Source of the DNA: Trueperaceae bacterium
GTDB lineage: Bacteria; Deinococcota; Deinococci; Deinococcales; Trueperaceae
NCBI GenBank assembly: GCA_965213925.1
Contig: OZ243927.1
Location: 3,200,001-3,264,000 of the forward strand
Direction of reading: 5' to 3'
Length of the DNA stretch: 64,000 nucleotides
Below the pieces are notes generated by a model. The model did no database searches and had not been told where the DNA came from. It saw only the letters and a list, made by a program, of their open reading frames with translations. The position numbers and the translations under genes are program-made. Positions 1 through 64,000 of this stretch are shown here, piece after piece; within the stretch, counting starts at the first letter, position 1; each line of letters begins with the position of its first letter.

Positions 1-914
1 TCGCCGCGCCGCATGATGATGTTACCGTCCGGTCCCGTCGGCGCGGCGATGCCCATCGCTCGGAAGTCGGTGTTGGGGTCCTCATTCTGGCGCGTCGCGT
101 TGAAGAGCCCGACCCAGGCGTCCCAGTAGGTCACCATGCCGACGCCGTCCGCGAGAAAGAGGTTGCGCATGTCCCCTGTGTCGTTGGTGACGAAGTTCGG
201 GTCCATGATGCCCTGCTCGTATAACTCGCTCAGCCATTCGTAAGCGGGAATCGCCGCTTCAGTCGCGTAGGGAATGGTGCGCTGGTCGTCCTCCATGACG
301 TAGCGTGCCTTGACGCCGTACGCACCGAAGAAGGGCTGGAGGTCGTAGAGCCCCGCCGAGGAGAGACCGTAGGTGTCGGCCTCGCCGTTACCGTCTGGGT
401 CTTGCTCGACGAAGGCTGTGAGAACCGTGTCATATTCCTCGACGGTGGTCGGTACCTCTAAGCCCAACGTCTCGAGCCAATCCGCCCGTACAGTCGGCAT
501 GGTGCCGCCCTCGAACTTGTTGAAGACAGCGTAGATTTCGCCGTCGTAGGTAATTTGCTCCCACTCCTCGTCGGGGATGACCGATGGGTCGGACAGTTGC
601 TCGCTCTGCTCGATAAAGTCGGTGAGGTTTAGAAGCGCGTCCTGCTCCACGAGAATGTCCATCAGCGGCGTGTTCATGTAGAGGAGGTCGAACTGCTCGC
701 CGCCCCTTAGCGCCGTCTGAATAAACTGGTTGTAGTCGCCGGAGGCTTGAATCATGTCCACGCTAACCACGCCCAAGTCTGCAGCTAGTTCCTCCTCGAA
801 GAGCTGCATCTCCTCGGGCGACTTGCCGCCTACGACGCCTGCGACGATGCGCAGGTCTTGCGCGAAACCGATGCTCAGAAAAGTGAACGCCAAAACGGTG
901 AAAAGAAATCGCAT
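1..914 (-). CDS. Carbohydrate-type ABC transporter substrate-binding protein (3' end outside window)
   Basis: Hand translation from ATG 914 (RBS GAGGAGG): signal peptide MRFLFTVLAFTFLSIGFAQ, then family-1 SBP motifs VRADWLETLGLEVPTTVEE and DPDGNGEADTYGL; frame open to window edge. Confidence 0.85.
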   Translation of the reverse strand, partial: MRFLFTVLAFTFLSIGFAQDLRIVAGVVGGKSPEEMQLFEEELAADLGVVSVDMIQASGDYNQFIQTALRGGEQFDLLYMNTPLMDILVEQDALLNLTDFIEQSEQLSDPSVIPDEEWEQITYDGEIYAVFNKFEGGTMPTVRADWLETLGLEVPTTVEEYDTVLTAFVEQDPDGNGEADTYGLSSAGLYDLQPFFGAYGVKARYVMEDDQRTIPYATEAAIPAYEWLSELYEQGIMDPNFVTNDTGDMRNLFLADGVGMVTYWDAWVGLFNATRQNEDPNTDFRAMGIAAPTGPDGNIIMRRG

Positions 915-949
915 GGTTGCCTCCTCATTTCTCCCTAGGATTTGGGGGC

Positions 950-981
950 AGCTTACAGAGTGAGTGTCACAGGAAGTTCAG
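950..981 (-). promoter_or_regulatory. Pho-box-like direct repeat plus -10
   Basis: Minus strand CTGAA-N6-GTGAC-N10-TAAGCT upstream of SBP gene. Confidence 0.5.
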
Positions 982-987
982 ATGGAT

Positions 988-1063
988 GCAGGTAGCGTCT
1001 GGTTTAAGCCCCCTTCGTCCTACAACGCACCATTGACCGCGCACGTCACAACGCTGATACGCG
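988..1063 (-). repeat. Degenerate reverse-orientation copy of dispersed structured element
   Basis: GCAGGTAGCGTCTGGTTT...CGCGCACGT aligns in register with reverse complement of copy at 14334-14409. Confidence 0.55.
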
Positions 1064-1075
1064 TTTAACGCAAGC

Positions 1076-2512
1076 TCACAGACTTCGCAGATAGATAGGA
1101 TTCGAGAGCGCCCGCCGGTAGGGGCGTGCAGCGACCTTTTCAGGGGTTAGGTTTGAGGGCAAGCGTCCTTGAGCATGGGCTACCTGGACGACCTCGAGCA
1201 CCCTTTTCCTACGTGCCTCACCCGCCCAGACCTCAGCGCGGACAAACGTTTCTTCAGTTGAGACCCGTACATTTGAGGTGAAGGATTGCTCTATAATTTC
1301 CGCTCTATGAATGACGCCAGAACGTCCGACGAGCACGAGCACGTCACCTTCTGCGCCGGTCACGCAGACCTCGAGCTCAATTTCCCCGCTCGCGGTGACG
1401 GTCTCGCCAGGTTCGCGTCCTGCTGCGCGAAGCTCGAGCCTCGGCCCTTCCGGTGACTCGGAGACGAACGCCCTACCGCGCTTGATGGCGTCCAAAACGG
1501 CATTCACGCTCAACTCCTCCATATAGAGCCAGGTCGTCGGGCTGCCGACCTGTAAGACCTCCGGGTCCGGGTCGGGGTAGCCGGGCTGGTGCCTATCGCT
1601 GCCGCCGACAAGCGTGACGCGCCGTCCGGCGCAGAGTAGGGCTTGATACCTATCTAGCGCCTCCCAGTTGCGGTTCGCCCAAGGGCCGTTCCAGGCCTCG
1701 AGCGCGTGTACATCGGGAACGCCGAACTGCCAGTTCGGGCCGCCCGCTTTCGGGTGGTTGACCGAGGTGACGCCTCCCAAGTTGTGGGCACATGCTACGA
1801 GCCTCGCTAAATCCCCCTCAGACTGGAAGCGGAAGTCCACCCAGTCCGACGCGCCCCACACGTTCATGTGTCCTAAGTCGGTCGTCACTTCCTGTCCGGG
1901 AATAAGGAGCAGGTCACTCCGCGCTTGCAGGTGTGACACGTGGCTCACCGTATTGTGGTCAGTCACCGCTAAGAAAGTGAGCCTACGCCGCCGCGCCGCC
2001 ATCACGAGGTCATCCGGCGAGCCCGCCGCGTCGCTGTGGAAGGTGTGCGCGTGCAGGTCGCCGGGGTGCCAGCCGGGAACGAAGTCGCCCATAGGCTGTG
2101 TGCTGAAAAGAGGAAGGGGGAGCGTGAGCGTGTCGGAGAGTTCGTCGAAGAGGAGCTCGAGCGCGTAGTCGCACCCCTCCGCCGCAACCTTATGAAGCCC
2201 CAGAAGGACGTGCCAGGTTCCTGTAATGAGAGGGCCAGGCAGATACCCAGGCGTCGCCGCCTCGGATGTAATCACGAAGCGGTCACGGAAGCCGCCGCTC
2301 CAGCCGCGAAAGCCGCGCGTATTAGGGTAGACCTCCGGTCTGAAGCGAGGGTCAGCGACGCCTAGGTCGAGGACGTTCTCTCCTGCGTGACTCGGGTAAT
2401 CGAGCCGAACTTCCAAGCGCTCAGCACATTCGGGCATCTCGAAGGGAATGTAGAGATAGCGCGACGCATCCCGCTGTGCTCGAGCGATACGTCCTCGAAG
2501 ACTACGCTGCAC
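1076..2512 (-). CDS. PHP-domain (CehA/McbA-like) metallohydrolase
   Basis: GDLHAHTFHSD, VTDHN, NHP, GGSDRH motifs. Confidence 0.85.
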   Translation of the reverse strand: MQRSLRGRIARAQRDASRYLYIPFEMPECAERLEVRLDYPSHAGENVLDLGVADPRFRPEVYPNTRGFRGWSGGFRDRFVITSEAATPGYLPGPLITGTWHVLLGLHKVAAEGCDYALELLFDELSDTLTLPLPLFSTQPMGDFVPGWHPGDLHAHTFHSDAAGSPDDLVMAARRRRLTFLAVTDHNTVSHVSHLQARSDLLLIPGQEVTTDLGHMNVWGASDWVDFRFQSEGDLARLVACAHNLGGVTSVNHPKAGGPNWQFGVPDVHALEAWNGPWANRNWEALDRYQALLCAGRRVTLVGGSDRHQPGYPDPDPEVLQVGSPTTWLYMEELSVNAVLDAIKRGRAFVSESPEGPRLELRAAGREPGETVTASGEIELEVCVTGAEGDVLVLVGRSGVIHRAEIIEQSFTSNVRVSTEETFVRAEVWAGEARRKRVLEVVQVAHAQGRLPSNLTPEKVAARPYRRALSNPIYLRSL

Positions 2513-2634
2513 CGTTAGCCGCGCTCGAGGCAGTACAGAGTCACTGCGACACCCATCACAGTGTACCTCTCTCGGTGCGCTGCTTCGGGCGGAAACGCTT
2601 CACGGTCAAGGCTAAGATGGCTCATCGTATAAGT

Positions 2635-2789
2635 TAGCAGTTCCACGACACACTGAGACAGAATGTCGCAGATATCATCCCTTAAAGTGCGTGCTAGTTA
2701 TGTAATTTTCACGCAGTGAAACATCCTTTTGCAAAGTGAGAGTGTTGCTTCGCAGAACTACGTACACTCTGACCAGATGATACCTGCTA
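2635..2789 (+). repeat. Dispersed structured element, long form (155 bp)
   Basis: TAGCAGTTCCA...GCAGATATCATC...GTGCGTGCTA...ACCAGATGATACCTGCTA with two internal insertions. Confidence 0.9.
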
Positions 2790-2854
2790 AGTGTAACGCT
2801 CGTTATAGACCTGAAAAGTCATCGCACGGTCAGCCCGAACGAGGCGCTTTGCTG

Positions 2855-2886
2855 CTGACCTCACCTTGACATCGCCCCGCTACCTT
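2855..2886 (+). promoter_or_regulatory. Pho-box-like direct repeat plus -10
   Basis: CTGAC-N6-TTGAC-N10-TACCTT, 5 nt before GTG start. Confidence 0.6.
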
Positions 2887-2891
2887 GAAGC

Positions 2892-3785
2892 GTGATCACG
2901 AGGCTGCGGCGTTCCAGAAGGGTCTACGACTGGCCCGCGTACCTCTACGTCTTGCCCGCGCTCTTTTTCCTAGCGGTTTTTCTGCTCTGGCCGACGGTGT
3001 ATTCGCTGATTTTAAGCGTGCAGCGCTGGGACTTCTTGAGTGAGAATCGGCCCTTCGTGGGGTTGGAGAACTACCGGGATTTGCTTGGCAGCAGCGAGTT
3101 TCGCAATTCGCTCCGCGTGACCCTACTCTTCGTCGCTGTATCGGTGCCGGTGCGCCTGGTTCTGGCTTTAGGGCTGGCCCACCTCGTCCTGCGCGAGACA
3201 CGTCTCAACCGCTTTCTGCGCGGCGCGTACTTCTTACCCGTGGTGTCCTCCTCGGTCGCCATCGCGCTCGTGTGGCGCTACCTCTTCAATACGGACGCAG
3301 GGCTCGTCAACGCGCTCCTGACCGGGCTCGGCACGTCGCGCGTGCCCTGGCTCATCGACCCGAACACGGCGCTCTGGGCGGTCGTCATCGTGAGCGTGTG
3401 GCAGAGTCTCGGCTACGACATCGTCCTCTTCATCGCAGGGCTCCAGGCGATTCCCAAGGAGTACGTCGATGCGGCTCGCATCGACGGGGCAAGCGGCTGG
3501 CAAGTCTTCCGCTCGGTGACCTGGCCGCTCCTGACGCCTACCACCTTTTTCATCCTGGTCGTCTCGGTCATCGGCTCGTTTCAGGTCTTCGCGGTCGTGA
3601 ACGTGATGACGGGCGGCGGCCCGGCGCTAGGTACCGATGTACTTGTCAACCTGCTCTACCGCCGTGCCTTCGTCTATTTCGATATCGGACGGGCGTCAGC
3701 CTTGGCCGTCGTACTGCTCGTGATTCTGCTCATTCTCACCTACGTTCAGTTCCGTGTGGCCGGGCGGCGGGTGCACTATGGCTGA
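2892..3785 (+). CDS. Carbohydrate/glycerol-3-phosphate ABC permease (UgpA-like)
   Basis: Multi-TM; EAA loop DAARIDGAS. Confidence 0.9.
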   Translation: MITRLRRSRRVYDWPAYLYVLPALFFLAVFLLWPTVYSLILSVQRWDFLSENRPFVGLENYRDLLGSSEFRNSLRVTLLFVAVSVPVRLVLALGLAHLVLRETRLNRFLRGAYFLPVVSSSVAIALVWRYLFNTDAGLVNALLTGLGTSRVPWLIDPNTALWAVVIVSVWQSLGYDIVLFIAGLQAIPKEYVDAARIDGASGWQVFRSVTWPLLTPTTFFILVVSVIGSFQVFAVVNVMTGGGPALGTDVLVNLLYRRAFVYFDIGRASALAVVLLVILLILTYVQFRVAGRRVHYG

Positions 3786-4680
3786 CGCACGTTTCAGGCG
3801 GAACCGCGAAGCCGCGAAAGGGTTGCCTCGGGCTGCCCGTACTAAGGTCTTCCTACCCTTCGGGCGCATTCTCGCGGTAATAACAGCCCTCTTTGCCGGA
3901 CTCGTTATGGTCACACCCTTCCTCATCACCCTCAGTACCTCGCTCATGACCCTAATCGAAGCCTTCCGCTTCCCGCCACAACTTCTGCCCAACGACCCGC
4001 AGTGGCGCAACTACCTCCTTGCCTGGACGGGCGCGCCCTTCGCGCGCTACTTCTTCAACACGCTCGTGATGGCTTCGGCAATCACCGCCGGGCAGCTTCT
4101 GACCTCCATCCTGGCGGCCTACGCCTTCGCGCGGCTGCGCTTCGTCGGTAAAAATCTTCTCTTCGGGCTCTTCCTCGCCACGCTGATGATTCCCGCCCAA
4201 GTGGTGCTCATCCCCAACTATCTGACGCTCTCCAATCTCGGCCTCATCAACACTTTCGGCGCGCTCATCCTGCCCTTTCTCGCGAGCGGCTTTAGCGTCT
4301 TTCTCATCCGGCAGCACTTCAAGAGCATTCCGCAGGAGTTAGAGGACGCCGCCCGCATCGACGGGGCGAGCCGCTTCACGACCCTATGGCGTATCTTCGT
4401 GCCGCTCGCCAAACCTGCGATTGCCACTGCCGGACTCTTCACTTTCCTAAGCGAGTGGAACGCCTACTTGTGGCCTCTCATCGTCACCGACTCCCAAGAT
4501 ATGCGCACCGTGCAGATCGGTTTAGCGAGCTTTCTCGCGGTGAGCCAGGAGGAGGGGCTGACAAACTGGCCGGTCGTTCTTGCCGCGAGTGTTCTGGTGC
4601 TCTTACCGACGCTAATCGCCTTCGCGCTGGCTGAGAAGCAGCTCGTTAAGGGAATTGCGCTTTCAGGGCTGAAGGGTTGA
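3778..4680 (+). CDS. Carbohydrate/glycerol-3-phosphate ABC permease (UgpE-like)
   Basis: Multi-TM; LEDAARIDGAS, WNAYLWPL; ATG 3778 overlaps upstream stop. Confidence 0.9.
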   Translation: MADARFRRNREAAKGLPRAARTKVFLPFGRILAVITALFAGLVMVTPFLITLSTSLMTLIEAFRFPPQLLPNDPQWRNYLLAWTGAPFARYFFNTLVMASAITAGQLLTSILAAYAFARLRFVGKNLLFGLFLATLMIPAQVVLIPNYLTLSNLGLINTFGALILPFLASGFSVFLIRQHFKSIPQELEDAARIDGASRFTTLWRIFVPLAKPAIATAGLFTFLSEWNAYLWPLIVTDSQDMRTVQIGLASFLAVSQEEGLTNWPVVLAASVLVLLPTLIAFALAEKQLVKGIALSGLKG

Positions 4681-4819
4681 TAAGGAGATATAAGGAGAAC
4701 TGCCGGTGCTCTTTCTCCTCATCTCCCTATCCCAAATCTTCAGCTCTCACGCCACCTAAGTCTTTCGCGCCCGCACTATCCGCACCGGCGCTGGACAAAT
4801 CCGCACGTTGGAGGAATTC

Positions 4820-6067
4820 ATGAAACACTTCGCCCTGCTCGCCGCGCTACTCCTAACCTTCGCCACCTTCGCCCAGGCTCAAACGACCCTCACCTTCTGG
4901 CACTCATTCGGGGACAACGACGCGATGCAAACCCTTATCGAGGAGTTCAACGCCTCGCACGACGACATCCAAATTGAGGGGGTGGACGCGGGCAACTACA
5001 ACGAGATGATCACGCGCTTACAAGCGGCTGTCGTGTCGGGCCGCGTGCCGGACGTGGTGCAGTTAGAGATCACCCGCTACGGCATCTTCGCAGACCGGAA
5101 CGTGCTGCTGCCTCTGGACGAGCTGATTAGCAGCACGGGCTTCGACACGGGCGACCTCATCCCCGGCATCTGGGAAGCGGCGCAGTACGGGGACACGCCC
5201 TATGTGATTCCTTTTAACAACTCCGTGCCGGTCATGTACTACAACAAGGACCTCTTCCGCGAAGCGGGCTTAGACCCCGAGAGCCCGCCCGCGACTTGGG
5301 ATGAACTGGTATCGGCCGCGAATACCCTCACCGTGCAAGAGAACGGCGAGACGGTCCAGTACGGTCTAAGCGCCCCGCCCCAGTGGGTGCGCCACGCCTT
5401 TGTGCGGCAAAACGGCGGCGACTGGATGGACGAGGCCGTGACCGAGCTGACTCTGACCGCGCCCGAAGCGGTAGAAACTTACAGCTTTTTGCATGACCTC
5501 ATCTACAAAGAAGAGGTCGCCTACGCCGAAGCGGGCATTGACGCCAACGAAGACCTCTCCGACCAGGACTTCTTCTCGGGCCGCACCGCCATGATCTTCA
5601 CCTCGACGGGCAACCTAGGCAGTTTCCAAGAGGATACGGACTTCGAGCTGGGCGTCGCACCCTTACCCTGCAACGAGGTCTGCGCGGCCCCCATCGGCGG
5701 GGCGACTTTAGGCATCGTCGCGAGCATCCCCGAGGAGCAGCAGCAAGCCGCGTGGACCTTCATCAGTTGGATGACCAACACCGAGAACAACGCCTACTGG
5801 CACACCGAGACGGGCTATATGCCGATTCGCGCGAGCACCTTGGAGAACCAGACCTCGCAGGAATTCTACGCGCAGAACCCCAACTTCAAGATTGCCATCG
5901 ACCAGTTCCAGGCCTCGAGCTTCCCCCGCCCGCGCCCGCCCGCGATGCCGGCGATTCGTGAACTGGAGTTGACGACGTGGGAGGAGATTGCTACGAATAC
6001 CAAGAGCGTGGAGCAAGCCTTACAAGACCTCAAGACGGAGGCGGATGCGCTGCTGGCAGGAAACTAG
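4820..6067 (+). CDS. ABC substrate-binding protein (UgpB-like)
   Basis: RBS GGAGG, signal peptide, FWHS, MYYNKDLF, TGYMP. Confidence 0.88.
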   Translation: MKHFALLAALLLTFATFAQAQTTLTFWHSFGDNDAMQTLIEEFNASHDDIQIEGVDAGNYNEMITRLQAAVVSGRVPDVVQLEITRYGIFADRNVLLPLDELISSTGFDTGDLIPGIWEAAQYGDTPYVIPFNNSVPVMYYNKDLFREAGLDPESPPATWDELVSAANTLTVQENGETVQYGLSAPPQWVRHAFVRQNGGDWMDEAVTELTLTAPEAVETYSFLHDLIYKEEVAYAEAGIDANEDLSDQDFFSGRTAMIFTSTGNLGSFQEDTDFELGVAPLPCNEVCAAPIGGATLGIVASIPEEQQQAAWTFISWMTNTENNAYWHTETGYMPIRASTLENQTSQEFYAQNPNFKIAIDQFQASSFPRPRPPAMPAIRELELTTWEEIATNTKSVEQALQDLKTEADALLAGN

Positions 6068-6114
6068 AAGTAGGGAGCAAGGAGTAAGAAGCAAGGAGGA
6101 TCTGGTGAGGGGCG

Positions 6115-6840
6115 ATGCGCTCCTCACCTCACGCTATGGACCAGACAGCGTTCAAAATCATTGCCCACCGGGGTGCGTCGGCGGACGCGCCAGGCAACAG
6201 CGCCGAAGCGTTCGAGCTTGCGATTGCGCAAAAGGCCGACCTCATCGAGACGGACGTGCGGCTCACGGCGGACGGGGTGCTCGTGCTGGAACACGACCGA
6301 CAAGTTGAGGGCTTGGAAGTTCAGTACAGCACCCTGGCAGCCCTACGCAAGGTCAAACCGCACCTCTTGACAGTGGCGGGAGCCCTGCGAGAGTTCGGCC
6401 ACCGCATCCCCTTCTGCTTCGAGTGTAAGGCGGCGAACCTCGAGCACGCCCTTCTCTACCTCGTCAAAGACTTGCTTCCCGAGGCGATATGGCAGCAGAC
6501 GGAATTTACTTCGTTCAACTTCATGAGTGCGGTGACGTGTCAGAAACTGCTTGGCACACTGGGCGACGCCAACCAGGTGGGCTGGCTGACGCGGCAGTGG
6601 GACGAAGAGGCTACCAAGTTCACTCGAGAGATAGGGCTCGCGCAGCTCTGTCCGCCTGCAGCGGCGGTCTTAGCACGCCCCGAGCTGGTCCAAACAGCGA
6701 AGGACGCTGGGCTTAACGTGCGCGTGTGGCTCGTGACGGAGCCGGAGATGGTGCCTGACTTGGCGGACGCGGGCGTGTACGGCGGGACGGTCAATTTTCC
6801 TGCGGAGGTCGTAAAACTGTTCAGCTCGAAGGTTGGCTGA
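6115..6840 (+). CDS. Glycerophosphodiester phosphodiesterase family protein
   Basis: IIAHRGAS, ETDVRLTADGVLVLEHD; start could be 6136. Confidence 0.9.
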   Translation: MRSSPHAMDQTAFKIIAHRGASADAPGNSAEAFELAIAQKADLIETDVRLTADGVLVLEHDRQVEGLEVQYSTLAALRKVKPHLLTVAGALREFGHRIPFCFECKAANLEHALLYLVKDLLPEAIWQQTEFTSFNFMSAVTCQKLLGTLGDANQVGWLTRQWDEEATKFTREIGLAQLCPPAAAVLARPELVQTAKDAGLNVRVWLVTEPEMVPDLADAGVYGGTVNFPAEVVKLFSSKVG

Positions 6841-6938
6841 GCTGGTTTCTGCGATAAACGCGCATTATATGCGCAAAGCTTAGACAGTACAAAGCGTATT
6901 CCAAAGAAATTTGCGGAGAAAAAACACCTTTAATACTA

Positions 6939-7049
6939 TAGCAGTTCCACTTATCATTGCTACATTTCTTCGCAGATATCATCACTTAAAGTGCGTGCTA
7001 AACGGTGTCCTTTTTAGTGAGAGTGTAGCTGACCAGATGATACCTGCTA
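6939..7049 (+). repeat. Dispersed structured element (111 bp)
   Basis: Same conserved blocks as 2635; right end abuts the IclR stop codon. Confidence 0.9.
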
Positions 7050-7844
7050 CTACAAGACGCGACCAGACGCTTCGGCTGCTGTTCGGACCGCCTGAGCGTA
7101 CTGCGCCTGAGCTTCTACACTCAGCCGGGCGGTGAACCCGGCAACGGCAAGCGCCCCTCTAAGCCGTTCTTTTGCGTCGAGGATAGGTGAAGCGACCGAG
7201 AACTCACCCTGCGCGTAGTCGTCTCGAGAAACACGCACTCGCTCCCTCTGTACCCGGGTAAGCTCCTCACGCAAAGCTTCCTCGTCTACAAGGGTCAAAT
7301 TGGTAAAAGCTTGACGCGGCGTGGCTAAGAGCTGCTCGAGTACCCCTCCAGGTGAGAAGGCTAGCATCGCCACGCCCATCCCGCCGACGTAGAGCGGAAT
7401 CTTCGAGCCGATTGGGTAGCTCACGCGAAGCGAACGGCGCGACTCGCGCGCGTCCACAATCATACGCTCCGCGCCGACGGGAATGGAGAGCAAGACGGTC
7501 TCGCCGCTCAGCTCAGCTAATGCGTCCAGGTGCGGCGCGGTGGCGGCGATGAGGTCAAACGGCCAGGCGGCCTGCTGACCCAGGAGGTGCAGCTTCGGCC
7601 CTAAGCGGTAGCGCTTGCCCGGCTCGCGGGTGACGTAGTCTGCGCCCTCCAAGGTCGCTAAAAGGCGAAAGGTCTGGTTCGTTGTAAAGCCGGTCTGCCG
7701 TGCGAGGTCGCTCAGGGTGGGCGCGTCTGCGGCGGCCAAGGTCTCGAGCAACTGCAGCGCGTTTTGGACACTCTGGACGGTCGGGAGGGCTTTCGGCGGT
7801 GAGACATCTCGGCGGGTACGCGTCGCATGATGTGAAGATGACAT
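7050..7844 (-). CDS. IclR-family transcriptional regulator
   Basis: N-terminal HTH (VQSVQNALQLLE, YRLGP), SGETV, C-terminal GAF-like domain. Confidence 0.9.
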   Translation of the reverse strand: MSSSHHATRTRRDVSPPKALPTVQSVQNALQLLETLAAADAPTLSDLARQTGFTTNQTFRLLATLEGADYVTREPGKRYRLGPKLHLLGQQAAWPFDLIAATAPHLDALAELSGETVLLSIPVGAERMIVDARESRRSLRVSYPIGSKIPLYVGGMGVAMLAFSPGGVLEQLLATPRQAFTNLTLVDEEALREELTRVQRERVRVSRDDYAQGEFSVASPILDAKERLRGALAVAGFTARLSVEAQAQYAQAVRTAAEASGRVL

Positions 7845-7858
7845 CGTTTTCCTATCAT
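7827..7858 (+). promoter_or_regulatory. Pho-box-like direct repeat plus -10
   Basis: ATGAT-N6-ATGAC-N10-TATCAT upstream of lipoprotein/ABC operon. Confidence 0.5.
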
Positions 7859-7929
7859 AACCCTGTCCGGTTAGCAGAAACGTTTTTCTGGTGAACAGAA
7901 AATATCAACCCGGGCCCTGGGAGGACAGA

Positions 7930-8832
7930 ATGACGAAAGGACATCTTTGGGTTTCTATCCTGGCGGCGCTCATGCTCTCGGCGTGCAGCAGCGTGACTGA
8001 GCCTGAGATTGAGACGACGCAGACCAGCACCAACCAAATCGCCGCACACCGGGGCGACTTAGAGGCGCGGCCCTCAGGCTGGATCAAAACCGAGTGGGAC
8101 AACAGCGTCCAGGCTATCAGCAGCGCCCGCAACAAGAGCGTCAGCCTCACCGAGGTGGACCTGCAGCTCAACCGCTCCGCGAGCGCGCTCGCGCAAAACC
8201 CCGACGGCATCCTCTATCTCCACCACGAGAGCACCTGCGACGTGATCGACCAAAACGGTCGGCCCACTGGCGAAAGGCACAACGTCGCGACCGCCTCCCT
8301 CGCGCAGGTAGACAGGTGTGCGGAGCGCCTCAGCAACGTTCTCAATACCTACGCGGGCAGCACATTTATCCTCGAGATGAAGTTCAACGCACGCTACGCC
8401 AGCCAGATACCTAAAGCGCTCTACAACTTGCTTAGGGCGCGAGGCGAGCGCACCGTACACGTGGTGTCGTCGCTCGAGCCCGACTTGCTCGAAGACCTCA
8501 AGGCGTTCGCGGATGCCGACCGCGTCAGCATGAGCCTGCTGCGCGTCTTCGGCTGGCGTCCCTTTCAGTGGAAGTGGGTCTCGCAGGGCAATATCCGCGA
8601 CGCGCAGAATAAGGGCTTCAACTGGGTTGCGTTCCACTACGAAAACGTCAGCGAGGCGAATATCGACTACGCCCAAAATCTGGGCCTCACCGTCGGCGGT
8701 TGGCACTGGGATGACCCGCCTACGGGCTCAGCCGTAACCTGCAGCCAGGCCGCGCCTTGGGCCGACCGCAACACCTTGGGCTTCATGATCATCGACTGCA
8801 TCGGTGACCTCAAAGCTCGAGGCTGGCGCTGA
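7930..8832 (+). CDS. Lipoprotein with divergent GDPD-like phosphodiesterase fold
   Basis: RBS GGAGG, lipobox LSAC, AHRG, EVDLQL, ILEMK. Confidence 0.7.
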   Translation: MTKGHLWVSILAALMLSACSSVTEPEIETTQTSTNQIAAHRGDLEARPSGWIKTEWDNSVQAISSARNKSVSLTEVDLQLNRSASALAQNPDGILYLHHESTCDVIDQNGRPTGERHNVATASLAQVDRCAERLSNVLNTYAGSTFILEMKFNARYASQIPKALYNLLRARGERTVHVVSSLEPDLLEDLKAFADADRVSMSLLRVFGWRPFQWKWVSQGNIRDAQNKGFNWVAFHYENVSEANIDYAQNLGLTVGGWHWDDPPTGSAVTCSQAAPWADRNTLGFMIIDCIGDLKARGWR

Positions 8833-8901
8833 CCGAAAACTGATGCAGGGATGAAACACAGCCGTTACGCTGCTCGCCCCCTTACTTCATGGAGGTTCAC
8901 G

Positions 8902-9903
8902 ATGCGCATATTCGTTCTTTTCACCTTAGCGCTGTTCACGCTCTCTACCGCCTTCGCCCAAGACGACCTTGTCGTCCCCTACAACGCCCCTGAGCAGTGG
9001 GCGAACTGGGGCGAGGTCTTAGAAACCTTCACTCAAGAGACCGGCATCGAAGCGCCGACTGACCCCAAAAACAGCGGGCAAACCCTAGCCGCCCTGCAAG
9101 CCGAAGCTGCTAATCCCCAAGCCGACACCGCTTACTATGGCATCGTTTTCGGCATCCAAGCCGCTGAGGAGGGTGTGGTGGCGGCGTATCAGCCCGAGGG
9201 TTTCGCGGACATCCCCGAGGCGCTTAAAGACCCCGAGGGTCGCTGGTTCACGGTGCATCAGGGCGCGATTGCGTTTCTGGTCAACACCGAAGAGTTGGAC
9301 GGCGCGCCCGTGCCGCAGTGCTGGGAAGACCTAACCGACCCGCAGTACGAAGGCTTAGTGGGCTTTCTCGACCCGACCCAAGCGGCGGTCGGCTACTCGG
9401 TGGTGACGGCGGCAAACTTGGCGCTGGGCGGTTCCTTAGAGGACTTCTCGCCTGCGGTCGAGTACTTCAGTCAACTCTTCGGTAACGGGCTCATCTTGCC
9501 CGCGCAGACCGCCACGGCGATGGTGCAGCAGGGCGAGATTCCTATTCTCATCGACGCGGACTTTAACGGTTACCAGCTCGCCAACGACGAGGGCACACCT
9601 ATAGAGGTCGTCATCCCCTGCGAGGGTTCTTTGGCGATTCCCTACGTGATGTCGCTTGTAGAGGACGCGCCGCGCGCGGAGAACGGCCAAGCCCTCTTGG
9701 ACTTCGCGCTCTCCGACGAAGGTCAGCAGCTCTTCGCGGCGAGCTATCTGCGCCCGGTCCGCAACGTCGAGGTGGACCCCAGCATCGCCGAGCAGATGCT
9801 GCCGAGCGCGGAGTACGAGCGCGTCGCCATGCCCGACTTCGCAGCCATGCAAGCCGCGCAAACGAGCTTCACCGAGCGCTGGCAGGGTGAAGTGACGCGC
9901 TGA
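8902..9903 (+). CDS. ABC substrate-binding protein (Fe3+/polyamine/phosphonate-like family)
   Basis: Signal peptide, KNSGQTLAAL, KDPEGRWFTVH. Confidence 0.85.
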   Translation: MRIFVLFTLALFTLSTAFAQDDLVVPYNAPEQWANWGEVLETFTQETGIEAPTDPKNSGQTLAALQAEAANPQADTAYYGIVFGIQAAEEGVVAAYQPEGFADIPEALKDPEGRWFTVHQGAIAFLVNTEELDGAPVPQCWEDLTDPQYEGLVGFLDPTQAAVGYSVVTAANLALGGSLEDFSPAVEYFSQLFGNGLILPAQTATAMVQQGEIPILIDADFNGYQLANDEGTPIEVVIPCEGSLAIPYVMSLVEDAPRAENGQALLDFALSDEGQQLFAASYLRPVRNVEVDPSIAEQMLPSAEYERVAMPDFAAMQAAQTSFTERWQGEVTR

Positions 9904-9904
9904 G

Positions 9905-10720
9905 GTGAGGCGTTTTGCTCAAGGGGCGGCTTCGGTCGCTCCCCTGCTCATTATCTTGGGAGCGTTCCTACTCTACCCGCTTCTGGTCATCGCACTGCAC
10001 AGTCTCTCGGGAGACGAAGCAACCTTCTCGTTCGCCCTCTACGCGGACACCCTAACCAACCCGCGCTACTTCCGCGCGTTCGGCTTCACGGCGCTCTTAG
10101 CAGTCGCCTCGACGGCGCTAGCGCTTATCGTGTGCGTGCCTGCCGCTATCTACATCGAAGGGGAGCAGAGCCGGGCGCGGCGCGTGGCAGCGGTGCTCCT
10201 CACTGTGCCGCTCAGCTTGCCGGGCATCGTCATCGGCTTCTTTGTGATTTTAGGCTTCGGACGAACAGGCGTGGTGACGGACGCACTAGAAGCGGTAACG
10301 CCCCTACGCAATCCGCAGCTCGCCTACACCTTCTGGGGGCTGCTCCTCGGTTACGTGTACTTCCAAATTCCTCGAGTGATCCTGGTTATACGCGGCGCAG
10401 TATCAGGCATCTCCAACGACGTCGTGAACGTGGCCCGGACGCTCGGCGCGTCGCCGTGGCGGGTTTACATGGAGGTCGTATCACCTGCCCTGCGCCCGGC
10501 CCTGGTCAGCGCCTCGAGTCTCAGCCTTGCCACGGCCTTCGGCGCGTTCGGCACGGCGGCGACGCTCTCGAGGGGTACCCGCGTCGTCCCCATAGAAATC
10601 GCCGCGCTCTTCACCGAGCGCTTCGAACCCGCACGGGCGGCGGCGCTCTCCATCGTTCTAGGCGTTATCACCGTAACGCTGCTCCTCGGGGTGGCTCGGC
10701 TGGGCGGGCGAGACGGATGA
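9905..10720 (+). CDS. ABC permease
   Basis: Multi-TM; VARTLGAS. Confidence 0.88.
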   Translation: MRRFAQGAASVAPLLIILGAFLLYPLLVIALHSLSGDEATFSFALYADTLTNPRYFRAFGFTALLAVASTALALIVCVPAAIYIEGEQSRARRVAAVLLTVPLSLPGIVIGFFVILGFGRTGVVTDALEAVTPLRNPQLAYTFWGLLLGYVYFQIPRVILVIRGAVSGISNDVVNVARTLGASPWRVYMEVVSPALRPALVSASSLSLATAFGAFGTAATLSRGTRVVPIEIAALFTERFEPARAAALSIVLGVITVTLLLGVARLGGRDG

Positions 10721-11547
10721 GCGCACAAACGCTGAGCCAGCCTCAAAAGCGGCGGGTGCGGGCAGGAACGCGCGACCCCTTGCAGCGCATCGGGCGGGTG
10801 CTCGCCTGGTTCACCGTGGCAGTCTGCGCCGCGCCGCTGCCCTTGCTACTTGCCGTGGCGACGACCGCGCAGTGGCGCAGCGGCTTCTGGGCGGAGGGCT
10901 TCACCTTGCAGTGGCTCATCTCCGGCTGGATGCGCATCGCCCCGCACGCGCTCTACAGCTTGCAACTCGCGCTCACCGTTCTACTACTCAATATCCTCAT
11001 CGGTTTGCCTGCAGCCTGGGCATTGGCGCGGTTACGCTTTCCGGGTCGCGCGGCGCTCCTCGCGCTCGCCAACTTGCCCCTCGCCATCCCTGGCATTGCG
11101 GTGGCTCTAGGGCTCATCCTGGCTTACCCGTACTTGCGCGGAGATGGATTCTTGCTCACCGCCGGTCATGTGCTCTACACACTACCCTTCTTCTTGGGCA
11201 CGCTCACGCCGGTATTAGGCGGCGCGGCGCTTAGAGAGCGCGAGGCGGTTGCAAAGACGCTTGGAGCAGGCGCGGTACGCCGCTTCGTCTTCATCACCTT
11301 GCCGAGCGTCCGCCGGGCGCTCTTGGCGGCGGCGATCATGGTTGTAACACTGTCTATGGGAGAATTCAACGTGTCGTTTTTCCTTTTCACGCCGACCGCA
11401 AAAACGCTGCCCGTCGAACTCTACGACGCCTACATCACGGGGCGCTTGGAGGCCGCGGCGGGAATGACGGTCTGGTTCTTGCTCTTCGTCGTGCCTGCGA
11501 CGCTCGTCTTGGAGCGCTTCGGTGGCGGCAAGGTTGGGCAGGCGTGA
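10717..11547 (+). CDS. ABC permease
   Basis: ATGA overlap at 10717; EAVAKTLGA, SMGEF. Confidence 0.88.
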   Translation: MSAQTLSQPQKRRVRAGTRDPLQRIGRVLAWFTVAVCAAPLPLLLAVATTAQWRSGFWAEGFTLQWLISGWMRIAPHALYSLQLALTVLLLNILIGLPAAWALARLRFPGRAALLALANLPLAIPGIAVALGLILAYPYLRGDGFLLTAGHVLYTLPFFLGTLTPVLGGAALREREAVAKTLGAGAVRRFVFITLPSVRRALLAAAIMVVTLSMGEFNVSFFLFTPTAKTLPVELYDAYITGRLEAAAGMTVWFLLFVVPATLVLERFGGGKVGQA

Positions 11548-12587
11548 GGGCGGATCGGCGTCAGGCGGCGTCACTTACGTTTGAGCACGTGACGTTTAGC
11601 TACGGCGTCACCCTAGCGGTGGACGACGTGAACCTAGACGTGCGTCCGGGCGAACTCATCACGCTAGTCGGACCCTCAGGCTGCGGCAAGTCCACCTTGC
11701 TCAAGCTCATCTCTGGACTTCTCAACCCGAACGCAGGGCGGCTCTTGATGGATGGTGTGGATGTCCAGCACCTCCCACCGGAGAAGCGGCAAATGGGCTG
11801 GATGCCGCAGAGCTACGCGCTCTTCGAGCACCTGAACGTTGCGCAGAACGTCGCGTTTGGACTCAGGATGCAAGGTGTGTCCAGACAGGAGCAAAAGCAG
11901 AGAGTTGAAGAGGTGTTGGGGCTATGCCATATTAGCGACCTGGCAGATCGGCCCGTCACCGCCCTCTCCGGCGGACAGCAGCAGCGCGTGGCGGTGGCGA
12001 GGGCGCTGGCGGTGCGTCCGCGCGTCCTGCTCCTCGACGAACCGCTCGCCGCGCTGGACCCGCAACTGCGCTTAGAACTTCGCTCGGGCTTGGAGAGGCT
12101 CTTGCGCGAGAGCGGCGTCACCACGCTTTTCGTCACGCATGACCAGGGCGAGGCGCTAGCGCTCGCGGACCGGGTGGCGCTGCTGCGTGGGGGGCGGCTC
12201 GAGCAGTTCGGCTCGCCCGAAACCCTCTGGCAAGCGCCCGCGAGCGCCTTCGTCGCCTCCTTCATCGGCAACGCCACCGTGCTGCCGACCAAGCGCGTGT
12301 CGGCGCAGGAGTTGGAGGTTTTGCCGCAACTCTGCGTCCATCATTGCGGCGCGGACGCGCCCGAGGTCGCCCTGCGCCCCGGCGACGTCGTCCCGGCTGA
12401 CAGCGGCGTGCCCCTCGTGGTCGTCGCAGTGGAATACGCAGGCGGACAGTATCAGGTGACGGGCAAGCACAGCAGCGGCGCGCCGCTGCTGTTTTTTAGC
12501 GATACCCGCCTCGAGCTGGAGGAGCCCGTCTGGGTGCGGCTGCGCGACGACCACGCGCCCTCTATCATCGGAGGGTCGCGTGGCTGA
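11544..12587 (+). CDS. ABC ATP-binding protein (PotA/FbpC-like)
   Basis: GPSGCGKS, LSGGQQQR, LLLDEP. Confidence 0.93.
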   Translation: MRADRRQAASLTFEHVTFSYGVTLAVDDVNLDVRPGELITLVGPSGCGKSTLLKLISGLLNPNAGRLLMDGVDVQHLPPEKRQMGWMPQSYALFEHLNVAQNVAFGLRMQGVSRQEQKQRVEEVLGLCHISDLADRPVTALSGGQQQRVAVARALAVRPRVLLLDEPLAALDPQLRLELRSGLERLLRESGVTTLFVTHDQGEALALADRVALLRGGRLEQFGSPETLWQAPASAFVASFIGNATVLPTKRVSAQELEVLPQLCVHHCGADAPEVALRPGDVVPADSGVPLVVVAVEYAGGQYQVTGKHSSGAPLLFFSDTRLELEEPVWVRLRDDHAPSIIGGSRG

Positions 12588-13371
12588 GCTGCTCGTTATC
12601 GGCTGTCGCGCCGGGTCACCGGGTGCGGAGGGCCCCGCATCGGGGTACGTCCTCTTTGCAGGCGAGAAAACGCTCCTTATCGACTGTGGTCCGGGGGTGG
12701 TGGCGAGCTTAGCGGCGCGGGGGCTGATTGAGCAGCTAGACGCCGCCATCGTCACTCACGCCCACGCCGACCACTGCGCCGACCTCGTCGCGCTCGCGTA
12801 CCACCGGCTCTTCCCGGTGCGCATGGAGCCCTTGCCGCTCTACGGACCTGCCGCGTTGCGGGCGACCCTCACCGCCTTAGACCAGGTTTTCGGCATTCCG
12901 ACGCTGCCCGACCTGAACGCACCTCTCGCCGCCGCGCTGCCCTTTACCGCGCTGAGCGCAAACGCTGCGGAGCACGTTGAAGGGTTCAGGCTCGAGACCC
13001 ACAGAACCGTTCATCCCGTCGAGACGCTCGCGCTGCGTTTTCCGGCGTTCGGCTTGACCTATACCTCGGACGGGGCGCTGACGGACGGGCTCGTGGAGTT
13101 TGTACAGGGCACGTCAACCCTCCTCGCCGAAGCGACCTACCTCTCGGACGACGTTTCGGATGGTGGTGCAGACCTTGGTGCGCACGGACATATGACCGCA
13201 GCGCAAGCGGGCACTCTAGCGCAGCGCTCGGGCGCACAGACGCTGATTCTCACGCACCTCACTGATTTCGCGCAGGCGCGTGCCTACCGTGAAGAGGCGC
13301 TGAAGCGCTTTGAGAACGTACAGGTTGTAAAGCCAGGACTTCGGCGGGAAGTGGGGTTTGAACTCATATGA
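12580..13371 (+). CDS. MBL-fold hydrolase (RNase Z-like phosphodiesterase)
   Basis: THAHADH, LIDCGPG, EATY, GHMT, LTH. Confidence 0.88.
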   Translation: MAELLVIGCRAGSPGAEGPASGYVLFAGEKTLLIDCGPGVVASLAARGLIEQLDAAIVTHAHADHCADLVALAYHRLFPVRMEPLPLYGPAALRATLTALDQVFGIPTLPDLNAPLAAALPFTALSANAAEHVEGFRLETHRTVHPVETLALRFPAFGLTYTSDGALTDGLVEFVQGTSTLLAEATYLSDDVSDGGADLGAHGHMTAAQAGTLAQRSGAQTLILTHLTDFAQARAYREEALKRFENVQVVKPGLRREVGFELI

Positions 13372-13375
13372 ACTA

Positions 13376-14258
13376 ACCCCAATTCGGAAAAGGGAAATTC
13401 AAAGCTCAAATGCCCCTAAACGGCTGAGTTGGTAAGCGAGCAAGGTGGTGTAAACGTGCAGGATGCAGCCCACCGTCGAGCGGTAGGGTCTGTCAGAGAG
13501 TCCAAGTCTATCCAAGGACGAGAAGACCGACTCAACGATGCGGTGTCCTTGGTAAAGCCTCTGCTCACGCTTGGGCGGGGGTAGCTGGTTGCTGCGGCGC
13601 GGGGTTATAAGGTCAACCGCTTGGGAGGCAACGTCGGCTTTAAGCTCGGAGCTGATATAGCCTTTATCGGCGGTTACAATGGCGTAAGTGAGTTTGTCTA
13701 GTAGGCGAGGCGCGACCTTAACATCATGTTCGTTCGCGCCTCGCAGCAGTACCTCACAGAGTCTGCCTGTATCGTCCACACGCGCATGAAGCCGAAAGCC
13801 ATAGAAGGTGGTGTTATGGACGTGGTCACGCCCATAACTGCCCGCAAGCTTGGTCCTTTTAGCACGGGCAAAATCTACTACTTCTAGTTTCTTCGAGTCG
13901 AGGTGCTGTTTCGTCGTGTTATGCCCGGTGCAAAGCTGTTTAACCGCGAGAATAATCTGTCCTATCAGGAGGCGCTTACGCTCACAAAACGTTGAGGGTA
14001 CAGGTACGTCCACGCCGAACGATGCAGCAACTTCAAGCATCTTCCGGCTATAGCGAAAACTCGACAGCTTCTGATAGACCGCTAAGGCGATGATGAACGA
14101 GTCTGGAAAAACAGGAGCACGTCCTTGAGGGGCTTTTCTACGCTTCTTGAGGGGTAAACGTTCGACGGCTTGTATAATCTCTTCGAGGGTTGGGATTTTG
14201 CGCATACATCATTGCAACCCTCACTTCTCCCGCTGTCAAATCTTTTCCGAATTGGCGT
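13376..14258 (-). mobile_element. IS982-family insertion sequence
   Basis: 17-bp IRs ACCCCAATTCGGAAAAG / CTTTTCCGAATTGGCGT (1 mismatch); flanks GAACTA / GAACTT. Confidence 0.85.
13399..14205 (-). CDS. IS982-family DDE transposase
   Basis: LDSK, FYGFRLH, ANEHD, ADKGY, RIVESVFS. Confidence 0.85.
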   Translation of the reverse strand: MRKIPTLEEIIQAVERLPLKKRRKAPQGRAPVFPDSFIIALAVYQKLSSFRYSRKMLEVAASFGVDVPVPSTFCERKRLLIGQIILAVKQLCTGHNTTKQHLDSKKLEVVDFARAKRTKLAGSYGRDHVHNTTFYGFRLHARVDDTGRLCEVLLRGANEHDVKVAPRLLDKLTYAIVTADKGYISSELKADVASQAVDLITPRRSNQLPPPKREQRLYQGHRIVESVFSSLDRLGLSDRPYRSTVGCILHVYTTLLAYQLSRLGAFEL

Positions 14259-14300
14259 GAACTTGTGAATCTACGGGTTTTCGTAATCCGGTGTTAGAAA

Positions 14301-14411
14301 TAGCACTTCCAAGATATACTGAGACAAATGAGCGCAGATATCATCTCTGAATGTGCGTGCTAGACGGGCCTTGCTTCACTGAGCGTGTCTCAAACCAGAT
14401 GATACCTGCTA
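14301..14411 (+). repeat. Dispersed structured element (111 bp)
   Basis: TAGCAC...TGAGACA...GCAGATATCATC...GTGCGTGCTA...TGTCTCAAACCAGATGATACCTGCTA. Confidence 0.9.
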
Positions 14412-14492
14412 AAACTACTCGAGACGGCGTGGACATTTCGAGCCAGCCTCCCGTCTCATTAGGGAAGACGGTAGGTCTTTAGCGAGTCTTCC

Positions 14493-14524
14493 CTGACAAA
14501 ACACTGACGCCGGTCCCTAAAACT
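14493..14524 (+). promoter_or_regulatory. Pho-box-like direct repeat plus probable -10
   Basis: CTGAC-N6-CTGAC followed after 9 nt by TAAAACT, upstream of phosphatase. Confidence 0.55.
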
Positions 14525-14543
14525 GAGCGCGGAGGTCTCACCC

Positions 14544-16118
14544 ATGTATAAGCGAATCCTTCTTTTGCTTTTCACCTCTCTTCTCTTCTACACCTTCGCC
14601 CAAACCCCCGAACCGAGCGGCGCACTGCGCCTAGAACGCCTCGCCACCTACACCACAGGCGCGTTCGACGAGGGCGCAGCGGAGATCGTCGCGTTCGACT
14701 CCAGCTCGCAGCGGCTCTTCATCGTCAACTCGAACGCAGTCACACTGGATATTTTGGATATCAGTGACCCCGCGAACCCTGCACCGAGAGAGCCCCTCGA
14801 CATGACGCAGTACGGCGCGGCGGCGAACAGCGTGGACGTGTTTGAAGGTACGGTGGCTGTTGCCATTGAAAACGAGACCGTCACCGAACCCGGCACGGTC
14901 GTCTTCCTTACTCCAGAGGGTGCACTTATTAGCCAAGTCACGGTGGGTGCACTGCCCGACATGCTCACCTTTACGCCAGACGGAAGCAAGGTCGTCGTGG
15001 CGAACGAAGGCGAGCCCTCAGACGACTACAGCACCGATCCTGAAGGCTCGGTCAGCATCATCGATATGTCTGGCGGTACCGAGAACTTGACGCAGGAAGA
15101 CGTGACCGAGGTCGGTTTCTCGAGCTTTAACGATGCCGAACTCGACGAGGGCGTCCGCATCTTCGGTCCTGACGCGAGCGTGGCGCAGGATTTGGAGCCC
15201 GAGTATGTCGCGGTTGCGCCCGACTCCGCTTCGGCCTGGGTCGCGCTGCAGGAGAACAACGCCTTAGCGCAAATTGATTTGGCTGCGGGCGAAGTGACCG
15301 ACCTTATCGGCTTGGGCTTCAAAGACCACAGCGCAGAGGAGAACGCCTTCGACCCTTCTGACGAAGACGGCGGCATCAACATCGGCACGCACCCCGTCTT
15401 CGGCATGTACCAACCCGACGCGATTGCTACCTTTGAGGTGAACGGTGAAACGTACATCGTCACCGCCAACGAGGGCGACGGGCGCGATTACGACGGCTTC
15501 AGCGAGGAGGCGCGACTCGGTGACGACGAATACACGCTCGCCGAAGACGCCTTTCCGAACGCTGCCGAACTCAAAGAAGCACTAGGACGCTTGACCGTCA
15601 CGACGGCGACGGGGGACACGGACGGTGACGGTGAATTCGAAGAGATTTACGCCTTCGGCGGGCGCTCGTTCTCCATCTGGAACGCCTCGGGGGAGCTTAT
15701 CTTCGACAGCGGCGACGCCTTGGAGCGCATCACCGCCGAGGCGTATCCCGACTACTTCAACGCGAACAACGACGAGAATGGCGCGGAGACCTTCGAGAGC
15801 AGGAGCGATAACAAAGGACCGGAGCCCGAAGGGATTGTGACCGGAGAGGTCGGCGGCAGCGTCTACGCCTTCATCGGCTTAGAACGCATCGGCGGCGTAG
15901 TCACCTATGATGTGAGCGATCCCGAGAACCCGCAGTTCGTGGACTATACGAACCACCGCGACTTCAGCGCCGACATCGAGTCGGAAGAGGCGGGCGACTT
16001 AGGACCGGAAGGACTCCTCTTTATCTCCGCCGAGGAGAGCCCGAACGGGACGCCACTCATCGTTGTCGGCAACGAGGTGAGCGGGTCAACGAGTATCTAT
16101 GCGGTAGAGCAGGAGTAG
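14544..16118 (+). CDS. Secreted choice-of-anchor I family alkaline phosphatase-like protein
   Basis: Signal peptide, GAAEI, VGALPDM, ANEGEP, EPEY, RSDNKGPEPE, NEVSG. Confidence 0.88.
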   Translation: MYKRILLLLFTSLLFYTFAQTPEPSGALRLERLATYTTGAFDEGAAEIVAFDSSSQRLFIVNSNAVTLDILDISDPANPAPREPLDMTQYGAAANSVDVFEGTVAVAIENETVTEPGTVVFLTPEGALISQVTVGALPDMLTFTPDGSKVVVANEGEPSDDYSTDPEGSVSIIDMSGGTENLTQEDVTEVGFSSFNDAELDEGVRIFGPDASVAQDLEPEYVAVAPDSASAWVALQENNALAQIDLAAGEVTDLIGLGFKDHSAEENAFDPSDEDGGINIGTHPVFGMYQPDAIATFEVNGETYIVTANEGDGRDYDGFSEEARLGDDEYTLAEDAFPNAAELKEALGRLTVTTATGDTDGDGEFEEIYAFGGRSFSIWNASGELIFDSGDALERITAEAYPDYFNANNDENGAETFESRSDNKGPEPEGIVTGEVGGSVYAFIGLERIGGVVTYDVSDPENPQFVDYTNHRDFSADIESEEAGDLGPEGLLFISAEESPNGTPLIVVGNEVSGSTSIYAVEQE

Positions 16119-16372
16119 GGGTGGGGCAGGTAAGCGGGGGCTCACCTCGACATGCTTGCTGAGTAACGATAGTCAAAGCTGAAGGTGCGTGCCTGGCTCG
16201 GTGAGCAGTCACGTCGCCAGGGTGCTACCGAATTTCGTGCTGGTCTTCTGCGGCTAACGCGCGCGTCTCTTGCAGAAGCATAGCCGACTAAACCCGAAGG
16301 CTATCCCCTCAGAATTTTCCACCCCCTTATTCAGGTTGTGCCCTCAAACTGGGATAATGCACCTTCATATCT

Positions 16373-19015
16373 CTACTTGCGAACCTGTTTGCTGGGTCGA
16401 AGGTACGCGGGTACCTCAGCGGCTCTGAGCGGCTTGGCGATAAGGTACCCCTGCCCGTACTGGCACCCGAGCGCCCGCAGCCTCTCGAGCTGCTCCTGGG
16501 TCTCGATGCCTTCAGCCACCACGGTCAGCTTGAGGTTCTCGGCCATTGCGATAATGGTCGCTATCAGCGCGTTGCTTTCAGGACTGTGCAGCATCTGGTT
16601 GACGAACGCCCGGTCGATCTTAAGCGTGTTGGCCGGGAAGCGCTGCAGGTAGCTTAGGGACGAGTATCCCGTGCCGAAGTCGTCGATGTAAATCTGCACA
16701 CCAAGGGCTTTGAGTTGCTGCAAGGTCGCGACCGTCAGGTCAGCTTGCTGCATCAGCGTGCTTTCGGTGATTTCCAGTTTCAGCAAGCTCGGGTCCACCC
16801 CGGTCTCGATCAGCACCTCACCCACATAGCCAGCCAAACCGGGGTCACCGAACTGCTGACCGGAGAGGTTTACGCTCACCGTCAAGCTTGACCCATCCGC
16901 GAACCCAGCTTGCCAGGCCTTCACCTGCCGACAAGCCTCCTTCAGCACCCACCGGTCGAGGTCGATGATAAGGCCGGTGTCTTCGGCGATGGGGATGAAC
17001 TCGGCGGGAGATACCAGACCGTGCTCCGGATGTTCCCAGCGTACGAGCGCTTCGAAGCCGGTGACGTGTTCGTCAGCGACGGAGATGATGGGCTGATAGA
17101 AGACCCTGAGCTCCTCGCGCTCGACTGCCCCACGGAGGTCATTCTCCAGCGACATCAGACTCACCGCCCGCTCCCGCATCTCTTGGGTGAAAACCTGGTA
17201 GCGCGCTTTACCCAGCGCTTTGGCCCGGTACATGGCAAGGTCGGCGTCGCGCAGCACCGCCTCGGCCGAGTCGTGACCCGTCTCGCTTGACACGATGCCG
17301 ATGCTGACCGAGGTATGTAGGGTATGCCCCGCGAACTCGAAAGGCTTGGCGACCTCGTTCTGAATGCGCTCGACCGTACGGAGCGTCGCCTCGTGACTGG
17401 TAACATTTTCCAGCAGCAAGACGAACTCGTCCCCTCCGAGGCGCGCCACCGTGTCGCTGGGCCGCACGCATCCCTCCAACCGCCCCCCTAGCGCGACGAG
17501 CAGCGCGTCGCCAGCGTCGTGACCCAGGCTATCGTTGACCAGCTTGAAGCGGTCAAAGTCGAGGAAGAGTACCGCGTAACCTTTGTCCGAGCGCCGCCGT
17601 ATCGCCTGCGCTAGGCGGTCGAGCAACAGGGCGCGGTTGGCAAGCCCGGTCAGCGCGTCGTGGAAAGCGTCATGCTGGAGCTGTGCGTTGAGCGCGGCGA
17701 GTTCGGCGGTACGCGCCTCGACACGCCGCTCCAGCTCGCGGTTCATCTCCCGCTGCGCCGCTTCGTGTTGCTTACGGTCACTCACGTCCGCCAGATAGAC
17801 CGAGAGCCCGTCGGAAGCAGGATAGAGATGTACCTCGAACCAGCGGTTGTCCGGCGGGTAGTACTCTTCGAAAGTGACCTGGCGGCGGCTGGCGGCGGCC
17901 TCGTGACACTTCTCGTAGAAGAGGTACTCGGTGATCTCCGGGAATGCTTCCCAGACGTTGTTTTGTAGGAGCATGTCGCGCGGTCGGCCCAGGAATGACT
18001 CGGCCTGCGTGTTGATGTAGGTGAAGTGCCATTCGGGGTCGAGCGAGAAGAAAATGTCGCTGATACTCTCCAGAATGTTGATCCGCTCTTGAGAGACCCG
18101 CTGCAGCTCCGCCTCCGCTCGCTTGCGTTCGGTGACGTCGCGGGCAACCGCGTAACCGCGGTGCGCTGCCCGGTCCGCTTGGGCGCTCCACCTGAGCCAG
18201 CGGTAGTCCCCAGCCTTGGTGCTATAGCGGTTCTCGAAACCCTCCAGAGAGCTCTCGTCCCGCAACCGCTCCATCGCCCGTTCGGTGGCTTCGCGGTCGT
18301 CGGGGTGGACGAACGCGAGGAAAGGCTGGGCGGCGAGCTCTTCGACGCTGAAGCCCAGCGCCCTCTCCCAGGCGGGGTTGGCATGGGTAAAGACGCCGTC
18401 CGCACCGGCGATACAGAAAAGGTCGAGGGACAGGGCAAAGAAGTTGCTCAGCTCGGCTTCGAGCTGACGGGTCAAGTCTCGCTCCCGGCGCAACCGCTCG
18501 GCGGTGAGGCGCAGCTCGAGCTCGCCCACGACTTGAGCGGCGAGACCAGCGAGCACCTGCCGCTGTTTAGCTTTGAAGTCGTGGCGCGGCTGGGTGTCGA
18601 TGACGCAGAGGCTGCCTAGGTTGTGACCGTCCGGCGTCCTGAGCGGCGCGCCCGCGTAGAAGCGGATGCCGGGTACGCCAGTGACCAGCGGGTTCTCACA
18701 GAAGCGCGGGTCCTGGGTGGCGTCGGGTATGACCATGACCTTGTCGGATACAATTGCGTGGGCGCAGAACGAGACGTCGCGGCTCGTCTCTCTCACGTCG
18801 AGCCCGTAGCAAGCTTTGAACCACTGCCGCTCCTCGTCAACGAGGCTCACCAAGGCGATAGGCACGTCGAAGACCGTCGTAGCTAGGTCGACAAGGCAGT
18901 CAAAGGCTTCCTCAGGCGGGGTGTCGAGGATGTCGTAGCGCCTTAGAGCGGCTAAGCGGGCTTGCTCTTCGGTGTCTATGTCTAAAGGGTCTGTTTTTTT
19001 CTCCAGTCTCTCCAT
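16373..19015 (-). CDS. GAF-PAS-PAS-GGDEF-EAL diguanylate cyclase/phosphodiesterase
   Basis: IRFYAGAPL, HPDD, intact GGDEF, EAL, DDFGTGYSSL. Confidence 0.95.
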   Translation of the reverse strand: MERLEKKTDPLDIDTEEQARLAALRRYDILDTPPEEAFDCLVDLATTVFDVPIALVSLVDEERQWFKACYGLDVRETSRDVSFCAHAIVSDKVMVIPDATQDPRFCENPLVTGVPGIRFYAGAPLRTPDGHNLGSLCVIDTQPRHDFKAKQRQVLAGLAAQVVGELELRLTAERLRRERDLTRQLEAELSNFFALSLDLFCIAGADGVFTHANPAWERALGFSVEELAAQPFLAFVHPDDREATERAMERLRDESSLEGFENRYSTKAGDYRWLRWSAQADRAAHRGYAVARDVTERKRAEAELQRVSQERINILESISDIFFSLDPEWHFTYINTQAESFLGRPRDMLLQNNVWEAFPEITEYLFYEKCHEAAASRRQVTFEEYYPPDNRWFEVHLYPASDGLSVYLADVSDRKQHEAAQREMNRELERRVEARTAELAALNAQLQHDAFHDALTGLANRALLLDRLAQAIRRRSDKGYAVLFLDFDRFKLVNDSLGHDAGDALLVALGGRLEGCVRPSDTVARLGGDEFVLLLENVTSHEATLRTVERIQNEVAKPFEFAGHTLHTSVSIGIVSSETGHDSAEAVLRDADLAMYRAKALGKARYQVFTQEMRERAVSLMSLENDLRGAVEREELRVFYQPIISVADEHVTGFEALVRWEHPEHGLVSPAEFIPIAEDTGLIIDLDRWVLKEACRQVKAWQAGFADGSSLTVSVNLSGQQFGDPGLAGYVGEVLIETGVDPSLLKLEITESTLMQQADLTVATLQQLKALGVQIYIDDFGTGYSSLSYLQRFPANTLKIDRAFVNQMLHSPESNALIATIIAMAENLKLTVVAEGIETQEQLERLRALGCQYGQGYLIAKPLRAAEVPAYLRPSKQVRK

Positions 19016-19158
19016 ATTAAAAGGGTACGCCTCGCCCCCTTACAGAAAACTGACGCGACGAGGGGCGGCGCGACCCACCCTACGACTCAGCAGTTGCGAA
19101 CCCGGCGGCGCTGAGCGAGCGGAGAAGCGCTATAGCCCCTTCAGCAAGTCTGAGCCAT

Positions 19159-19680
19159 CTACACCTCCGCGCAGACGTTTGTCGGTAGTCCTCCTCGAGA
19201 AGTCGACTCGAGGCGCCAAGCGTACCACCCCAGCAGGGCTGCCGACTCCGCTGTCACCTCCTGTACTAGTGAGTAAGGGCTAGGCCAGGGCAGTGCCACG
19301 TACCCCTCCACCTCACCCGCTTGCAGCGAGAGCGACGCACCGTAGCTGCGCGCCAGCTGCCGGGAAAGCTGGTTGTTCCGCGAGCAGTGCAGCGTGGCTT
19401 GCGCGAACCCCCGGTTGCGCGCTTTAAGCACGAGCCGCTCGAACAGGGCGCGGCCTATGCCCCTACCCTGATAAGGTCGCTCGATAGACAAAGCGAGTTC
19501 TACCCAGTGCGGGTTGTCGGCGCTGCCCTTGAGCTCGCCGAAGCCGCGCAACGCCCCGTCTTTGTAGCAGCCTACATAGAGCGCGGTATAGAAGCTGAGC
19601 TTATTGCAGTAGGCTTCGAGCGCGTTGTCACTGAGGGCATGACCGAAGCGCTTGTAGCGGTCCTCGGCGCAGAGTACAAG
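19159..19680 (-). pseudogene. GNAT acetyltransferase, 5'-truncated
   Basis: Frame continues upstream of 19551 (EDRYKRFGHALSD) to the IS junction with no start or RBS; YQGRGIG motif. Confidence 0.7.
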
Positions 19681-20650
19681 TCATCTGGTTGCTAGCCGAG
19701 GGCAAGTCTCAGCAAGAGGTTGTTGCGCTCACGGCATATAACCGCACGAGCGTCTATGACGCCGTGAAGCGCTATAACGCCGAAGGGCTGCGTGGTTTAC
19801 GAGACAGACGACACGAAAATCCCGGTTGTCCGCCGCTCATCAGCGAAGCGGAGCGTGTGGGGCTGCTGGAAGCTACGCAAGCAGAGGATGGGGGCGTGTG
19901 GAGTGCCGAGCGGATTCGGGATTGGGTCAAGGCGCAACTTGGCAAAGAGGTCTACACACAGCGGGCTTACGAACTACTTGATCAACTCGGGTTTAGCGTG
20001 CAAAGCCCTCGCCCACGACATACAAAAGCAGATCGCGAGGCGCAGGACACGTTCAAAAAAAACGTCTTACCTGAGCGCGTAGCGCCCGCCCGCCGCAACT
20101 CCCAAGAGGTCGAGCTGTGGGCAATGGACGAGCACCGGGTTGGGCTCAAACCGATCTTGCGCAAAGTGTGGGCTCCTAAGGGGCAGCGTCCCATTGCACG
20201 AGTACAATATCGCTTCGAGTGGCTTTACCTCTGGGCGTTCGTCAACCCGCAAAGTGGGCAGTGCATCTGGTACATCTTGCCCACTGTGAGCACCCTAGCG
20301 TACAGCCGCGTTTTGCAGAACTTCGCCCGCTCTGTAGGTGCATCTCCGGATAAGCGCGTCCTGCTTTTGCAAGACCAGGCAGGGTGGCATACCTCCAGCA
20401 AGCTCGAGGTCCCTCCCGGTATCAACCTCATTGACCTACCACCTTATTCACCAGAACTTCAACCCGCTGAGAAGTTATGGCGGCTTACCGATGAACCTCT
20501 CGCTAATACATGCTTTGACGACCTTGATGCGCGACAAAACACCCTTGATCAACGTTGCGAGTTTCTTCTGAGCCAGCCTGACCTCATCTCACAAGAAACC
20601 CTCTTCCACTGGTAGCCCCTAACATGATAGAGATTTAATCGGAATCCGTA
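19680..20650 (+). mobile_element. IS630-family element, 5'-truncated, transposase 19689-20615
   Basis: Begins mid-HTH (VIWLLAEGKS); DEHR, QDQAGWH, PYSPELQPAE; sequence ends GGAATCCGTA. Confidence 0.85.
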
Positions 20651-21166
20651 TCACTCGTCGATCCAAGTTATACCCAATGTTAAGAGTCTCTCTGAAAGCT
20701 CTGCGGCTGAAAGCGGTCCCGGCTTTACGCTCTGAACGACGCCCTCCGCGTCGATGAAGAAGGTCGTGGGGATGCCGAGAACCTGGTAGCGGCGCAGCAC
20801 CGCCGTCGTTGTGTCTAGTTCGAGCTCGGCGCGCTCACGGCGGGTCGGCTCAAGACCAGCGGGCAGCGTGATCCCTTGCGCCTCGAGGTACGCCGCGGCC
20901 GCCTCCGCGCGCTCGTTATTGTTGACGAGCAAAAAGGTAGCCCCTTCGCCTACCTCCTCGCTCGCCCGCTGAAAGATGGGCAGCTCGTCCAGACACGGCA
21001 AACACCAGGTCGCCCAAAAGTTGAGGACGACGGGCGTACCGGATAGCTCGGCGAGCGAGACCTTTTGGCCTGCGCGGTTGAGCAGCGCGAAATCGGGGGC
21101 GGGCTCGCCCACCTCTTGTGCAAAAACGGGTAGTGTCAGAACGAACAGGACGAGTAGATAGCGCAT
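20651..21166 (-). CDS. TlpA/ResA-like exported thiol-disulfide reductase
   Basis: Signal peptide, NFWATWCLPC, GIPTTFFID. Confidence 0.92.
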   Translation of the reverse strand: MRYLLVLFVLTLPVFAQEVGEPAPDFALLNRAGQKVSLAELSGTPVVLNFWATWCLPCLDELPIFQRASEEVGEGATFLLVNNNERAEAAAAYLEAQGITLPAGLEPTRRERAELELDTTTAVLRRYQVLGIPTTFFIDAEGVVQSVKPGPLSAAELSERLLTLGITWIDE

Positions 21167-21172
21167 ACGGAA

Positions 21173-22876
21173 CTACAGATGCTCGAGTGGGCTTTCCCGC
21201 GCCGCACTTAAAGCGGGCAAGAGCGCGAAGAGCACCGCGACGGGTAGCAAGATAAAGCCGCGCCACCAATCCGAGCCGCTGAGGGTCGGCGTCGGCAGGG
21301 TCAGGCTCGCTTGGCTCTGGATAACTTGCCCGACGAAGGTCACACCCAGGTACGCTGCGAAGACGCCTAAGACGATGCCGACGAAGCTGAGTAAGGCTGC
21401 CTCTAGCAAAACACTCCCCGCGACCACGCCCCTAGAAACCCCCACCGCCCGCAAAATCGCCAAGTTCTTCTGCGCCTGCACCGCGCCTCCATAGGTGTTG
21501 AGCGCCACCGTGACGACGGCGAGCGCCAAGATGATGTTTGCCAAAAGCCCATAAATCTGCCGCCCCTGACCGAGTAAGCTCAGGAGCCCGTTGATGACGC
21601 CGCCCGGAAAGATCGCCTGGACGCCCGTGATCTCGTCGAGCGTGCCTGCAATCTGGTAGAGCGCCCCCAAGTCTTCAGTGGCGTAGAGCACCGCCGTGAC
21701 TTCCCGCGAGTCCCCCTCATCCGGTGGCGTAGCGGCGAGGTCGGCGATGGGGAGCGCGTCCGCCTCGTCGTGCGCCTCTTCCTCGAGTTCATGTCCGACC
21801 TCTTCGACGACCAGATGCAGCGCGTCACGCTCAGCCGCGTTGATCTGCAAAAGGTAGTCACCAGGTTCCATATGAAAGATGTGTGCCGAGAAAATCTCTA
21901 AACACCCTTCGATGTCGTCTTCCCCCGCCACGAGTTTGGGGGCGAGCGTCCTGCCGTTTTCGCCCGTCAAGGTAAGGATGGCGCCCTGGTCGGCAAAAAA
22001 AGCGTAGTCCGCCGCTTTGTCGGCGCTAAAGCGCAGCAAGCCGCCCCGGTCCGCGCCCTCTAAAGCCGCGAGAGCGATCTCGTAACGGGTGTGCACCTCG
22101 TCTAATGTATCCAAGTTTTCGGGCTCCAGCTTCGCCGCCCGCGCCTCGCCCGACCCGCCCGTCATGTGAAGGCAGGCGTGCTCCGCGTCTACCGTGCCCG
22201 CCTCCGGCGAAAACTGCCCGTGCGAGTCCCAGATGGACTCAATGTCAACGTAGACGGCACGGTCCGAAGGGCCGCCCGTCGGCTCTAAAATACCTACCAC
22301 GCGGTAGTCATCGGTGTGCATGGTCGGCTCGAAGGTCTCGGTGAAGCCGTGCGCACTCTGAAAAGTGTCGCCTAAACTAAAGCCCATTTCGTGAGCAACC
22401 TGTGTGCCTAAAACGGCCTGGTAAGCGTCCGAAAAGACGGTGCCCTGCCCTAACTGATAGTAAAGCGGCGCTTGCGGGCCCTCGCGCAAATCGAAGTACG
22501 CGGGCGTCGTGCCGACCAGCGGATAGCCCTGGACGCTGTCGCCGAAGCCCACCGGCACCGCCCGCTCGGTGCGCGGGTCCGCCGCTAGAGAGGCGTAGAC
22601 GCGGTAGGGGATGTTGCCCACGGGCGCGTTTTGGTAGTAGATAGTGTTCAGCACCGCCTGGGTCTGCGAGCCCTCCGCCGTCACGAGCAAATCGAAAATC
22701 TGCGCCGCCTCAGTTGCGCCGCGCTGGAAGGCTCGGAGGCTCAAAGGCACGACCAACGCCAAGCCGACGCCCAAGAGCACCGCCACGACCGTTAAGACGT
22801 TGGCGAAAAGCCGCATCCGCAGGGAGCGCAGGAGCACCCAGAGGGTGAGGCGCAGGCGCTTGAAGAGGTCGGGCAT
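21173..22876 (-). CDS. MacB/FtsX-type ABC permease (ZrgC-like) with His/Cys-rich periplasmic insert
   Basis: GSQTQAVLNTIY, GFGDS, SAHG, VVGILEPTG, AILRAVG. Confidence 0.8.
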   Translation of the reverse strand: MPDLFKRLRLTLWVLLRSLRMRLFANVLTVVAVLLGVGLALVVPLSLRAFQRGATEAAQIFDLLVTAEGSQTQAVLNTIYYQNAPVGNIPYRVYASLAADPRTERAVPVGFGDSVQGYPLVGTTPAYFDLREGPQAPLYYQLGQGTVFSDAYQAVLGTQVAHEMGFSLGDTFQSAHGFTETFEPTMHTDDYRVVGILEPTGGPSDRAVYVDIESIWDSHGQFSPEAGTVDAEHACLHMTGGSGEARAAKLEPENLDTLDEVHTRYEIALAALEGADRGGLLRFSADKAADYAFFADQGAILTLTGENGRTLAPKLVAGEDDIEGCLEIFSAHIFHMEPGDYLLQINAAERDALHLVVEEVGHELEEEAHDEADALPIADLAATPPDEGDSREVTAVLYATEDLGALYQIAGTLDEITGVQAIFPGGVINGLLSLLGQGRQIYGLLANIILALAVVTVALNTYGGAVQAQKNLAILRAVGVSRGVVAGSVLLEAALLSFVGIVLGVFAAYLGVTFVGQVIQSQASLTLPTPTLSGSDWWRGFILLPVAVLFALLPALSAARESPLEHL

Positions 22877-22883
22877 AGCCTTT

Positions 22884-22915
22884 AGGGTAGTTGGTTTGTG
22901 TCAGTGGGGCGTCAG
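22884..22915 (-). promoter_or_regulatory. Pho-box-like direct repeat plus -10
   Basis: Minus strand CTGAC-N6-CTGAC-N10-TACCCT, 7 nt before ATG. Confidence 0.6.
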
Positions 22916-22992
22916 TGAGTCAAGTCGATAGAGGCACCTTGAGATGAATCTGTCGTCGAGACCGATGAAACAACATCAGCCGAGCGACCAGC

Positions 22993-23646
22993 CTAATCGC
23001 CGTCTACCCACGCATACAGTTCATCAATATTTTGCCCTTCACCTTCGAGACGGATTGAGCCAGATGCAGCCATCGCCTGGAGCTTCTGCCTATGAGCGCT
23101 CAAGACGTTTAGCGGTTCCAACGCTAGACGCATCTCAACATCGGCTTTGCTAAGTCGGTCAGTCATTTTCACTCCGCCGACCGACAACACTATCCCAAAG
23201 GTTTGCTTGAAACACTCATCTTCGATGTAAACGTTACACGCTAAGTCGATGTCTAAACCTTGTTCGCGCCAGAAGACCCCTTGAATCATGAAGCAAACAC
23301 CCTCCATGACGATACTCTGTTCCTCAGGTGCACCCAAGGTTTCGCTCCCCCACCGTGCAAGTGCGGCAAGTGCGTCGGTTAAACCGTAACCGTACTCCGT
23401 TAGCTCGTACACCGTAGACGCCGCTGGCGGGGGCAGGTAGCGCGTCGCTACGACGCCGCGTTCCTCTAAACTTTTTAAGCGGTCCGTCAAGATATTTGTG
23501 CTGATGCCCGGTAGCCCTGTTCGCAAGTCGCTAAAACGGCGGGGCGCAACAAGTAAGTTTCGCACGATCAAAAGCGTCCAGCGCTCTCCGACGCTGTCGA
23601 GCGCGTGAGCCACCGCGCAGAACTGGCTGTAAGACTTGTTCGACAT
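22993..23646 (-). CDS. HxlR-family regulator with C-terminal SCP2-like extension
   Basis: YSQFCAVAHALDSVGERWTLLIVR, YELT. Confidence 0.9.
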   Translation of the reverse strand: MSNKSYSQFCAVAHALDSVGERWTLLIVRNLLVAPRRFSDLRTGLPGISTNILTDRLKSLEERGVVATRYLPPPAASTVYELTEYGYGLTDALAALARWGSETLGAPEEQSIVMEGVCFMIQGVFWREQGLDIDLACNVYIEDECFKQTFGIVLSVGGVKMTDRLSKADVEMRLALEPLNVLSAHRQKLQAMAASGSIRLEGEGQNIDELYAWVDGD

Positions 23647-23788
23647 AGTTTTCATTCTAAATCAAGTTGTTTATTTTTACTGTAAAGTTTTTATTAACAA
23701 TTAGTTTTTTTCAAAAAACAACTAAATAGTATATCTTTGGAGTACTTAGCCAGCACCCTGCTAAGTCAGCATCTCGAGGAGGATCACG

Positions 23789-24801
23789 ATGAAAGCGGTT
23801 CAAATTCATGAGTACGGAACGCCAGATGTCCTCAACTACGAGTCGGTAGACGATCTATCTCCCAGCGCGGGCGAGGTGCTTATCAAGGTCGAGTCAGCCT
23901 CTGTAAACTACTCGGACACCTTGCGGCGCAGTAACGCCACCTATCCCTTTCCAACCCCTTTACCGTTTATCCCTGGCGGCGAAGTAGCGGGCGTGGTTGA
24001 AGCCCTTGGTGAAGGTGTTGAGAAACCACCTTTGGGCACCCCCGTATTCGCGCTGGTTGGGCCTGGCTCAAACGGCTATGCCCAGTATGCACTCAGCCCA
24101 GTAAGTAGGGTAGTTCCGATTCCGCCAGGTATAAGTATGGATCAAGCAGCGGCTCTACCTATAGCAGGCACGACGGCGCTTATGCTGCTCAGAGAAACGG
24201 TACGTTTACAGTCTGGTGAAACGGTACTCGTTCAAGGAGCCGCCGGGGGCGTAGGGAGTTACGCAGTTCAATTAGCGAAGGTTCTCGGCGCAAAAACCGT
24301 CATTGGTGCAAGCAGCTCGGTGGCGAAGCGAGACAAGGTGCTCGAGCTAGGCGCAGACCACATCGTTGACTACACCCAGCCAGATTGGTACGAGCAAGTC
24401 CGGCATCTCACAGATGGCGAGGGGGTGGACATTATTTTGGAAATGAGTGGCGGTGAGATGTTTACGCAGGGTTTACGCTGCCTTGCTCCTTTTGGACGCT
24501 GCGTCGTCTACGGTATGGCGGCCGGCCGCTCGCGTTTGACGCACAGTCCACCGAGCACTTCTTTTATAGTCCGTCGCTCAACCAATCCATTCATGTTTAC
24601 AACCTCGGGCTGTGGTTCGGAATGCGCTCTGAAATGGCAGCGCAGGCGATGGCGGACGTGATCGGCTATGTTGCCTCTGGGCAAGTCAAGGTAGCGGTTG
24701 ACTATGTGTTGCCCTTAGCTCAAGCGGCGCGGGCACATACGATGCTCGAGGCGAGGGAAACAACCGGGAAAGTTATTCTTAAACCCTGGCAAGATGCGTA
24801 A
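23789..24801 (+). pseudogene. NADPH:quinone oxidoreductase (MDR family), frameshifted near 24525
   Basis: PFIPGGE, GAAGGVG; expected C-terminus LPLAQAARAH...TTGKVILKP lies in another frame ending TAA 24801. Confidence 0.85.
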
Positions 24802-24839
24802 TCATCGGAACCCGTACCTCTTTCTACTCGCTCCGCTTG

Positions 24840-24863
24840 GGGTAATTCCTTTAAGAATTACCC
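24840..24863. terminator. Hairpin between convergent genes
   Basis: GGGTAATTC-ctttaa-GAATTACCC. Confidence 0.55.
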
Positions 24864-24932
24864 GGAAACGGTGTAACATAGACGCATACTTACGTTACTT
24901 ATGTCCTTGCGCTGTTTACTCAACCAAGTACG

Positions 24933-25145
24933 TCAAGCAGCTTCATCGGTCAGATGGAGACGCGCCGCCTCGAGAAGTCCAAGCGCCTGCTCCTTACGCA
25001 CACTCGGAACATCGTCTAAAAACTCATTTAAGCTGTCACCCGCCTCAAGGTAGTCGAAGCGTGCTTTCACTGGAACGCGCGTGCCTATAAAGACAGGGGT
25101 GCCCCCGAGGATGTCCGGGTCTCGGTTGATCATAAAATCGCTCAT
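24933..25145 (-). CDS. DUF433-family putative antitoxin
   Basis: DPDILGGTPVFIGTRVPV. Confidence 0.88.
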   Translation of the reverse strand: MSDFMINRDPDILGGTPVFIGTRVPVKARFDYLEAGDSLNEFLDDVPSVRKEQALGLLEAARLHLTDEAA

Positions 25146-25181
25146 TAGACTAATCTCAACCAACAGGATAGCACCCGAGCG

Positions 25182-25889
25182 CTACGCAAGCTCAACCACC
25201 TCTACAAACGCCCCCTTCACCGCTGGATCGTGCGTCGAGACGATCAGCGCCGCGCCCGTCCGACGCGCCACCTCGCGCAAGAGGCTTAAAGCCGCCTCCC
25301 CCCGCTCGCGGTCGAGGTTAGCGGTGGGCTCGTCCGCCAGAAGCACCACCGGGTTCGCCGCCGTCGCCCTAGCGATGGCTACGCGCTGCCGTTCGCCCGT
25401 GGAGAGGCGTTTGGGGACGTGACTTAGCCTATGTCCTAAGCCTAAGTCTTTCAGAAGGTCTTTCGCGCGGCGGTTCGCTTCACCGAGCGGCACGCCCGCA
25501 GCGGCGAGCGCCACGACGACGTTTTCTAGGGCGGTGTAGCCGTCAATGAGGTGAAAATCTTGAAAGACCAAGCCGACGTGCTGGGCGCGGAAGCGCTCCA
25601 AGCGTCCCTGCGGCATCTCGGTAAGGGACCCTCCGATAATTTCAACCGTGCCTGTGGTGGGTTTGAGGAGTCCGGCTAGGATGTGGAGAAGCGTCGTCTT
25701 ACCGGAGCCACTCGGGCCAACGAGCGCGAGTTCTTGGTTTGCTTTTAGCTCGAGGTCAGGCAGCTTAATGTGGGCAGCTTGCGCGTAGTGGACCTCTAAA
25801 CCCTGCGCTCGCACCCTCACGGAAATGGGCGAGCCTTCATCTGCTTGTTCGCTCGGTTCTTGTTCGACTTCGCTAACCGCCACGCTCAA
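25182..25889 (-). CDS. ABC ATP-binding protein (LolD/ZrgB-like)
   Basis: GPSGSGKT, LSTGERQR, ADEPTANLD. Confidence 0.92.
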   Translation of the reverse strand: MSVAVSEVEQEPSEQADEGSPISVRVRAQGLEVHYAQAAHIKLPDLELKANQELALVGPSGSGKTTLLHILAGLLKPTTGTVEIIGGSLTEMPQGRLERFRAQHVGLVFQDFHLIDGYTALENVVVALAAAGVPLGEANRRAKDLLKDLGLGHRLSHVPKRLSTGERQRVAIARATAANPVVLLADEPTANLDRERGEAALSLLREVARRTGAALIVSTHDPAVKGAFVEVVELA

Positions 25890-26295
25890 CCTTATCCGCC
25901 TGGATGCGGATTTTCGAGACGAAGCCGGTGTCAGGGTCTTTGGCGGTGCCGACTTCTAAGGTGCCCGTCACCTCGAGCGCCCCGAAGATGATGGTATCCG
26001 TGCCGCCTTCGGGTAGCTTGACATAGACGATGTCGGGGGGCCACTCCGCTTCGGTCTCGCAGAAAGGGCAGACCGCCATCGGGTACTTGGTCAGCACGAA
26101 AAAGTCCGCGTCGGGCTTTAAGGGAGGCGCGGCGTAGCCGAGCATGGTGACGGTCTTGCCGGAGGCGGCTTCTAGCGCAGGGCTGAACTCTTGGGTCTCG
26201 ACGTCGGCGTAGAGGTCGCCGAAGGTAAATTGGGGCTGGGCGAGTGTAAAACTCAGCACGGTGAGTGCGAATAGAGCGGTAAGTGGGCGTACCAT
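25873..26295 (-). CDS. Exported DUF3299-like (ZrgD-like) protein
   Basis: GKTVTMLGY, FFVL, CPFC, VTGTLEVG. Confidence 0.7.
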   Translation of the reverse strand: MVRPLTALFALTVLSFTLAQPQFTFGDLYADVETQEFSPALEAASGKTVTMLGYAAPPLKPDADFFVLTKYPMAVCPFCETEAEWPPDIVYVKLPEGGTDTIIFGALEVTGTLEVGTAKDPDTGFVSKIRIQADKVERGG

Positions 26296-26408
26296 CGTAT
26301 CACCTCACCTTGATTGTAAAGAAAAGGCTCGAGCCTTTGGTCATGGGCGTCTCATCAGAGCGAAAACCTGAGAGCCGAAGCTCCCAGGTTTCGTTCGCAA
26401 AAAGGTTT

Positions 26409-28466
26409 TTAGTTACCGGACGCCGCTCGCGACAGGAGTTCACCCAAGCGGGCGACCATTTCGGCTTGCGTGCCTTCTAAACCCTGCGCAACCTGCGTGG
26501 TCTGCTCGCCCAAGCGGGCGAGGATTTCGGTCGCCTGCGGGCTGCCTGCGTTCAGGGCGGTAGCGAGGTTTTCTAGGGAGGTGACGATAGGGTCTAGGTC
26601 GGGGTCGTCAAGGCTGCTGAGGCGCTGTTGCCAGCCCCGGATGTTTTCGAGTGCGGCGTCACTGTCGAGGTTCTCTAAGCCGCCCTCGAGCGCACCGACG
26701 GTCTCTTCGACGGTAGGCGTCGTTACGGCTGAGTCACCCGTCATGCCGCCCGTGCCAGAACCGCCGGTCATGCCGCCCGTCATACCTCCGCCTGTCATCT
26801 CACCCGTCTGACTGGTAAAGGTCGCGCCGATGTTGGAGAGGTCGGTCATGCCCGCCTCCACACTAGGCGCTTCGGCTTGGGCGCTGGAGTCCAGCCCCGC
26901 CTGCGCCACCAGGTCGCCTAAGGCGTAGTTCATCACGTGGAAGAGGTAGTTCTGCTCGACGGTGCCGCGCACAAGGTGGGCGCGTGGGCCGGTCGCATAC
27001 GCGGCGATGTCGGTGCCGTCGTGCGTCTCGCTGCTGAGGGGCACCAGCGCCTGCTGGAAGTAGTCCTTAGCTTGGGTGTCCACGTCGGTGAGGTCGGGAC
27101 GTTCGCCGATGACCGCGCCGGGACCGTTGAGGTAGCCGAGCGTGGTGTAAGGTTTGCCGTCCGCCGCGCGAGAGAGTTCGTCCACGGGCTCACCCTGGTC
27201 GTCGAGCCCTCTGACTAAACCCAGGATGGGGTTGCCGCGTTGCGGATAGCCCGCGATGTCCATCGTGTGGGCGTGGTCGGCGGTGACGATGATGAGGGTG
27301 TTCTCGAGGTCAACCTTGTCCAGGGCGGTCTGTACGGCGTTACCAAACTCGATGTTATCGGTCAGCGTGCGAAAGGCGTTGGTGCCGTGACTGGCGTGGT
27401 CCACGCGCCCCGACTCGACCTGGAGGATATAGCCGTTTTCGTTTTGCGAGAGGATGTCGATCGATTTTGAGACCATCTCGGAGAGCGAAGGCTCGCCGCC
27501 CGCGTCGTCGGCGCGGTCCGCTTCGTACTGCATGTGCGACTGATTAAAAAGACCCAAGACCGGACCTGTCGCGGCGGGGTCGATGGCATCGAAGTCCTCT
27601 TGATTCCAGACGTAGGTCGCGCCCTCGCGCCCCTGCGTCCACTCTTCGGTGAGGTTGCGCCCGTCGGTGCGGTTGCCCGTGTCCCCTTCGTCTTCGGGGT
27701 CTTGCGCGTCTTCGGGGAGGAAGTGACGGCGTCCGCCCCCCATCGCCACCTCCAAGCCGTCTCCGTAGGGGAAGTCGATGAGCTGCGCGGCGATGTCTGT
27801 ACAGCCTTGCTGGACGGCCTCTTCGGGCAGCGCGGTGTTGTCCTCCCAGTTGCGGTCGGCAGAGTGCGCGTAGTTCGCGGCGGGGGTGGCGTGGGTGATG
27901 CGCGCCGTGCTGACCGTTCCCGTCGCCATGCCGACCGTTTCGGCGAGTTCAAAAAGGGTGGTGAGGCGGTTTTCTTGGGCCGAGGCGCAGTCGCCGACCA
28001 CCACATCCGGGCCAACGCCCAAGACGCCTATCTTGGTCTTGATGCCGGTGCTCCAAGCCGTGCCGGTCCCGGCAGAGTCGGGCACCTGCGAGTTGGAGTT
28101 ATAAGTCTTGACGAGCGCGACGTTCGGGAAGGTGTCGTAGGGAAGGATGTTCTCCTCACCCATCAGCCCTTTGATCTGCCCCGCGAGGATGCGCGTGGCG
28201 GTGACGGTGGTAGGTCCTGCGCCGTCCGCTACAAAGATGATGACGTTTTGCGCTTCGTCGTTGTTGGGCTGCGTCTCCAGCATCTGCTGTAAGGTCTGCT
28301 GACCGAGCGCGTAGTAGGGATCGCTGGTTTGGGACATTGAGAGGTCACCGCCTGCCCCTCCGGTAGCTGCCCCGCCCGTCGTACCGCCGGTCTGCGCCAG
28401 ACCGATACCTGTAAGGGCAGCCCCGCCGAGCGCTGCGCAGCCAAGAAGTCGTCCTAGTTTCTGCAT
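26409..28466 (-). CDS. phoA: Alkaline phosphatase (PhoA family) with C-terminal extension
   Basis: RBS GGAGGAGG; NVIIFVADG, PDSAGT (catalytic Ser), THATPA, GRVDHASH, TADHAH, ETH. Confidence 0.92.
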   Translation of the reverse strand: MQKLGRLLGCAALGGAALTGIGLAQTGGTTGGAATGGAGGDLSMSQTSDPYYALGQQTLQQMLETQPNNDEAQNVIIFVADGAGPTTVTATRILAGQIKGLMGEENILPYDTFPNVALVKTYNSNSQVPDSAGTGTAWSTGIKTKIGVLGVGPDVVVGDCASAQENRLTTLFELAETVGMATGTVSTARITHATPAANYAHSADRNWEDNTALPEEAVQQGCTDIAAQLIDFPYGDGLEVAMGGGRRHFLPEDAQDPEDEGDTGNRTDGRNLTEEWTQGREGATYVWNQEDFDAIDPAATGPVLGLFNQSHMQYEADRADDAGGEPSLSEMVSKSIDILSQNENGYILQVESGRVDHASHGTNAFRTLTDNIEFGNAVQTALDKVDLENTLIIVTADHAHTMDIAGYPQRGNPILGLVRGLDDQGEPVDELSRAADGKPYTTLGYLNGPGAVIGERPDLTDVDTQAKDYFQQALVPLSSETHDGTDIAAYATGPRAHLVRGTVEQNYLFHVMNYALGDLVAQAGLDSSAQAEAPSVEAGMTDLSNIGATFTSQTGEMTGGGMTGGMTGGSGTGGMTGDSAVTTPTVEETVGALEGGLENLDSDAALENIRGWQQRLSSLDDPDLDPIVTSLENLATALNAGSPQATEILARLGEQTTQVAQGLEGTQAEMVARLGELLSRAASGN

Positions 28467-28546
28467 GTCTCCTCCTCCGAGGCCGGAAATGCGTGCAGAC
28501 CAAGTCTTACTTAGCCACACTTTCCGTTATGAAAAACCTCACAGAC

Positions 28547-28578
28547 ACGCTAACGCGCTGATGTCATGAGCTTGTGAA
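28547..28578 (-). promoter_or_regulatory. Pho-box-like direct repeat plus -10
   Basis: Minus strand TTCAC-N6-ATGAC-N10-TAGCGT upstream of phoA. Confidence 0.5.
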
Positions 28579-29106
28579 TTGAACGGTAGAGTTCGGTGAC
28601 TAACCAAGTCCCAGCCACGCTCGTCGTTTTGGCTGCCCCTACGCCTGTGATCGTCAAGCTTAGGCGTGTGCATAGATCGCTGCACAGACGAGAACAGATT
28701 GTTCGTGGCTCCCAACTCAGAAGCGTTGGAAGACAACCCTAACGAACGCACTCCCACGGCGATCGAAGCGATGGCGGCGTAGACGTAAAGGTGAGCTTAG
28801 CGTCCGCTCTCCTGGACCAAATTTCGGCAATCTTCTCGAACCTCTCTAAGGTTAACGCGCGCAACTGCCGCAGAATGGTTCGTCCATTAAAAAGCGCTCA
28901 CGGTAGGGAGGGCGGCGACGCCAAACTTACGCGGCGTGCGGTGGCGTCTTCTTCTGCCCCAAACGTAAGGGTGCTTGTGGTCATTCCAGTAGGCAGTGGC
29001 TCTTCGAATGGGCTCAACCATCTCGGTCCAGACCTCGAAGCGCCTGCCTTTGAGAGCTAAAGAGCGTAACGTCTTCCACCAGGGCTCGGTGAGGTTGAGA
29101 TACCCC

Positions 29107-29170
29107 TAGGTGATCGCCGCTAGGCGAATCCGGTCCTGTGCCCTGCGAAGCGGGTATTGTCGGTAACCTA
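29107..29170. mobile_element. 64-nt hairpin micro-insert B in transposase (frameshifting)
   Basis: Removal restores QPKYAGYLNLTEPWWK; core AGGTGATCGC...CGGTAACCT. Confidence 0.8.
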
Positions 29171-29639
29171 GCGTACTTGGGCTGGAAGACGAACTCCCAC
29201 CTGGGGTGAGCCAGACTAAAAAGGAGCACGTCGTAAGAGCTGTGCATGTAGAGATTGTCGATGATGGCGTAGATGTGCTTGACCTCGGGCGGGACCCACT
29301 GCTCGACCTTTCCCAGAAACTCGGTATAGTGCCCGCCGATGCGGCGCGGGACCATCTCAGTGAATACTGCGCCTGAGGCGGGTTCTAATGCGCCGAAGAC
29401 GAAACCACCTTTCGGGCGATGTGTATAGTCAAGCGCGACTTTCGCGCGTCCGGCGGGGGGTCCACGAATTTTGGTCAGCTCCTTACCTTCATATGTTCTT
29501 GAGGCGAGCGGTCCCATCTCGTCTATGCAGAGGACGACGTTGTTCTCTGGTGGGTCGGTGTAGAGCTGTAGGGTGGCACCCTTTTTTCAGCGAACTCGGG
29601 GTCCACCTTTTGTCCATACCACCCTCCTTGTTGTCGCCA

Positions 29640-29705
29640 AAGGTTACCGCCAACGGCGGCTAGCGGGAGCGGGACCACGCGACTTCGCTTTACGCGATCA
29701 CCTGT
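29640..29705. mobile_element. 66-nt hairpin micro-insert A in transposase (in frame)
   Basis: Removal restores EGLRWRQQ; same terminal sequences as insert B, opposite orientation. Confidence 0.8.
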
Positions 29706-30471
29706 CCTGAGCCCCTCGTTCCTGAAGATTTCGCTCATGCGACTGCGCCCCATCATGATGCCTTCCTCTTCGCTGAGATACGCTACCAGCCTATCTAAGG
29801 TCCAAGAGCCGAAAGGTAGTCCTAGCTCATCAGGTTTCGTTAAAGCCGTTTGAATAACAGTGCCGACATGCTCGCTTTTGTAGATGTGAGGTCGCCCGTG
29901 ACGCGGGCTTTCTTCTAAACCAGGAATACCCAGCTTCGTGAAGCGGTTCACCCACTTGCGCACCGTCTGGTGGTGTAGCTCGAGCTTCTCGGCAACCTCG
30001 TGCACTGACAGCCCTAAGTTCGACTGCAAGACAATCCGCGCCCGACGCACTTTGCTCACACCCATCGTCCTCGAACGTTCCCACCTTTTAAGTTCTTGAT
30101 ACTCTTCTTCGGTTAGCCGACGAACACGGGCATACGGGCGCACGGCTCACCTCCACTAGAATTGAGAACTCTAGCTTAGTCCTGAGTCGAATTAACTGGA
30201 TGAGCCAATAAGGAACGCGCGCAACTGTTACCTTAGCCTTGTACTAACCTCTCCCCCGTTCACCCCGCCAAACTGGTCTTATCTAAGGATTGGAAAAATT
30301 CCGGGTGCTAAGCTCTCTGGTGGTGAGCAACATTCAAAAGCGATATCTCAAGATGTTGTGCATCATGTTTTCCAGAACTGCCACCACGTAGGCGCTCGCC
30401 CTTCAGTTCTTCGTTTCTTCTCGTTCTACACGCGGAGTTGGGCATTCATCCCGTCGCCGTGAGGTCCATTA

Positions 30472-30729
30472 TCATTCTATCTGCTCGAGATGCTCGAGCG
30501 CCGCGTCGTCCTCGCCTGCACGCCACAACCCAAACGCTATGCGAATTGTTACAACGTTGGCTTCGTAGGTTACAAGGTCAGCTTCGAAAAATTGCACGTC
30601 GTCTGTGTCCAAGTTTTCAGCAATGTGCTGGTAGGTGGCAGCCAACTCTTCTAGGTGTCCTTTAAGACTCAGACCTACCTCTTGGTGTTCTGTAAGCTTG
30701 CTCTCCACGATTTCCTCCGAAATATCCAC
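30472..30729 (-). CDS. Hypothetical acidic helical protein
   Basis: 85-aa ORF with protein-like composition; no recognised motif. Confidence 0.55.
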   Translation of the reverse strand: MDISEEIVESKLTEHQEVGLSLKGHLEELAATYQHIAENLDTDDVQFFEADLVTYEANVVTIRIAFGLWRAGEDDAALEHLEQIE

Positions 30730-30904
30730 CAGGGCAGCGCTCGCTTAGGTGAGCGAGCGCTCGCCAACTCCTTATTTCTTTCGTTTTGCGCGCGAAGTTG
30801 GTCGCCCACTTGGGCAACGGCACGTAGCGCCACCTCGAGCGAAGCTGCGCGCTGTCGCGGCTGCAAACCGCACGAGAACGGACCATCGCCGGCTGCAACA
30901 AAGC

Positions 30905-31186
30905 TTACGAGCGATTGGCTTGAACGGTGAAGTTTAACTTCATCATAAAGTGCAAGAAGAGCTGCTTATCCAAGCGGTAGTGCGCTACAGCGTCCTCTGT
31001 TTCGTAAGTGTGCTCAAGTTCTCGCATTAGCTCCGTCAGTTCCTCACGTAGCGGGTCAGCCTTTTCGTCGGGTAACTGGGCAAGGACGGCGAGGGCGTAG
31101 TCACGGTTTTTAAGCGATTGCTGATGGAGCCGCTCGAGGGGGGCGGGCGGTTGCTCTAGCCGATCGAAGACGCTAGCTGAGTCCAT
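30905..31186 (-). CDS. Hypothetical protein
   Basis: 93-aa ORF with TAAACT box 6 nt before ATG. Confidence 0.65.
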   Translation of the reverse strand: MDSASVFDRLEQPPAPLERLHQQSLKNRDYALAVLAQLPDEKADPLREELTELMRELEHTYETEDAVAHYRLDKQLFLHFMMKLNFTVQANRS

Positions 31187-31353
31187 GCTGTGAGTTTAGC
31201 AGCTTTAGGATTAGCTACTCCTTGACATCCTCGTTCAGAAGCGGCACTAATTTTCGTCAGGATTGTTGCCGTACCTCTTTTATCAACGACGTGATGGCAA
31301 GGTTTAATGCGACGAACGCGCGCATCTTACCACAACAGGTCAGCACTCCCAGT

Positions 31354-31818
31354 TCACTTGAATAGCCGAGGATCAAAAGCGTGATCCAACACTGCCGCCA
31401 CCTCGACATTGTTTGCATCGGGGTGCTCCGGATTGAGTAGGTAATTCGCCTCACGCAGGCTCACGCTGCTCGGGACCCTGAGCAGCGCAGAGCTTCGGGC
31501 GTCAACCCACTGCTGCCCAATCTCTTTCGTACTTGCTGGGTGTGGGAAGGCGTTCCAATCCTCAGGTAGGTCTTCAGTGCGCAACTCACGGACAAGTGAG
31601 CTGTCAAACCGAATTTCGGCGAGCGCATACTTCGGGAGCGTCTCGGTGTCTTGGAGGTGGACGAGCACCTCTAAGGTGGCAAGCGCAATCGTCTCTGCTA
31701 AGTAGATGAGGGGGACGCCCTGGTAGTTCCAGCGTCCCCCTACCCGCCGCGCACCCTCGCCGCTGAGCGACTGATCCCGATACTTGGATTTGAGGATGCG
31801 CCAAGCAGATAATCTCAA
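31354..31818 (-). CDS. RES-domain toxin (ParT/MbcT-like)
   Basis: SGEGARRVGGRWN, ATLEVLVH, LRVPS, NYLLNPEHPD. Confidence 0.93.
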   Translation of the reverse strand: MRLSAWRILKSKYRDQSLSGEGARRVGGRWNYQGVPLIYLAETIALATLEVLVHLQDTETLPKYALAEIRFDSSLVRELRTEDLPEDWNAFPHPASTKEIGQQWVDARSSALLRVPSSVSLREANYLLNPEHPDANNVEVAAVLDHAFDPRLFK

Positions 31819-32285
31819 CCAAGCACTCCGTACTCCAGCCTCTCAATCACATCGAGCACTTCCCGCGCGCCTTGCTCGCTCCTCGCAAAGTCGAGCGGCG
31901 CGCGGCCTCCCAGCGCAAGAGCCGGTTTAGCTAACCATGCCTTCGCTTTCGCCTCATCTTCGAAGAGATAGGCTGCTTTCTCAAACACCTCCGCGTAGCG
32001 GTAAAGCCGTTCGCTCTCCTCGGCCCTAAATCGTCCCTCAGCGAAGCGTCGATGTAGAGTGGCCTCTGACAAACCAAGGTAGCTTGCTAACGATTTTTGG
32101 GAGACACCCAGGAGGGACTGAAGCCGACCGAAGGTGTCAGCCGGTAAGCCCTGCTCGAGCCGCTCGAGCAGCTCGCCCGTAGTATTGACACTTAAGCCCA
32201 AACCAGTTCCGTACCGGTTTGAGCCCTGCTCTCCGGGTACGAAGGGTGTAAACATCATATCTGCCACCTCAACCACCTCTTTCAT
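31815..32285 (-). CDS. Xre/MbcA/ParS antitoxin
   Basis: HTH, EESERLYR, WL..P..ALGG..PLD, RLEYG; 4-nt overlap with toxin. Confidence 0.93.
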   Translation of the reverse strand: MKEVVEVADMMFTPFVPGEQGSNRYGTGLGLSVNTTGELLERLEQGLPADTFGRLQSLLGVSQKSLASYLGLSEATLHRRFAEGRFRAEESERLYRYAEVFEKAAYLFEDEAKAKAWLAKPALALGGRAPLDFARSEQGAREVLDVIERLEYGVLG

Positions 32286-32338
32286 ATGACAAGTATATCA
32301 CTTTCGTATGAGGGTAGGGTGCGCACTTCTTCCCAACT

Positions 32339-33229
32339 TTATTGCGGAAAGTGCCGTCTATAGAGCATCTGCCGCGACTCCCCGGAGAGGTTGACGTAGA
32401 GCTGCGTAGTTGTGGGCGAGGCATGATCAAGAATCGACTGCACGGCAGCGATAGGCGCGCCTTGGTTTAAGAGCAGCGTGGCTAGCGTATGGCGCAGCAC
32501 GTGCGGCGTCACTTTCTCCTCTAAACCGCACCGCTTTGCTACGCGCTTGAAGATGCGCTGTATCTGCGAGGTGCTGAGACGTTGATGCTCCAAAGTCCCG
32601 CTATGCTGACGTCTCCGTCGCTTCGTAGCGAACAGGGCGAGGCAGTTGTCTGAACGGCTGTCCAGATATCGTTTAAGCCACAGCGCCGCTTTCGCCCCGA
32701 AGTACACTTCTCGCTCTTTGTTGCCCTTACCTAGCACAACGACGCTCCGGCGTGACCAGTCGAGGTCGATTCTGTCAAGTTGATGTATCTCGCTGACTCT
32801 GCAACCCGTGGCGAAGAAAAACTCGATAAGGGCGTGCTCCAATAGATTCTCACAGGCGTCTCTGAGCAACTCGATCTCTTCTACCGAAAGCGCTTTCGGG
32901 ATTCGTGCGGGTAGGCGCGGTTCTCGGAGTTTCAGCGCGGGGTTGCGCTCCAATATCTCCTCTTCATAGAGCCACTTGAAAAAGATTTTGAGGGCGCGGA
33001 CTTTGTTCGCTAAACTCGACGTTTGCAGATGTGTCAAGCTTGTGAGGTGAGCGCGCAGGTGCTCAAGCTTTACTGTCTCAACAGGGGTTTCGCCTCCAGC
33101 ATCCAACATCAAGCGCTTCAGATGCAGCTTGTACGAGTAGAGCGTCCTGTCGCTGTAACCGTCCAACTTCCTGGCTTTCAAATATGCCTGAATACAACTC
33201 GCTAAAGTGAGAACTTTTTGCTCGTCCAT
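32339..33229 (-). CDS. Tyrosine recombinase (XerD-like architecture)
   Basis: RBS GGAGG before MDEQK; TGCRVSE, GKGNKER, HVLRH, LDH, TQLY. Confidence 0.92.
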   Translation of the reverse strand: MDEQKVLTLASCIQAYLKARKLDGYSDRTLYSYKLHLKRLMLDAGGETPVETVKLEHLRAHLTSLTHLQTSSLANKVRALKIFFKWLYEEEILERNPALKLREPRLPARIPKALSVEEIELLRDACENLLEHALIEFFFATGCRVSEIHQLDRIDLDWSRRSVVVLGKGNKEREVYFGAKAALWLKRYLDSRSDNCLALFATKRRRRQHSGTLEHQRLSTSQIQRIFKRVAKRCGLEEKVTPHVLRHTLATLLLNQGAPIAAVQSILDHASPTTTQLYVNLSGESRQMLYRRHFPQ

Positions 33230-33407
33230 AAAAAACCTCCGAGCCGTAGTCTGCACGGAGGTTGACGTCAGCATGTTTTCGAGGGGTGATAGCAATGCGC
33301 CAGACGCGCGCGTTAATTGCACAATAGATCATCTTACAAGTTCGTCACAAAACCTTTTCTACTATTCAGTGCTGGCAACATAAAAAGCTGCTCTCCAAAT
33401 GTACGCG

Positions 33408-33430
33408 GAATTAACTGGATAGACCAACAA
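33408..33430. repeat. Solo IS630 end
   Basis: GAATTAACTGGATAGACCAACAA vs IS end GAATTAACTGGATGAGCCAATAA. Confidence 0.7.
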
Positions 33431-33652
33431 ATGTCCGGCCTCGAACCGCTGAAGTGAGCAAATAGCCCTTATGTAAACCTTCTCCTTTTTCCACCAGTTT
33501 TCTATAGAAGACACCAAAAACTTGTCAGCACGGCGACACCTTCGTTTGTGTCGCGAGGGCCGGCACAGCGTTCGCCTACAGTTTGCCGAAGGCGGCGTGC
33601 AGCGTTTTGACCAGCTTTTATCTCTACACCCAAGCCGACCCGACGCGCCAAG

Positions 33653-35824
33653 CTAAGGCGCTAGGCGCTTCTCTCGCAACCTAAGCACCGTTTCGACCTC
33701 CGGCTCCGCTGCGGCATCCCGAGCGAGCCGAACGCGGTAGTCGCCCTCAGCTACAGTCCAGCCGGGGGTATCCGGGTCGTAGGACGCCATCACGCGCAGC
33801 TCGTCGCAGATGATGCGCACCGTTGCCGACTGACCCGGCTCGAGCGCAACGCGCGCCCAGCCCGCGAGACGGAAGGTTGGCTCGTTCGCCCCAGCTGGCT
33901 CTACGGATGGCGGCGCGACGTACACCTGCGGTGTGTCGATGCCCGAATGCTTGCCCGCGTTGCTCACCGTCAGCGACGCCTCGATCAGCCCGTCGCCATT
34001 CACCGCAACGGTGACATTGCTGTAGTCAAAGTGCGTGTAGGATAGACCGAACCCGAATGGAAACCTCGCCGGTCGCCCCTCACGCGCGTGCCAACGGTAG
34101 CCGATATCCACGCCCTCGATGTCGTAGTCGACACCGACATAGTCGCCCTGGCGCGGCTGACCCGGGAAGGACGTTGTGTTTTCAGGAGAGCGCATCTCCG
34201 GGCGCGGCAGGTCTGCCTCACTGATCGGGAAGCTGACCGGCAGCCGACCCGAAGGCGTGACCTCTCCCGACAGCACATCAGCGACCGCCTGCGCCCCCGC
34301 AGTGCCGCCATACCACGCGGCTAGCACCGCTGACACGTCGTCCAACCAGGGCATTACCACTGCTCCAGGCGTTTCCAGAACCACCACCGTGCGAGGCACC
34401 CTCGCCGCTACCCCAGCGACCAAGTCATCTTGAGTTCCGTCCAAAGCGAGATCGGGGGCGTCCCAGCCTTCGGTAGCCCACTTCTCAGCGAGGACGACGG
34501 CGACGTCGTCCTCGCGCAGCGCCGTCAGGTCGTCGCCCAGGAACACGACTTCATTCTCGCTGAAGCGTTCTTTTATTGTATTGAGTGGTGAAGGTCCGTG
34601 GTAGATGCGCGGGAACTCCATCTGCGGAACGCGCATCCCCTCTCTCTTGGTGTGTTCGGGCGGCGTCACCGCCGAGCTTCCGCCACCCGAAAGCACTCCG
34701 AGGTCGGCATTCTTGCCGAGCACGGCGATACGTCCTTGCGGCGGGTTCAGCGGCAGGATACCGTCGTTTTTTAGCAGCACAAGCGACTGCTCAGCGACCC
34801 TCTGTGCGACCTCCAGGTGGCGTGGCAGCGGGGCGGGGCTCTGCAGCCGACGGCCCTCTAGCGCGCCGACGGAGTGCAGCGCAGCGAGGATGCGCGTCAC
34901 CATATCGTCCAGCCGCGCCTCGCTGACCCTACCCTCGGTCACCGCGCGCTTCAGCGGCTCGCCGAAAAAGTGCGCCGTGTCCAGGTCCCAACCCGACTGC
35001 CGGTCTAATCCGGCCCACGCTGCATGATCGGTTGAATGGGTCGCGCCCCAGTCCGACATGACGAAGCCCTTGAACTGCCAGTCGCCCTTGAGAACCGTAG
35101 TGAGCAGGAAATGACTTTCTGACGCGTAGACCTTGTTGACCATATTGTAGCCAGTCATGATCGAGCGCGGCTGACCGTGTTCGGTGGCGATTTGGAACGA
35201 GAGCAGGTCGGACTCGCGCAGCGCCTTTTCGCTGATGTCCGAGCTGACCATCACTCGTCCGGTCTCCTCGGGGTTGATGGCGAAGTGCTTGAGCGTCGAG
35301 AGTACCCCCTGCGACTGGATGCCTGCGACGGACGCCCCCGTGAGCAACCCGGTATGTAGCGGGTCCTCGCCCACATATTCAAAGATGCGCCCGCCGCGCG
35401 GCTCGCGGATTAGGTTCATGCCTCCGGCAAGCTGGACGGCAAAGCCCAGGTGCCGCGACTGAGCGCCGACAGCCTCGCCCACCGCGTGCGCTGCGTCACG
35501 GCAGAAGGTCGCGCCGAGGGCGATCAGCGAGGGGAAAGCGGTGACGTCCTCTTGACCACGGACGTTGTTGGGGTTGGTGACCCCCATGCTGGCGTCGCTC
35601 TCGTCCCACATGGGGATGCCTAAGCGAGGCACGCCGGGCGTGGCTGCAGCCGAGCCGTGCGCGCCTTCCGGCGCTCCATCCGCCGCCATCGGAGCCGACG
35701 CGAGCGCGACCTTTTCGTCCAGGGTCATCTGGGCGACCAGCGCTTTGGCTGCCGACCAGTCGTCCTGCCAGCCAGCCCACGGTCCGGATTCGGTGTGGAA
35801 ACGACAGGTTATCTCTGTAGTCAT
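33653..35824 (-). CDS. GH3 beta-glucosidase with Fn3-like C-terminus
   Basis: LKHFAIN, FVMSDWG, SLVLLKND, FPFGFGLSYT. Confidence 0.93.
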   Translation of the reverse strand: MTTEITCRFHTESGPWAGWQDDWSAAKALVAQMTLDEKVALASAPMAADGAPEGAHGSAAATPGVPRLGIPMWDESDASMGVTNPNNVRGQEDVTAFPSLIALGATFCRDAAHAVGEAVGAQSRHLGFAVQLAGGMNLIREPRGGRIFEYVGEDPLHTGLLTGASVAGIQSQGVLSTLKHFAINPEETGRVMVSSDISEKALRESDLLSFQIATEHGQPRSIMTGYNMVNKVYASESHFLLTTVLKGDWQFKGFVMSDWGATHSTDHAAWAGLDRQSGWDLDTAHFFGEPLKRAVTEGRVSEARLDDMVTRILAALHSVGALEGRRLQSPAPLPRHLEVAQRVAEQSLVLLKNDGILPLNPPQGRIAVLGKNADLGVLSGGGSSAVTPPEHTKREGMRVPQMEFPRIYHGPSPLNTIKERFSENEVVFLGDDLTALREDDVAVVLAEKWATEGWDAPDLALDGTQDDLVAGVAARVPRTVVVLETPGAVVMPWLDDVSAVLAAWYGGTAGAQAVADVLSGEVTPSGRLPVSFPISEADLPRPEMRSPENTTSFPGQPRQGDYVGVDYDIEGVDIGYRWHAREGRPARFPFGFGLSYTHFDYSNVTVAVNGDGLIEASLTVSNAGKHSGIDTPQVYVAPPSVEPAGANEPTFRLAGWARVALEPGQSATVRIICDELRVMASYDPDTPGWTVAEGDYRVRLARDAAAEPEVETVLRLREKRLAP

Positions 35825-35961
35825 TATCTCCCCCGTTTCTCTTGCCACCTGATTCTAAAGGAGCACGGGTATAGAGCACCTATGCCGGTCATACAGGTAA
35901 CCTAGATAGGGGAAGGATCGGCACGCCGTCTGACCGTTTCGCAATCGGATGAGACCATTGT

Positions 35962-37297
35962 TGGTTCGTCCATTAAAAAGCGCTCACGGTAGGGAGGGCG
36001 GCGACGCCAAACTTACGCGGCGTGCGGTGGCGTCTTCTTCTGCCCCAAACGTAAGGGTGCTTGTGGTCATTCCAGTAGGCAGTGGCTCTTCGAATGGGCT
36101 CAACCATCTCGGTCCAGACCTCGAAGCGCCTGCCTTTGAGAGCTAAAGAGCGTAACGTCTTCCACCAGGGCTCGGTGAGGTTGAGATACCCCTAGGTGAT
36201 CGCCGCTAGGCGAATCCGGTCCTGTGCCCTGCGAAGCGGGTATTGTCGGTAACCTAGCGTACTTGGGCTGGAAGACGAACTCCCACCTGGGGTGAGCCAG
36301 ACTAAAAAGGAGCACGTCGTAAGAGCTGTGCATGTAGAGATTGTCGATGATGGCGTAGATGTGCTTGACCTCGGGCGGGACCCACTGCTCGACCTTTCCC
36401 AGAAACTCGGTATAGTGCCCGCCGATGCGGCGCGGGACCATCTCAGTGAATACTGCGCCTGAGGCGGGTTCTAATGCGCCGAAGACGAAACCACCTTTCG
36501 GGCGATGTGTATAGTCAAGCGCGACTTTCGCGCGTCCGGCGGGGGGTCCACGAATTTTGGTCAGCTCCTTACCTTCATATGTTCTTGAGGCGAGCGGTCC
36601 CATCTCGTCTATGCAGAGGACGACGTTGTTCTCTGGTGGGTCGGTGTAGAGCTGTAGGGTGGCACCCTTTTTTCAGCGAACTCGGGGTCCACCTTTTGTC
36701 CATACCACCCTCCTTGTTGTCGCCAAAGGTTACCGCCAACGGCGGCTAGCGGGAGCGGGACCACGCGACTTCGCTTTACGCGATCACCTGTCCTGAGCCC
36801 CTCGTTCCTGAAGATTTCGCTCATGCGACTGCGCCCCATCATGATGCCTTCCTCTTCGCTGAGATACGCTACCAGCCTATCTAAGGTCCAAGAGCCGAAA
36901 GGTAGTCCTAGCTCATCAGGTTTCGTTAAAGCCGTTTGAATAACAGTGCCGACATGCTCGCTTTTGTAGATGTGAGGTCGCCCGTGACGCGGGCTTTCTT
37001 CTAAACCAGGAATACCCAGCTTCGTGAAGCGGTTCACCCACTTGCGCACCGTCTGGTGGTGTAGCTCGAGCTTCTCGGCAACCTCGTGCACTGACAGCCC
37101 TAAGTTCGACTGCAAGACAATCCGCGCCCGACGCACTTTGCTCACACCCATCGTCCTCGAACGTTCCCACCTTTTAAGTTCTTGATACTCTTCTTCGGTT
37201 AGCCGACGAACACGGGCATACGGGCGCACGGCTCACCTCCACTAGAATTGAGAACTCTAGCTTAGTCCTGAGTCGAATTAACTGGATGAGCCAATAA
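35962..37297 (-). mobile_element. IS630-family element copy 2 (inserts at 36193-36256 and 36726-36791)
   Basis: Offset 7086 from copy 1; identical ORF translations. Confidence 0.92.
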
Positions 37298-37329
37298 CTG
37301 TTTGCGTTGAGCGGTGCCCTAAGGCGCGC

Positions 37330-37905
37330 TCAACGATCCGATGACGCCTGGGGTAGACCTCTTAGCGGTGCCAAACCGCGCTGAGCCGCGTCACGAAGTT
37401 TCTCCCACCCCACCTGCCCTAAAGGTTCCACGCTGCTCGTTAGCCAGCCCTCAACCTCAGCCGCGGCTGCACGTGCCGCAGTTGCCTCTTTAGGCGTAAT
37501 CAACCCCGCCGCGCACGCCGCCGCGAACTCATCCTCGTCGTCCACGACCACGCGACCATCCGGTCCCCGGTAGGGGTCAAGCTCAAGGTCCACGAACCTC
37601 CACTCGCCGCCGAGAAGCCCGGGCGGCGTGCACACCTCCATGCTGACGAACGCCCCCGCACCTTCGGCAGTCCACTGCGCCATCCACCAACCGGACAACG
37701 GGATTAGATGCAACACCGCCAAACCGGATGGACGTGTGCCCTGCCCGACCTCGCACTCCGCAATCGCCCCACCGACCTCCGCCCGGTATAAACTCCCCGG
37801 TGGGGTGAATAGCCGGAGGCCGAAACCGTCGCGGTCGAACTCGTTGGCAGACCAGCGCGCGAAGCCCTTCGACCGCTTGATCTTCCGTATCACTGTCGTC
37901 CTCAA
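37330..37905 (-). CDS. DUF402-family protein
   Basis: FVDLELD and VDDEDEF motifs. Confidence 0.8.
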   Translation of the reverse strand: MRTTVIRKIKRSKGFARWSANEFDRDGFGLRLFTPPGSLYRAEVGGAIAECEVGQGTRPSGLAVLHLIPLSGWWMAQWTAEGAGAFVSMEVCTPPGLLGGEWRFVDLELDPYRGPDGRVVVDDEDEFAAACAAGLITPKEATAARAAAAEVEGWLTSSVEPLGQVGWEKLRDAAQRGLAPLRGLPQASSDR

Positions 37906-38389
37906 GGCTGTACCTCGCTAGCGACGTAACTAGGGATCATCAGCTCTTTTGCTCGCTTCAGCGCAACGCGAAGGTGCACGGTGTGCTACGAGTTGTCCAG
38001 CGGGTTCTCCTAAAGTACCTGTTAGGAAGAGACCGCTGCTAAACACCCTCGGAGGCGCATGAGCTCCCAGACATACCTTTGACAGAGTAAATCACTTCAA
38101 TGGTTCGGACAGGTATTGCTATTAAGAAAGCCATCACGCTAGTTTGGATGTGTGACCAAACAAAAGAGCAGTGATGGCTTAACACGAATAATAGAGCACG
38201 CCCGATTCTGTTTCCGAAACTTGGTATTCGTGGTAGCATTGCAATATGCATAGGTTGTAAAGCAACCCTGAAAACTGGGTTGTAACGCAACTCTAAAAAA
38301 CTGCAGTTTTTTAAATACTGTATATCAACTCTAAATATGACAGCGTTTAACCCTGCGCTTAAACTTTGGCGAAGAGGTACGATGCAGGC

Positions 38390-39295
38390 ATGGGTCAGCC
38401 AGCCAACGCGCGCCTCTATCTCGTCTTGGGTTGCGGCGTCATCGCCGTAAGTCTAGCCGCCATCTTTATCCGCTTAGCCGACGCGCCCGGCGTAGTCGTG
38501 GCGGCGTACCGGATGGTCATCGCCAGCCTCGTTTTGCTCCCTTGGACGGTCAAGGCGCTTAGAAAAACGCCGCTTACGAAAGAGAACATAGGTTACACGC
38601 TCCTCGCGGGTCTCTTCTTAGGCGCGCACTTTGCTACCTGGATCACCTCTTTGTCGTATACGACGGTCGCGGCGAGCGTTGTTTTGGTCACCACAAATCC
38701 GCTTTGGATGGCGCTCTTTAGCTGGATTTTTCTAGGACTCGCGCCCTCATTCACCGTCTTGATGGGCGTACTCATCGCAGTCTTAGGCGGCGCGCTCATC
38801 GGTTTTGGCGACCTGAGCGGCGGGAGTGCGCCGCTTTTAGGCGACACGCTCGCGCTCTTAGGCGCGGTCTTCGTGTCGGCGTATCTACTTTTAGGGCGTG
38901 CGGCGCAGCGGCGCGGGTTGTCCCTCCAGGCGTATATCGGCGTGGCGTACGCGGTCGCTGCGCTTGTCCTTGTGCCTCTGCCGCTTCTCCTCGGTCTTCC
39001 CTATACCGGTTACAGCGTGGAGACGTTTTTTTGGATCGCGCTTTTGGCGCTCGTGCCGCAGCTTATCGGGCATACGTCCTTTAACTACGTGGTGAAACAT
39101 TTAGACCCAACCTTTGTTGCCACGGTGACCTTGTTGGAGCCGATTGGCTCGAGCCTCCTAGCCCTCCTCCTCTTTAGTGAAATTCCTGCGCTCCTCACCG
39201 TTTTAGGGGGGTTTATCCTGCTCTTCGGCGTCGCCCTCACCACACGCAACAGCCGCGCCGCGAAGCCAGCAGTGAACCAAGCCGCGTCGGACTGA
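38390..39295 (+). CDS. DMT/EamA transporter
   Basis: About 10 TM; HFATWITSL, PQLIGH, LLEP; TACGAT box before ATG 38390. Confidence 0.92.
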   Translation: MGQPANARLYLVLGCGVIAVSLAAIFIRLADAPGVVVAAYRMVIASLVLLPWTVKALRKTPLTKENIGYTLLAGLFLGAHFATWITSLSYTTVAASVVLVTTNPLWMALFSWIFLGLAPSFTVLMGVLIAVLGGALIGFGDLSGGSAPLLGDTLALLGAVFVSAYLLLGRAAQRRGLSLQAYIGVAYAVAALVLVPLPLLLGLPYTGYSVETFFWIALLALVPQLIGHTSFNYVVKHLDPTFVATVTLLEPIGSSLLALLLFSEIPALLTVLGGFILLFGVALTTRNSRAAKPAVNQAASD

Positions 39296-39685
39296 GTAGA
39301 GAGTCGAAAGCAATGAGTCGTGAGATAAGAGGTTTTTACTTTTAACTCGTTGCTCGTTGCTACCTTATACGGAATTGCATAACTTACTTAGCTTTACGGA
39401 GGCGTTTTAACTTACCGTCACGAGAGACCGCACCACATACTGCACGCTTTCCGTGTAAAAATCTTCATACTCTGTAAGCTGATGCTAGTAAATGGACGAG
39501 AAATTTGTTACAATAATGCACGTGGTTGTGCTTTTTATCCCTTCCTCGTCAAAGCAAAACGCACACCTAACCATCCCAGAGACAATCTATCCAGCAGTTC
39601 TTGACTCAACTTTCAACACGCTGCGTCACTGACACCTCAGCGAGCACCGTGCTGACTAAACCGTGTGAATTAAAGGAGTATACCC

Positions 39686-40192
39686 TTGAAAGAATCACAG
39701 AAAGCTTACAAGAACGGCGACCAGGTCGTTTTGCCCCCTTACGGCGTCGGGGTCGTTTTAGGTACGACGGTGCGTAGCGTAGCAGGCTCGGAATACCAGT
39801 ACTACGAAGTGGACTTTCCCAACGGCACTTCTAAAGCGTTCGTCCCCGTCGCCTCACCTCATGCCGCCGGGTTACGTCCCGCGCTCACTAAAAAAGAAGT
39901 GCAAGGGGTTTTAGAGCGCCTCAGCAATGGACGCATCAACCTCCCCAAGCAGTGGGCCGCGCGTCACCGCCGCGTCACCGAGATTCTTTCAAGTGGCGAC
40001 CCCTACCAAATCGCCACTTTAGCGAGCGAACTGCGCCGCTGGGACCTAGAGCGTGGTCTACCTGACCTGGACCGCCAAGCCTACCGCCGCTCCTTACGCC
40101 TCTTGGCGGGTGAAATTAGCGCGGTTTTAGGCATCACCGCCAAGGAAGCGCGCAATATGATGGACGCGGGCGACGACGACGATTTGAACTAG
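39686..40192 (+). CDS. carD: CarD-family RNA polymerase-binding regulator
   Basis: GDQVVLPPYGVG, conserved Trp in KQWAARHR. Confidence 0.92.
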   Translation: MKESQKAYKNGDQVVLPPYGVGVVLGTTVRSVAGSEYQYYEVDFPNGTSKAFVPVASPHAAGLRPALTKKEVQGVLERLSNGRINLPKQWAARHRRVTEILSSGDPYQIATLASELRRWDLERGLPDLDRQAYRRSLRLLAGEISAVLGITAKEARNMMDAGDDDDLN

Positions 40193-40214
40193 ACATACTC
40201 AAGCACGTTTTTAT

Positions 40215-40244
40215 TAGACCAAGGTTATCTTGGTCTATTTTTTT
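40215..40244 (+). terminator. Intrinsic terminator
   Basis: TAGACCAAG-gttat-CTTGGTCTA plus T tract. Confidence 0.8.
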
Positions 40245-40262
40245 GCTTAGAAAGAGGTCGAG

Positions 40263-40577
40263 ATGGAATTCACTGAGTTAATACGCCGTGCAGGGGAAGT
40301 TAGAACGCTCTACGCCAAGTTCGAAGAGGTCAAGTACGGGCGAAGTTGGACCACTGAGGAGCTTGCGTTAGGGTTTATGGGAGACGTAGGGGATTTGGCA
40401 AAGCTCGTTCAAGCTATGAATGGTGTAAGAGATATTCCTGATGCTAGAAAGAAGCTGGGGCACGAACTCGCTGACTGCTTATGGTCGGTGATTGTATTAG
40501 CACAGGCGCGTGAGGTCGACTTAGAGGCGGCGTTTCTTAAGACGATGGATGAGTTGGAGGTACGCTTAACAAAATAG
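40263..40577 (+). CDS. MazG-like nucleotide pyrophosphohydrolase
   Basis: GDVGDLAK, HELADCLWS. Confidence 0.82.
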   Translation: MEFTELIRRAGEVRTLYAKFEEVKYGRSWTTEELALGFMGDVGDLAKLVQAMNGVRDIPDARKKLGHELADCLWSVIVLAQAREVDLEAAFLKTMDELEVRLTK

Positions 40578-40658
40578 GAACTTCCGGTACTTATCGGTCG
40601 TACAAATTGAGCATAACCACGCTAGACACAAGATTAGCTCGCCGCTTATAATCCGCAG

Positions 40659-41513
40659 ATGAAAAACAATCAACGCTCATTTGATGGTGACAGCGTAAGA
40701 GTTTTGACGCACAACCTCTACGGGCGACGCTCAAATTGGGAAGACCGGCGGCGCGTCCTCATCGAGGGCATTAGAAAACTCTCTCCAGACCTCATCTCTT
40801 TTCAAGAGACAATTTTGACTGATGATTACGATCAAGCTGCCGATTTGCTTCCCTCTGACTTTCACATCGTCAATTCAGAAGCGAGAGAAAAGGACGGACA
40901 AGGCGCTTCAGTCGCGAGTCGCTGGCCCATCCTAGAGGTGCGCGAGCTTGACTTGAACGTCACGCCTCGTACAGTAGATTTTTCCTGCACGACGCTCATT
41001 GCTAGAATTCAAGCGCCGGAGCCTTTTGGACCTCTTTTACTCGTCAATCACTTTCCTAATTGGCAAGTGGATTACGAGTATGAGCGCGAGCTGCAAACTG
41101 TGATCGCGGCGCGGTCTACCGAAGCTATGGTTAGAGAGCAGCACATGCACATCATCATAGCGGGCGACCTCGACGCTGATCCTGACGCTGCCAGCGTGCG
41201 CTTTCTCGCTGGCAAACAGTCTTTAGACGGCATAAGCGTTTGCTACCGGAACGCCTGGGACAGCGCGCATCCTGGCGAACCGGGGTACACGTTTACGGCT
41301 CAAAATCCGCTGGTTATGGAGACGGGCTGGGACTGGCCGTACAAAAGGATTGACCACATTTTTGTGAGGTGCGGACAGCACGGCGGGCCTACTTTGCACA
41401 TTTCCGCTTGTGAATTGGCTTTTGATGAGCCAATAAATGGGGTCTGGGCGAGTGATCACTTCGGCATAACCGCAGACCTCACACTCCCGAAACCCAGTGC
41501 CAAAACTTCGTGA
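40659..41513 (+). CDS. Endonuclease/exonuclease/phosphatase family protein
   Basis: THN, FQE, AGDLD, RIDHIF, SDH. Confidence 0.88.
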   Translation: MKNNQRSFDGDSVRVLTHNLYGRRSNWEDRRRVLIEGIRKLSPDLISFQETILTDDYDQAADLLPSDFHIVNSEAREKDGQGASVASRWPILEVRELDLNVTPRTVDFSCTTLIARIQAPEPFGPLLLVNHFPNWQVDYEYERELQTVIAARSTEAMVREQHMHIIIAGDLDADPDAASVRFLAGKQSLDGISVCYRNAWDSAHPGEPGYTFTAQNPLVMETGWDWPYKRIDHIFVRCGQHGGPTLHISACELAFDEPINGVWASDHFGITADLTLPKPSAKTS

Positions 41514-41528
41514 CGAAATCCGTGTAAT

Positions 41529-41909
41529 TCAATCGAGATAACTCTGGCGCAAGAACCTAAGCGCAATGGCGTACGCCGCGTAATCATCAATTAAACGCGG
41601 CGGCGAGCGCAGTCCTTTAGGTAAGAGCTTGAACAGACCTCTCGGCGGATTCGCTTGAAAGTAGAGTTCGCGCCCCTCGAGCGTCGTATCCGTTTCGTCT
41701 ATGAGCGCAAACGTCTTACCGCGTTCACGCAGCACCTCTTGAACCTTATCGCTGCCCGTACCATCGCCGACGACGATGGTGATACCGGGGGGCAGCTCGA
41801 GCCCGCGCAACTCCTCCAACGTAATAATATTTCTATAAACCAACTTCTCTTTAGCGTTGACGAACGCCACGCCAATATTCTTGCCAGGGTCTAAACCAAG
41901 CACCATCAT
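41529..41909 (-). CDS. YqgF/RNase H-like resolvase-family protein
   Basis: LGLDPG, VGDGT, DETDTT, IDDYAA. Confidence 0.8.
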   Translation of the reverse strand: MMVLGLDPGKNIGVAFVNAKEKLVYRNIITLEELRGLELPPGITIVVGDGTGSDKVQEVLRERGKTFALIDETDTTLEGRELYFQANPPRGLFKLLPKGLRSPPRLIDDYAAYAIALRFLRQSYLD

Positions 41910-41920
41910 TCCAAAATAAC

Positions 41921-41955
41921 AAAAGAAGAAGAGCCGGAACGTGTCCGGCTCTTTC
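41921..41955 (-). terminator. rpoC terminator
   Basis: AAGAGCCGGA / TCCGGCTCTT stem followed by T-rich tract on minus strand. Confidence 0.8.
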
Positions 41956-41972
41956 TAATAAGAGGTTTAAGT

Positions 41973-44900
41973 TTAGGCTTCGGGGCGCTGCTCGCGCTCG
42001 CTAGCAGGACGCGACGGCGCACTCGGCTGCTCGCGCTCGCCTTGTGCGGGCGCTTCCTTGCGGCGCTCCAACATCCGCTCGTCGGCGACGCGCACCTCGC
42101 GAATCGCGTCTAAACCCGTACCCGCAGGAATCAAACGCCCTAAGATGACGTTCTCCTTCAAACCGACGAGGTCGTCCGCTTTGCCCGACACAGCGGCTTC
42201 GGTCAGCACGTGCGTGGTGTGCTGGAACGAAGCGGCGGAGAGCCAGGACTTGGTGGACAAGCTCGCTTTGGTAATACCCAACAGCACGGGCTTCCAGCTT
42301 GCGGGGTTCTTGCCCTCGTCCAAGAGCTTGTCGTTCACCTCTTCTACGTCGAAGCGCTCGATAACTTGCCCCTCCAGGAACTCGGAATCGCCCGACTCCA
42401 GAATCTCGACGAACTTGAGCATCTGCCGCACGATGACCTCGATGTGCTTATCGTGTACGGATACGCCCTGTCCGCGGTACACGCGCTGAATCTCGTTGAC
42501 GAGATAGCGCTGCACGTCTTCGGGACCGCGCGACTCCAAGAGGTCGTGTGGGTTGACCGCGCCGCGTGTAAGCTGCGCGCCCGCCTCGACTTCGTCGCCG
42601 TCGCGCACTAAGACGCGGACGTTGCGGTCCAACTTATAGGTCTTAGAGAAGTCACCGTCACGACTCGAGACCGTCAGCTTCACCTTCTCGTCGTCCTCGT
42701 TGATGGAGACGACGCCGTCTAGGTCGGAGATGAACGCTTTGACTTTCGGCTTACGCGCCTCGACGAGTTCGATGACGCGAGGCAGACCCTGCGTGATGTC
42801 GCCGCCCGTCGCGATACCCCCGGTGTGAAAGGTGCGCATGGTGAGCTGGGTGCCCGGCTCGCCGATGGACTCCGCCGCGATGACGCCCACCGCTTCGCCG
42901 AGCGAGACGGGGCGCATCAGGGACATATCGAGCCCGTAGCAGGTGCGGCAGATGCCCGCGCGGGTTTGGCACACCACGGGGCTGCGCACTTCGATGGTGC
43001 GTACGGCGGGATTATCCGATAGGAGCGGATACAGCTCGTTAATGTGCTCCTTCATCAGAATCGTGCCTTGCTCCAAGGCGTAGTCGCCGATCTCCAAATC
43101 GAGCGCTAGGTAGCGTCCATAGAGGCTCATCTCCAAGTGGCTCTTCGAGCGCAGACGCCCGTCCTCGCCGTAGAGCGGAACCTCGGAGAAGTCCGCCGTG
43201 CCGCAGTCGTGCTCGCGCACCACGATCTCGTGCGCCACGTCTACGAGCTTGCGGGTCAAGTAGCCCGAGTCCGCCGTGCGAAGCGCCGTGTCCGCGCCCC
43301 CTTTACGCGCCCCGTGCGTGGAGATGAAGTACTCCAACACGGTCAGACCTTCGCGGAAGTTCGTGCGGATGGGTAGCTCGATGGTGTCGCCCGAGGGCTT
43401 CGCCATGAGCCCGCGCATCCCCGCGAGCTGACGAATCTGCTGCGGATTACCACGCGCACCCGACTGCGCCATGATGAACAAAGGGTTGAAGGGCATGTTG
43501 TCCTTGAAGTTGTCAAAGACCGCTTGGCGGACGCTGTCGGTGGTCTCGTTCCAGAGCTTCACGACTTGTTGGTAACGCTCCAAGTCGGTGACGAAACCCT
43601 TGTTGAACGCGCTGGTAATCTTGCCGAGCTTCTCTTCGGCTTCGGCTAAGAGTTCCGCTTTCTTAGGCGGAATCGCCACGTCGTCGATGCCGATGGTGAT
43701 GCCCGAGGTGGTCGAGAGCTTGAAGCCCTCATCTTTCAGCGCGTCCAGGAGCTTCGCGGTGCGCTCGATGCCTAAGAGCTTGAAGGAGTCCACGACGAGG
43801 TCGCGCAGCGCGTTTTTCTCATACGCGGTGTCGTAGCGGATGAGCGAGGTTGGCACTTCGCCGCCATCTTCGGACAGGGTCTCCTCCACCAAGCGGGCGA
43901 AGAAGGTCCGTCCGGGGCTGGTGTGGATCATCTCGCCATTGATCTTAATCGAGACCGTGTCCTGCATGTCGATCTCTTCACGCTCGACGGCTAAGAGCGC
44001 TTCGTCCACGCTGCTGAAGTGGTACTTGAGGCGTCCGACGCTGGTCTCTGCCCCATCCACCGTGATGCTGCTGTTGAGGTCGAGTTGGTTGTTGCGGTAG
44101 GCTTCTAACGCCTTTTCCACATTTTTGTAGCTGTTGCCCACGCCCTTACGCCCAATATGGACTTGAGTAAGGACGAACAACCCCAAGATGATGTCACGGC
44201 TCGCGCCGACATTCGGGTTGCCGTGCGCGGGCGACAAGAGGTTATGAGACGAAAGCATCTGGAGCCGCGCTTCGGCTTGCGCGTAGACCGATAAAGGCAC
44301 GTGAATTGCCATTTGGTCGCCGTCGAAGTCGGCGTTAAACGCTTCGCAGACCAGCGGGTGAAGCTGAATCGCTTGACCCTCAACGAGCACGGGCTCGAAG
44401 GCTTGAATACCTAAGCGGTGGAGCGTCGGGGCACGGTTTAAGAGCACGACGCGGTCTTGGATGACCTCTTCCAGGGCGTCCCAAATCTCGTCGCGGGTGT
44501 CGCGGTAGCGCTCTAAGAGTTTACGGGCGCTCTTGATGTTCGAAGCGACGCCGCGCTCTTCCAACGTTTTGAACAAAAAGGGCTTGAAAAGCTCCAATGC
44601 CATGCGCTTCGGCACACCGCACTGGTGCAGCCGGAGCTGCGGACCGACGACGATGACCGAGCGCCCGGAGTAGTCCACGCGCTTACCCAAGAGGTTCTGG
44701 CGGAAACGCCCTTGTTTACCGCCCAAGAGGTCGGTCAAGGAGCGCAAGGGGCGGTCGCTGCCGGGGTGCACCACAGCGCTGCCGCGACGCCCGTTGTCGA
44801 TGAGCGCGTCTACGGACTCTTGCAACATCCGCTTCTCGTTGCGCACGATCATCTCGGGTGCGCCCTGCGCCATGAGCTTCTTGAGGCGGTTGTTGCGGTT

Positions 44901-46556
44901 GATGAGGCGGCGGTAGAGGTCGTTTAAGTCCGAGGTCGCGAAGCGTCCGCCCTCGACCTGCACCATCGGGCGCAAGGCGGGGGGCATGATGGGCACGGCG
45001 TCTAAAATCATCCACGAGGGATTGTTACCCGACTCGATGAAGGAACGGGCGACTTCGAGGCGCTTTCGCGCTTTGGCGCGTTTGTGGCGGCTCGGCGACT
45101 CCATCTCTTCAACTAACTCAGCCTCGAGCGTCGGCAAGTCGATCTGCTCCAAGAGTTCACGCACCGCGTCCGCCCCCATCTTCGCTTCGAAGTCGTAGGA
45201 CTCGATGAGACGAACCTGACGGCGCACGAGGTCGATTTCGACGCGACCGGAGATGTCCGCTTTGACCCTGCCGTCGTCGGCGAGTTCATCGCCGGGGATG
45301 ACGCGGTCGCCGTTGACGACGATGGGCTCGTCCTCGTAGGGGTAGATTTTGGCTCTCGAGACCACGATGCTCGCAGGCTCAGCGATGTGGAGTATGCCAT
45401 CCGCTTCCGCAAAGATTTCTTGCGCCGCGTCGATTGCGCCCACGACTTTTTGCCCTTCGCTGACCTGTGCGCCGTCACTGGTGAGGACGTGCATGGTCGG
45501 GTTGATGGGCATCTCGTCGCGTCGGGACCACTCGACATTGAGCGTGAGTTCCGTTTCAGGACCGCGCTTGCGGCTCTTAGTAATGCTGACCGAAGCTTCG
45601 CGGGGCACGGAGAGCTGCGTGCCGGAGCTTGCTTTGGCAAGTTCCGCGCCTTCGTCCACAAATTCACCATCGCCCACGACGAGTTCCATCCCGTTCAGGA
45701 TGAGGTGCGAGGCGATGACTTCATCTTCGTCGGGGTCGCGGAGGTTCAAGAGCCCGCCGTCTGCACCGATGGGGAGCAGTTCGACAATGCCTTCACCTTT
45801 AGCGGTGATAGAAATATCGCTGGCGAGGTCAGCGAAAGGCTGTCCGCCCTTATAGCGCTCCTCTTCGATCCATGCCTTCGTCGGCACGGTAAAGCTCGCG
45901 TCCCTCGACTCTTCATAGTCGAAGATGAGCTTGCGCGGAAAGCGGTACTGCGCCAAACCGGAGAGCTTCGACTTCACGCCTTTGGCGAGTTGCTGCCCCG
46001 TTTCGACGTAGTCACCGTCGGCAACCACGGCGTCTTCACCCATCGAAACGCTGTACGTCTCCTGATGACCGTAGCGGAGTTGGCGGTACTCTTCGTCCGT
46101 CAAGAGGTCGCCGCGGCGGAGCGGTCTGCCGTCACGCAGCGCGTCCATCGGGTCGGTGACGACGTACTTGGCGAAATAGAGGACCTGCTCTAACTGACTC
46201 GTCGAGAGGTTGAGAAGCGCCCCGACCTTACTCGGGATATCCTTGACGTACCATATGTGCGTGCAAGAGGTCGCCAGTTCGATATGACCCATGCGGTAGC
46301 GGCGCACCGTCGCTTTGGTGACTTCGACGCCGCAACGCTCACAGGTCTTACCCTCGAAACGCTGGCGCTTATATTTGCCGCAAGCGCACTCGTAGTCTTT
46401 TTCGGGTCCGAAGATGCGCTCGTCGAACAAACCGTCGCGCTCCGGCTTGAGGGTGCGGTAGTTGATGGTTTCGGGCTTGGTGACCTCGCCGTAGCTCCAG
46501 CCGCGAATCTGCTCGGGCGCGGCGATTTTGATGCGAACCTTGTTGAATTCTCTCAT
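41973..46556 (-). CDS. rpoC: RNA polymerase beta-prime subunit
   Basis: NADFDGD, Zn-finger Cys; large Deinococcus-Thermus N-terminal insertion. Confidence 0.99.
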
Positions 46557-46642
46557 TCAGTATTCCCTTCGGGAAAAGAGTGAATAGTGGCTAGTTGTTA
46601 GCTCTTACTTGCCACTAACAACTAAGCGCTATCCACCGGTTT

Positions 46643-49600
46643 TTACTTGCCCCGCCCCGACTCGTCGAAGATACCGACGGGCTTGTCGTCGTCCATCACC
46701 TGCACGTCAAGTCCGAGCGAGTGAAGCTCCTTGACTAAGACCTTGAAGGACTCGGGGATGGTGGGCTCCAACACATCGTCCCCCTTGACAATCGCTTCGT
46801 ACGCCGTGTTGCGCCCGTCGATGTCGTCCGACTTAATCGTCAACATCTCCTGGAGCGTGTGCGCCGCGCCGTGCGCCTGGAGCGCCCAACACTCCATCTC
46901 ACCTAAGCGCTGACCGCCAAACTGCGCCTTACCACCCAGCGGTTGCTGCGTGATGAGCGAGTAAGGTCCAGTCGAGCGGGCGTGCATCTTGTCCTCGACC
47001 ATGTGGTAGAGCTTCATGACGTACATCACGCCGACGACGATGGGCGCGTCGATGGCTTCGCCCGTGCGTCCGTCGTAGAGGACCGCTTTGCCCGTGCGAG
47101 CGAGAGCGCGTTGGGCGGTATCCATGTCGAGGTCGGGCTCTAAGATGCCCAACTTGCTGGCGCGGCGCAAGACTTCGGTGTCGCGCCTGTCGGCGGTGAA
47201 GCCTGCTTCCTTGTCAGCTTCTTGTTCCTTGACGGAGGCGTCTTCCAAGAGGTCTTTAATCTTTTCCTCTTGTGCACCATCGAAGACGGGCGTGACGTAG
47301 GAAACGTTGTTTTTGTAGGCGGCGAAGCCTAAGTGGGTCTCCAAAATCTGACCTAAGTTCATCCTCGAGGGAACGCCGAGCGGGTTGAACACAAGGTCTA
47401 CAGGCGTGCCATCGGGCATGTAAGGCATGTCCTCGGGCGGTAAGATTTTTGCGACGACGCCCTTGTTCCCGTGCCGGTTCGCGAGCTTGTCCCCTTCGAT
47501 GAGGCGGCGCTTCTGCGCAATGTAGACGCGGACCATCTCCTGCACGCCGGGCTTGAGTTCGACGCCGGGGTCGGTCCGCTTGAAGCGCACCGTGCGTAAG
47601 ATGATGCCGCCGTCGCCGGGCGGGACGCGGAGCGAGGTATCTTTGACCTCTCGAGCCTTCTCCCCGAAAATCGAGCGCAAAAGCCGCTCTTCGGGCGTGG
47701 GCTCGGTCTCCCCTTTGAACGAGGTGTGACCGACGAGGATGTCGCCCTGCTTGACCTCTGCACCGATGCGAACCACGCCGTCTTCGTCTAAGTCGCGGAG
47801 GGCAGCTTCGGATAAGCCGGGGATGTCGCGCGTAATCTTCTCGGGTCCGAGTTTGGTGTCACGCGCTTCTTTCTCGTACTTCTCGATGTGCACCGATGTG
47901 TAGTTGTCACCGCGCACAAGCTTCTCAGAAAGCACGATGGCGTCCTCGAAGTTGTAACCGTCGAAGGGCATGATGGCGATGAGAACGTTCTGCCCGAGCG
48001 CCAAACGCCCGTTCTGCGAGGCGGGTCCGTCCGCAATCACTTGACCCTCTTCAATCGTGTCGCCGATGTTGACTAAGGGACGCTGGTCCAAGTTCGTATT
48101 CTGGTTCGAACGCTGGAAACGGGTCAGGACGTACTCTTTCTCGACGCCTTTTTCGTTCTCGGTGAGGATGCGCTTCGCGTCTACGGACGTGACCGTACCT
48201 GCTTCGGTGGCGAGGAGGACAGTGCCGGAGTCTCTCGAGACCCGCTCCTCAACCCCCGTGCCCACGTAAGGCGCGTCGGTCTTGATTAAGGGAACCGCCT
48301 GCGACTGCATGTTCGAGCCCATCAGCGCCCGGTTCGCGTCGTCGTGCTCCAAAAAGGGGATCAAAGAGGTCGGTACAGAAATGATCTGCTTAGGCGACAC
48401 ATCCATGTAGTCCACGTCTTCGTGCGGGGCAAAGACAGGGTCGCCGAGCTTCCGCGCCAAGATGGTCTCGTTGACGAAGCCGCTGTCCTCGTCCAGGATG
48501 GTATTCGCCTGTGCAATGGTGTACTGGTCTTCGGTGTGCGCGGTCATGTACTCGACTTCGTCCGAGACCTTGCCGTTTTGCACGCGGCGGTAGGGCGCTT
48601 CGATAAAGCCTAAATCGTTGACTTGCGCGTAAGAGGACAAAGAGGTAATGAGACCGATGTTCGCGCCTTCCGGCGTTTCGATCGGGCAGATGCGCCCGTA
48701 GTGCGTGCGGTGCACGTCGCGCACGTCGAAACCGGCGCGTTCGCGGGTCAGACCGCCCGGTCCGAGCGCCGAGATGCGGCGCTTGTGGCGCAGTTCGGAC
48801 AAGGGGTTGACCTGGTCCTTAAACTGTGAGAGCTGGCTGCGCCCGAAGAACTCGCGCAAGGCAGCGACGATAGGACGGTTGTTGACGAGTTTTTGCGGCG
48901 TGGCAGCGTCAGGGTTCCCTAGGAGCATCCGCTCGCGCACACCCCTCGCCATACGCCCTAAGCCAACACGAATCTGGTCCGCGACGAGTTCGCCCACCGT
49001 ACGGATGCGGCGGTTGCCCAAGTGGTCGATGTCGTCTTCTTGGTAGCCTTCGGTGCCTGCTTGCAGGTTGACGAGGTACTGAATGGCGGGAATTAAACCG
49101 TAATCGGTGAATTCGCCTTCGGAGAAGCCCATGAGGGTACTCTGTTCATGATCTAAGCCGAGCTTAGTGTTCATCTTATAGCGCCCAGCGTCACCCAAGT
49201 CATAGCGGCGCGGGTCGGCCAAGAGGCTGAAGAGGTAAGAGGTCGCTTTGTCCACTTTGGGTGGGTCGCCCGGACGCAAGATGGTGAAGAGGCGTAAAAG
49301 CGCTTCCTCTTTCGACGCGCCTGTCGTCGAGTCCTCTTCAAAGGCAGGCTCGATCATGTGCTCTTGCCCCTCGAAGAGCCCACGAATCTGCTCGTCGCTC
49401 ATCCCTAAAACGCGCAAGATGAGGGTGAAGGGGAACTTCTTCTTGTTGACCTTCATCCATAAAACGTCGGAGTTGTCGAACTCCAACTCGATCCAGGGTC
49501 CGCGCTTGGGCATCGGAATGATGCTCGCCATGTAGGTGCGCCCCGTGCCTTTAGGTGCGCCCGTGAAGTACACGCCCGGCGAACGGTGAATCTGCGAGAC

Positions 49601-50029
49601 GATAACCCGGTCTGCGCCGTTGACAACGAAGGAGCCGTCTTCGGTCATGAGCGGTAAGTCGCCTAGGAAAACCTGGTCCTCTTTAATGAGACCCGTGTCC
49701 TTGTGGACAAGTTGCAGTTTGGCGAACAGCCCGGAGTGATACGTCAAGTCCTTCTCGCGGCACTCCTCCGGTGTGAATTCGGGGTCCTCTAAGGTGTACT
49801 CCAAGAAATCCAGGACGAGACCCGTCTGACGTCCGCGCTCGGTCTCGTCAATTGGGAAGACCTCTTTGAAGGCGCTCTGCAAGCCCATATTGTCACGGGC
49901 ACTTGCAGGCGCTAAGTTGCCCTCTTCGTCCATTTGCAAAAACGTGTTGTATGACTTAATCTGAATGTCGGTGAGGTTGGGGAGGTTGATAACCTCTTTG
50001 ATCGAACCGAACTTCCTGATTTCGCGCAT
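46643..50029 (-). CDS. rpoB: RNA polymerase beta subunit
   Basis: GDKLANRHGNKG, SQLSQFKDQ, GGQRLGEME; start 50029 or 50035. Confidence 0.99.
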   Translation of the reverse strand: MREIRKFGSIKEVINLPNLTDIQIKSYNTFLQMDEEGNLAPASARDNMGLQSAFKEVFPIDETERGRQTGLVLDFLEYTLEDPEFTPEECREKDLTYHSGLFAKLQLVHKDTGLIKEDQVFLGDLPLMTEDGSFVVNGADRVIVSQIHRSPGVYFTGAPKGTGRTYMASIIPMPKRGPWIELEFDNSDVLWMKVNKKKFPFTLILRVLGMSDEQIRGLFEGQEHMIEPAFEEDSTTGASKEEALLRLFTILRPGDPPKVDKATSYLFSLLADPRRYDLGDAGRYKMNTKLGLDHEQSTLMGFSEGEFTDYGLIPAIQYLVNLQAGTEGYQEDDIDHLGNRRIRTVGELVADQIRVGLGRMARGVRERMLLGNPDAATPQKLVNNRPIVAALREFFGRSQLSQFKDQVNPLSELRHKRRISALGPGGLTRERAGFDVRDVHRTHYGRICPIETPEGANIGLITSLSSYAQVNDLGFIEAPYRRVQNGKVSDEVEYMTAHTEDQYTIAQANTILDEDSGFVNETILARKLGDPVFAPHEDVDYMDVSPKQIISVPTSLIPFLEHDDANRALMGSNMQSQAVPLIKTDAPYVGTGVEERVSRDSGTVLLATEAGTVTSVDAKRILTENEKGVEKEYVLTRFQRSNQNTNLDQRPLVNIGDTIEEGQVIADGPASQNGRLALGQNVLIAIMPFDGYNFEDAIVLSEKLVRGDNYTSVHIEKYEKEARDTKLGPEKITRDIPGLSEAALRDLDEDGVVRIGAEVKQGDILVGHTSFKGETEPTPEERLLRSIFGEKAREVKDTSLRVPPGDGGIILRTVRFKRTDPGVELKPGVQEMVRVYIAQKRRLIEGDKLANRHGNKGVVAKILPPEDMPYMPDGTPVDLVFNPLGVPSRMNLGQILETHLGFAAYKNNVSYVTPVFDGAQEEKIKDLLEDASVKEQEADKEAGFTADRRDTEVLRRASKLGILEPDLDMDTAQRALARTGKAVLYDGRTGEAIDAPIVVGVMYVMKLYHMVEDKMHARSTGPYSLITQQPLGGKAQFGGQRLGEMECWALQAHGAAHTLQEMLTIKSDDIDGRNTAYEAIVKGDDVLEPTIPESFKVLVKELHSLGLDVQVMDDDKPVGIFDESGRGK

Positions 50030-50442
50030 TGTCACCCCTTAATGTGATATGCATTAGAATACTGACTTATTTACGACTGTGCGTTACCGAGCCCACGTTG
50101 AAGTTCAGCGAGCAACCTCAACCTAATTTCGTGAAAACTCACGCATCACCTCGGTTAGATTTTTGCTAATGTTGACAATGAAAATGAACCGTTGCGAGAA
50201 AAGCTCCGGTTTGAACAGATAATCGGTTGTAACGTGACGTTAAAATCGTCCTAGCACCTACTGACGGCTTCCAGATACTAAAATACTCCAATCAAGAGAA
50301 GCGCAGATAAACATTGAGCAAGCCATTATGGACCTCCTCGAGGGGTTCAGAAACCCAACTCAGTAGTCTAGCATATATTGAGATAGAAGAGGTCAAGGTA
50401 AGCCATCTTACTGGCTTACCTCAACTGCATCTGGTGCTTGAA

Positions 50443-50542
50443 GCAGATATCATCCTTACAATGTGAATGCCAATCAATGGCGCTTTCTACGAAGAGCGTT
50501 ACTTCGCAGGACTTCGTACATTGTGACCAGATGATACCTGCT
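50443..50542 (+). repeat. Dispersed structured element, core with internal insert
   Basis: GCAGATATCATC...ACCAGATGATACCTGCT; insert resembles that of copy 2635. Confidence 0.85.
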
Positions 50543-50546
50543 TACC

Positions 50547-50930
50547 TTACTTGACTTCGACGGTTGCGCCTGCTGCCTCGAGCTTCCCTCTAATCTCGTC
50601 GGCTTCCTCTTTCGAGATGTCCTCTTTGACAGTGCCGCCCGACTCTACGAGTTCTTTAGCCTCTTTGAGACCTAAGCTCGTAATCGCACGAACCTCTTTA
50701 ATGACGTTGAGCTTCTTGTCACCGGGGCTCTTGATGGTCACGGTGAATTCGCTCTGCTCCTCGGCGACTGCGGCTGCTTCGCCACCGCCTTGCGGCATCA
50801 TCATGCCGGCGGGCACCGCGGCGGCGGCTTCGACGCCCCACTTGTCTTTGAGTCCTTCGACTAAGTCCACTAGCTCTAAAACGGTCAAGCCGCTGAGCTG
50901 CTCCATCATCGCTTCTTTATCAAATGCCAT
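50547..50930 (-). CDS. rplL: 50S ribosomal protein L7/L12
   Basis: [21 protein letters not shown]. Confidence 0.99.
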
Positions 50931-51460
50931 TATCTCTCCTCCTTGAGTTTCTCTGAGTAGTTATTGAGTACCGATACCAAGTTCTGCGGGGGCGCTTGCA
51001 GCACGCCGACGAGCTGCTGCATGGGGGCTTGCAAGACGCCGACAAGCTCACTGAGGAGTTCGTCGCGGGTGGGCAGCTTAGCGATTTTAGCAAACGCTTC
51101 GGGCTCCACCATCGAACCTTGCAAGAGCCCACCTTTGGGCGTGGGCAGGTCTTTGGCATTATCGTCCGCGAAGTCGGTGAGCGCCTTGACGGGCTGCACC
51201 GGGTCTTCGTCAATGAGGACTAAAGCCGTCGGACCGCTCAGCTTTTCGCCAAACCCCTCGATGCCCTGTTCTTTCAGGACAACGTTGATGAGGGTATTTT
51301 TCGCGACTAAAAGCCTGCCGCCTGCGTCGCGCACTTTGGTACGCAACGCGCCGATCTGTTCCGCAGAAAGTCCCTGGTAGTCCACGAGGAAGAAGGTGAC
51401 AGCGTCCGCGAGTAACCCGCGCAACTCTTCGACCGACTCCGTGTTTCTTGGGTTTGCCAC
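50930..51460 (-). CDS. rplJ: 50S ribosomal protein L10
   Basis: DYQGL, VAKNTL, GPTA; probable GTG start 51460. Confidence 0.97.
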
Positions 51461-51622
51461 GTTAGGGAACCTTTCTAAGAGAGGTATCATCTCGTTTCGG
51501 ACGAAATCCGTGAGTCAAGCTCTGAAGATTTCGCGTGCTCGAGGGTACACTCTTTACACTTTTGAGAGTTGTTCTGCGCAACACCGCCACAAAACTATCT
51601 CCACGTCAACCGCGAAGCTGTA

Positions 51623-51703
51623 CTAAACGTAATCCTTGAACTACGTTTAGCGCCTCGGCAGGATATTTAAGCTCCTGGCTGAGCCCCTGCTATCTTGGAC
51701 GCC
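51623..51703 (-). ncRNA. L10 leader (autoregulatory RNA)
   Basis: CCAAGATAGCAGG...TTAAATATCCTGCCGAGG upstream of rplJ. Confidence 0.8.
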
Positions 51704-51835
51704 AGTAAGGTACTTGAAGCGAGAGCGCCGTAGCGTTCTGGCTTGCTTCGCACCGAGATGCTTAGAAGAAGTAACGAGGACTGAGTGCTGAGGTGAAAGT
51801 GAAAATCTTAAACTCAGCGCTCGAGCCTCACGACA

Positions 51836-52519
51836 CTATGCGTTTACTTGAACGCTCGGCCCCATCGTCGAGGTGAGATAGACCGTGCGGATGTAGAGAC
51901 CTTTGGCGGTGTCCGGCTTCGCGGCTTCGACCGCTGCACGGAACGCGCTCAAGTTCTCCGTAAGTTTCGCCGCATCGAAGCTCGCTTTGCCGATTGGGGC
52001 GTGCACGACGCCTGTTTTGTCGTTGCGGAATTCGATCTGACCCGCTTTGAGCGCCTTGACGATTTCGCCGATGTTCTGCCCGACTGTGCCCGACTTGGGG
52101 TTCGGGAGCAGACCGCGCGGTCCTAAGACGCGCCCGAGCTTGCTGCCGACCGCCGCCATCATATCCGGTGTGGCGACAACCGCGTCGAAGTCCAGCCAAC
52201 CCTCTTGGATACGCTGAATCATGTCGTCGCCACCAACGAAGTCTGCGCCCGCAGCTTCGGCGTCTTGGACTTTATCGCCCTGCGTGAGCGCGAGAACGCG
52301 AACCTCGCGTCCCGTGCCGTGAGGGAGGGCGACGGTGCCGCGTACCGTCTGATCGGACTTACGGGGGTCAATGCCTAAGCGGACGTGCGCCTCGACCGTT
52401 TCGTCGAACTTTGCCGTGGCGAGTTCTTTGACCAATGAGGCGGCTTCGTCGGGGGCGTAGACCTTTTTGCGGTCTACTTTCTCTAAGAGACTCCTGTACC
52501 TCTTACCGTGCTTAGCCAT
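51836..52519 (-). CDS. rplA: 50S ribosomal protein L1
   Basis: [22 protein letters not shown]. Confidence 0.99.
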
Positions 52520-52952
52520 TGACGGGTGCTCCTTCTACCGTGACGCCCATCGAACGCGCCGTGCCTGCGATGACCTTCGCAGCAGCTTCTTCGGAGGCGG
52601 CGTTGAGGTCTTTCATCTTGTTGCGCCCGATTTCCAAGCACTGGTCCCAGGTGAGCTTGCCGACTTTTTCCTTGTTCGGCACACCTGAGCCTTTGGGGAT
52701 GCCAGCCGCTTGGCGAATCAGGTAGCTCGCGGGCGGCGTCTTAGTGATAAAGGTGAACGAGCGGTCCGCGAAGATGGTGATCTCTACCGGAATAATCGCG
52801 CCCGCTTCTGAAGCCGTTGCCGCGTTGTATTCCTTGACGAAACCCATGATATTCGCGCCGTACTGACCTAACGCGGGTCCGACGGGTGGGGCAGGTGTCG
52901 CGCCGCCAGCGGGTAGCTGGAGCTTGACGATGCCAGCAACTTTCTTTGCCAT
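52512..52952 (-). CDS. rplK: 50S ribosomal protein L11
   Basis: [18 protein letters not shown]. Confidence 0.99.
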
Positions 52953-53052
52953 ACTTCCTCCTTAGCTCCCCCGAGAGGTCTGAGCCTCTGGGGTTCTAGC
53001 GCTATCGACTACTTAGTCGCTTCAATAGCTAGTTCTTAGTCTGCTTTTGAAT

Positions 53053-53184
53053 TGTCACCCTGAGCCGAAGGCGTAAGGGTCTCGTTTCGCAATCTCCGAC
53101 AGTGGAGAAGGCAAATGCAGAAATTCTTTCATCAGGCGAAGCCAATCCTGTAAAGGGCTCCACTTCGTTCCGTTCAGAATGACA
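53053..53184. repeat. REP/REPIN-like palindromic element
   Basis: TGTCACCCTGAGC...GTTCAGAATGACA terminal IR enclosing small hairpins. Confidence 0.7.
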
Positions 53185-53196
53185 CAGCGGTCATAC

Positions 53197-53754
53197 TTAG
53201 TTCTTCATAACCTGCGAAAAATCGAGTTCAACAGGCGTTTCACGTCCGAAAATAGAAACGAGTACCTTAACTTTGCCGCGCTCGGGGTTAAGTTCTGATA
53301 CTACACCCGTAAAGTCTGCAAACGGTCCCGAGGTGACTTGCACCATCTCGCCGACGTTAAAGCTGACCCGAACTTTGGGCGTCTCTTTTGTTTCAGAAAT
53401 GCCTAGCGTGCCGAGCATCCGTGCTTCTTCCTCTTGCGTGAGGGGAACCGCCCGCGTCGCTGTACCGACAAACCCTGTGACGCCAGGCGTGTTGCGCACG
53501 ACTTCCCACGCTTCGTTAGGTTCGTCTAAGTTGTCACCCAAATCCATCTGCACGAAGACGTAGCCTGGAAAGAGCTTGCGCTTGACGACCTCTTTCTTGC
53601 CGCCGCCCGCATGTTCAACGGTCTCTTCAGACGGGACAATGACCTGATAGACCATGTCCGCCATGCCCAACGACCTCGCACGCTGCATCATGTTGGTGCG
53701 CACCTTCTCCTCGTGACCGACGTAGGTATGAACGGCGTACCATTCGATACTCAT
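53197..53754 (-). CDS. nusG: Transcription factor NusG
   Basis: [26 protein letters not shown]. Confidence 0.99.
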
Positions 53755-53818
53755 GCGCGGACCTCGCGAAAAAGTCTAAGTTGTGCCTGATGGCTAGACA
53801 TACACGTCACGTCCTAAA

Positions 53819-53998
53819 CTAGATAACGAAGTTGATGAGGTTGCCGAAAATCGTATCCACTGCGAGCAAGAAGATCGCCGTGACGAGCACGAAGATGAGC
53901 GTCGCTTGGGTGGACTGGACGACCTCGTCGCGGGTGGGCCAAGTGACGCGCCCGAGTTCCGCGCGAGAGTTCCTTAGATACTTGAGAACCCTATTCAC
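53819..53998 (-). CDS. secE: Preprotein translocase SecE
   Basis: Hand translation MNRVLKYLRNSRAELGRVTWPTRDE plus TM helix. Confidence 0.95.
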   Translation of the reverse strand: MNRVLKYLRNSRAELGRVTWPTRDEVVQSTQATLIFVLVTAIFLLAVDTIFGNLINFVI

Positions 53999-54000
53999 AC

Positions 54001-54165
54001 TTACACCTTAACTTCGCGGTGCTGGGTGTGCTTGCGGTCCCAGGGACAGTATTTGCGCAGCTCGAGCTTCGCCTGGGTATTACGACGGTTCTTATTCGTC
54101 GTGTAGTTGCGGCGCTTGCACTCTTGGCACTCGAGCAGCAGCTTGATTCTTACATCGCTCGCCAT
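54001..54165 (-). CDS. rpmG: 50S ribosomal protein L33
   Basis: Hand translation [21 protein letters not shown]...[17 protein letters not shown]. Confidence 0.97.
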
Positions 54166-54253
54166 TTTAACTCCTAAACAGCCTTCTCCTATAGCCTGCT
54201 GAAACGAGAAGAGGGAGACACAGTCTAAACTGTGCTCCCTTAGATTCTCTAAC

Positions 54254-55471
54254 TTACTTCGTCACTTCCGTCACGACGCCTGCACCCACGGTCCGACCAC
54301 CTTCACGAATGGCAAAGCGCAAGCCCTCCTCCATCGCAATCGGCTTGATCAGTTCAACGTCAAGTTCCACGTTGTCCCCAGGCATCACCATCTCTACCCC
54401 GTCAGGCAAGGTGCACACACCCGTGACGTCCGTCGTGCGGAAGTAGAACTGCGGGCGGTAGCCCGTGAAAAAAGCAGAGTGGCGTCCGCCCTCCTCCTTC
54501 TTGAGGATATACACCGAGCCCTTGAAGCCCGTGTGCGGGGTGATGGTGCCCGGCTTGGCTAAGACTTGTCCTCGTTCGATGTCGTCACGCTGCACGCCGC
54601 GAAGAAGCACGCCCACGTTATCGCCCGCGATACCCGAGTCCAACGTCTTACGGTGCATCTCGACGCCCGTGACAACTGACTTGCGGGTATCAGTTAAGCC
54701 GACGATGGCGATCTCTTCGCCGGTCTTGACCTGTCCACGCTCAACTCTACCGGTGGCAACCGTGCCACGACCCGTGATGGTGAACACGTCTTCGACGGGC
54801 ATCAAGAAGGGTTTGTCCACGTCGCGCTCAGGCGTGGGGATGTAGGAGTCCACCGCGTCAAGCAGGTCCCATATCTTATCGACCCACTCGTTCTCGCCTC
54901 TTTGGGTGTTGGGGTTCTCGCCCAGGGCTTCGAGGGCTTTAAGAGCCGAGCCTGCGACAATCGGGGTGTCGTCGCCGGGGAACTCATAGGAATCTAGGAG
55001 TTCGCGCACTTCCATCTCGACGAGTTCTAATAACTCTTCGTCGTCGACCATGTCGGTCTTATTCATGAACACGACGATGTAGGGGACGCCCACCTGACGC
55101 GCCAAGAGGATATGTTCTCTCGTTTGCGGCATAGGACCATCTGCTGCCGAGACGACCAGGATTGCGCCGTCCATCTGGGCGGCACCTGTAATCATGTTCT
55201 TGACGTAGTCGGCGTGTCCGGGGCAGTCCACGTGCGAGTAGTGGCGCTCTTTCGTCTGGTACTCCACGTGCGAGGTGTTGATGGTGATGCCCCGCGCTTT
55301 TTCCTCGGGGGCTTTGTCGATCATATCGTAGCTGAGTGTTTCCACCGTAGGATCAGCGGCGGCGGCTGTAAAGGTGATCGCAGCCGTTAAGGTGGTCTTG
55401 CCGTGGTCTACATGTCCTACCGTGCCGATGTTCACGTGCGGTTTCGTGCGGTTGAATGTGGCTTTGGCCAT
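54254..55471 (-). CDS. tuf: Elongation factor Tu
   Basis: [14 protein letters not shown]. Confidence 0.99.
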
Positions 55472-55591
55472 TATTCCGTTCCTCTCCTGTCTCTCCTAGA
55501 TACTTCTTATCTGTAAGAACTTGACAGTCAAAATTTAGCCAGTATCCCTTATCTTTTCGGGTCTGACTTCTTAAAGGTTTTGGTTCTAAGT

Positions 55592-55666
<75 letters not shown>

Positions 55667-55771
55667 CTACTTGAGAACCTTCTGGAAAACAGGTTACACC
55701 CTATTTCTAAGGTGACTCGCTCCGCTCGCTTCGGACGGGCAGAGCCCGAGCCGAAAAGCGGACCTGTTTTT

Positions 55772-55845
<74 letters not shown>

Positions 55846-56039
55846 AAGAGAGGTATCATCTATCAGAAAAACAATACCTGTTTCCTGCCAAGTGGGGTAT
55901 CATCCGTCCTCGGAATCGCCCCGTTTCGTAGAGAGGTATCATCTATTAAAAAACGCAATCAGTTTAGATTGACTGTCTTTTTGATACCTCTTGCTCTCGA
56001 GCCCCCACTATCTCTAACGAAGAACTCGAGCCTTACTCC

Positions 56040-56124
56040 TGGTGGGCCGGGATGGATTTGAACCATCGTAGGCGTAGCCAACGGATTTACAGTCCGTCCC
56101 CTTTAACCACTCGGGCACCGACCC
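56040..56124 (-). tRNA. tRNA-Tyr(GTA)
   Basis: Cloverleaf with long variable arm, loop CTGTAAA, CCA. Confidence 0.96.
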
Positions 56125-56191
56125 GCGCACCAGATGCCACTTAAAAAACCTCAGAGCGCTATCAGTAAGTAGAAACGAATCTCCGAGATTT

Positions 56192-56267
56192 TGGAGCCAC
56201 CCATCGGAATCGAACCGACAACCTTTCGATTACAAATCGAGTGCTCTGCCAGTTGAGCTAGGGTGGC
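56192..56267 (-). tRNA. tRNA-Thr(TGT)
   Basis: Cloverleaf, loop TTTGTAA, CCA. Confidence 0.96.
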
Positions 56268-56399
56268 AAAAAGCAGCTCAGACAGAGGCGCACAACCTCG
56301 CGTCCGAATTGACAGCCTAGCATGCCCTTTTGCGAGGTGTCAACAAGGATGGAGACAAATTTTATAGCGGTTTTTTGGAAGGCGGGCTCGAGCCTTTTT

Positions 56400-57425
56400 T
56401 CACCTGCTTTCGAAGCCAGTAAGTACGTTGGTGACATTTTTTCCCAACGCCTCTACCGCGTAGCCACCTTCCATTACGAAGAGGGTTGGTAACTCGAGGC
56501 TCGCTAAGCGTGCGCCTAACTCCGAGAAGTCTTGAGCGTGTAAGGTGAAGCTCGAGATGGGGTCGTCCACAAAACTATCCACCCCGAGTGATACGAGGAG
56601 CACATCCGGTGCGAACTCCTCAATTTGCGTTAGAGCCGTTTGCAACGCTTTTCTGTAACCTTGCCAATCCGTCTTGAGGGGAAGAGGTAAGTTGAGATTA
56701 AAGCCCTCGCCCTCCCCTATCCCACGCTCGCCTTCGTAGCCGGAAAAGTACGGATAATCGTAAGCGGGGTCCGCGTGGAGCGAGATGTAAAAAATGTCAC
56801 TCCTGTTATAGAAGATGGATTGCGTGCCGTTGCCGTGGTGGTAGTCCACGTCTAAGAGGGCGACGCGCTTGTCCTCATCCGCAAAGGCTTGCGCCGCAAC
56901 CCCCGCGTTGTTCAAAAAGCAGTAACCGCCGTAGAGGTCCGCTGCGGCGTGGTGTCCGGGCGGGCGGCAGAGGGCGAAAGCGGCGCGTTCGCCTTTTGAA
57001 ACGAGTTTCCGCGCCGTCAGCGCAACGTTTACTGAAGAGGTTGCCGCTCGCCAAGTTCCCGCTGTGACGGGCGTCGCCGCGTCAAACGAGTAATAGCTCA
57101 GCTTACCTTCCACCGTCTTCGGGATTTTCGGGGAGAAGCCGCGTACTGCCCAGTTAAGAGGTAAGGCGTCACGTTTACCAAAGGTTTCAGACCACTCGCT
57201 ATAGGCTGTTCGTAAAAAGGCGACGAACTCCGAATCGTGCACGCGCAAAACCGGCTCTAAACCGAAATCTTCTGGTGGGATAACCTCTCCCAAGCTAACC
57301 TCTTGTACGCTCCGCAAAATCATCTCGGCGCGTTCGGGTTTTTCGACGGGAGGTTTGAGCTGTCCGTCGATGAGTTCAGCTTGTCCGTGATGAAGTTTGT
57401 GGTCTTCGCCGTAGACGGTCTTCAC
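56400..57425 (-). CDS. Acetylpolyamine amidohydrolase (HDAC family)
   Basis: RPPGHHA, GGYCFLNN, DVDYHHGNGTQ, EGGY. Confidence 0.92.
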   Translation of the reverse strand: MKTVYGEDHKLHHGQAELIDGQLKPPVEKPERAEMILRSVQEVSLGEVIPPEDFGLEPVLRVHDSEFVAFLRTAYSEWSETFGKRDALPLNWAVRGFSPKIPKTVEGKLSYYSFDAATPVTAGTWRAATSSVNVALTARKLVSKGERAAFALCRPPGHHAAADLYGGYCFLNNAGVAAQAFADEDKRVALLDVDYHHGNGTQSIFYNRSDIFYISLHADPAYDYPYFSGYEGERGIGEGEGFNLNLPLPLKTDWQGYRKALQTALTQIEEFAPDVLLVSLGVDSFVDDPISSFTLHAQDFSELGARLASLELPTLFVMEGGYAVEALGKNVTNVLTGFESR

Positions 57426-59125
57426 GGTCTCGGCTTGAGCCTCGAGAGAAAACCCTCTGCGGTCGGCGCAGTGTTCACTACATCGTCCACGCTCAGACCC
57501 GCCTTTCGCGCCATCATCACGCCGTAGCGCACGTCGTCATAACCGCTCGTGTGGTGCGCGTCGGGGTCGATGGAGAAGGTGCAGCCTAAACGCTTCGCCT
57601 TGATGACCCAGCGCCAGTCGAGGTCGAGTCGGCGCGTGTTGGCGTTGATTTCGATGACGGTTCCGGTTTCGGCACAGGCTTCAATGACCTCTTGTAAATT
57701 GACGGCGTAGCCCGGTCTGCGCAGCAAGAGGCGTCCGGTGGGGTGGGCGAGAATGGTGGCGTAAGGGTTTCGCACCGCGTTCACGATGCGCCCCGTCTGC
57801 TTGGCTTCGCCCAGGGTAAAATTTTGGTGGACGCTGATGACAGTATAGTCGAGCGTCGCTAAAACCTCATCGGGGTAGTCGAGCTTGCCGTCTGGCATGA
57901 TGTCCACTTCTACCCCATGTAACACCTTAAAGTTACTACCTTCATCTACAAGTTCTTGCTGAATCTTCGCAATTTCCGCTGACTGCTGCTCGACTCGCTT
58001 GATGCTCAAGCCGTTGGCGTAGTAAGAGGTCCTCGAGTGGTCCGCCATCGCCAGATAGGTGTAGCCCAACTCCCGCGCCGCCGCGACCATCTCCCGCAAC
58101 GACGACGCCCCATCTGACCAGGTCGAGTGGTTGTGAATCACGCCGCGCATGGCGTCCATTGAAATGAGGTCGTCCGGTGAAGAGGTCTGGACGCCCTCGC
58201 GTTGTTCGGGTGAGATATAGGGGATATCCAAGTGTTCAAATACGGTGCGTTCTTCGGGCGTAGGAATGAATTCATCCTCTTTGAAAAGACCCTCGGGGCA
58301 GAGCTTGTAACCTCTTCCGTCAGCCTTGTCTTTCAACATCTCCACGAACGCTTTGCCACCCGTTTTCACGGCTAAAGCTGCGCCTAGCGCGTCCTCTTGG
58401 ACGAGGGTTAGCTCGAGCCGTCGCCCCTCGAAGTCCGCCTCGAGATAGGGCGGATTCGTCTCCAAATCCTCTACAAACGGCCCTAAGACCTGAGCGACCT
58501 CTTCAAAACTCACGCCTGTGACGATGACGTCCAAATCGCCTACCGTTTCCAAGCTGCGGCGCAAGCTGCCTGCGAAGGTCAACTTTGCCTGTGGCAACGC
58601 GGCGTTCATGACCTCTTGGAGCGCCGAGGCGTACGCTTCGGCAACGTCTAAGCGCATCCGCTTTTTTGCCTCCAAAGCGAACTCCGCCGCGTTCAAGATA
58701 GATTCCGCACTTTTCTTCCCGAATCCTTTAAGCGACGCGACGCGCCCATCGCGGCTCGCTTCTACAAGCTCGTCCAAGTCAGCAATACCATTTTGCCAGA
58801 GCAGACTGATTTTTTTCGCGCCTAAACCCGACACGACGAAGAGGTTGCGCACGCCTTCGGGCACGCGCCCGTAAAGCTCGTCTAAAACACTGAGCGTTTC
58901 ACGCTCTTTTAGGGTCATGATTTCGGCGGCGAGCCCCTGACCGATGCCGCGAATTTGGGTGAGCTTGCCCATTTCGAAGAGGTGTGAAAAGTCGCCCTCG
59001 AAGTTCTCCAACTGCCGCGCGGCGTTCGCATACGCCTTGGCTCGGTGAGGCTCTTCGGCCAGGACCTCGAGCAGTTTCGCCGCCTCACTGAGTTGGGCGA
59101 CGAGTTGTTTTTTCGTGATCTCCAT
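57422..59125 (-). CDS. polX: DNA polymerase X with PHP exonuclease domain
   Basis: HhH motifs, AGSLRR, GDLD, HNHSTWSDG, HPTGR, DAH. Confidence 0.93.
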   Translation of the reverse strand: MEITKKQLVAQLSEAAKLLEVLAEEPHRAKAYANAARQLENFEGDFSHLFEMGKLTQIRGIGQGLAAEIMTLKERETLSVLDELYGRVPEGVRNLFVVSGLGAKKISLLWQNGIADLDELVEASRDGRVASLKGFGKKSAESILNAAEFALEAKKRMRLDVAEAYASALQEVMNAALPQAKLTFAGSLRRSLETVGDLDVIVTGVSFEEVAQVLGPFVEDLETNPPYLEADFEGRRLELTLVQEDALGAALAVKTGGKAFVEMLKDKADGRGYKLCPEGLFKEDEFIPTPEERTVFEHLDIPYISPEQREGVQTSSPDDLISMDAMRGVIHNHSTWSDGASSLREMVAAARELGYTYLAMADHSRTSYYANGLSIKRVEQQSAEIAKIQQELVDEGSNFKVLHGVEVDIMPDGKLDYPDEVLATLDYTVISVHQNFTLGEAKQTGRIVNAVRNPYATILAHPTGRLLLRRPGYAVNLQEVIEACAETGTVIEINANTRRLDLDWRWVIKAKRLGCTFSIDPDAHHTSGYDDVRYGVMMARKAGLSVDDVVNTAPTAEGFLSRLKPRP

Positions 59126-59164
59126 AGCGCATCTTAACCGAGCACAGCAAGTTTTCGGTACACT

Positions 59165-59656
59165 GTGGCGGTGCGCACTTCTATTTTGACTTTACTTATC
59201 CTTTTGGGTTCTGCCACGTTTGGGCAGTCGGTGTGGTTAGAGGGCGGCCTTGGCTACGACGAGAACAAGGCGACCAATACCTACGACCTCTCTTTTAAGG
59301 GAGGCGTACGCGGCACCTATCCGCTGAGGGAGGAACTGCTCAGCCGTTCGGGTCTTTACGCGGCGGCAGCGTGGCGAAGAGGTGTTCTTGTGGATGCGGG
59401 TGGCTGGTTCACCTTCTTGCCCGAAGGGAACGAGCTTTACGGCTTCGAGGCGCATCTTGGGGCGGGGCTCACCTACGCGGTAGACAGCTTTGGTGTGGCG
59501 CTCAGCGCGGGGCTCAGTTACGACCTCACGCAGGGGATAGCACTGTCGTTCGTCTACACGCATCGCCCCTTGTTGCTGCCCGAACTCAAGCAGGCGTTCG
59601 ACCTTTCAGCGGGCGTCAGGATCGATCTGGATGAGGAACTGTTCGGGCTGCGTTGA
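59165..59656 (+). CDS. Exported hypothetical protein, beta-barrel-like
   Basis: Signal peptide; alternating Gly/aromatic strands. Confidence 0.65.
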   Translation: MAVRTSILTLLILLGSATFGQSVWLEGGLGYDENKATNTYDLSFKGGVRGTYPLREELLSRSGLYAAAAWRRGVLVDAGGWFTFLPEGNELYGFEAHLGAGLTYAVDSFGVALSAGLSYDLTQGIALSFVYTHRPLLLPELKQAFDLSAGVRIDLDEELFGLR

Positions 59657-59806
59657 GACGCGGAAACAATCCCGTCAGAGGAACTCAGGCGCGCTTCAGA
59701 ACTGCTGCCCTCCTGACCGAGCAGGCTCCATAAAGGAGAAAATGCCGCGTGTCGGCTGTACCTCATGTGAGTTAGCGTTCTTCGGCAGATCAAGGCGCGT
59801 GCGTAC

Positions 59807-59838
59807 AAAAAAAGCGAGAGGTTGGCGTCAACCTCTCT
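59807..59838 (-). terminator. rpmE terminator
   Basis: GAGAGGTTG / CAACCTCTC stem with T tract on minus strand. Confidence 0.75.
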
Positions 59839-59846
59839 AAGTATTT

Positions 59847-60068
59847 TTACTTCTTACGGTTGCGGCGGTAGCTCTCGCCGAAACGCTTCTGGAACTTCTC
59901 GACGCGACCTTCGGTGTCGATAAAGCGCTGCTGCCCCGTGTAAAAGGGGTGATTACCCGACCACACGTCTACGCGGACCTCGGGCTTGGTGCTGTAGGTT
60001 TCCATCACGACTTCGCCGTCGCAGTAAACTTTGCACGGGACCATCTTGGGGTGAATATCTTTTTTCAT
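59847..60068 (-). CDS. rpmE: 50S ribosomal protein L31
   Basis: MKKDIHP, HPFYTG, GRVEKF. Confidence 0.98.
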   Translation of the reverse strand: MKKDIHPKMVPCKVYCDGEVVMETYSTKPEVRVDVWSGNHPFYTGQQRFIDTEGRVEKFQKRFGESYRRNRKK

Positions 60069-60424
60069 AACATCTCCTTTTGCGGATAACGGCTCTATAA
60101 TTCAAACGCTACAGGCGTTCTGCCTGCAAAACAAACTTGATTCTAGCAGACATGGCTCGGCGTCCACAACTCGGCACGAACCGGTCCAGCAATTCCAAAC
60201 GGAAGCGGTAGTTTGTGGAGACGGAAAAGTAGCTCGAGCGAGTGGATACTCGCACGCTCGGTGCGTGCTCGTGTCGGCGCAAACATCACCTTGATTTTGT
60301 CGGCTACTCAACCCGTACCCTGAGCCAGAACTTCGACTTCTTGAAATTCTCTGTTTCCCGCCCGAAAGGTTGGCGAAATTTTCACTTGGCTGCACAAGCT
60401 CGGCATTTTTCGTTATGCTAGAGT

Positions 60425-61327
60425 GTGATTCGTTCCCTTGCCCCCGACGAGCTAGAGTGGTTTATCGCATCTTATTACGACTTTTTAGGGCACAGCGACC
60501 CTCGGCACTTCGCGCGGCGAGCCGTGCGCAAGGTTCACAACGTGGCGCACCACCTAGAGCAGGAGGCGGACCGCTCCTTCATCCTCTTTTCAGAAGGAGA
60601 CGTGCCGCTCGCGGGCGCTCACATCATCGCGCCCGAGCCCGATGACGACGACCAAAACCTCTATTTGAGCAACATCTGGTTCAAGCGTGACGCCGAGGAT
60701 TTGCAGAGGCTTTTAGCGAAGCTGTTACGCAGGTTCGACCATGAGGCGGTGCACTGCCCGCTCTACAACTTCTCGGAGGCGCGTTTGGCGCGCGTGCAGC
60801 CCGTGTTTGAGGCACTCGGCTTTACACTCCGCCACGCTTACGACCTGGAATTCGAACTGAGCGAGCTGCCCCCCTTGGGCACACCTCTGGTGCTCGAGGC
60901 GTGGAGCGACGAGAGCGACGCGCTCTTCCGGGAGGTCTATAGAGACGCCGAAGGCAGCGACCCGTCCGACGGCTTCTGGGCTTGGCTCAAACGCTGGCGC
61001 GGACCCTTCCGCCCCAACTTGTGGTTTACCGCGAGCGAGACGCTCGACCAGGAACCCGTCGGCTACGCCTTTTACGGCAGATATAGCGGCGGCGTAGACG
61101 GCGTCTACTACCTCACGGCGGCGGGCGTTTTAGCGGAGCACCGGGGCTCGAGCGACATGCTTAAACGCCTCATGATTTCGAGTATGCACGAACTCGCCGC
61201 CCGCAGCCCCCTCGGGCGCATCCAGACGCTCGTCACGCAGCAAGACCCCAAACTCATCGAGATTTTGGAGTCGTTAGGTTTCAGGCGGCGCGACGCCTAC
61301 CCTGCGTTTATCAAGCGTCCTGAATAG
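60425..61327 (+). CDS. Hypothetical tandem GNAT-fold protein
   Basis: GVLAEHRG, LESLGF; TATGCT box before GTG. Confidence 0.65.
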   Translation: MIRSLAPDELEWFIASYYDFLGHSDPRHFARRAVRKVHNVAHHLEQEADRSFILFSEGDVPLAGAHIIAPEPDDDDQNLYLSNIWFKRDAEDLQRLLAKLLRRFDHEAVHCPLYNFSEARLARVQPVFEALGFTLRHAYDLEFELSELPPLGTPLVLEAWSDESDALFREVYRDAEGSDPSDGFWAWLKRWRGPFRPNLWFTASETLDQEPVGYAFYGRYSGGVDGVYYLTAAGVLAEHRGSSDMLKRLMISSMHELAARSPLGRIQTLVTQQDPKLIEILESLGFRRRDAYPAFIKRPE

Positions 61328-61448
61328 AGTAGGACATACAGATCGACTTTCGTATTCCACATTTCTTTGCGTCTCGCGTCGCCCAAATCCTAATATACGG
61401 TAGTGGTTTCAAGTCCAATGCTGCCATGTGCTCCTTATGCTATCTCTA

Positions 61449-61559
61449 AAGCAATTCGCATAAACACTGAGCTTGAGTCACGTAAGTATCATTCTCGAAT
61501 GTGCGTGCTCGTCAATGTTGTCTCTTCCCGGATTGGCTCAAACCAAATGATACTTGCTA
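61449..61559 (+). repeat. Dispersed structured element, diverged (111 bp)
   Basis: GTAAGTATCATT...GTGCGTGCT...AATGATACTTGCTA, same spacing, compensatory changes. Confidence 0.85.
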
Positions 61560-61702
61560 TACGTAATGTACAAGGTTGAAACCCCTTGCTTTGACATCAG
61601 CATCATTCCAGATAAAGCCACTACCATGTAGACGTCATACGGACGAGCCGCTCCGTGTACGCCGAACGCATAGCGCTAGATTTGCGGTGCTAAACTCTCT
61701 TT

Positions 61703-62074
61703 ATGTACATCTTGATTCGTTGGCTTCTCAACGCACTTGCACTCTGGCTCACCGCGCAGCTCGGCGTCGGGCTCTACTTTACGCAGACGGGGCTCGTCCC
61801 TGTGCTCGTCGCGGCGCTTATCTTAGGGCTCGTCAACGCGGTCGTGCGCCCCGTTATGATCTTTCTGACGCTGCCGCTCACGATTATTACGTTGGGTCTT
61901 TTTCTGCTCGTCGTGAACGCGCTCTCGCTGGCGCTCGTCGCGGCGCTCACGCCCCTCGCGATTACAAACTTCTGGGGTGCGGTTTTCGGGGCGCTCATCC
62001 TCACCGTCATCAGCGCGCTCCTCAACGCGCTCGTCGGCGAGAACCGGCGCCGGGAGGTAGAGGAGTGGCGCTGA
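61703..62074 (+). CDS. 4-TMS membrane protein (YvlD/holin superfamily IV)
   Basis: LGLVNAVVRP, LPLTIITLGLF. Confidence 0.88.
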   Translation: MYILIRWLLNALALWLTAQLGVGLYFTQTGLVPVLVAALILGLVNAVVRPVMIFLTLPLTIITLGLFLLVVNALSLALVAALTPLAITNFWGAVFGALILTVISALLNALVGENRRREVEEWR

Positions 62075-62092
62075 GCCGCTGATATGAAGGCG

Positions 62093-62124
62093 AGCGCGGT
62101 TGCCCTGCAACCGCGCTTATTTTT
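62093..62124. terminator. Terminator between convergent genes
   Basis: AGCGCGGTTG-ccctg-CAACCGCGCT plus T tract. Confidence 0.75.
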
Positions 62125-62417
62125 TAGACCCGCACCGCTAGACCCGCAACCGACCCTATGTACTCATCGCGGTAGCGTGCTAGCTTGAGACCTCCGTCGC
62201 TCCTCAGCGCCACGATGTCGTCTAAGTAAATCGGCGCGTTCGGGAAGACGCGCACCTGTTCACCTCTGCGGAAACCCCAAGCGGGAATGTCGTGCTCGAG
62301 CACCCACGCCCCTTTGCGTATGGTAGGACTGTTCGGCGTGCAGGTAGCTTCGGGCTGAGGCTGTCTACTTGGCGAGAATTTAAGCCGTGCTTGCGTCGCT
62401 CTAAAGAACCGTTTCAT
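62124..62417 (-). CDS. Hypothetical protein
   Basis: TATGCT box 6 nt before ATG 62417. Confidence 0.55.
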   Translation of the reverse strand: MKRFFRATQARLKFSPSRQPQPEATCTPNSPTIRKGAWVLEHDIPAWGFRRGEQVRVFPNAPIYLDDIVALRSDGGLKLARYRDEYIGSVAGLAVRV

Positions 62418-62589
62418 ACTTTTAGCATAAGAATTTGCAGCGGTAACGAAGCGAAAAATTCGCGCTGCCAAGGACGTTTCGCATATCTCACACGGCGTGC
62501 TGTTTTAGACGTTCAGGTAGCCGCGTAACGTCAAGGAAAGGTCGGCGGCCCTTGCTTTTGGCACCCCACCGAATGGTTACACTGAACCT

Positions 62590-63846
62590 GTGAAAACTAT
62601 CGTTATCGGTGCGGGTCTGGCGGGTCTTACGGCGGCGAAGGTCTTGCACGGAGCCGGGGTCGACGTGAGCGTGCTCGAGTCCGAGCCTTCGGTGGGGGGG
62701 CGCGTGCGTTCGGAGCACGTGGACGGCTTTACCCTAGACCGAGGCTTCCAGGTGCTCTTTACCGCCTATCCCGCCGTGCAGCGCCACCTCGACTTGGCGC
62801 GTTTAGACCTCTCCCCTCTGCCGCCAGCGGCGGTGGTCTTCCGCGGGGACCGGCGCGAGACGCTCGGCGACCCCTTACGCGACCCGGCGAGCTTGTTCTC
62901 GACGCTGGGCGCAGCGGCGCTCACCACGCGCGACAAGCTGCGCGTCGTTCGCCTCGTCGCGAAACTTAAACTCGGTCCTGCGCATGCCCTGCTGCAGGGT
63001 CCGGATGAGACGGCGCTCGCTTACTTGCGGCGCAACGGCTTCTCGGAGCGCGCGGTGCGGACCTTTTTTGCGCCCTTCTTCGGCGGCATCTTTTTGAACC
63101 GCGACTTGAGCACGAGCGCGCGCCTCTTTCGCTACTACTTCCGGATGCTTATAGACGGCGACATCGCCACGCCCCGGCGCGGCATCGGCGCGGTTACGGC
63201 GCAGCTCGCGGAGGGCCTCCACGTGCGCACCGGCGCGCACGTCCAGCGTTTGGAGGCTCAGGACGAGCACGTCACCCTGCACACGACCCAGGGGACGCTG
63301 CGCGCCGAGCGCGTAGTCGTCGCGACCGCCCCGCCCGAGTTGCACCGGCTGACGGGCGTCGTCCCGAGCAAGGCCGCGGTCCCCAGCACCTATCTCTACT
63401 TCGCGAGCGAGGCGGGGCTCAGCGCCGAGCCCCGCCTCCTCCTTCAAGCCGAGGCGGGGCTCATCAACAACGCCCTGTGGAGCAGCCACACGAACCCCGA
63501 CCTCGCGCCCGCCGGTCAGCACCTCCTCGCCGTGACGGTGCTAGGCTCGCCCGAGCTGTCCGACGACGCGCTCGAGCACGCCGTGCGCGCCGAGTTGGGC
63601 CGTTGGTACGCCCGCGCTGAAGACTTGCGCCTCCTCCGCGTGCTCCGCCTCCCCTTCGCCCAGTTCGCGCAGCCGCCGGGGTTCAGCGCGACCCTGTTGG
63701 GGCACACGACCCCTCTGCCGGGCGTGCTTATCGCGTCCGAGGCGACCAGCATGAGTTCGGTCCAGGGCGCGATGGAGAGCGGCGAAAAGGCGGCGGCTAT
63801 CCTTCTCGGCGACGCGGCGGCGATGGGCCGGGCGCGCGGGGCGTAG
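62590..63846 (+). CDS. FAD-dependent oxidoreductase (amine oxidase family)
   Basis: IGAGLAGL, GGRV, LDRGFQV, GAMESG. Confidence 0.92.
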   Translation: MKTIVIGAGLAGLTAAKVLHGAGVDVSVLESEPSVGGRVRSEHVDGFTLDRGFQVLFTAYPAVQRHLDLARLDLSPLPPAAVVFRGDRRETLGDPLRDPASLFSTLGAAALTTRDKLRVVRLVAKLKLGPAHALLQGPDETALAYLRRNGFSERAVRTFFAPFFGGIFLNRDLSTSARLFRYYFRMLIDGDIATPRRGIGAVTAQLAEGLHVRTGAHVQRLEAQDEHVTLHTTQGTLRAERVVVATAPPELHRLTGVVPSKAAVPSTYLYFASEAGLSAEPRLLLQAEAGLINNALWSSHTNPDLAPAGQHLLAVTVLGSPELSDDALEHAVRAELGRWYARAEDLRLLRVLRLPFAQFAQPPGFSATLLGHTTPLPGVLIASEATSMSSVQGAMESGEKAAAILLGDAAAMGRARGA

Positions 63847-63915
63847 CGGCGCGCGTTGGCTCGAGCCCACGATGAACGACACTTCTTCTGCGCACGCGGT
63901 AGACTCCTAACTGGC

Positions 63916-64000
63916 ATGAGTAAACCCCGCATCATCGGCGGCGCGGCGAAGGGTCGCGTCCTAGAGACCCCTAAACGCGGCACCAGACCCAGCCCCTCTC
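63916..64000 (+). CDS. rsmD: 16S rRNA m2G966 methyltransferase, partial
   Basis: MSKPRIIGGAAKGRVL...GTRPSP. Confidence 0.8.
   Translation, partial: MSKPRIIGGAAKGRVLETPKRGTRPSPS

Follow-up and report, generated by a model that had tools for sequence, protein, structure and literature searches.

The dispersed repeat of about 111 bp is very probably a non-autonomous IS630-family MITE of Trueperaceae and not a folded RNA gene. A family profile recovered four full copies of the repeat (E values from 1e-26 to 7e-20) in the window, the whole 64,000-nucleotide stretch of DNA analysed here, confirming that the repeat is real. The genome-wide search with this profile returned 209 matches at E<1e-3 and 221 at E<0.01, while the reversed chromosome, used as a control, gave only 4 matches with a best E of 1.6. 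The repeat has the properties of a prokaryotic MITE: it is 111 bp long, non-coding and dispersed in 209 copies, it carries TIRs, albeit imperfect ones (in register i+j=112, positions 2-5 pair in 78-97% of copies and positions 21-24 in 55-74%), and it shows target duplications and filled/empty polymorphism. The preliminary description had already suggested an IS630-type MITE, a reading that was correct and for which an end-matched transposase has now been found. As far as its ends and duplications go, the repeat does not fit the REP/REPIN or IS200/IS605 (HUH) classes, and the strict pattern of the MITE was absent from the 236 genomes searched from other Deinococcota families. Three subfamilies, A, B and C, can be distinguished, in each of which the inner block (positions 20-26) matches on both ends. 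The copies in the window and their parts are:

2635..2789, + strand: MITE copy of subfamily A, 111 bp plus two nested modules, with the duplication AGT at 2632-2634 and 2790-2792
2698..2720, + strand: 23-bp nested hairpin module after element position 63, where 8 family copies have a module
2746..2766, + strand: 21-bp nested module that splits the right inner-TIR block after element position 88; 12 copies have one there
6939..7049, + strand: MITE copy of subfamily C, with the 3-bp duplication CTA
14301..14411, + strand: MITE copy of subfamily A, with the 3-bp duplication AAA
14301..14336, + strand: left end, in register with and equal to the right end of IS630 (tip 1-5, positions 6-11, block 20-26 at 14320-14326)
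element positions 31-36 within 14301..14336, + strand: antisense remnant of Cys-Gly codons, part of the IS630-derived left end
14334..14345, + strand: inner arm, an inverted copy of the right arm; putative left TIR, now buried, of a symmetric older MITE of 78-80 bp, with no cleavable tip
14386..14392, + strand: right inner-TIR block, varying with subfamily; its TIR register with 20-26 is exact (i+j=112)
14394..14411, + strand: right arm and tip, hardly varying between subfamilies or genera
50438..50543, + strand: old MITE copy directly after the stop codon of rplL, with a decayed left end; genomes G001 and G002 have it at the same place
50501..50521, + strand: 21-bp nested module of the rplL copy, absent from the orthologous copies in G001 and G002
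61449..61559, + strand: MITE copy of subfamily B, with a TA duplication; it sits inside a different dispersed repeat, the paralogues of which have the site without the insertion
988..1063, - strand: possible degenerate copy, not significant alone (988-1048, E 0.21)

Several elements of the preliminary description held: the offset of 33 nt and the core of 76 nt, the pair of swaps at 61482, and the match between positions 20-26 and 86-92 within a copy. Of the two further copies that it had listed, the one at 50443 was significant (5.5e-06), but the reverse one at 988 was weak; moreover, the former is not a "core only" form but an old copy whose left end has decayed and which carries a 21-bp module. 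Likewise, the "long form" is the 111-bp element with nested modules of 23 and 21 bp, and the right block of copy 2635 had looked weak solely because it is interrupted by a module. Stem 1 falls short of perfect pairing, 38/105 being A.C in the copies at 2635, 6939 and 14301. The terminal TA is part of the element, with the duplication lying outside it and reading TA only at 61449.

Scoring duplications among MITE copies with intact tips against shuffles revealed that the subfamilies differ in their target sites. A 3-bp duplication flanks 37 of 48 subfamily A copies (shuffled mean 2.3, maximum 9) and 8 of 15 subfamily C copies (shuffled mean 1.3, maximum 6), with TA in 1/48 and 0/15, respectively, whereas no subfamily B copy (0/35) has a 3-bp duplication and 32 of the 35 are bounded by TA..TA. 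The TA target and 2-bp duplication expected of an IS630 MITE are thus the rule in B only; because A and C almost always lack them and follow an IS630 clade of their own, the MITE is a variant and not a plain member of this class. Empty sites were also found: the site of window copy 6939 is 114 bp shorter in contigs of runs X2, X3 and X4 (in G002 it is occupied by a different element), and paralogous empty sites were found for two B copies and one A copy. Comparing 41 G002 copies with G000 gave flank pairs for 9 and clean empty sites for only 3, two with 3-bp duplications (L153, L155) and one with TA (L162). For window copies 2635, 14301 and 61449 the orthologous sites in G001 and G002 were rearranged or uninformative.

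The two ends of the MITE have different relationships to IS630. In register, the left 36 bp are an IS630 right end, from an element of 1 kb, and include the Cys-Gly codons of the transposase C-terminus, which explains the 33-nt offset; the right end matches IS630 ends only at the tip and the inner block. An IS630 element of G000 (C1:1889067-1890059) carries the subfamily A tip and block on both ends, and two others have the C block on the left end, though in autonomous elements, unlike in the MITE, the block is not always alike on both ends. Using TIR profiles built only from 9+9 autonomous elements, we found that the MITE left end prefers the 3-bp clade (see below) in 30/30 A, 13/13 C and 0/28 B copies, and that the left ends and duplications of B match a separate group of autonomous IS630 elements. 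The MITE right end is a weak fit to either profile (about 3 bits or less); no autonomous element with this end was present among 30 DDE_3 loci of five genomes, in a profile scan or among the multi-copy repeats of G000, a metagenome scan yielding three chance matches only. Stand-alone symmetric cores of 78-80 bp do occur in the relative G018. Among copies interrupted in the right arm, 0/18 have siblings at >=93%, compared to 37/82 uninterrupted ones.

The partner elements conform to IS630 in the DD34E spacing in alignment, a split ORF and a slippery A-run, A7G, at the ORF junction. The transposase of C1:1889067-1890059 matches NF033545 at 123 bits (cut-off 100), a further match scoring 109.9 bits, and the best PDB matches are Tc1/mariner structures; no relative of the transposase was found in viral contigs. 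With the ends of autonomous elements placed by eye, 13 of 22 copies in a fully supported clade (1.000) have a direct 3-bp duplication and 0/22 have TA..TA, while the neighbouring IS630 branches show TA in 10/13 and TCA in 2; the nine remaining copies of the clade include two with 4 bp and two apparently reciprocally exchanged. Examples of TA-group elements are those of G022 and G140. This pattern indicates that a natural IS630 lineage has probably abandoned TA targeting and the 2-bp stagger, and it could equally be uncatalogued or already catalogued as such. The transposases of the two groups differ in the loop that follows the first catalytic aspartate (VPRN.G versus APKGKK type); judged by spacing, this loop may correspond to Mos1 R186/F187, but this is only a guess.

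We propose that the MITE would be moved in trans, by cut and paste, by IS630-family DD34E transposases, a reading that is very likely on sequence comparison; its polymorphic insertions are dispersed, its left end is homologous to IS630 and the duplications of its subfamilies mirror two autonomous IS630 groups, from which the partner of each subfamily is inferred. An IS630 right end may have been fused, over a 3-base overlap, to a symmetric 78-80-bp MITE, one TIR of which was thereby buried as the inner arm. As in Mos1 and ISY100, the first helix-turn-helix of the transposase would bind the inner block, with cleavage at both outer tips; since both ends need the block read by the current partner, within-copy complementarity would arise without any fold. 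The ancestral type, represented by B and by forms in other genera, presumably uses TA/TNA-targeting IS630 elements, and A and C would have acquired the right end of the derived clade, which inserts with a stagger of 3 bp and little regard to sequence. The four linked changes in stem 1 are most readily understood as a single conversion between the arms or as the joint alteration of a binding site.

The covariation on which the preliminary description had based selection on structure (a bistable or pseudoknotted RNA or ssDNA) is inverted-repeat matching combined with subfamily linkage. RNA folding of three copies on both strands gave z-scores of -0.95 to +0.38, close to shuffles, and by our own MI-APC calculation the top five of 5565 column pairs were all unpaired, such columns covarying more than the paired ones, with 10 of the 12 stem-1 pairs ranking 248 or lower. 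Parsimony on the tree attributed the two stem-1 compensations to at most 2 right-arm changes; pair 38/105, which changed 29 times on one side and once on the other, is A.C in 43 of the 146 genome copies having both bases. Covariation beyond phylogeny and a stable fold, which would mark a structured RNA, were both absent by these measures. In Rfam no curated family matched: gathering mode on the window returned tRNAs only and E-value mode on 900-14500 two chance matches. An HDV-like or other pseudoknot, considered for the crossing order of the two stems, was dropped, as the outer "stem" occupies the TIR register and the folding does not stand out.

These data leave room for a role of the inner arm. 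It is unlikely that the inner and right arms of the MITE are in addition a selected hairpin (RNA or ssDNA) or a host-protein site aiding amplification or the host. Consistent with this, conservation at positions 94-110 is still 84-100% in 45 old copies, both arms survive between genera that differ in the middle, ranks 6 and 13 of 5565 are taken by pairs 37/106 and 45/98, the 34 copies with T106 show almost no mismatch at 37, and an A-type copy in G005 may be a second origin of the 37/106 swap; furthermore, the rplL copy is kept in three genomes and co-oriented copies in tandem gene gaps number 63 versus 41 by crude local ORF calls. Yet folding is no better than in shuffles and most changes are uncompensated, including those on the inner arm of the orthologous rplL copies, and wobble-type changes favour no strand (13 vs 26, variable centre 37-40 excluded). 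Copies with a module in the inner arm have near-identical siblings (one B pair, one A pair), although a hairpin insert could leave a partial stem. A related scenario, in which a conserved 78-bp core, selected as a fold or host-protein site, was repeatedly re-fitted with the ends of the active IS630 group, alongside an IS630 lineage no longer bound to TA and the 2-bp stagger, is likewise unlikely.

That a single transposase moves all subfamilies, the duplication length being set by the MITE's own ends, is improbable. The right tip is common to all subfamilies, and G000 and G002 yielded only 3-bp-clade transposases even though B is young there; however, 21 of the 35 B copies share the first base of A and still duplicate TA, and the left ends and duplications of B match a separate autonomous group. 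A missing partner is, moreover, common (G001, G005, G020). Counting against the proposed change of partner, no TA-group partner for B was found in G000, G001, G002, G005 or G020, though B has identical young copies, and G001 gave no partner of either group with the transposase query used. More doubtful still is a structured RNA or ssDNA element, as yet undescribed, that spreads through reverse transcription or the action of an HUH nuclease. A right end that is fixed while left ends are eroded, right arms that stand alone and 20-32-bp tandem right-end arrays, observed in several genomes, would suit it, as would the lack of an Rfam match, but it is at odds with the two-ended TIR register, the IS630-derived left end, the fixed 2- or 3-bp duplications and the unremarkable folding. 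The tandem ends are explained by insertion into the MITE's own target-like blocks at 20-22 and 90-92, as seen in L074 and L084; this was preferred to a TPRT reading of the tandem ends, which was rejected.

The IS630 MITE of Trueperaceae resembles RUP of Streptococcus pneumoniae, a 107-bp repeat attributed to IS630-Spn1, in size, intergenic dispersal, copy number (about 100-200) and assignment to IS630 by end similarity and target (PMC2229807), but, compared by description, it differs in the separate origin of its ends, a buried third TIR and two subfamilies without TA duplication. ERIC/MITEPlu5 and Correia (NEMIS) are likewise described as IS630-related MITEs with hundreds of diverged copies and length variants; they form very stable long hairpins (PMC6267812, PMC2229807), which the Trueperaceae MITE does not, and its length variants come from nested modules. 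With ISY100, IS630 and Mos1 the system shares DD34E, a 1-kb element with unequal ends, imperfect 24-28-bp TIRs and two HTH motifs with the inner part near 22-26 (PMC2170065, PMC5481204, PMC4505599). IS630/Tc1/mariner transposases are described there as strictly TA-specific with a 2-bp stagger, ISY100 giving normal TA duplications in 34/39 (PMC2170065, PMC5481204, PMC4505599), whereas in the clade reported here the 3-bp duplications vary in sequence and the terminal TA is a part of the element. The Emigrant MITE of Arabidopsis, whose Lemi1 transposase binds sub-terminal repeats besides the TIRs, offers a precedent for an accessory inner site (PMC1636448), though it is of the eukaryotic pogo type and inner-arm binding in the Trueperaceae MITE is hypothetical. 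Changing the TA/2-bp rule is a stated engineering aim (PMC5481204), and a natural, largely sequence-free 3-bp clade beside TA/TNA neighbours allows what sets stagger and target to be tested directly. The MITE family also shows a non-autonomous element outliving the loss of its partner by changing its ends, and it would, if the core was re-fitted, record a switch of transposase and target rule; TIR matching with subfamily linkage, we caution, mimics RNA covariation.

The length variants of the MITE arise from nested modules of 18-28 bp at fixed positions. These modules resemble the small dispersed repeats (SDR) of Nostoc reportedly described by Elhai et al. in 2008, a likeness that applies to the passenger modules and not to the 111-bp element.

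The 111-bp dispersed repeat is a new family of non-autonomous IS630-type MITEs, the class to which RUP, ERIC/MITEPlu5 and Correia are assigned in the available text of PMC2229807 and PMC6267812, and no description of it was found by sequence look-up or in the literature, mostly openly accessible main texts. Its interest lies in an apparent switch of transposase partner and in a clade of IS630 elements without TA targeting. In the 4.75-Mb genome (G000), a family profile built from three copies and refined with 56 full 111-bp copies gave 209 matches with E<1e-3; the reversed chromosome gave 4 (best E 1.6). Five window copies reported previously (2635, 6939, 14301, 50443 and 61449) were significant, and the supposed reverse copy at 988 was not (E 0.21). 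A strict two-arm pattern occurred in 7 of 364 Deinococcota genomes, every one within the family Trueperaceae, and a looser DNA query matched 17 of 128 genomes of this family, in 9 of 36 genera. A public genome scan revealed at least 35 loci, and all 35 among the matches listed were titled Truepera or Trueperaceae.

Block 20-26 defines three subfamilies (A, B and C) and is linked to the right block (86-92), classified copies being AA (56), BB (37), CC (17) or A/C mixtures (3). Target duplications were counted in the 209 matches plus copies from 80 loci of three other genomes (40 from G002, taken as the first of its 75 exact right ends; 20 from G005, out of 25 such ends; and 20 from G001 picked for similarity to window copies). 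Both tips were intact in 126 copies, and 98 of these could be classed as AA, BB or CC. Among the latter, direct 3-bp duplications flanked 37/48 A copies (shuffled mean 2.3, maximum 9), 8/15 C copies (mean 1.3, maximum 6) and 0/35 B copies, and TA occurred on both sides of 1/48, 0/15 and 32/35, respectively. The insertions are polymorphic: contigs from three sequencing runs of one study (X2, X3 and X4) skip 114 bp at copy 6939, so that its terminal TA belongs to the element. Other empty sites agree with the counts: comparison with G000 shows a 3-bp duplication for the G002 copies L153 and L155 and TA for the G002 copy L162, and comparison with paralogous repeats shows TA for copy 61449. Of 28 Truepera sp. 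loci among the matches listed, 25 were readable (one lacked flank, one repeated another, one was interrupted), with 11 TCA/TGA, 6 TA, 5 other 2-bp and 3 absent duplications.

A screen for solitary left ends retrieved the end-matched transposase whose existence had been left to check:

G000 chromosome (C1) 1889067-1890059: 993-bp IS630 element with a two-ORF transposase

This transposase exceeds the IS630 family cut-off and has DD34E spacing, with an A7G run where the two ORFs join. Both ends of the element agree with the MITE left end at the tip, 6-11 and 20-26. For its right end the register continues as far as position 36, where the antisense of the transposase C-terminal Cys-Gly codons is found, which sets the 33-nt offset noted previously. 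An older symmetric MITE makes up positions 32-111: two cores of 78-79 bp with these arms stand alone in genome G018, one of them between TA flanks, and the form in G079 is extended less far on the left. The reported 'stem 1' (34-45 with 98-109) is therefore the TIR pair of this core, its left tip buried, and we infer that the core was joined to the IS630 right end through a 3-base overlap. Modules of 18-28 bp inserted after positions 35, 39-40, 62-63, 88, 99 and 102 account for the long forms. About 60 such nested hairpin inserts occur genome-wide at fixed MITE positions, stacked up to several deep (window 2698-2720, 2746-2766 and 50501-50521), and one lies inside a transposase gene near window 29640.

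By analogy with ISY100 and Mos1, the MITE would be moved in trans by a partner transposase through cut-and-paste, and both ends would need the block that this transposase reads, a requirement that would make the blocks complementary within each copy. The available text describes a 24-bp IR protected by the ISY100 transposase (PMC2170065) and, for Mos1, a first HTH at the inner IR with the catalytic domain holding the tip (PMC4505599). Strict TA targeting with 2-bp duplication is likewise stated there (PMC5481204, PMC2170065). Bacterial IS630 elements with 3-bp non-TA duplications were not found in the literature, mostly openly accessible main texts, and those described here may already stand in the ISfinder catalogue. 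Some Tc1-superfamily elements duplicate TNA.

Sequences related to the transposase are present in 61 of the 301 genomes searched from the phylum. A tree built on the catalytic part places nine elements in a single clade (support 1.000) in which all nine share a five-base tip and other sequence replaces the VPRN.G motif following the first aspartate; its 22 copies (7 of 9 G142 loci taken in) comprise 13 direct 3-bp, 2 4-bp and 5 unmatched duplications, none TA..TA, and 2 copies that look reciprocally exchanged. Nine elements on neighbouring branches, not necessarily a clade because the tree is unrooted, vary in the first base, and their 13 copies show 10 TA, 2 TCA and 1 unmatched duplication. 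According to TIR profiles from these 9+9 elements (ends of the G057 and G059 elements left out), the left end of the MITE goes with the 3-bp clade in 30/30 A, 13/13 C and 0/28 B copies, and its right end is weakly inclined towards the TA group. G002 carries five copies of an element bearing the C block, and C copies make up 10/41 of exact-right-end copies at its loci versus 4/78 in G000, a comparison of two genomes only. Against this assignment of partners count the lack of one for B in the five genomes searched, of any in G001 with the transposase query used, and of an autonomous element bearing the MITE right end. Other features of the window are:

13374-14258, 19689-20615, 28876-30205 and 35962-37297: an IS5-type element and other-group IS630 elements, ends unlike the MITE's
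31354-33322: RES/Xre toxin-antitoxin pair next to a tyrosine recombinase

The preliminary description suggested a possible structured RNA or ssDNA family under selection for structure; our data do not support a structured RNA. An Rfam search of the window returned tRNAs only, and folding z-scores ranged from -0.95 to +0.38 (three copies, both strands). In MI-APC (153 copies, effective 88), unpaired columns took the top five of 5565 ranks; stem-1 pairs 37/106 and 45/98 ranked 6 and 13, but non-paired 98/106 and 45/106 ranked 4 and 12, so the four columns move together in one B sub-lineage, and the remaining 10 stem-1 pairs ranked 248-3398. On a tree of 144 copies, right-arm columns 98, 106, 104 and 105 changed 2, 2, 1 and 1 times, compared to 7, 5, 15 and 29 changes in the inner arm. 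None of 18 copies with an interrupted right arm (one false call) had a near-identical sibling, versus 37/82 uninterrupted copies, and two sibling pairs are interrupted within the inner arm (one scored so; L136/L169 mis-binned and read by eye). On these small numbers, the right arm seems to be needed for mobility and an intact inner arm not. Positions 94-111 are near-invariant and the inner arm persists between genera, which may reflect an accessory binding site (with precedent in the available text of PMC1636448), conversion of one arm by the other, or a fold.

Solo right arms, often soon after stop codons, and right-end tandem arrays (periods 20-32 bp) occur in genomes G046 (loci L283, L276), G107 (L314), G108, G020 and G005; self-insertion explains those of the first three only in part. 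Other MITEs, symmetric and ~100 bp long, have two ends of the 3-bp-clade type and lie at C1:801587, 855121, 1027241, 1476116 and 4396296 and at loci L026 and L123; in G019 one such MITE interrupts a transposase gene of the 3-bp clade. A copy of the 111-bp MITE at C1:3196381, 3.6 kb ahead of the window, contains an inserted IS630 from another group and has lost its right part. Copy 61449 is hosted by another dispersed repeat (about 61400-61625, at least 17 paralogues), probably a second MITE family, with ends resembling those of a multi-copy 771-773-bp element. The site of copy 6939 is an insertion hot spot, its orthologue in G002 (L043) holding a different ~160-bp element with its own inverted ends at the same spot. 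In the rplL-rpoB gap of G001 (L047), a second, degenerate copy lies upstream of the shared rplL copy. In tandem gene gaps of the G000 chromosome, the MITE is co-oriented in 63 cases versus 41, based on crude ORF calls.

Follow-up and report, generated by a model that had tools for sequence, protein, structure and literature searches.

Short related inserts at two conserved positions of an IS630 transposase gene: candidate MITE-like elements of about 63 nt shared by diverged IS630 lineages

The window, by which we mean the whole 64-kb stretch of DNA that was analysed, contains two copies of an insertion sequence (IS) of the IS630 family, and the transposase region of each copy holds the same two short segments, here called insert A and insert B. 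The features of the locus are as follows.

28876..30211, minus strand: IS copy 1, IS630 family, 1,336 bp, bounded where identity to copy 2 stops and recognised by its Pfam domains
29523..30143, minus strand: orfA, the HTH DNA-binding part, 206 aa including the 22 aa of insert A (relatives about 184 aa)
29640..29705, minus strand: insert A in IS copy 1, 66 nt, in frame, peptide TGDRVKRSRVVPLPLAAVGGNL
29582..29587, minus strand: A6 run GAAAAAAG, at which the frame changes by -1 from orfA to orfB
29171..29586, minus strand: orfB part 1, DDE domain with the first two catalytic D residues (LCIDEMGP, IIDNL), as far as ...FQPKYA
29107..29170, plus strand: insert B in IS copy 1, 64 nt (3n+1)
28887..29105, minus strand: orfB part 2, from GYLNLTEPWW... 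to the stop, with the third catalytic residue, frame-shifted by insert B
35962..37297, minus strand: IS copy 2, a full match to copy 1 with both inserts included
36726..36791, minus strand: insert A in IS copy 2
36193..36256, plus strand: insert B in IS copy 2

The original prediction had placed both inserts and their recurrence at 36193-36256 and 36726-36791, and all of these positions check out. The two IS copies lie at an offset of 7,086 and are 100% identical over 1,336 bp. Their identity breaks off precisely at both IS ends (TGGTTCGTCCATTAA... and ...CTGGATGAGCCAATAA), outside which the flanks are unrelated; the DNA to the left of copy 2 showed no significant similarity to the right end of the IS (score -1; shuffles -10 ± 6).

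The host element belongs to the IS630 family, as it has HTH domains and a DDE_3-type catalytic domain. HTH_32, HTH_23 and HTH_29 scored above the Pfam cut-offs in orfA, relatives of the window transposase carry PF13358 (DDE_3), and a related plasmid gene from Isosphaeraceae (L012) is annotated as an IS630 family transposase. The match of the window transposase itself to DDE_3 is weak (19.9 bits against a cut-off of 28.6) because insert B splits the domain. The D/D/E residues named above are taken to be the catalytic ones of IS630/Tc1-mariner transposases. A TA target-site duplication is the norm for the IS630 family. None was seen at the flanks of either IS copy. The ends are accompanied by 3-nt repeats, GAA...(G)GAA in one copy and TGT...(C)TGT in the other, which sit one base off the right end. 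An otherwise intact IS, present as identical copies with different flanks and with these 3-nt repeats, points to transposition of the IS after it had acquired both inserts.

The original prediction described a transposase that is interrupted twice. Both inserts are real, but a third change of frame had been overlooked, the one at the A6 run (29582-29587). The orfA reading frame starts at 30143 with MRPYARV..., and beyond the A6 run a three-frame translation gives KGATLQLYTDPPENNVVLCIDEMGP...IIDNLYMHS...FQPKYA in the -1 frame. Among the 120 orfA relatives listed, most are 180-184 aa long, and 12 of the 16 aligned orfA sequences have an ...SSSA-like out-of-frame tail shortly past DPEFAEK(K/R). 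Since the stop position and the tail are kept in relatives, the two-ORF layout with its -1 shift is a normal trait of this IS630 subgroup and not damage. The shift is probably brought about by programmed frameshifting or by transcriptional slippage. In the excerpted text of PMC5009743, IS630 appears among the families in which frameshifting or transcriptional realignment fuses a DNA-binding upstream product to the catalytic domain.

Insert A occurs in the context ...NEGLR-TGDRVKRSRVVPLPLAAVGGNL-WRQQ..., followed downstream by WRQQGGWYGQKVDPEFAEK, and insert B in the context ...FQPKYA-(64 nt)-GYLNLTEPWW.... In the three-frame translation, A adds 22 aa in frame and B moves the third DDE residue out of frame, both as originally described; past insert B the C-terminal 72 codons, including the E of NLTEPWW, are put in the other frame. 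The core of insert A, within its inverted repeats, is 29641-29703 and reads AGGTGATCGC...GCGGTAACCT on the transposase strand. That of insert B is 29108-29169 and reads AGGTGATCGC...TCGGTAACCT on the plus strand, so that B is inverted relative to A, as had been stated.

Placed in a common orientation, A and B both begin with AGGTGATCGC and finish with (G/T)CGGTAACCT. Their terminal inverted repeats are 10 nt long and imperfect, with AGGTGATCGC at one end and AGGTTACCGM, read inward, at the other. The two ends agree at 8 of 10 positions in A (AGGTGATCGC and AGGTTACCGC) and at 7 of 10 in B (AGGTGATCGC and AGGTTACCGA). Positions 5 and 7 of the repeat are mismatched in both inserts; the two ends are therefore distinguishable and the element is polar. 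The pattern AGGTKAYCG...CGRTMACCT has four matches in the 64 kb, namely A and B of each IS copy, with 0.00 expected from 100 shuffles. A global alignment of A and B has 47 identical columns out of 66 and a score of 45, compared with -7 ± 7 for shuffled sequences (maximum 18 in 2,000). Almost all of this likeness is terminal, and the interior by itself gives p of about 0.06. The predicted kinship of the two inserts and their shared ends are thus borne out, and on the strength of these alignments A and B are best described as one family of tiny non-coding elements.

The claim that the inserts share a conserved hairpin holds only in part. A short hairpin does follow the first terminus in each, TCGC-GTAAA-GCGA in A and TCGCC-GCTA-GGCGA in B, but the inserts fold no better than shuffled sequences as either RNA or DNA (RNA z from -0.25 to -0.96). 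These ordinary folding energies do not support the description of the element as structured. Near the other end of the inserts lies a second, unrelated hairpin. The IS gave no Rfam family match at the gathering score or at E values up to 5. At the inserts, no terminator-like or promoter-like sites were seen, and complementarity or identity of the insert interiors to the flanks was limited to 6-mers, which is the chance level. One candidate third member of the family, around IS copy 1 (CTAAGGTTAAC...GTTACCTTAG), has termini that look alike, but the covariance model misses the region, and we mention it only in passing.

Comparison with uninterrupted IS630 homologues indicates that both segments are real insertions, missing from those homologues and hence not a universal part of the transposase. 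The EGLR/WRQQ stretch is unbroken in 12 of the 16 aligned orfA sequences, the remaining four carrying the insert. Among 11 orfB homologues, eight have a contiguous KYA(G/A)YLNL, one carries B, one is frameshifted upstream without B, and one ends at the site. At the DNA level, one plasmid relative from Microvirga (L011) and another from Isosphaeraceae (L012) can be aligned to either side of B, and in both the offsets of the two sides differ by exactly 64 nt; L012 also aligns across A, where the difference is exactly 66 nt. The empty B site of L011 reads ...TTCCAGCCCAAGTACGC|GGCTTATCTCAACCT..., and around site B the DNA of this Microvirga plasmid relative matches ours exactly over 17 nt on the upstream side and 11 nt on the downstream side. 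At site A the flanking DNA is poorly conserved (GAGGGGCTCAGG as compared to GAGGGCCTCCGC). Both insertion sites fall in invariant columns of the protein alignment (for A, E143-R146 and W169-Q172).

From these empty sites the simplest boundary for insert B would be TACGC^(TA + 60 nt + TA)^GGGGTAT, and a cut at this point, after TACGC, also suits the protein of P0164, a second B carrier. The boundary of insert A is CTCAGG^(AC + 63-nt core + T)^TGGCGA. No direct repeat that could represent a target duplication fits the 66 and 64 nt that are absent from relatives, in agreement with the original statement that no frame-consistent duplication is visible. The TA or CTAGG present on both sides of B recurs at a spacing of 62, which leaves the frame unrestored. 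We therefore rejected the TA-duplication model of Tc1/IS630-type MITEs, under which the inserts should measure 62 nt (B) and 63 nt (A), not the 64 and 66 that the relatives lack. A common target motif, or a guide logic of the IS200/IS605 type, was also rejected: all that the two sets of flanks have in common is, at most, a loose GCG(T)AC on the 3' side of the insertion point.

The inserts are not confined to the window. Insert A is present in three further proteins, P0003 (19 of 22 residues identical), P0018 (21 of 22) and P0002, which has a 14-residue form, and insert B in one, P0164, which has seven extra residues in mid-insert; these other carriers are known as proteins. P0018 is only 66% identical to the window OrfA overall. 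Its insert is flanked by EIFRREGLR and WRQQESWFDKRV, which are its own and unlike those of the window, and it differs from the window already five codons upstream and five to six codons downstream of insert A. Similarly, apart from the seven-residue block, the B peptide of P0164 is identical to that of the window at 20 of 21 residues, as against 71% for the 66 residues upstream. The inserts are thus derived and of much more recent date than the split between their hosts. The length variants keep the termini and alter the interior, as would be expected of elements recognised by their ends. Insert A is stop-free in all four carriers, and insert B is 3n+1 in both of its carriers.

Phylogenetic trees place the carriers among insert-less relatives. 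The orfA tree was built with the insert masked from the best 60 relatives, of which one was dropped for length, leaving 59 rows. P0018 falls in a well-supported (starred) clade (100/98) with the insert-less P0019, P0021, P0016 and P0020, and the window protein (P0001), P0002 and P0003 fall in a second such clade, to which P0004 and P0035, both insert-less, also belong; within the P0001-P0004 clade the nodes lack strong support. The starred branches force at least two gain or loss events for insert A, and none of 200 bootstrap trees permits a single one. For site B, 48 of 55 proteins, those with the anchoring motif, were used. The window orfB (P0121) pairs with the insert-less P0123 (99/91) and P0164 with the insert-less P0133 and P0132 (99/92), which forces two gain or loss events; over the 66 residues before site B, P0121 is 91% identical to P0123 and P0164 is 92% identical to P0133. 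These trees suggest that the inserts either spread horizontally and site-specifically or are lost precisely; either way, one and the same nucleotide position was filled or vacated more than once. Recurrence of the same inserts at the same spots in distant copies argues for a miniature parasite of a parasite and not for random damage. It also fits the original claim that the element targets a transposase, and the carriers P0002, P0003, P0018 and P0164 answer the concern that the inserts might occur nowhere else.

Further copies were sought in several ways. A sequence-only covariance model found only the four known copies in the 64-kb window, the next best hit having an E value of 0.24. An exact-pattern scan of 185,579 species-representative genomes gave 10 matches, all attributable to chance and none with the internal GGTCC block. 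In a plasmid collection, the whole IS had eight weak and partial matches, the inserts alone had no blastn match at E values up to 1, and the A peptide had no tblastn match; tblastn with the B peptide returned chance-level matches only, in MFS transporter genes (E of 8-10). A region-restricted protein search on insert A gave seven candidates, three of which were the window protein, P0018 and P0003, and none of the seven was a carrier outside the IS630 group. Among the 150 proteins listed from the representative library, only P0164 and the window ORF carried B. A six-frame 5-mer scan of the retrieved proteins added no carriers. Across the window, the plasmids and the species-representative scan, no copy was seen outside IS630 genes or in a non-coding context. 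With no further copies from these searches, the family is documented by two DNA sequences and four translated relatives.

The window was also searched for a possible partner of the inserts. It contained no candidate transposase or autonomous element with the insert ends, and none of 53 ORF translations from it matched a Y1-type transposase family in Pfam. Another transposase gene at 19689-20612 belongs to a different IS630 lineage, and clear terminal repeats were not found for it. A transposase gene at 13402-14205 is flanked by 17-nt inverted repeats (13376-13392 and 14242-14258) that are unrelated to the insert ends.

The two inserts differ in their consequences for the transposase. Insert A lies directly past the last helix of the DNA-binding domain (133-143), in an unstructured stretch (148-170, pLDDT <50) of the AlphaFold model, which has a mean pLDDT of 61. 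As insert A contains no stop in any of its four carriers, OrfA is probably still produced. Insert B comes between the two catalytic aspartates and the glutamate of NL(T/I)EPWW, and a complete transposase cannot be made from the IS as written. The original suggestion that the inserts disarm the transposase therefore applies to B, which takes the third catalytic residue out of frame, but not to A, an in-frame, stop-free insertion in a low-confidence linker. With the third catalytic residue cut off by B and the copies identical, the simplest account would be that the IS was mobilised in trans. This is in line with the original argument that a second copy needs trans-mobilisation, recoding or excision. 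A suitable trans-acting transposase is plausible, since other samples contain close relatives without the inserts, namely P0004 (92% identical in orfA) and P0123 (compared above).

Several known systems resemble the inserts. Prokaryotic MITEs such as RUP, Correia and ERIC-type elements include ones mobilised by IS630/Tc1-mariner-type transposases. Like the inserts, they are short and non-coding, have terminal inverted repeats, are presumed to be mobilised in trans, and can sit in ORFs. Unlike MITEs, which are scattered intergenically, the inserts were seen only in one gene family at two fixed positions; within the 64 kb there are four copies, all in the two IS copies. They also lack a target duplication, a matching autonomous IS was not found in the window, and their size is at the bottom of the range: non-coding cores of 62-63 nt and inserts of 64 and 66 nt, within the 50-500 bp that the excerpted text of PMC10969869 gives for MITEs, where intragenic in-frame MITEs are also mentioned. 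Insert A in particular can be likened to the Rickettsia palindromic elements. Those elements, however, are about 150 bp long and occur in many unrelated genes of Rickettsia, whereas the inserts are about 63 nt long and occupy the same site of one gene family; moreover, B is not in frame.

IS1111/IS4321-type elements insert in the terminal repeats of Tn21-family transposons. They too have a conserved sequence of another mobile element as their preferred target, but at about 1.3 kb they encode a transposase of their own and are autonomous, and they insert in terminal repeats rather than in transposase coding sequence. Palindrome-associated elements derived from IS200/IS605, and REP/REPIN sequences, are similarly small, make no target duplication, are capable of scarless excision, and have hairpins near both ends. 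Here, a conserved 4-5-nt target at one end is wanting, as the flanks of A do not match those of B, whichever orientation is used; the two hairpins of each insert are dissimilar, the inserts are not long hairpins overall, and, as noted above, the Y1 family is absent from the 53 window ORFs.

Homing introns and inteins also occupy the same conserved position in diverged homologues, are patchily distributed, and are more conserved than their host genes. The inserts resemble them in all three respects, but they have no ribozyme, endonuclease or splicing domain, and at about 63 nt (22 residues, or 64 nt) they are too small for self-splicing or for a splicing domain. Translational bypass elements, known from T4 gene 60 and as the Magnusiomyces 'byp' elements, are short mobile inserts in coding sequence that spare the function of the gene. 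Lengths of 27-55 nt are given for bypass inserts in the excerpted text of PMC5009743, and the gene 60 gap is described as part of a mobile element in that of 10.1101/2022.08.31.505936. Unlike these, B lacks matched take-off and landing codons and a stop after the take-off: no matched pair restores ..KYA|GYLNL.., and the codon before the landing frame is TAG. Insert A needs no bypass.

We tentatively favour the reading that the inserts are MITE-like elements of about 63 nt that live as parasites in IS630 transposase genes, at two sites that are fixed and conserved, and we put its chance of being right a little short of even. According to this reading, A and B would be two subtypes of an ultra-short non-coding element with a core of about 62-63 nt, which would integrate without target duplication at two highly conserved stretches of the transposase gene. 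Site A would lie between the ..EGLR and WRQQ.. codons at the end of the DNA-binding domain, and site B after the TACGC of ..PKYA, six codons before the catalytic E. Transposition would be the route of spread and would be target-specific, with a putative enzyme supplied in trans allowing the elements to pass between diverged IS630 lineages. A would lengthen a flexible linker by 22 residues and leave OrfA readable; B (3n+1) would shift the last 72 codons, leaving the IS able to produce OrfA and a shortened OrfAB but not an entire DDE transposase. Finally, the interrupted IS, with its ends intact, would have been copied to a second site by the transposase of an uninterrupted relative.

The absence of a target duplication and of a partner transposase could also be accounted for by gene conversion, in which each insert arose once by accident and was then spread among co-resident IS630 copies by short-patch recombination that used the conserved coding flanks. 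The inserts would then be passengers with no transposition machinery of their own. Recombination would guarantee the same position in every carrier, the flanks of site B are identical over 17 and 11 nt even in a distant relative, and no copies were seen outside IS630 genes. We nevertheless consider this unlikely. In P0018 the conversion tract would have to be shorter than about 100 nt and to include no more than 12-15 nt of flank, the DNA that flanks site A is poorly conserved, and it would go unexplained why the two sites hold related elements that share their inverted termini and point in opposite directions. It could also be speculated that the IS is autonomous, B being read through and a +1 shift at its 3' junction (CUA GGG GUA) restoring the frame; the product would be a full-length transposase with a 21-residue loop, and the inserts would be extra throttles on transposase synthesis. 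B is indeed stop-free in the incoming frame, a shift of exactly +1 at GGG|G is what the frame requires, no Val codon is rarer than GTA (5.9 per 1,000 in 16 long window ORFs), and the insert of the second B carrier is likewise 3n+1 and free of stops; in other respects the IS is intact, it is present as two identical copies, and the family already has one recoding step according to the excerpted text of PMC5009743. Against this, the GGGG junction is not kept, since the ..DHLW.. of P0164 corresponds to CTN TGG without a G run, 21-22 stop-free codons are estimated to arise by chance about once in three times at the window composition, no stimulatory structure stands out, and 21 residues inserted six before the catalytic E may not be tolerated. 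This possibility seems to us improbable.

Removal of the inserts, by precise DNA excision in some cells or by removal or bypass at the level of RNA or the ribosome, would leave the gene functional. The identical conserved positions in diverged hosts are a hallmark of homing introns and inteins, the lack of a target duplication would allow scarless excision, and the nesting of the insert-less P0004 and P0035 within the carriers could mean precise loss (the nodes concerned are not starred). However, 62-66 nt is far below the size of any self-splicing intron, Rfam gave no match even at E values up to 5, and folding is unremarkable. B has neither matched take-off and landing codons nor a stop after a take-off codon, and a hop between the sole same-tRNA pair, TAC...TAT, would pass over 70 nt and cost the protein three conserved residues. 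We regard removal as a slim prospect. A last explanation is pseudogene decay, in which a dead IS received two insertions by chance, unrelated to each other, and was doubled by a segmental event or an assembly artefact. Although the transposase as it stands cannot be read straight through, the termini of A and B are shared far beyond chance, the identity of the IS copies halts exactly at the IS ends with unrelated flanks, and the ends of both copies are accompanied by the 3-nt repeats given above. The same inserts occupy the same sites in other genomes, and this recurrence excludes chance decay; as a whole, the explanation is barely credible.

If the MITE-like reading is carried further, the inserts could represent a class of 'hyperparasitic' elements of about 60 nt, previously undescribed, that home to two invariant IS630 motifs, jump between lineages and genomes, and brake the IS. 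We view this stronger proposal as doubtful. Our literature searches yielded no description of micro-inserts in IS630 transposase genes. If it were true, the A subtype would be tolerated in the DNA-binding protein and the B subtype would decapitate the catalytic domain, leaving an IS that is non-autonomous yet still makes the DNA-binding OrfA, a possible regulator in frameshifting IS families. On balance, the IS family would be subject to a natural brake. If the inserts do home to conserved transposase motifs, no smaller site-specific mobile DNA would be known from bacteria, and one selfish element would here be living on another and silencing it in part; the inserts would also offer a natural system for how insertion sequences are held in check. 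There would also be an enzyme to seek, one that recognises 10-nt ends and a specific coding target. If gene conversion is responsible instead, the inserts would reveal an unusually precise exchange between IS copies that are 66-71% identical in protein. In annotation, IS copies of this kind are called as broken or hypothetical ORFs, and the micro-inserts within them are overlooked.

The IS630 transposase is split into orfA (the HTH DNA-binding part) and orfB (the DDE domain part), and two short runs lie where its reading frame changes.

29582-29587, minus strand: A6 run (GAAAAAAG) in the orfA/orfB overlap, frame change -1
29103-29106, minus strand: GGGG run at the 3' junction of the 64-nt micro-insert (insert B), followed by the rare codon GTA

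Sequence comparison showed that the position of the orfA stop is kept among relatives. The -1 change at the A6 run is therefore probably programmed frameshifting or transcriptional slippage rather than a mutation. At the insert B junction, slippage by +1 would be possible on the GGGG run ahead of the rare GTA codon and would bring the transposase back into frame; the GGGG junction is not conserved in the second carrier of insert B.

Other small insertions were observed in IS630 transposase relatives. Two more distant ones (P0242 and P0253, 47% identity) carry unrelated insertions that shift the frame and lie no more than a few codons from the insertion point of B, after FQPK and after WEMVF, and P0003, a relative with insert A (the 66-nt micro-insert), has an additional 8-residue insertion directly behind WRQQ. 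Judging from these sequences, micro-insertions may have a general hot spot in this part of the transposase gene.

Two further transposase genes occur in the window.

19689-20612: single-ORF IS630-family transposase of another lineage (LPPYSPELQPAEKLW motif), with stops upstream
13402-14205: DDE_Tnp_1 transposase, with 17-nt inverted repeats on either side (13376-13392 and 14242-14258)

A search for clear terminal repeats of the 19689-20612 gene found none. The 17-nt inverted repeats of the DDE_Tnp_1 gene are unlike the micro-insert termini.

The two IS copies are separated by 5.7 kb (30212-35961), with reduced GC (0.49-0.58) as far as ~33.5 kb. This segment encodes the following.

31354-32285: RES-domain toxin with Xre/MbcA/ParS-type antitoxin
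32339-33322: tyrosine recombinase
33653-35848: GH3 beta-glucosidase

Because the whole unit, comprising both IS copies and the 5.7 kb between them, has no flanking duplication, a composite transposon is not demonstrated. Individually, the ends of IS copy 1 are adjoined by the 3-nt direct repeat GAA (28873-28875/30213-30215) and those of IS copy 2 by TGT (35959-35961/37299-37301), in both cases with one differing base of offset at the right end. Neither copy has a TA duplication beside it, and for IS630 this is unusual.

In the DNA next to IS copy 1 (28846-28875 and 30212-30236), the direct repeat AACGCGCGCAACTG, 14 nt long, was also seen on both sides of the IS (28854-28867 and 30214-30227). 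Outside these repeats lie the inverted ends CTAAGGTTAAC and GTTACCTTAG, which are similar to the micro-insert termini (CTAGGTTACC). The covariance model of the micro-inserts did not detect this arrangement in its search of the window. A related 21-nt motif is found in inverted orientation at 33296-33316, where the integrase ORF starts. Such sequences could belong to another small element, the third here, or could be where a recombinase acts. Separately, 33409-33427 is a lone match to the IS right end, differing at 3 of 19 positions where chance alone predicts 0.00 such matches, and is probably the leftover end of a related IS630 element.
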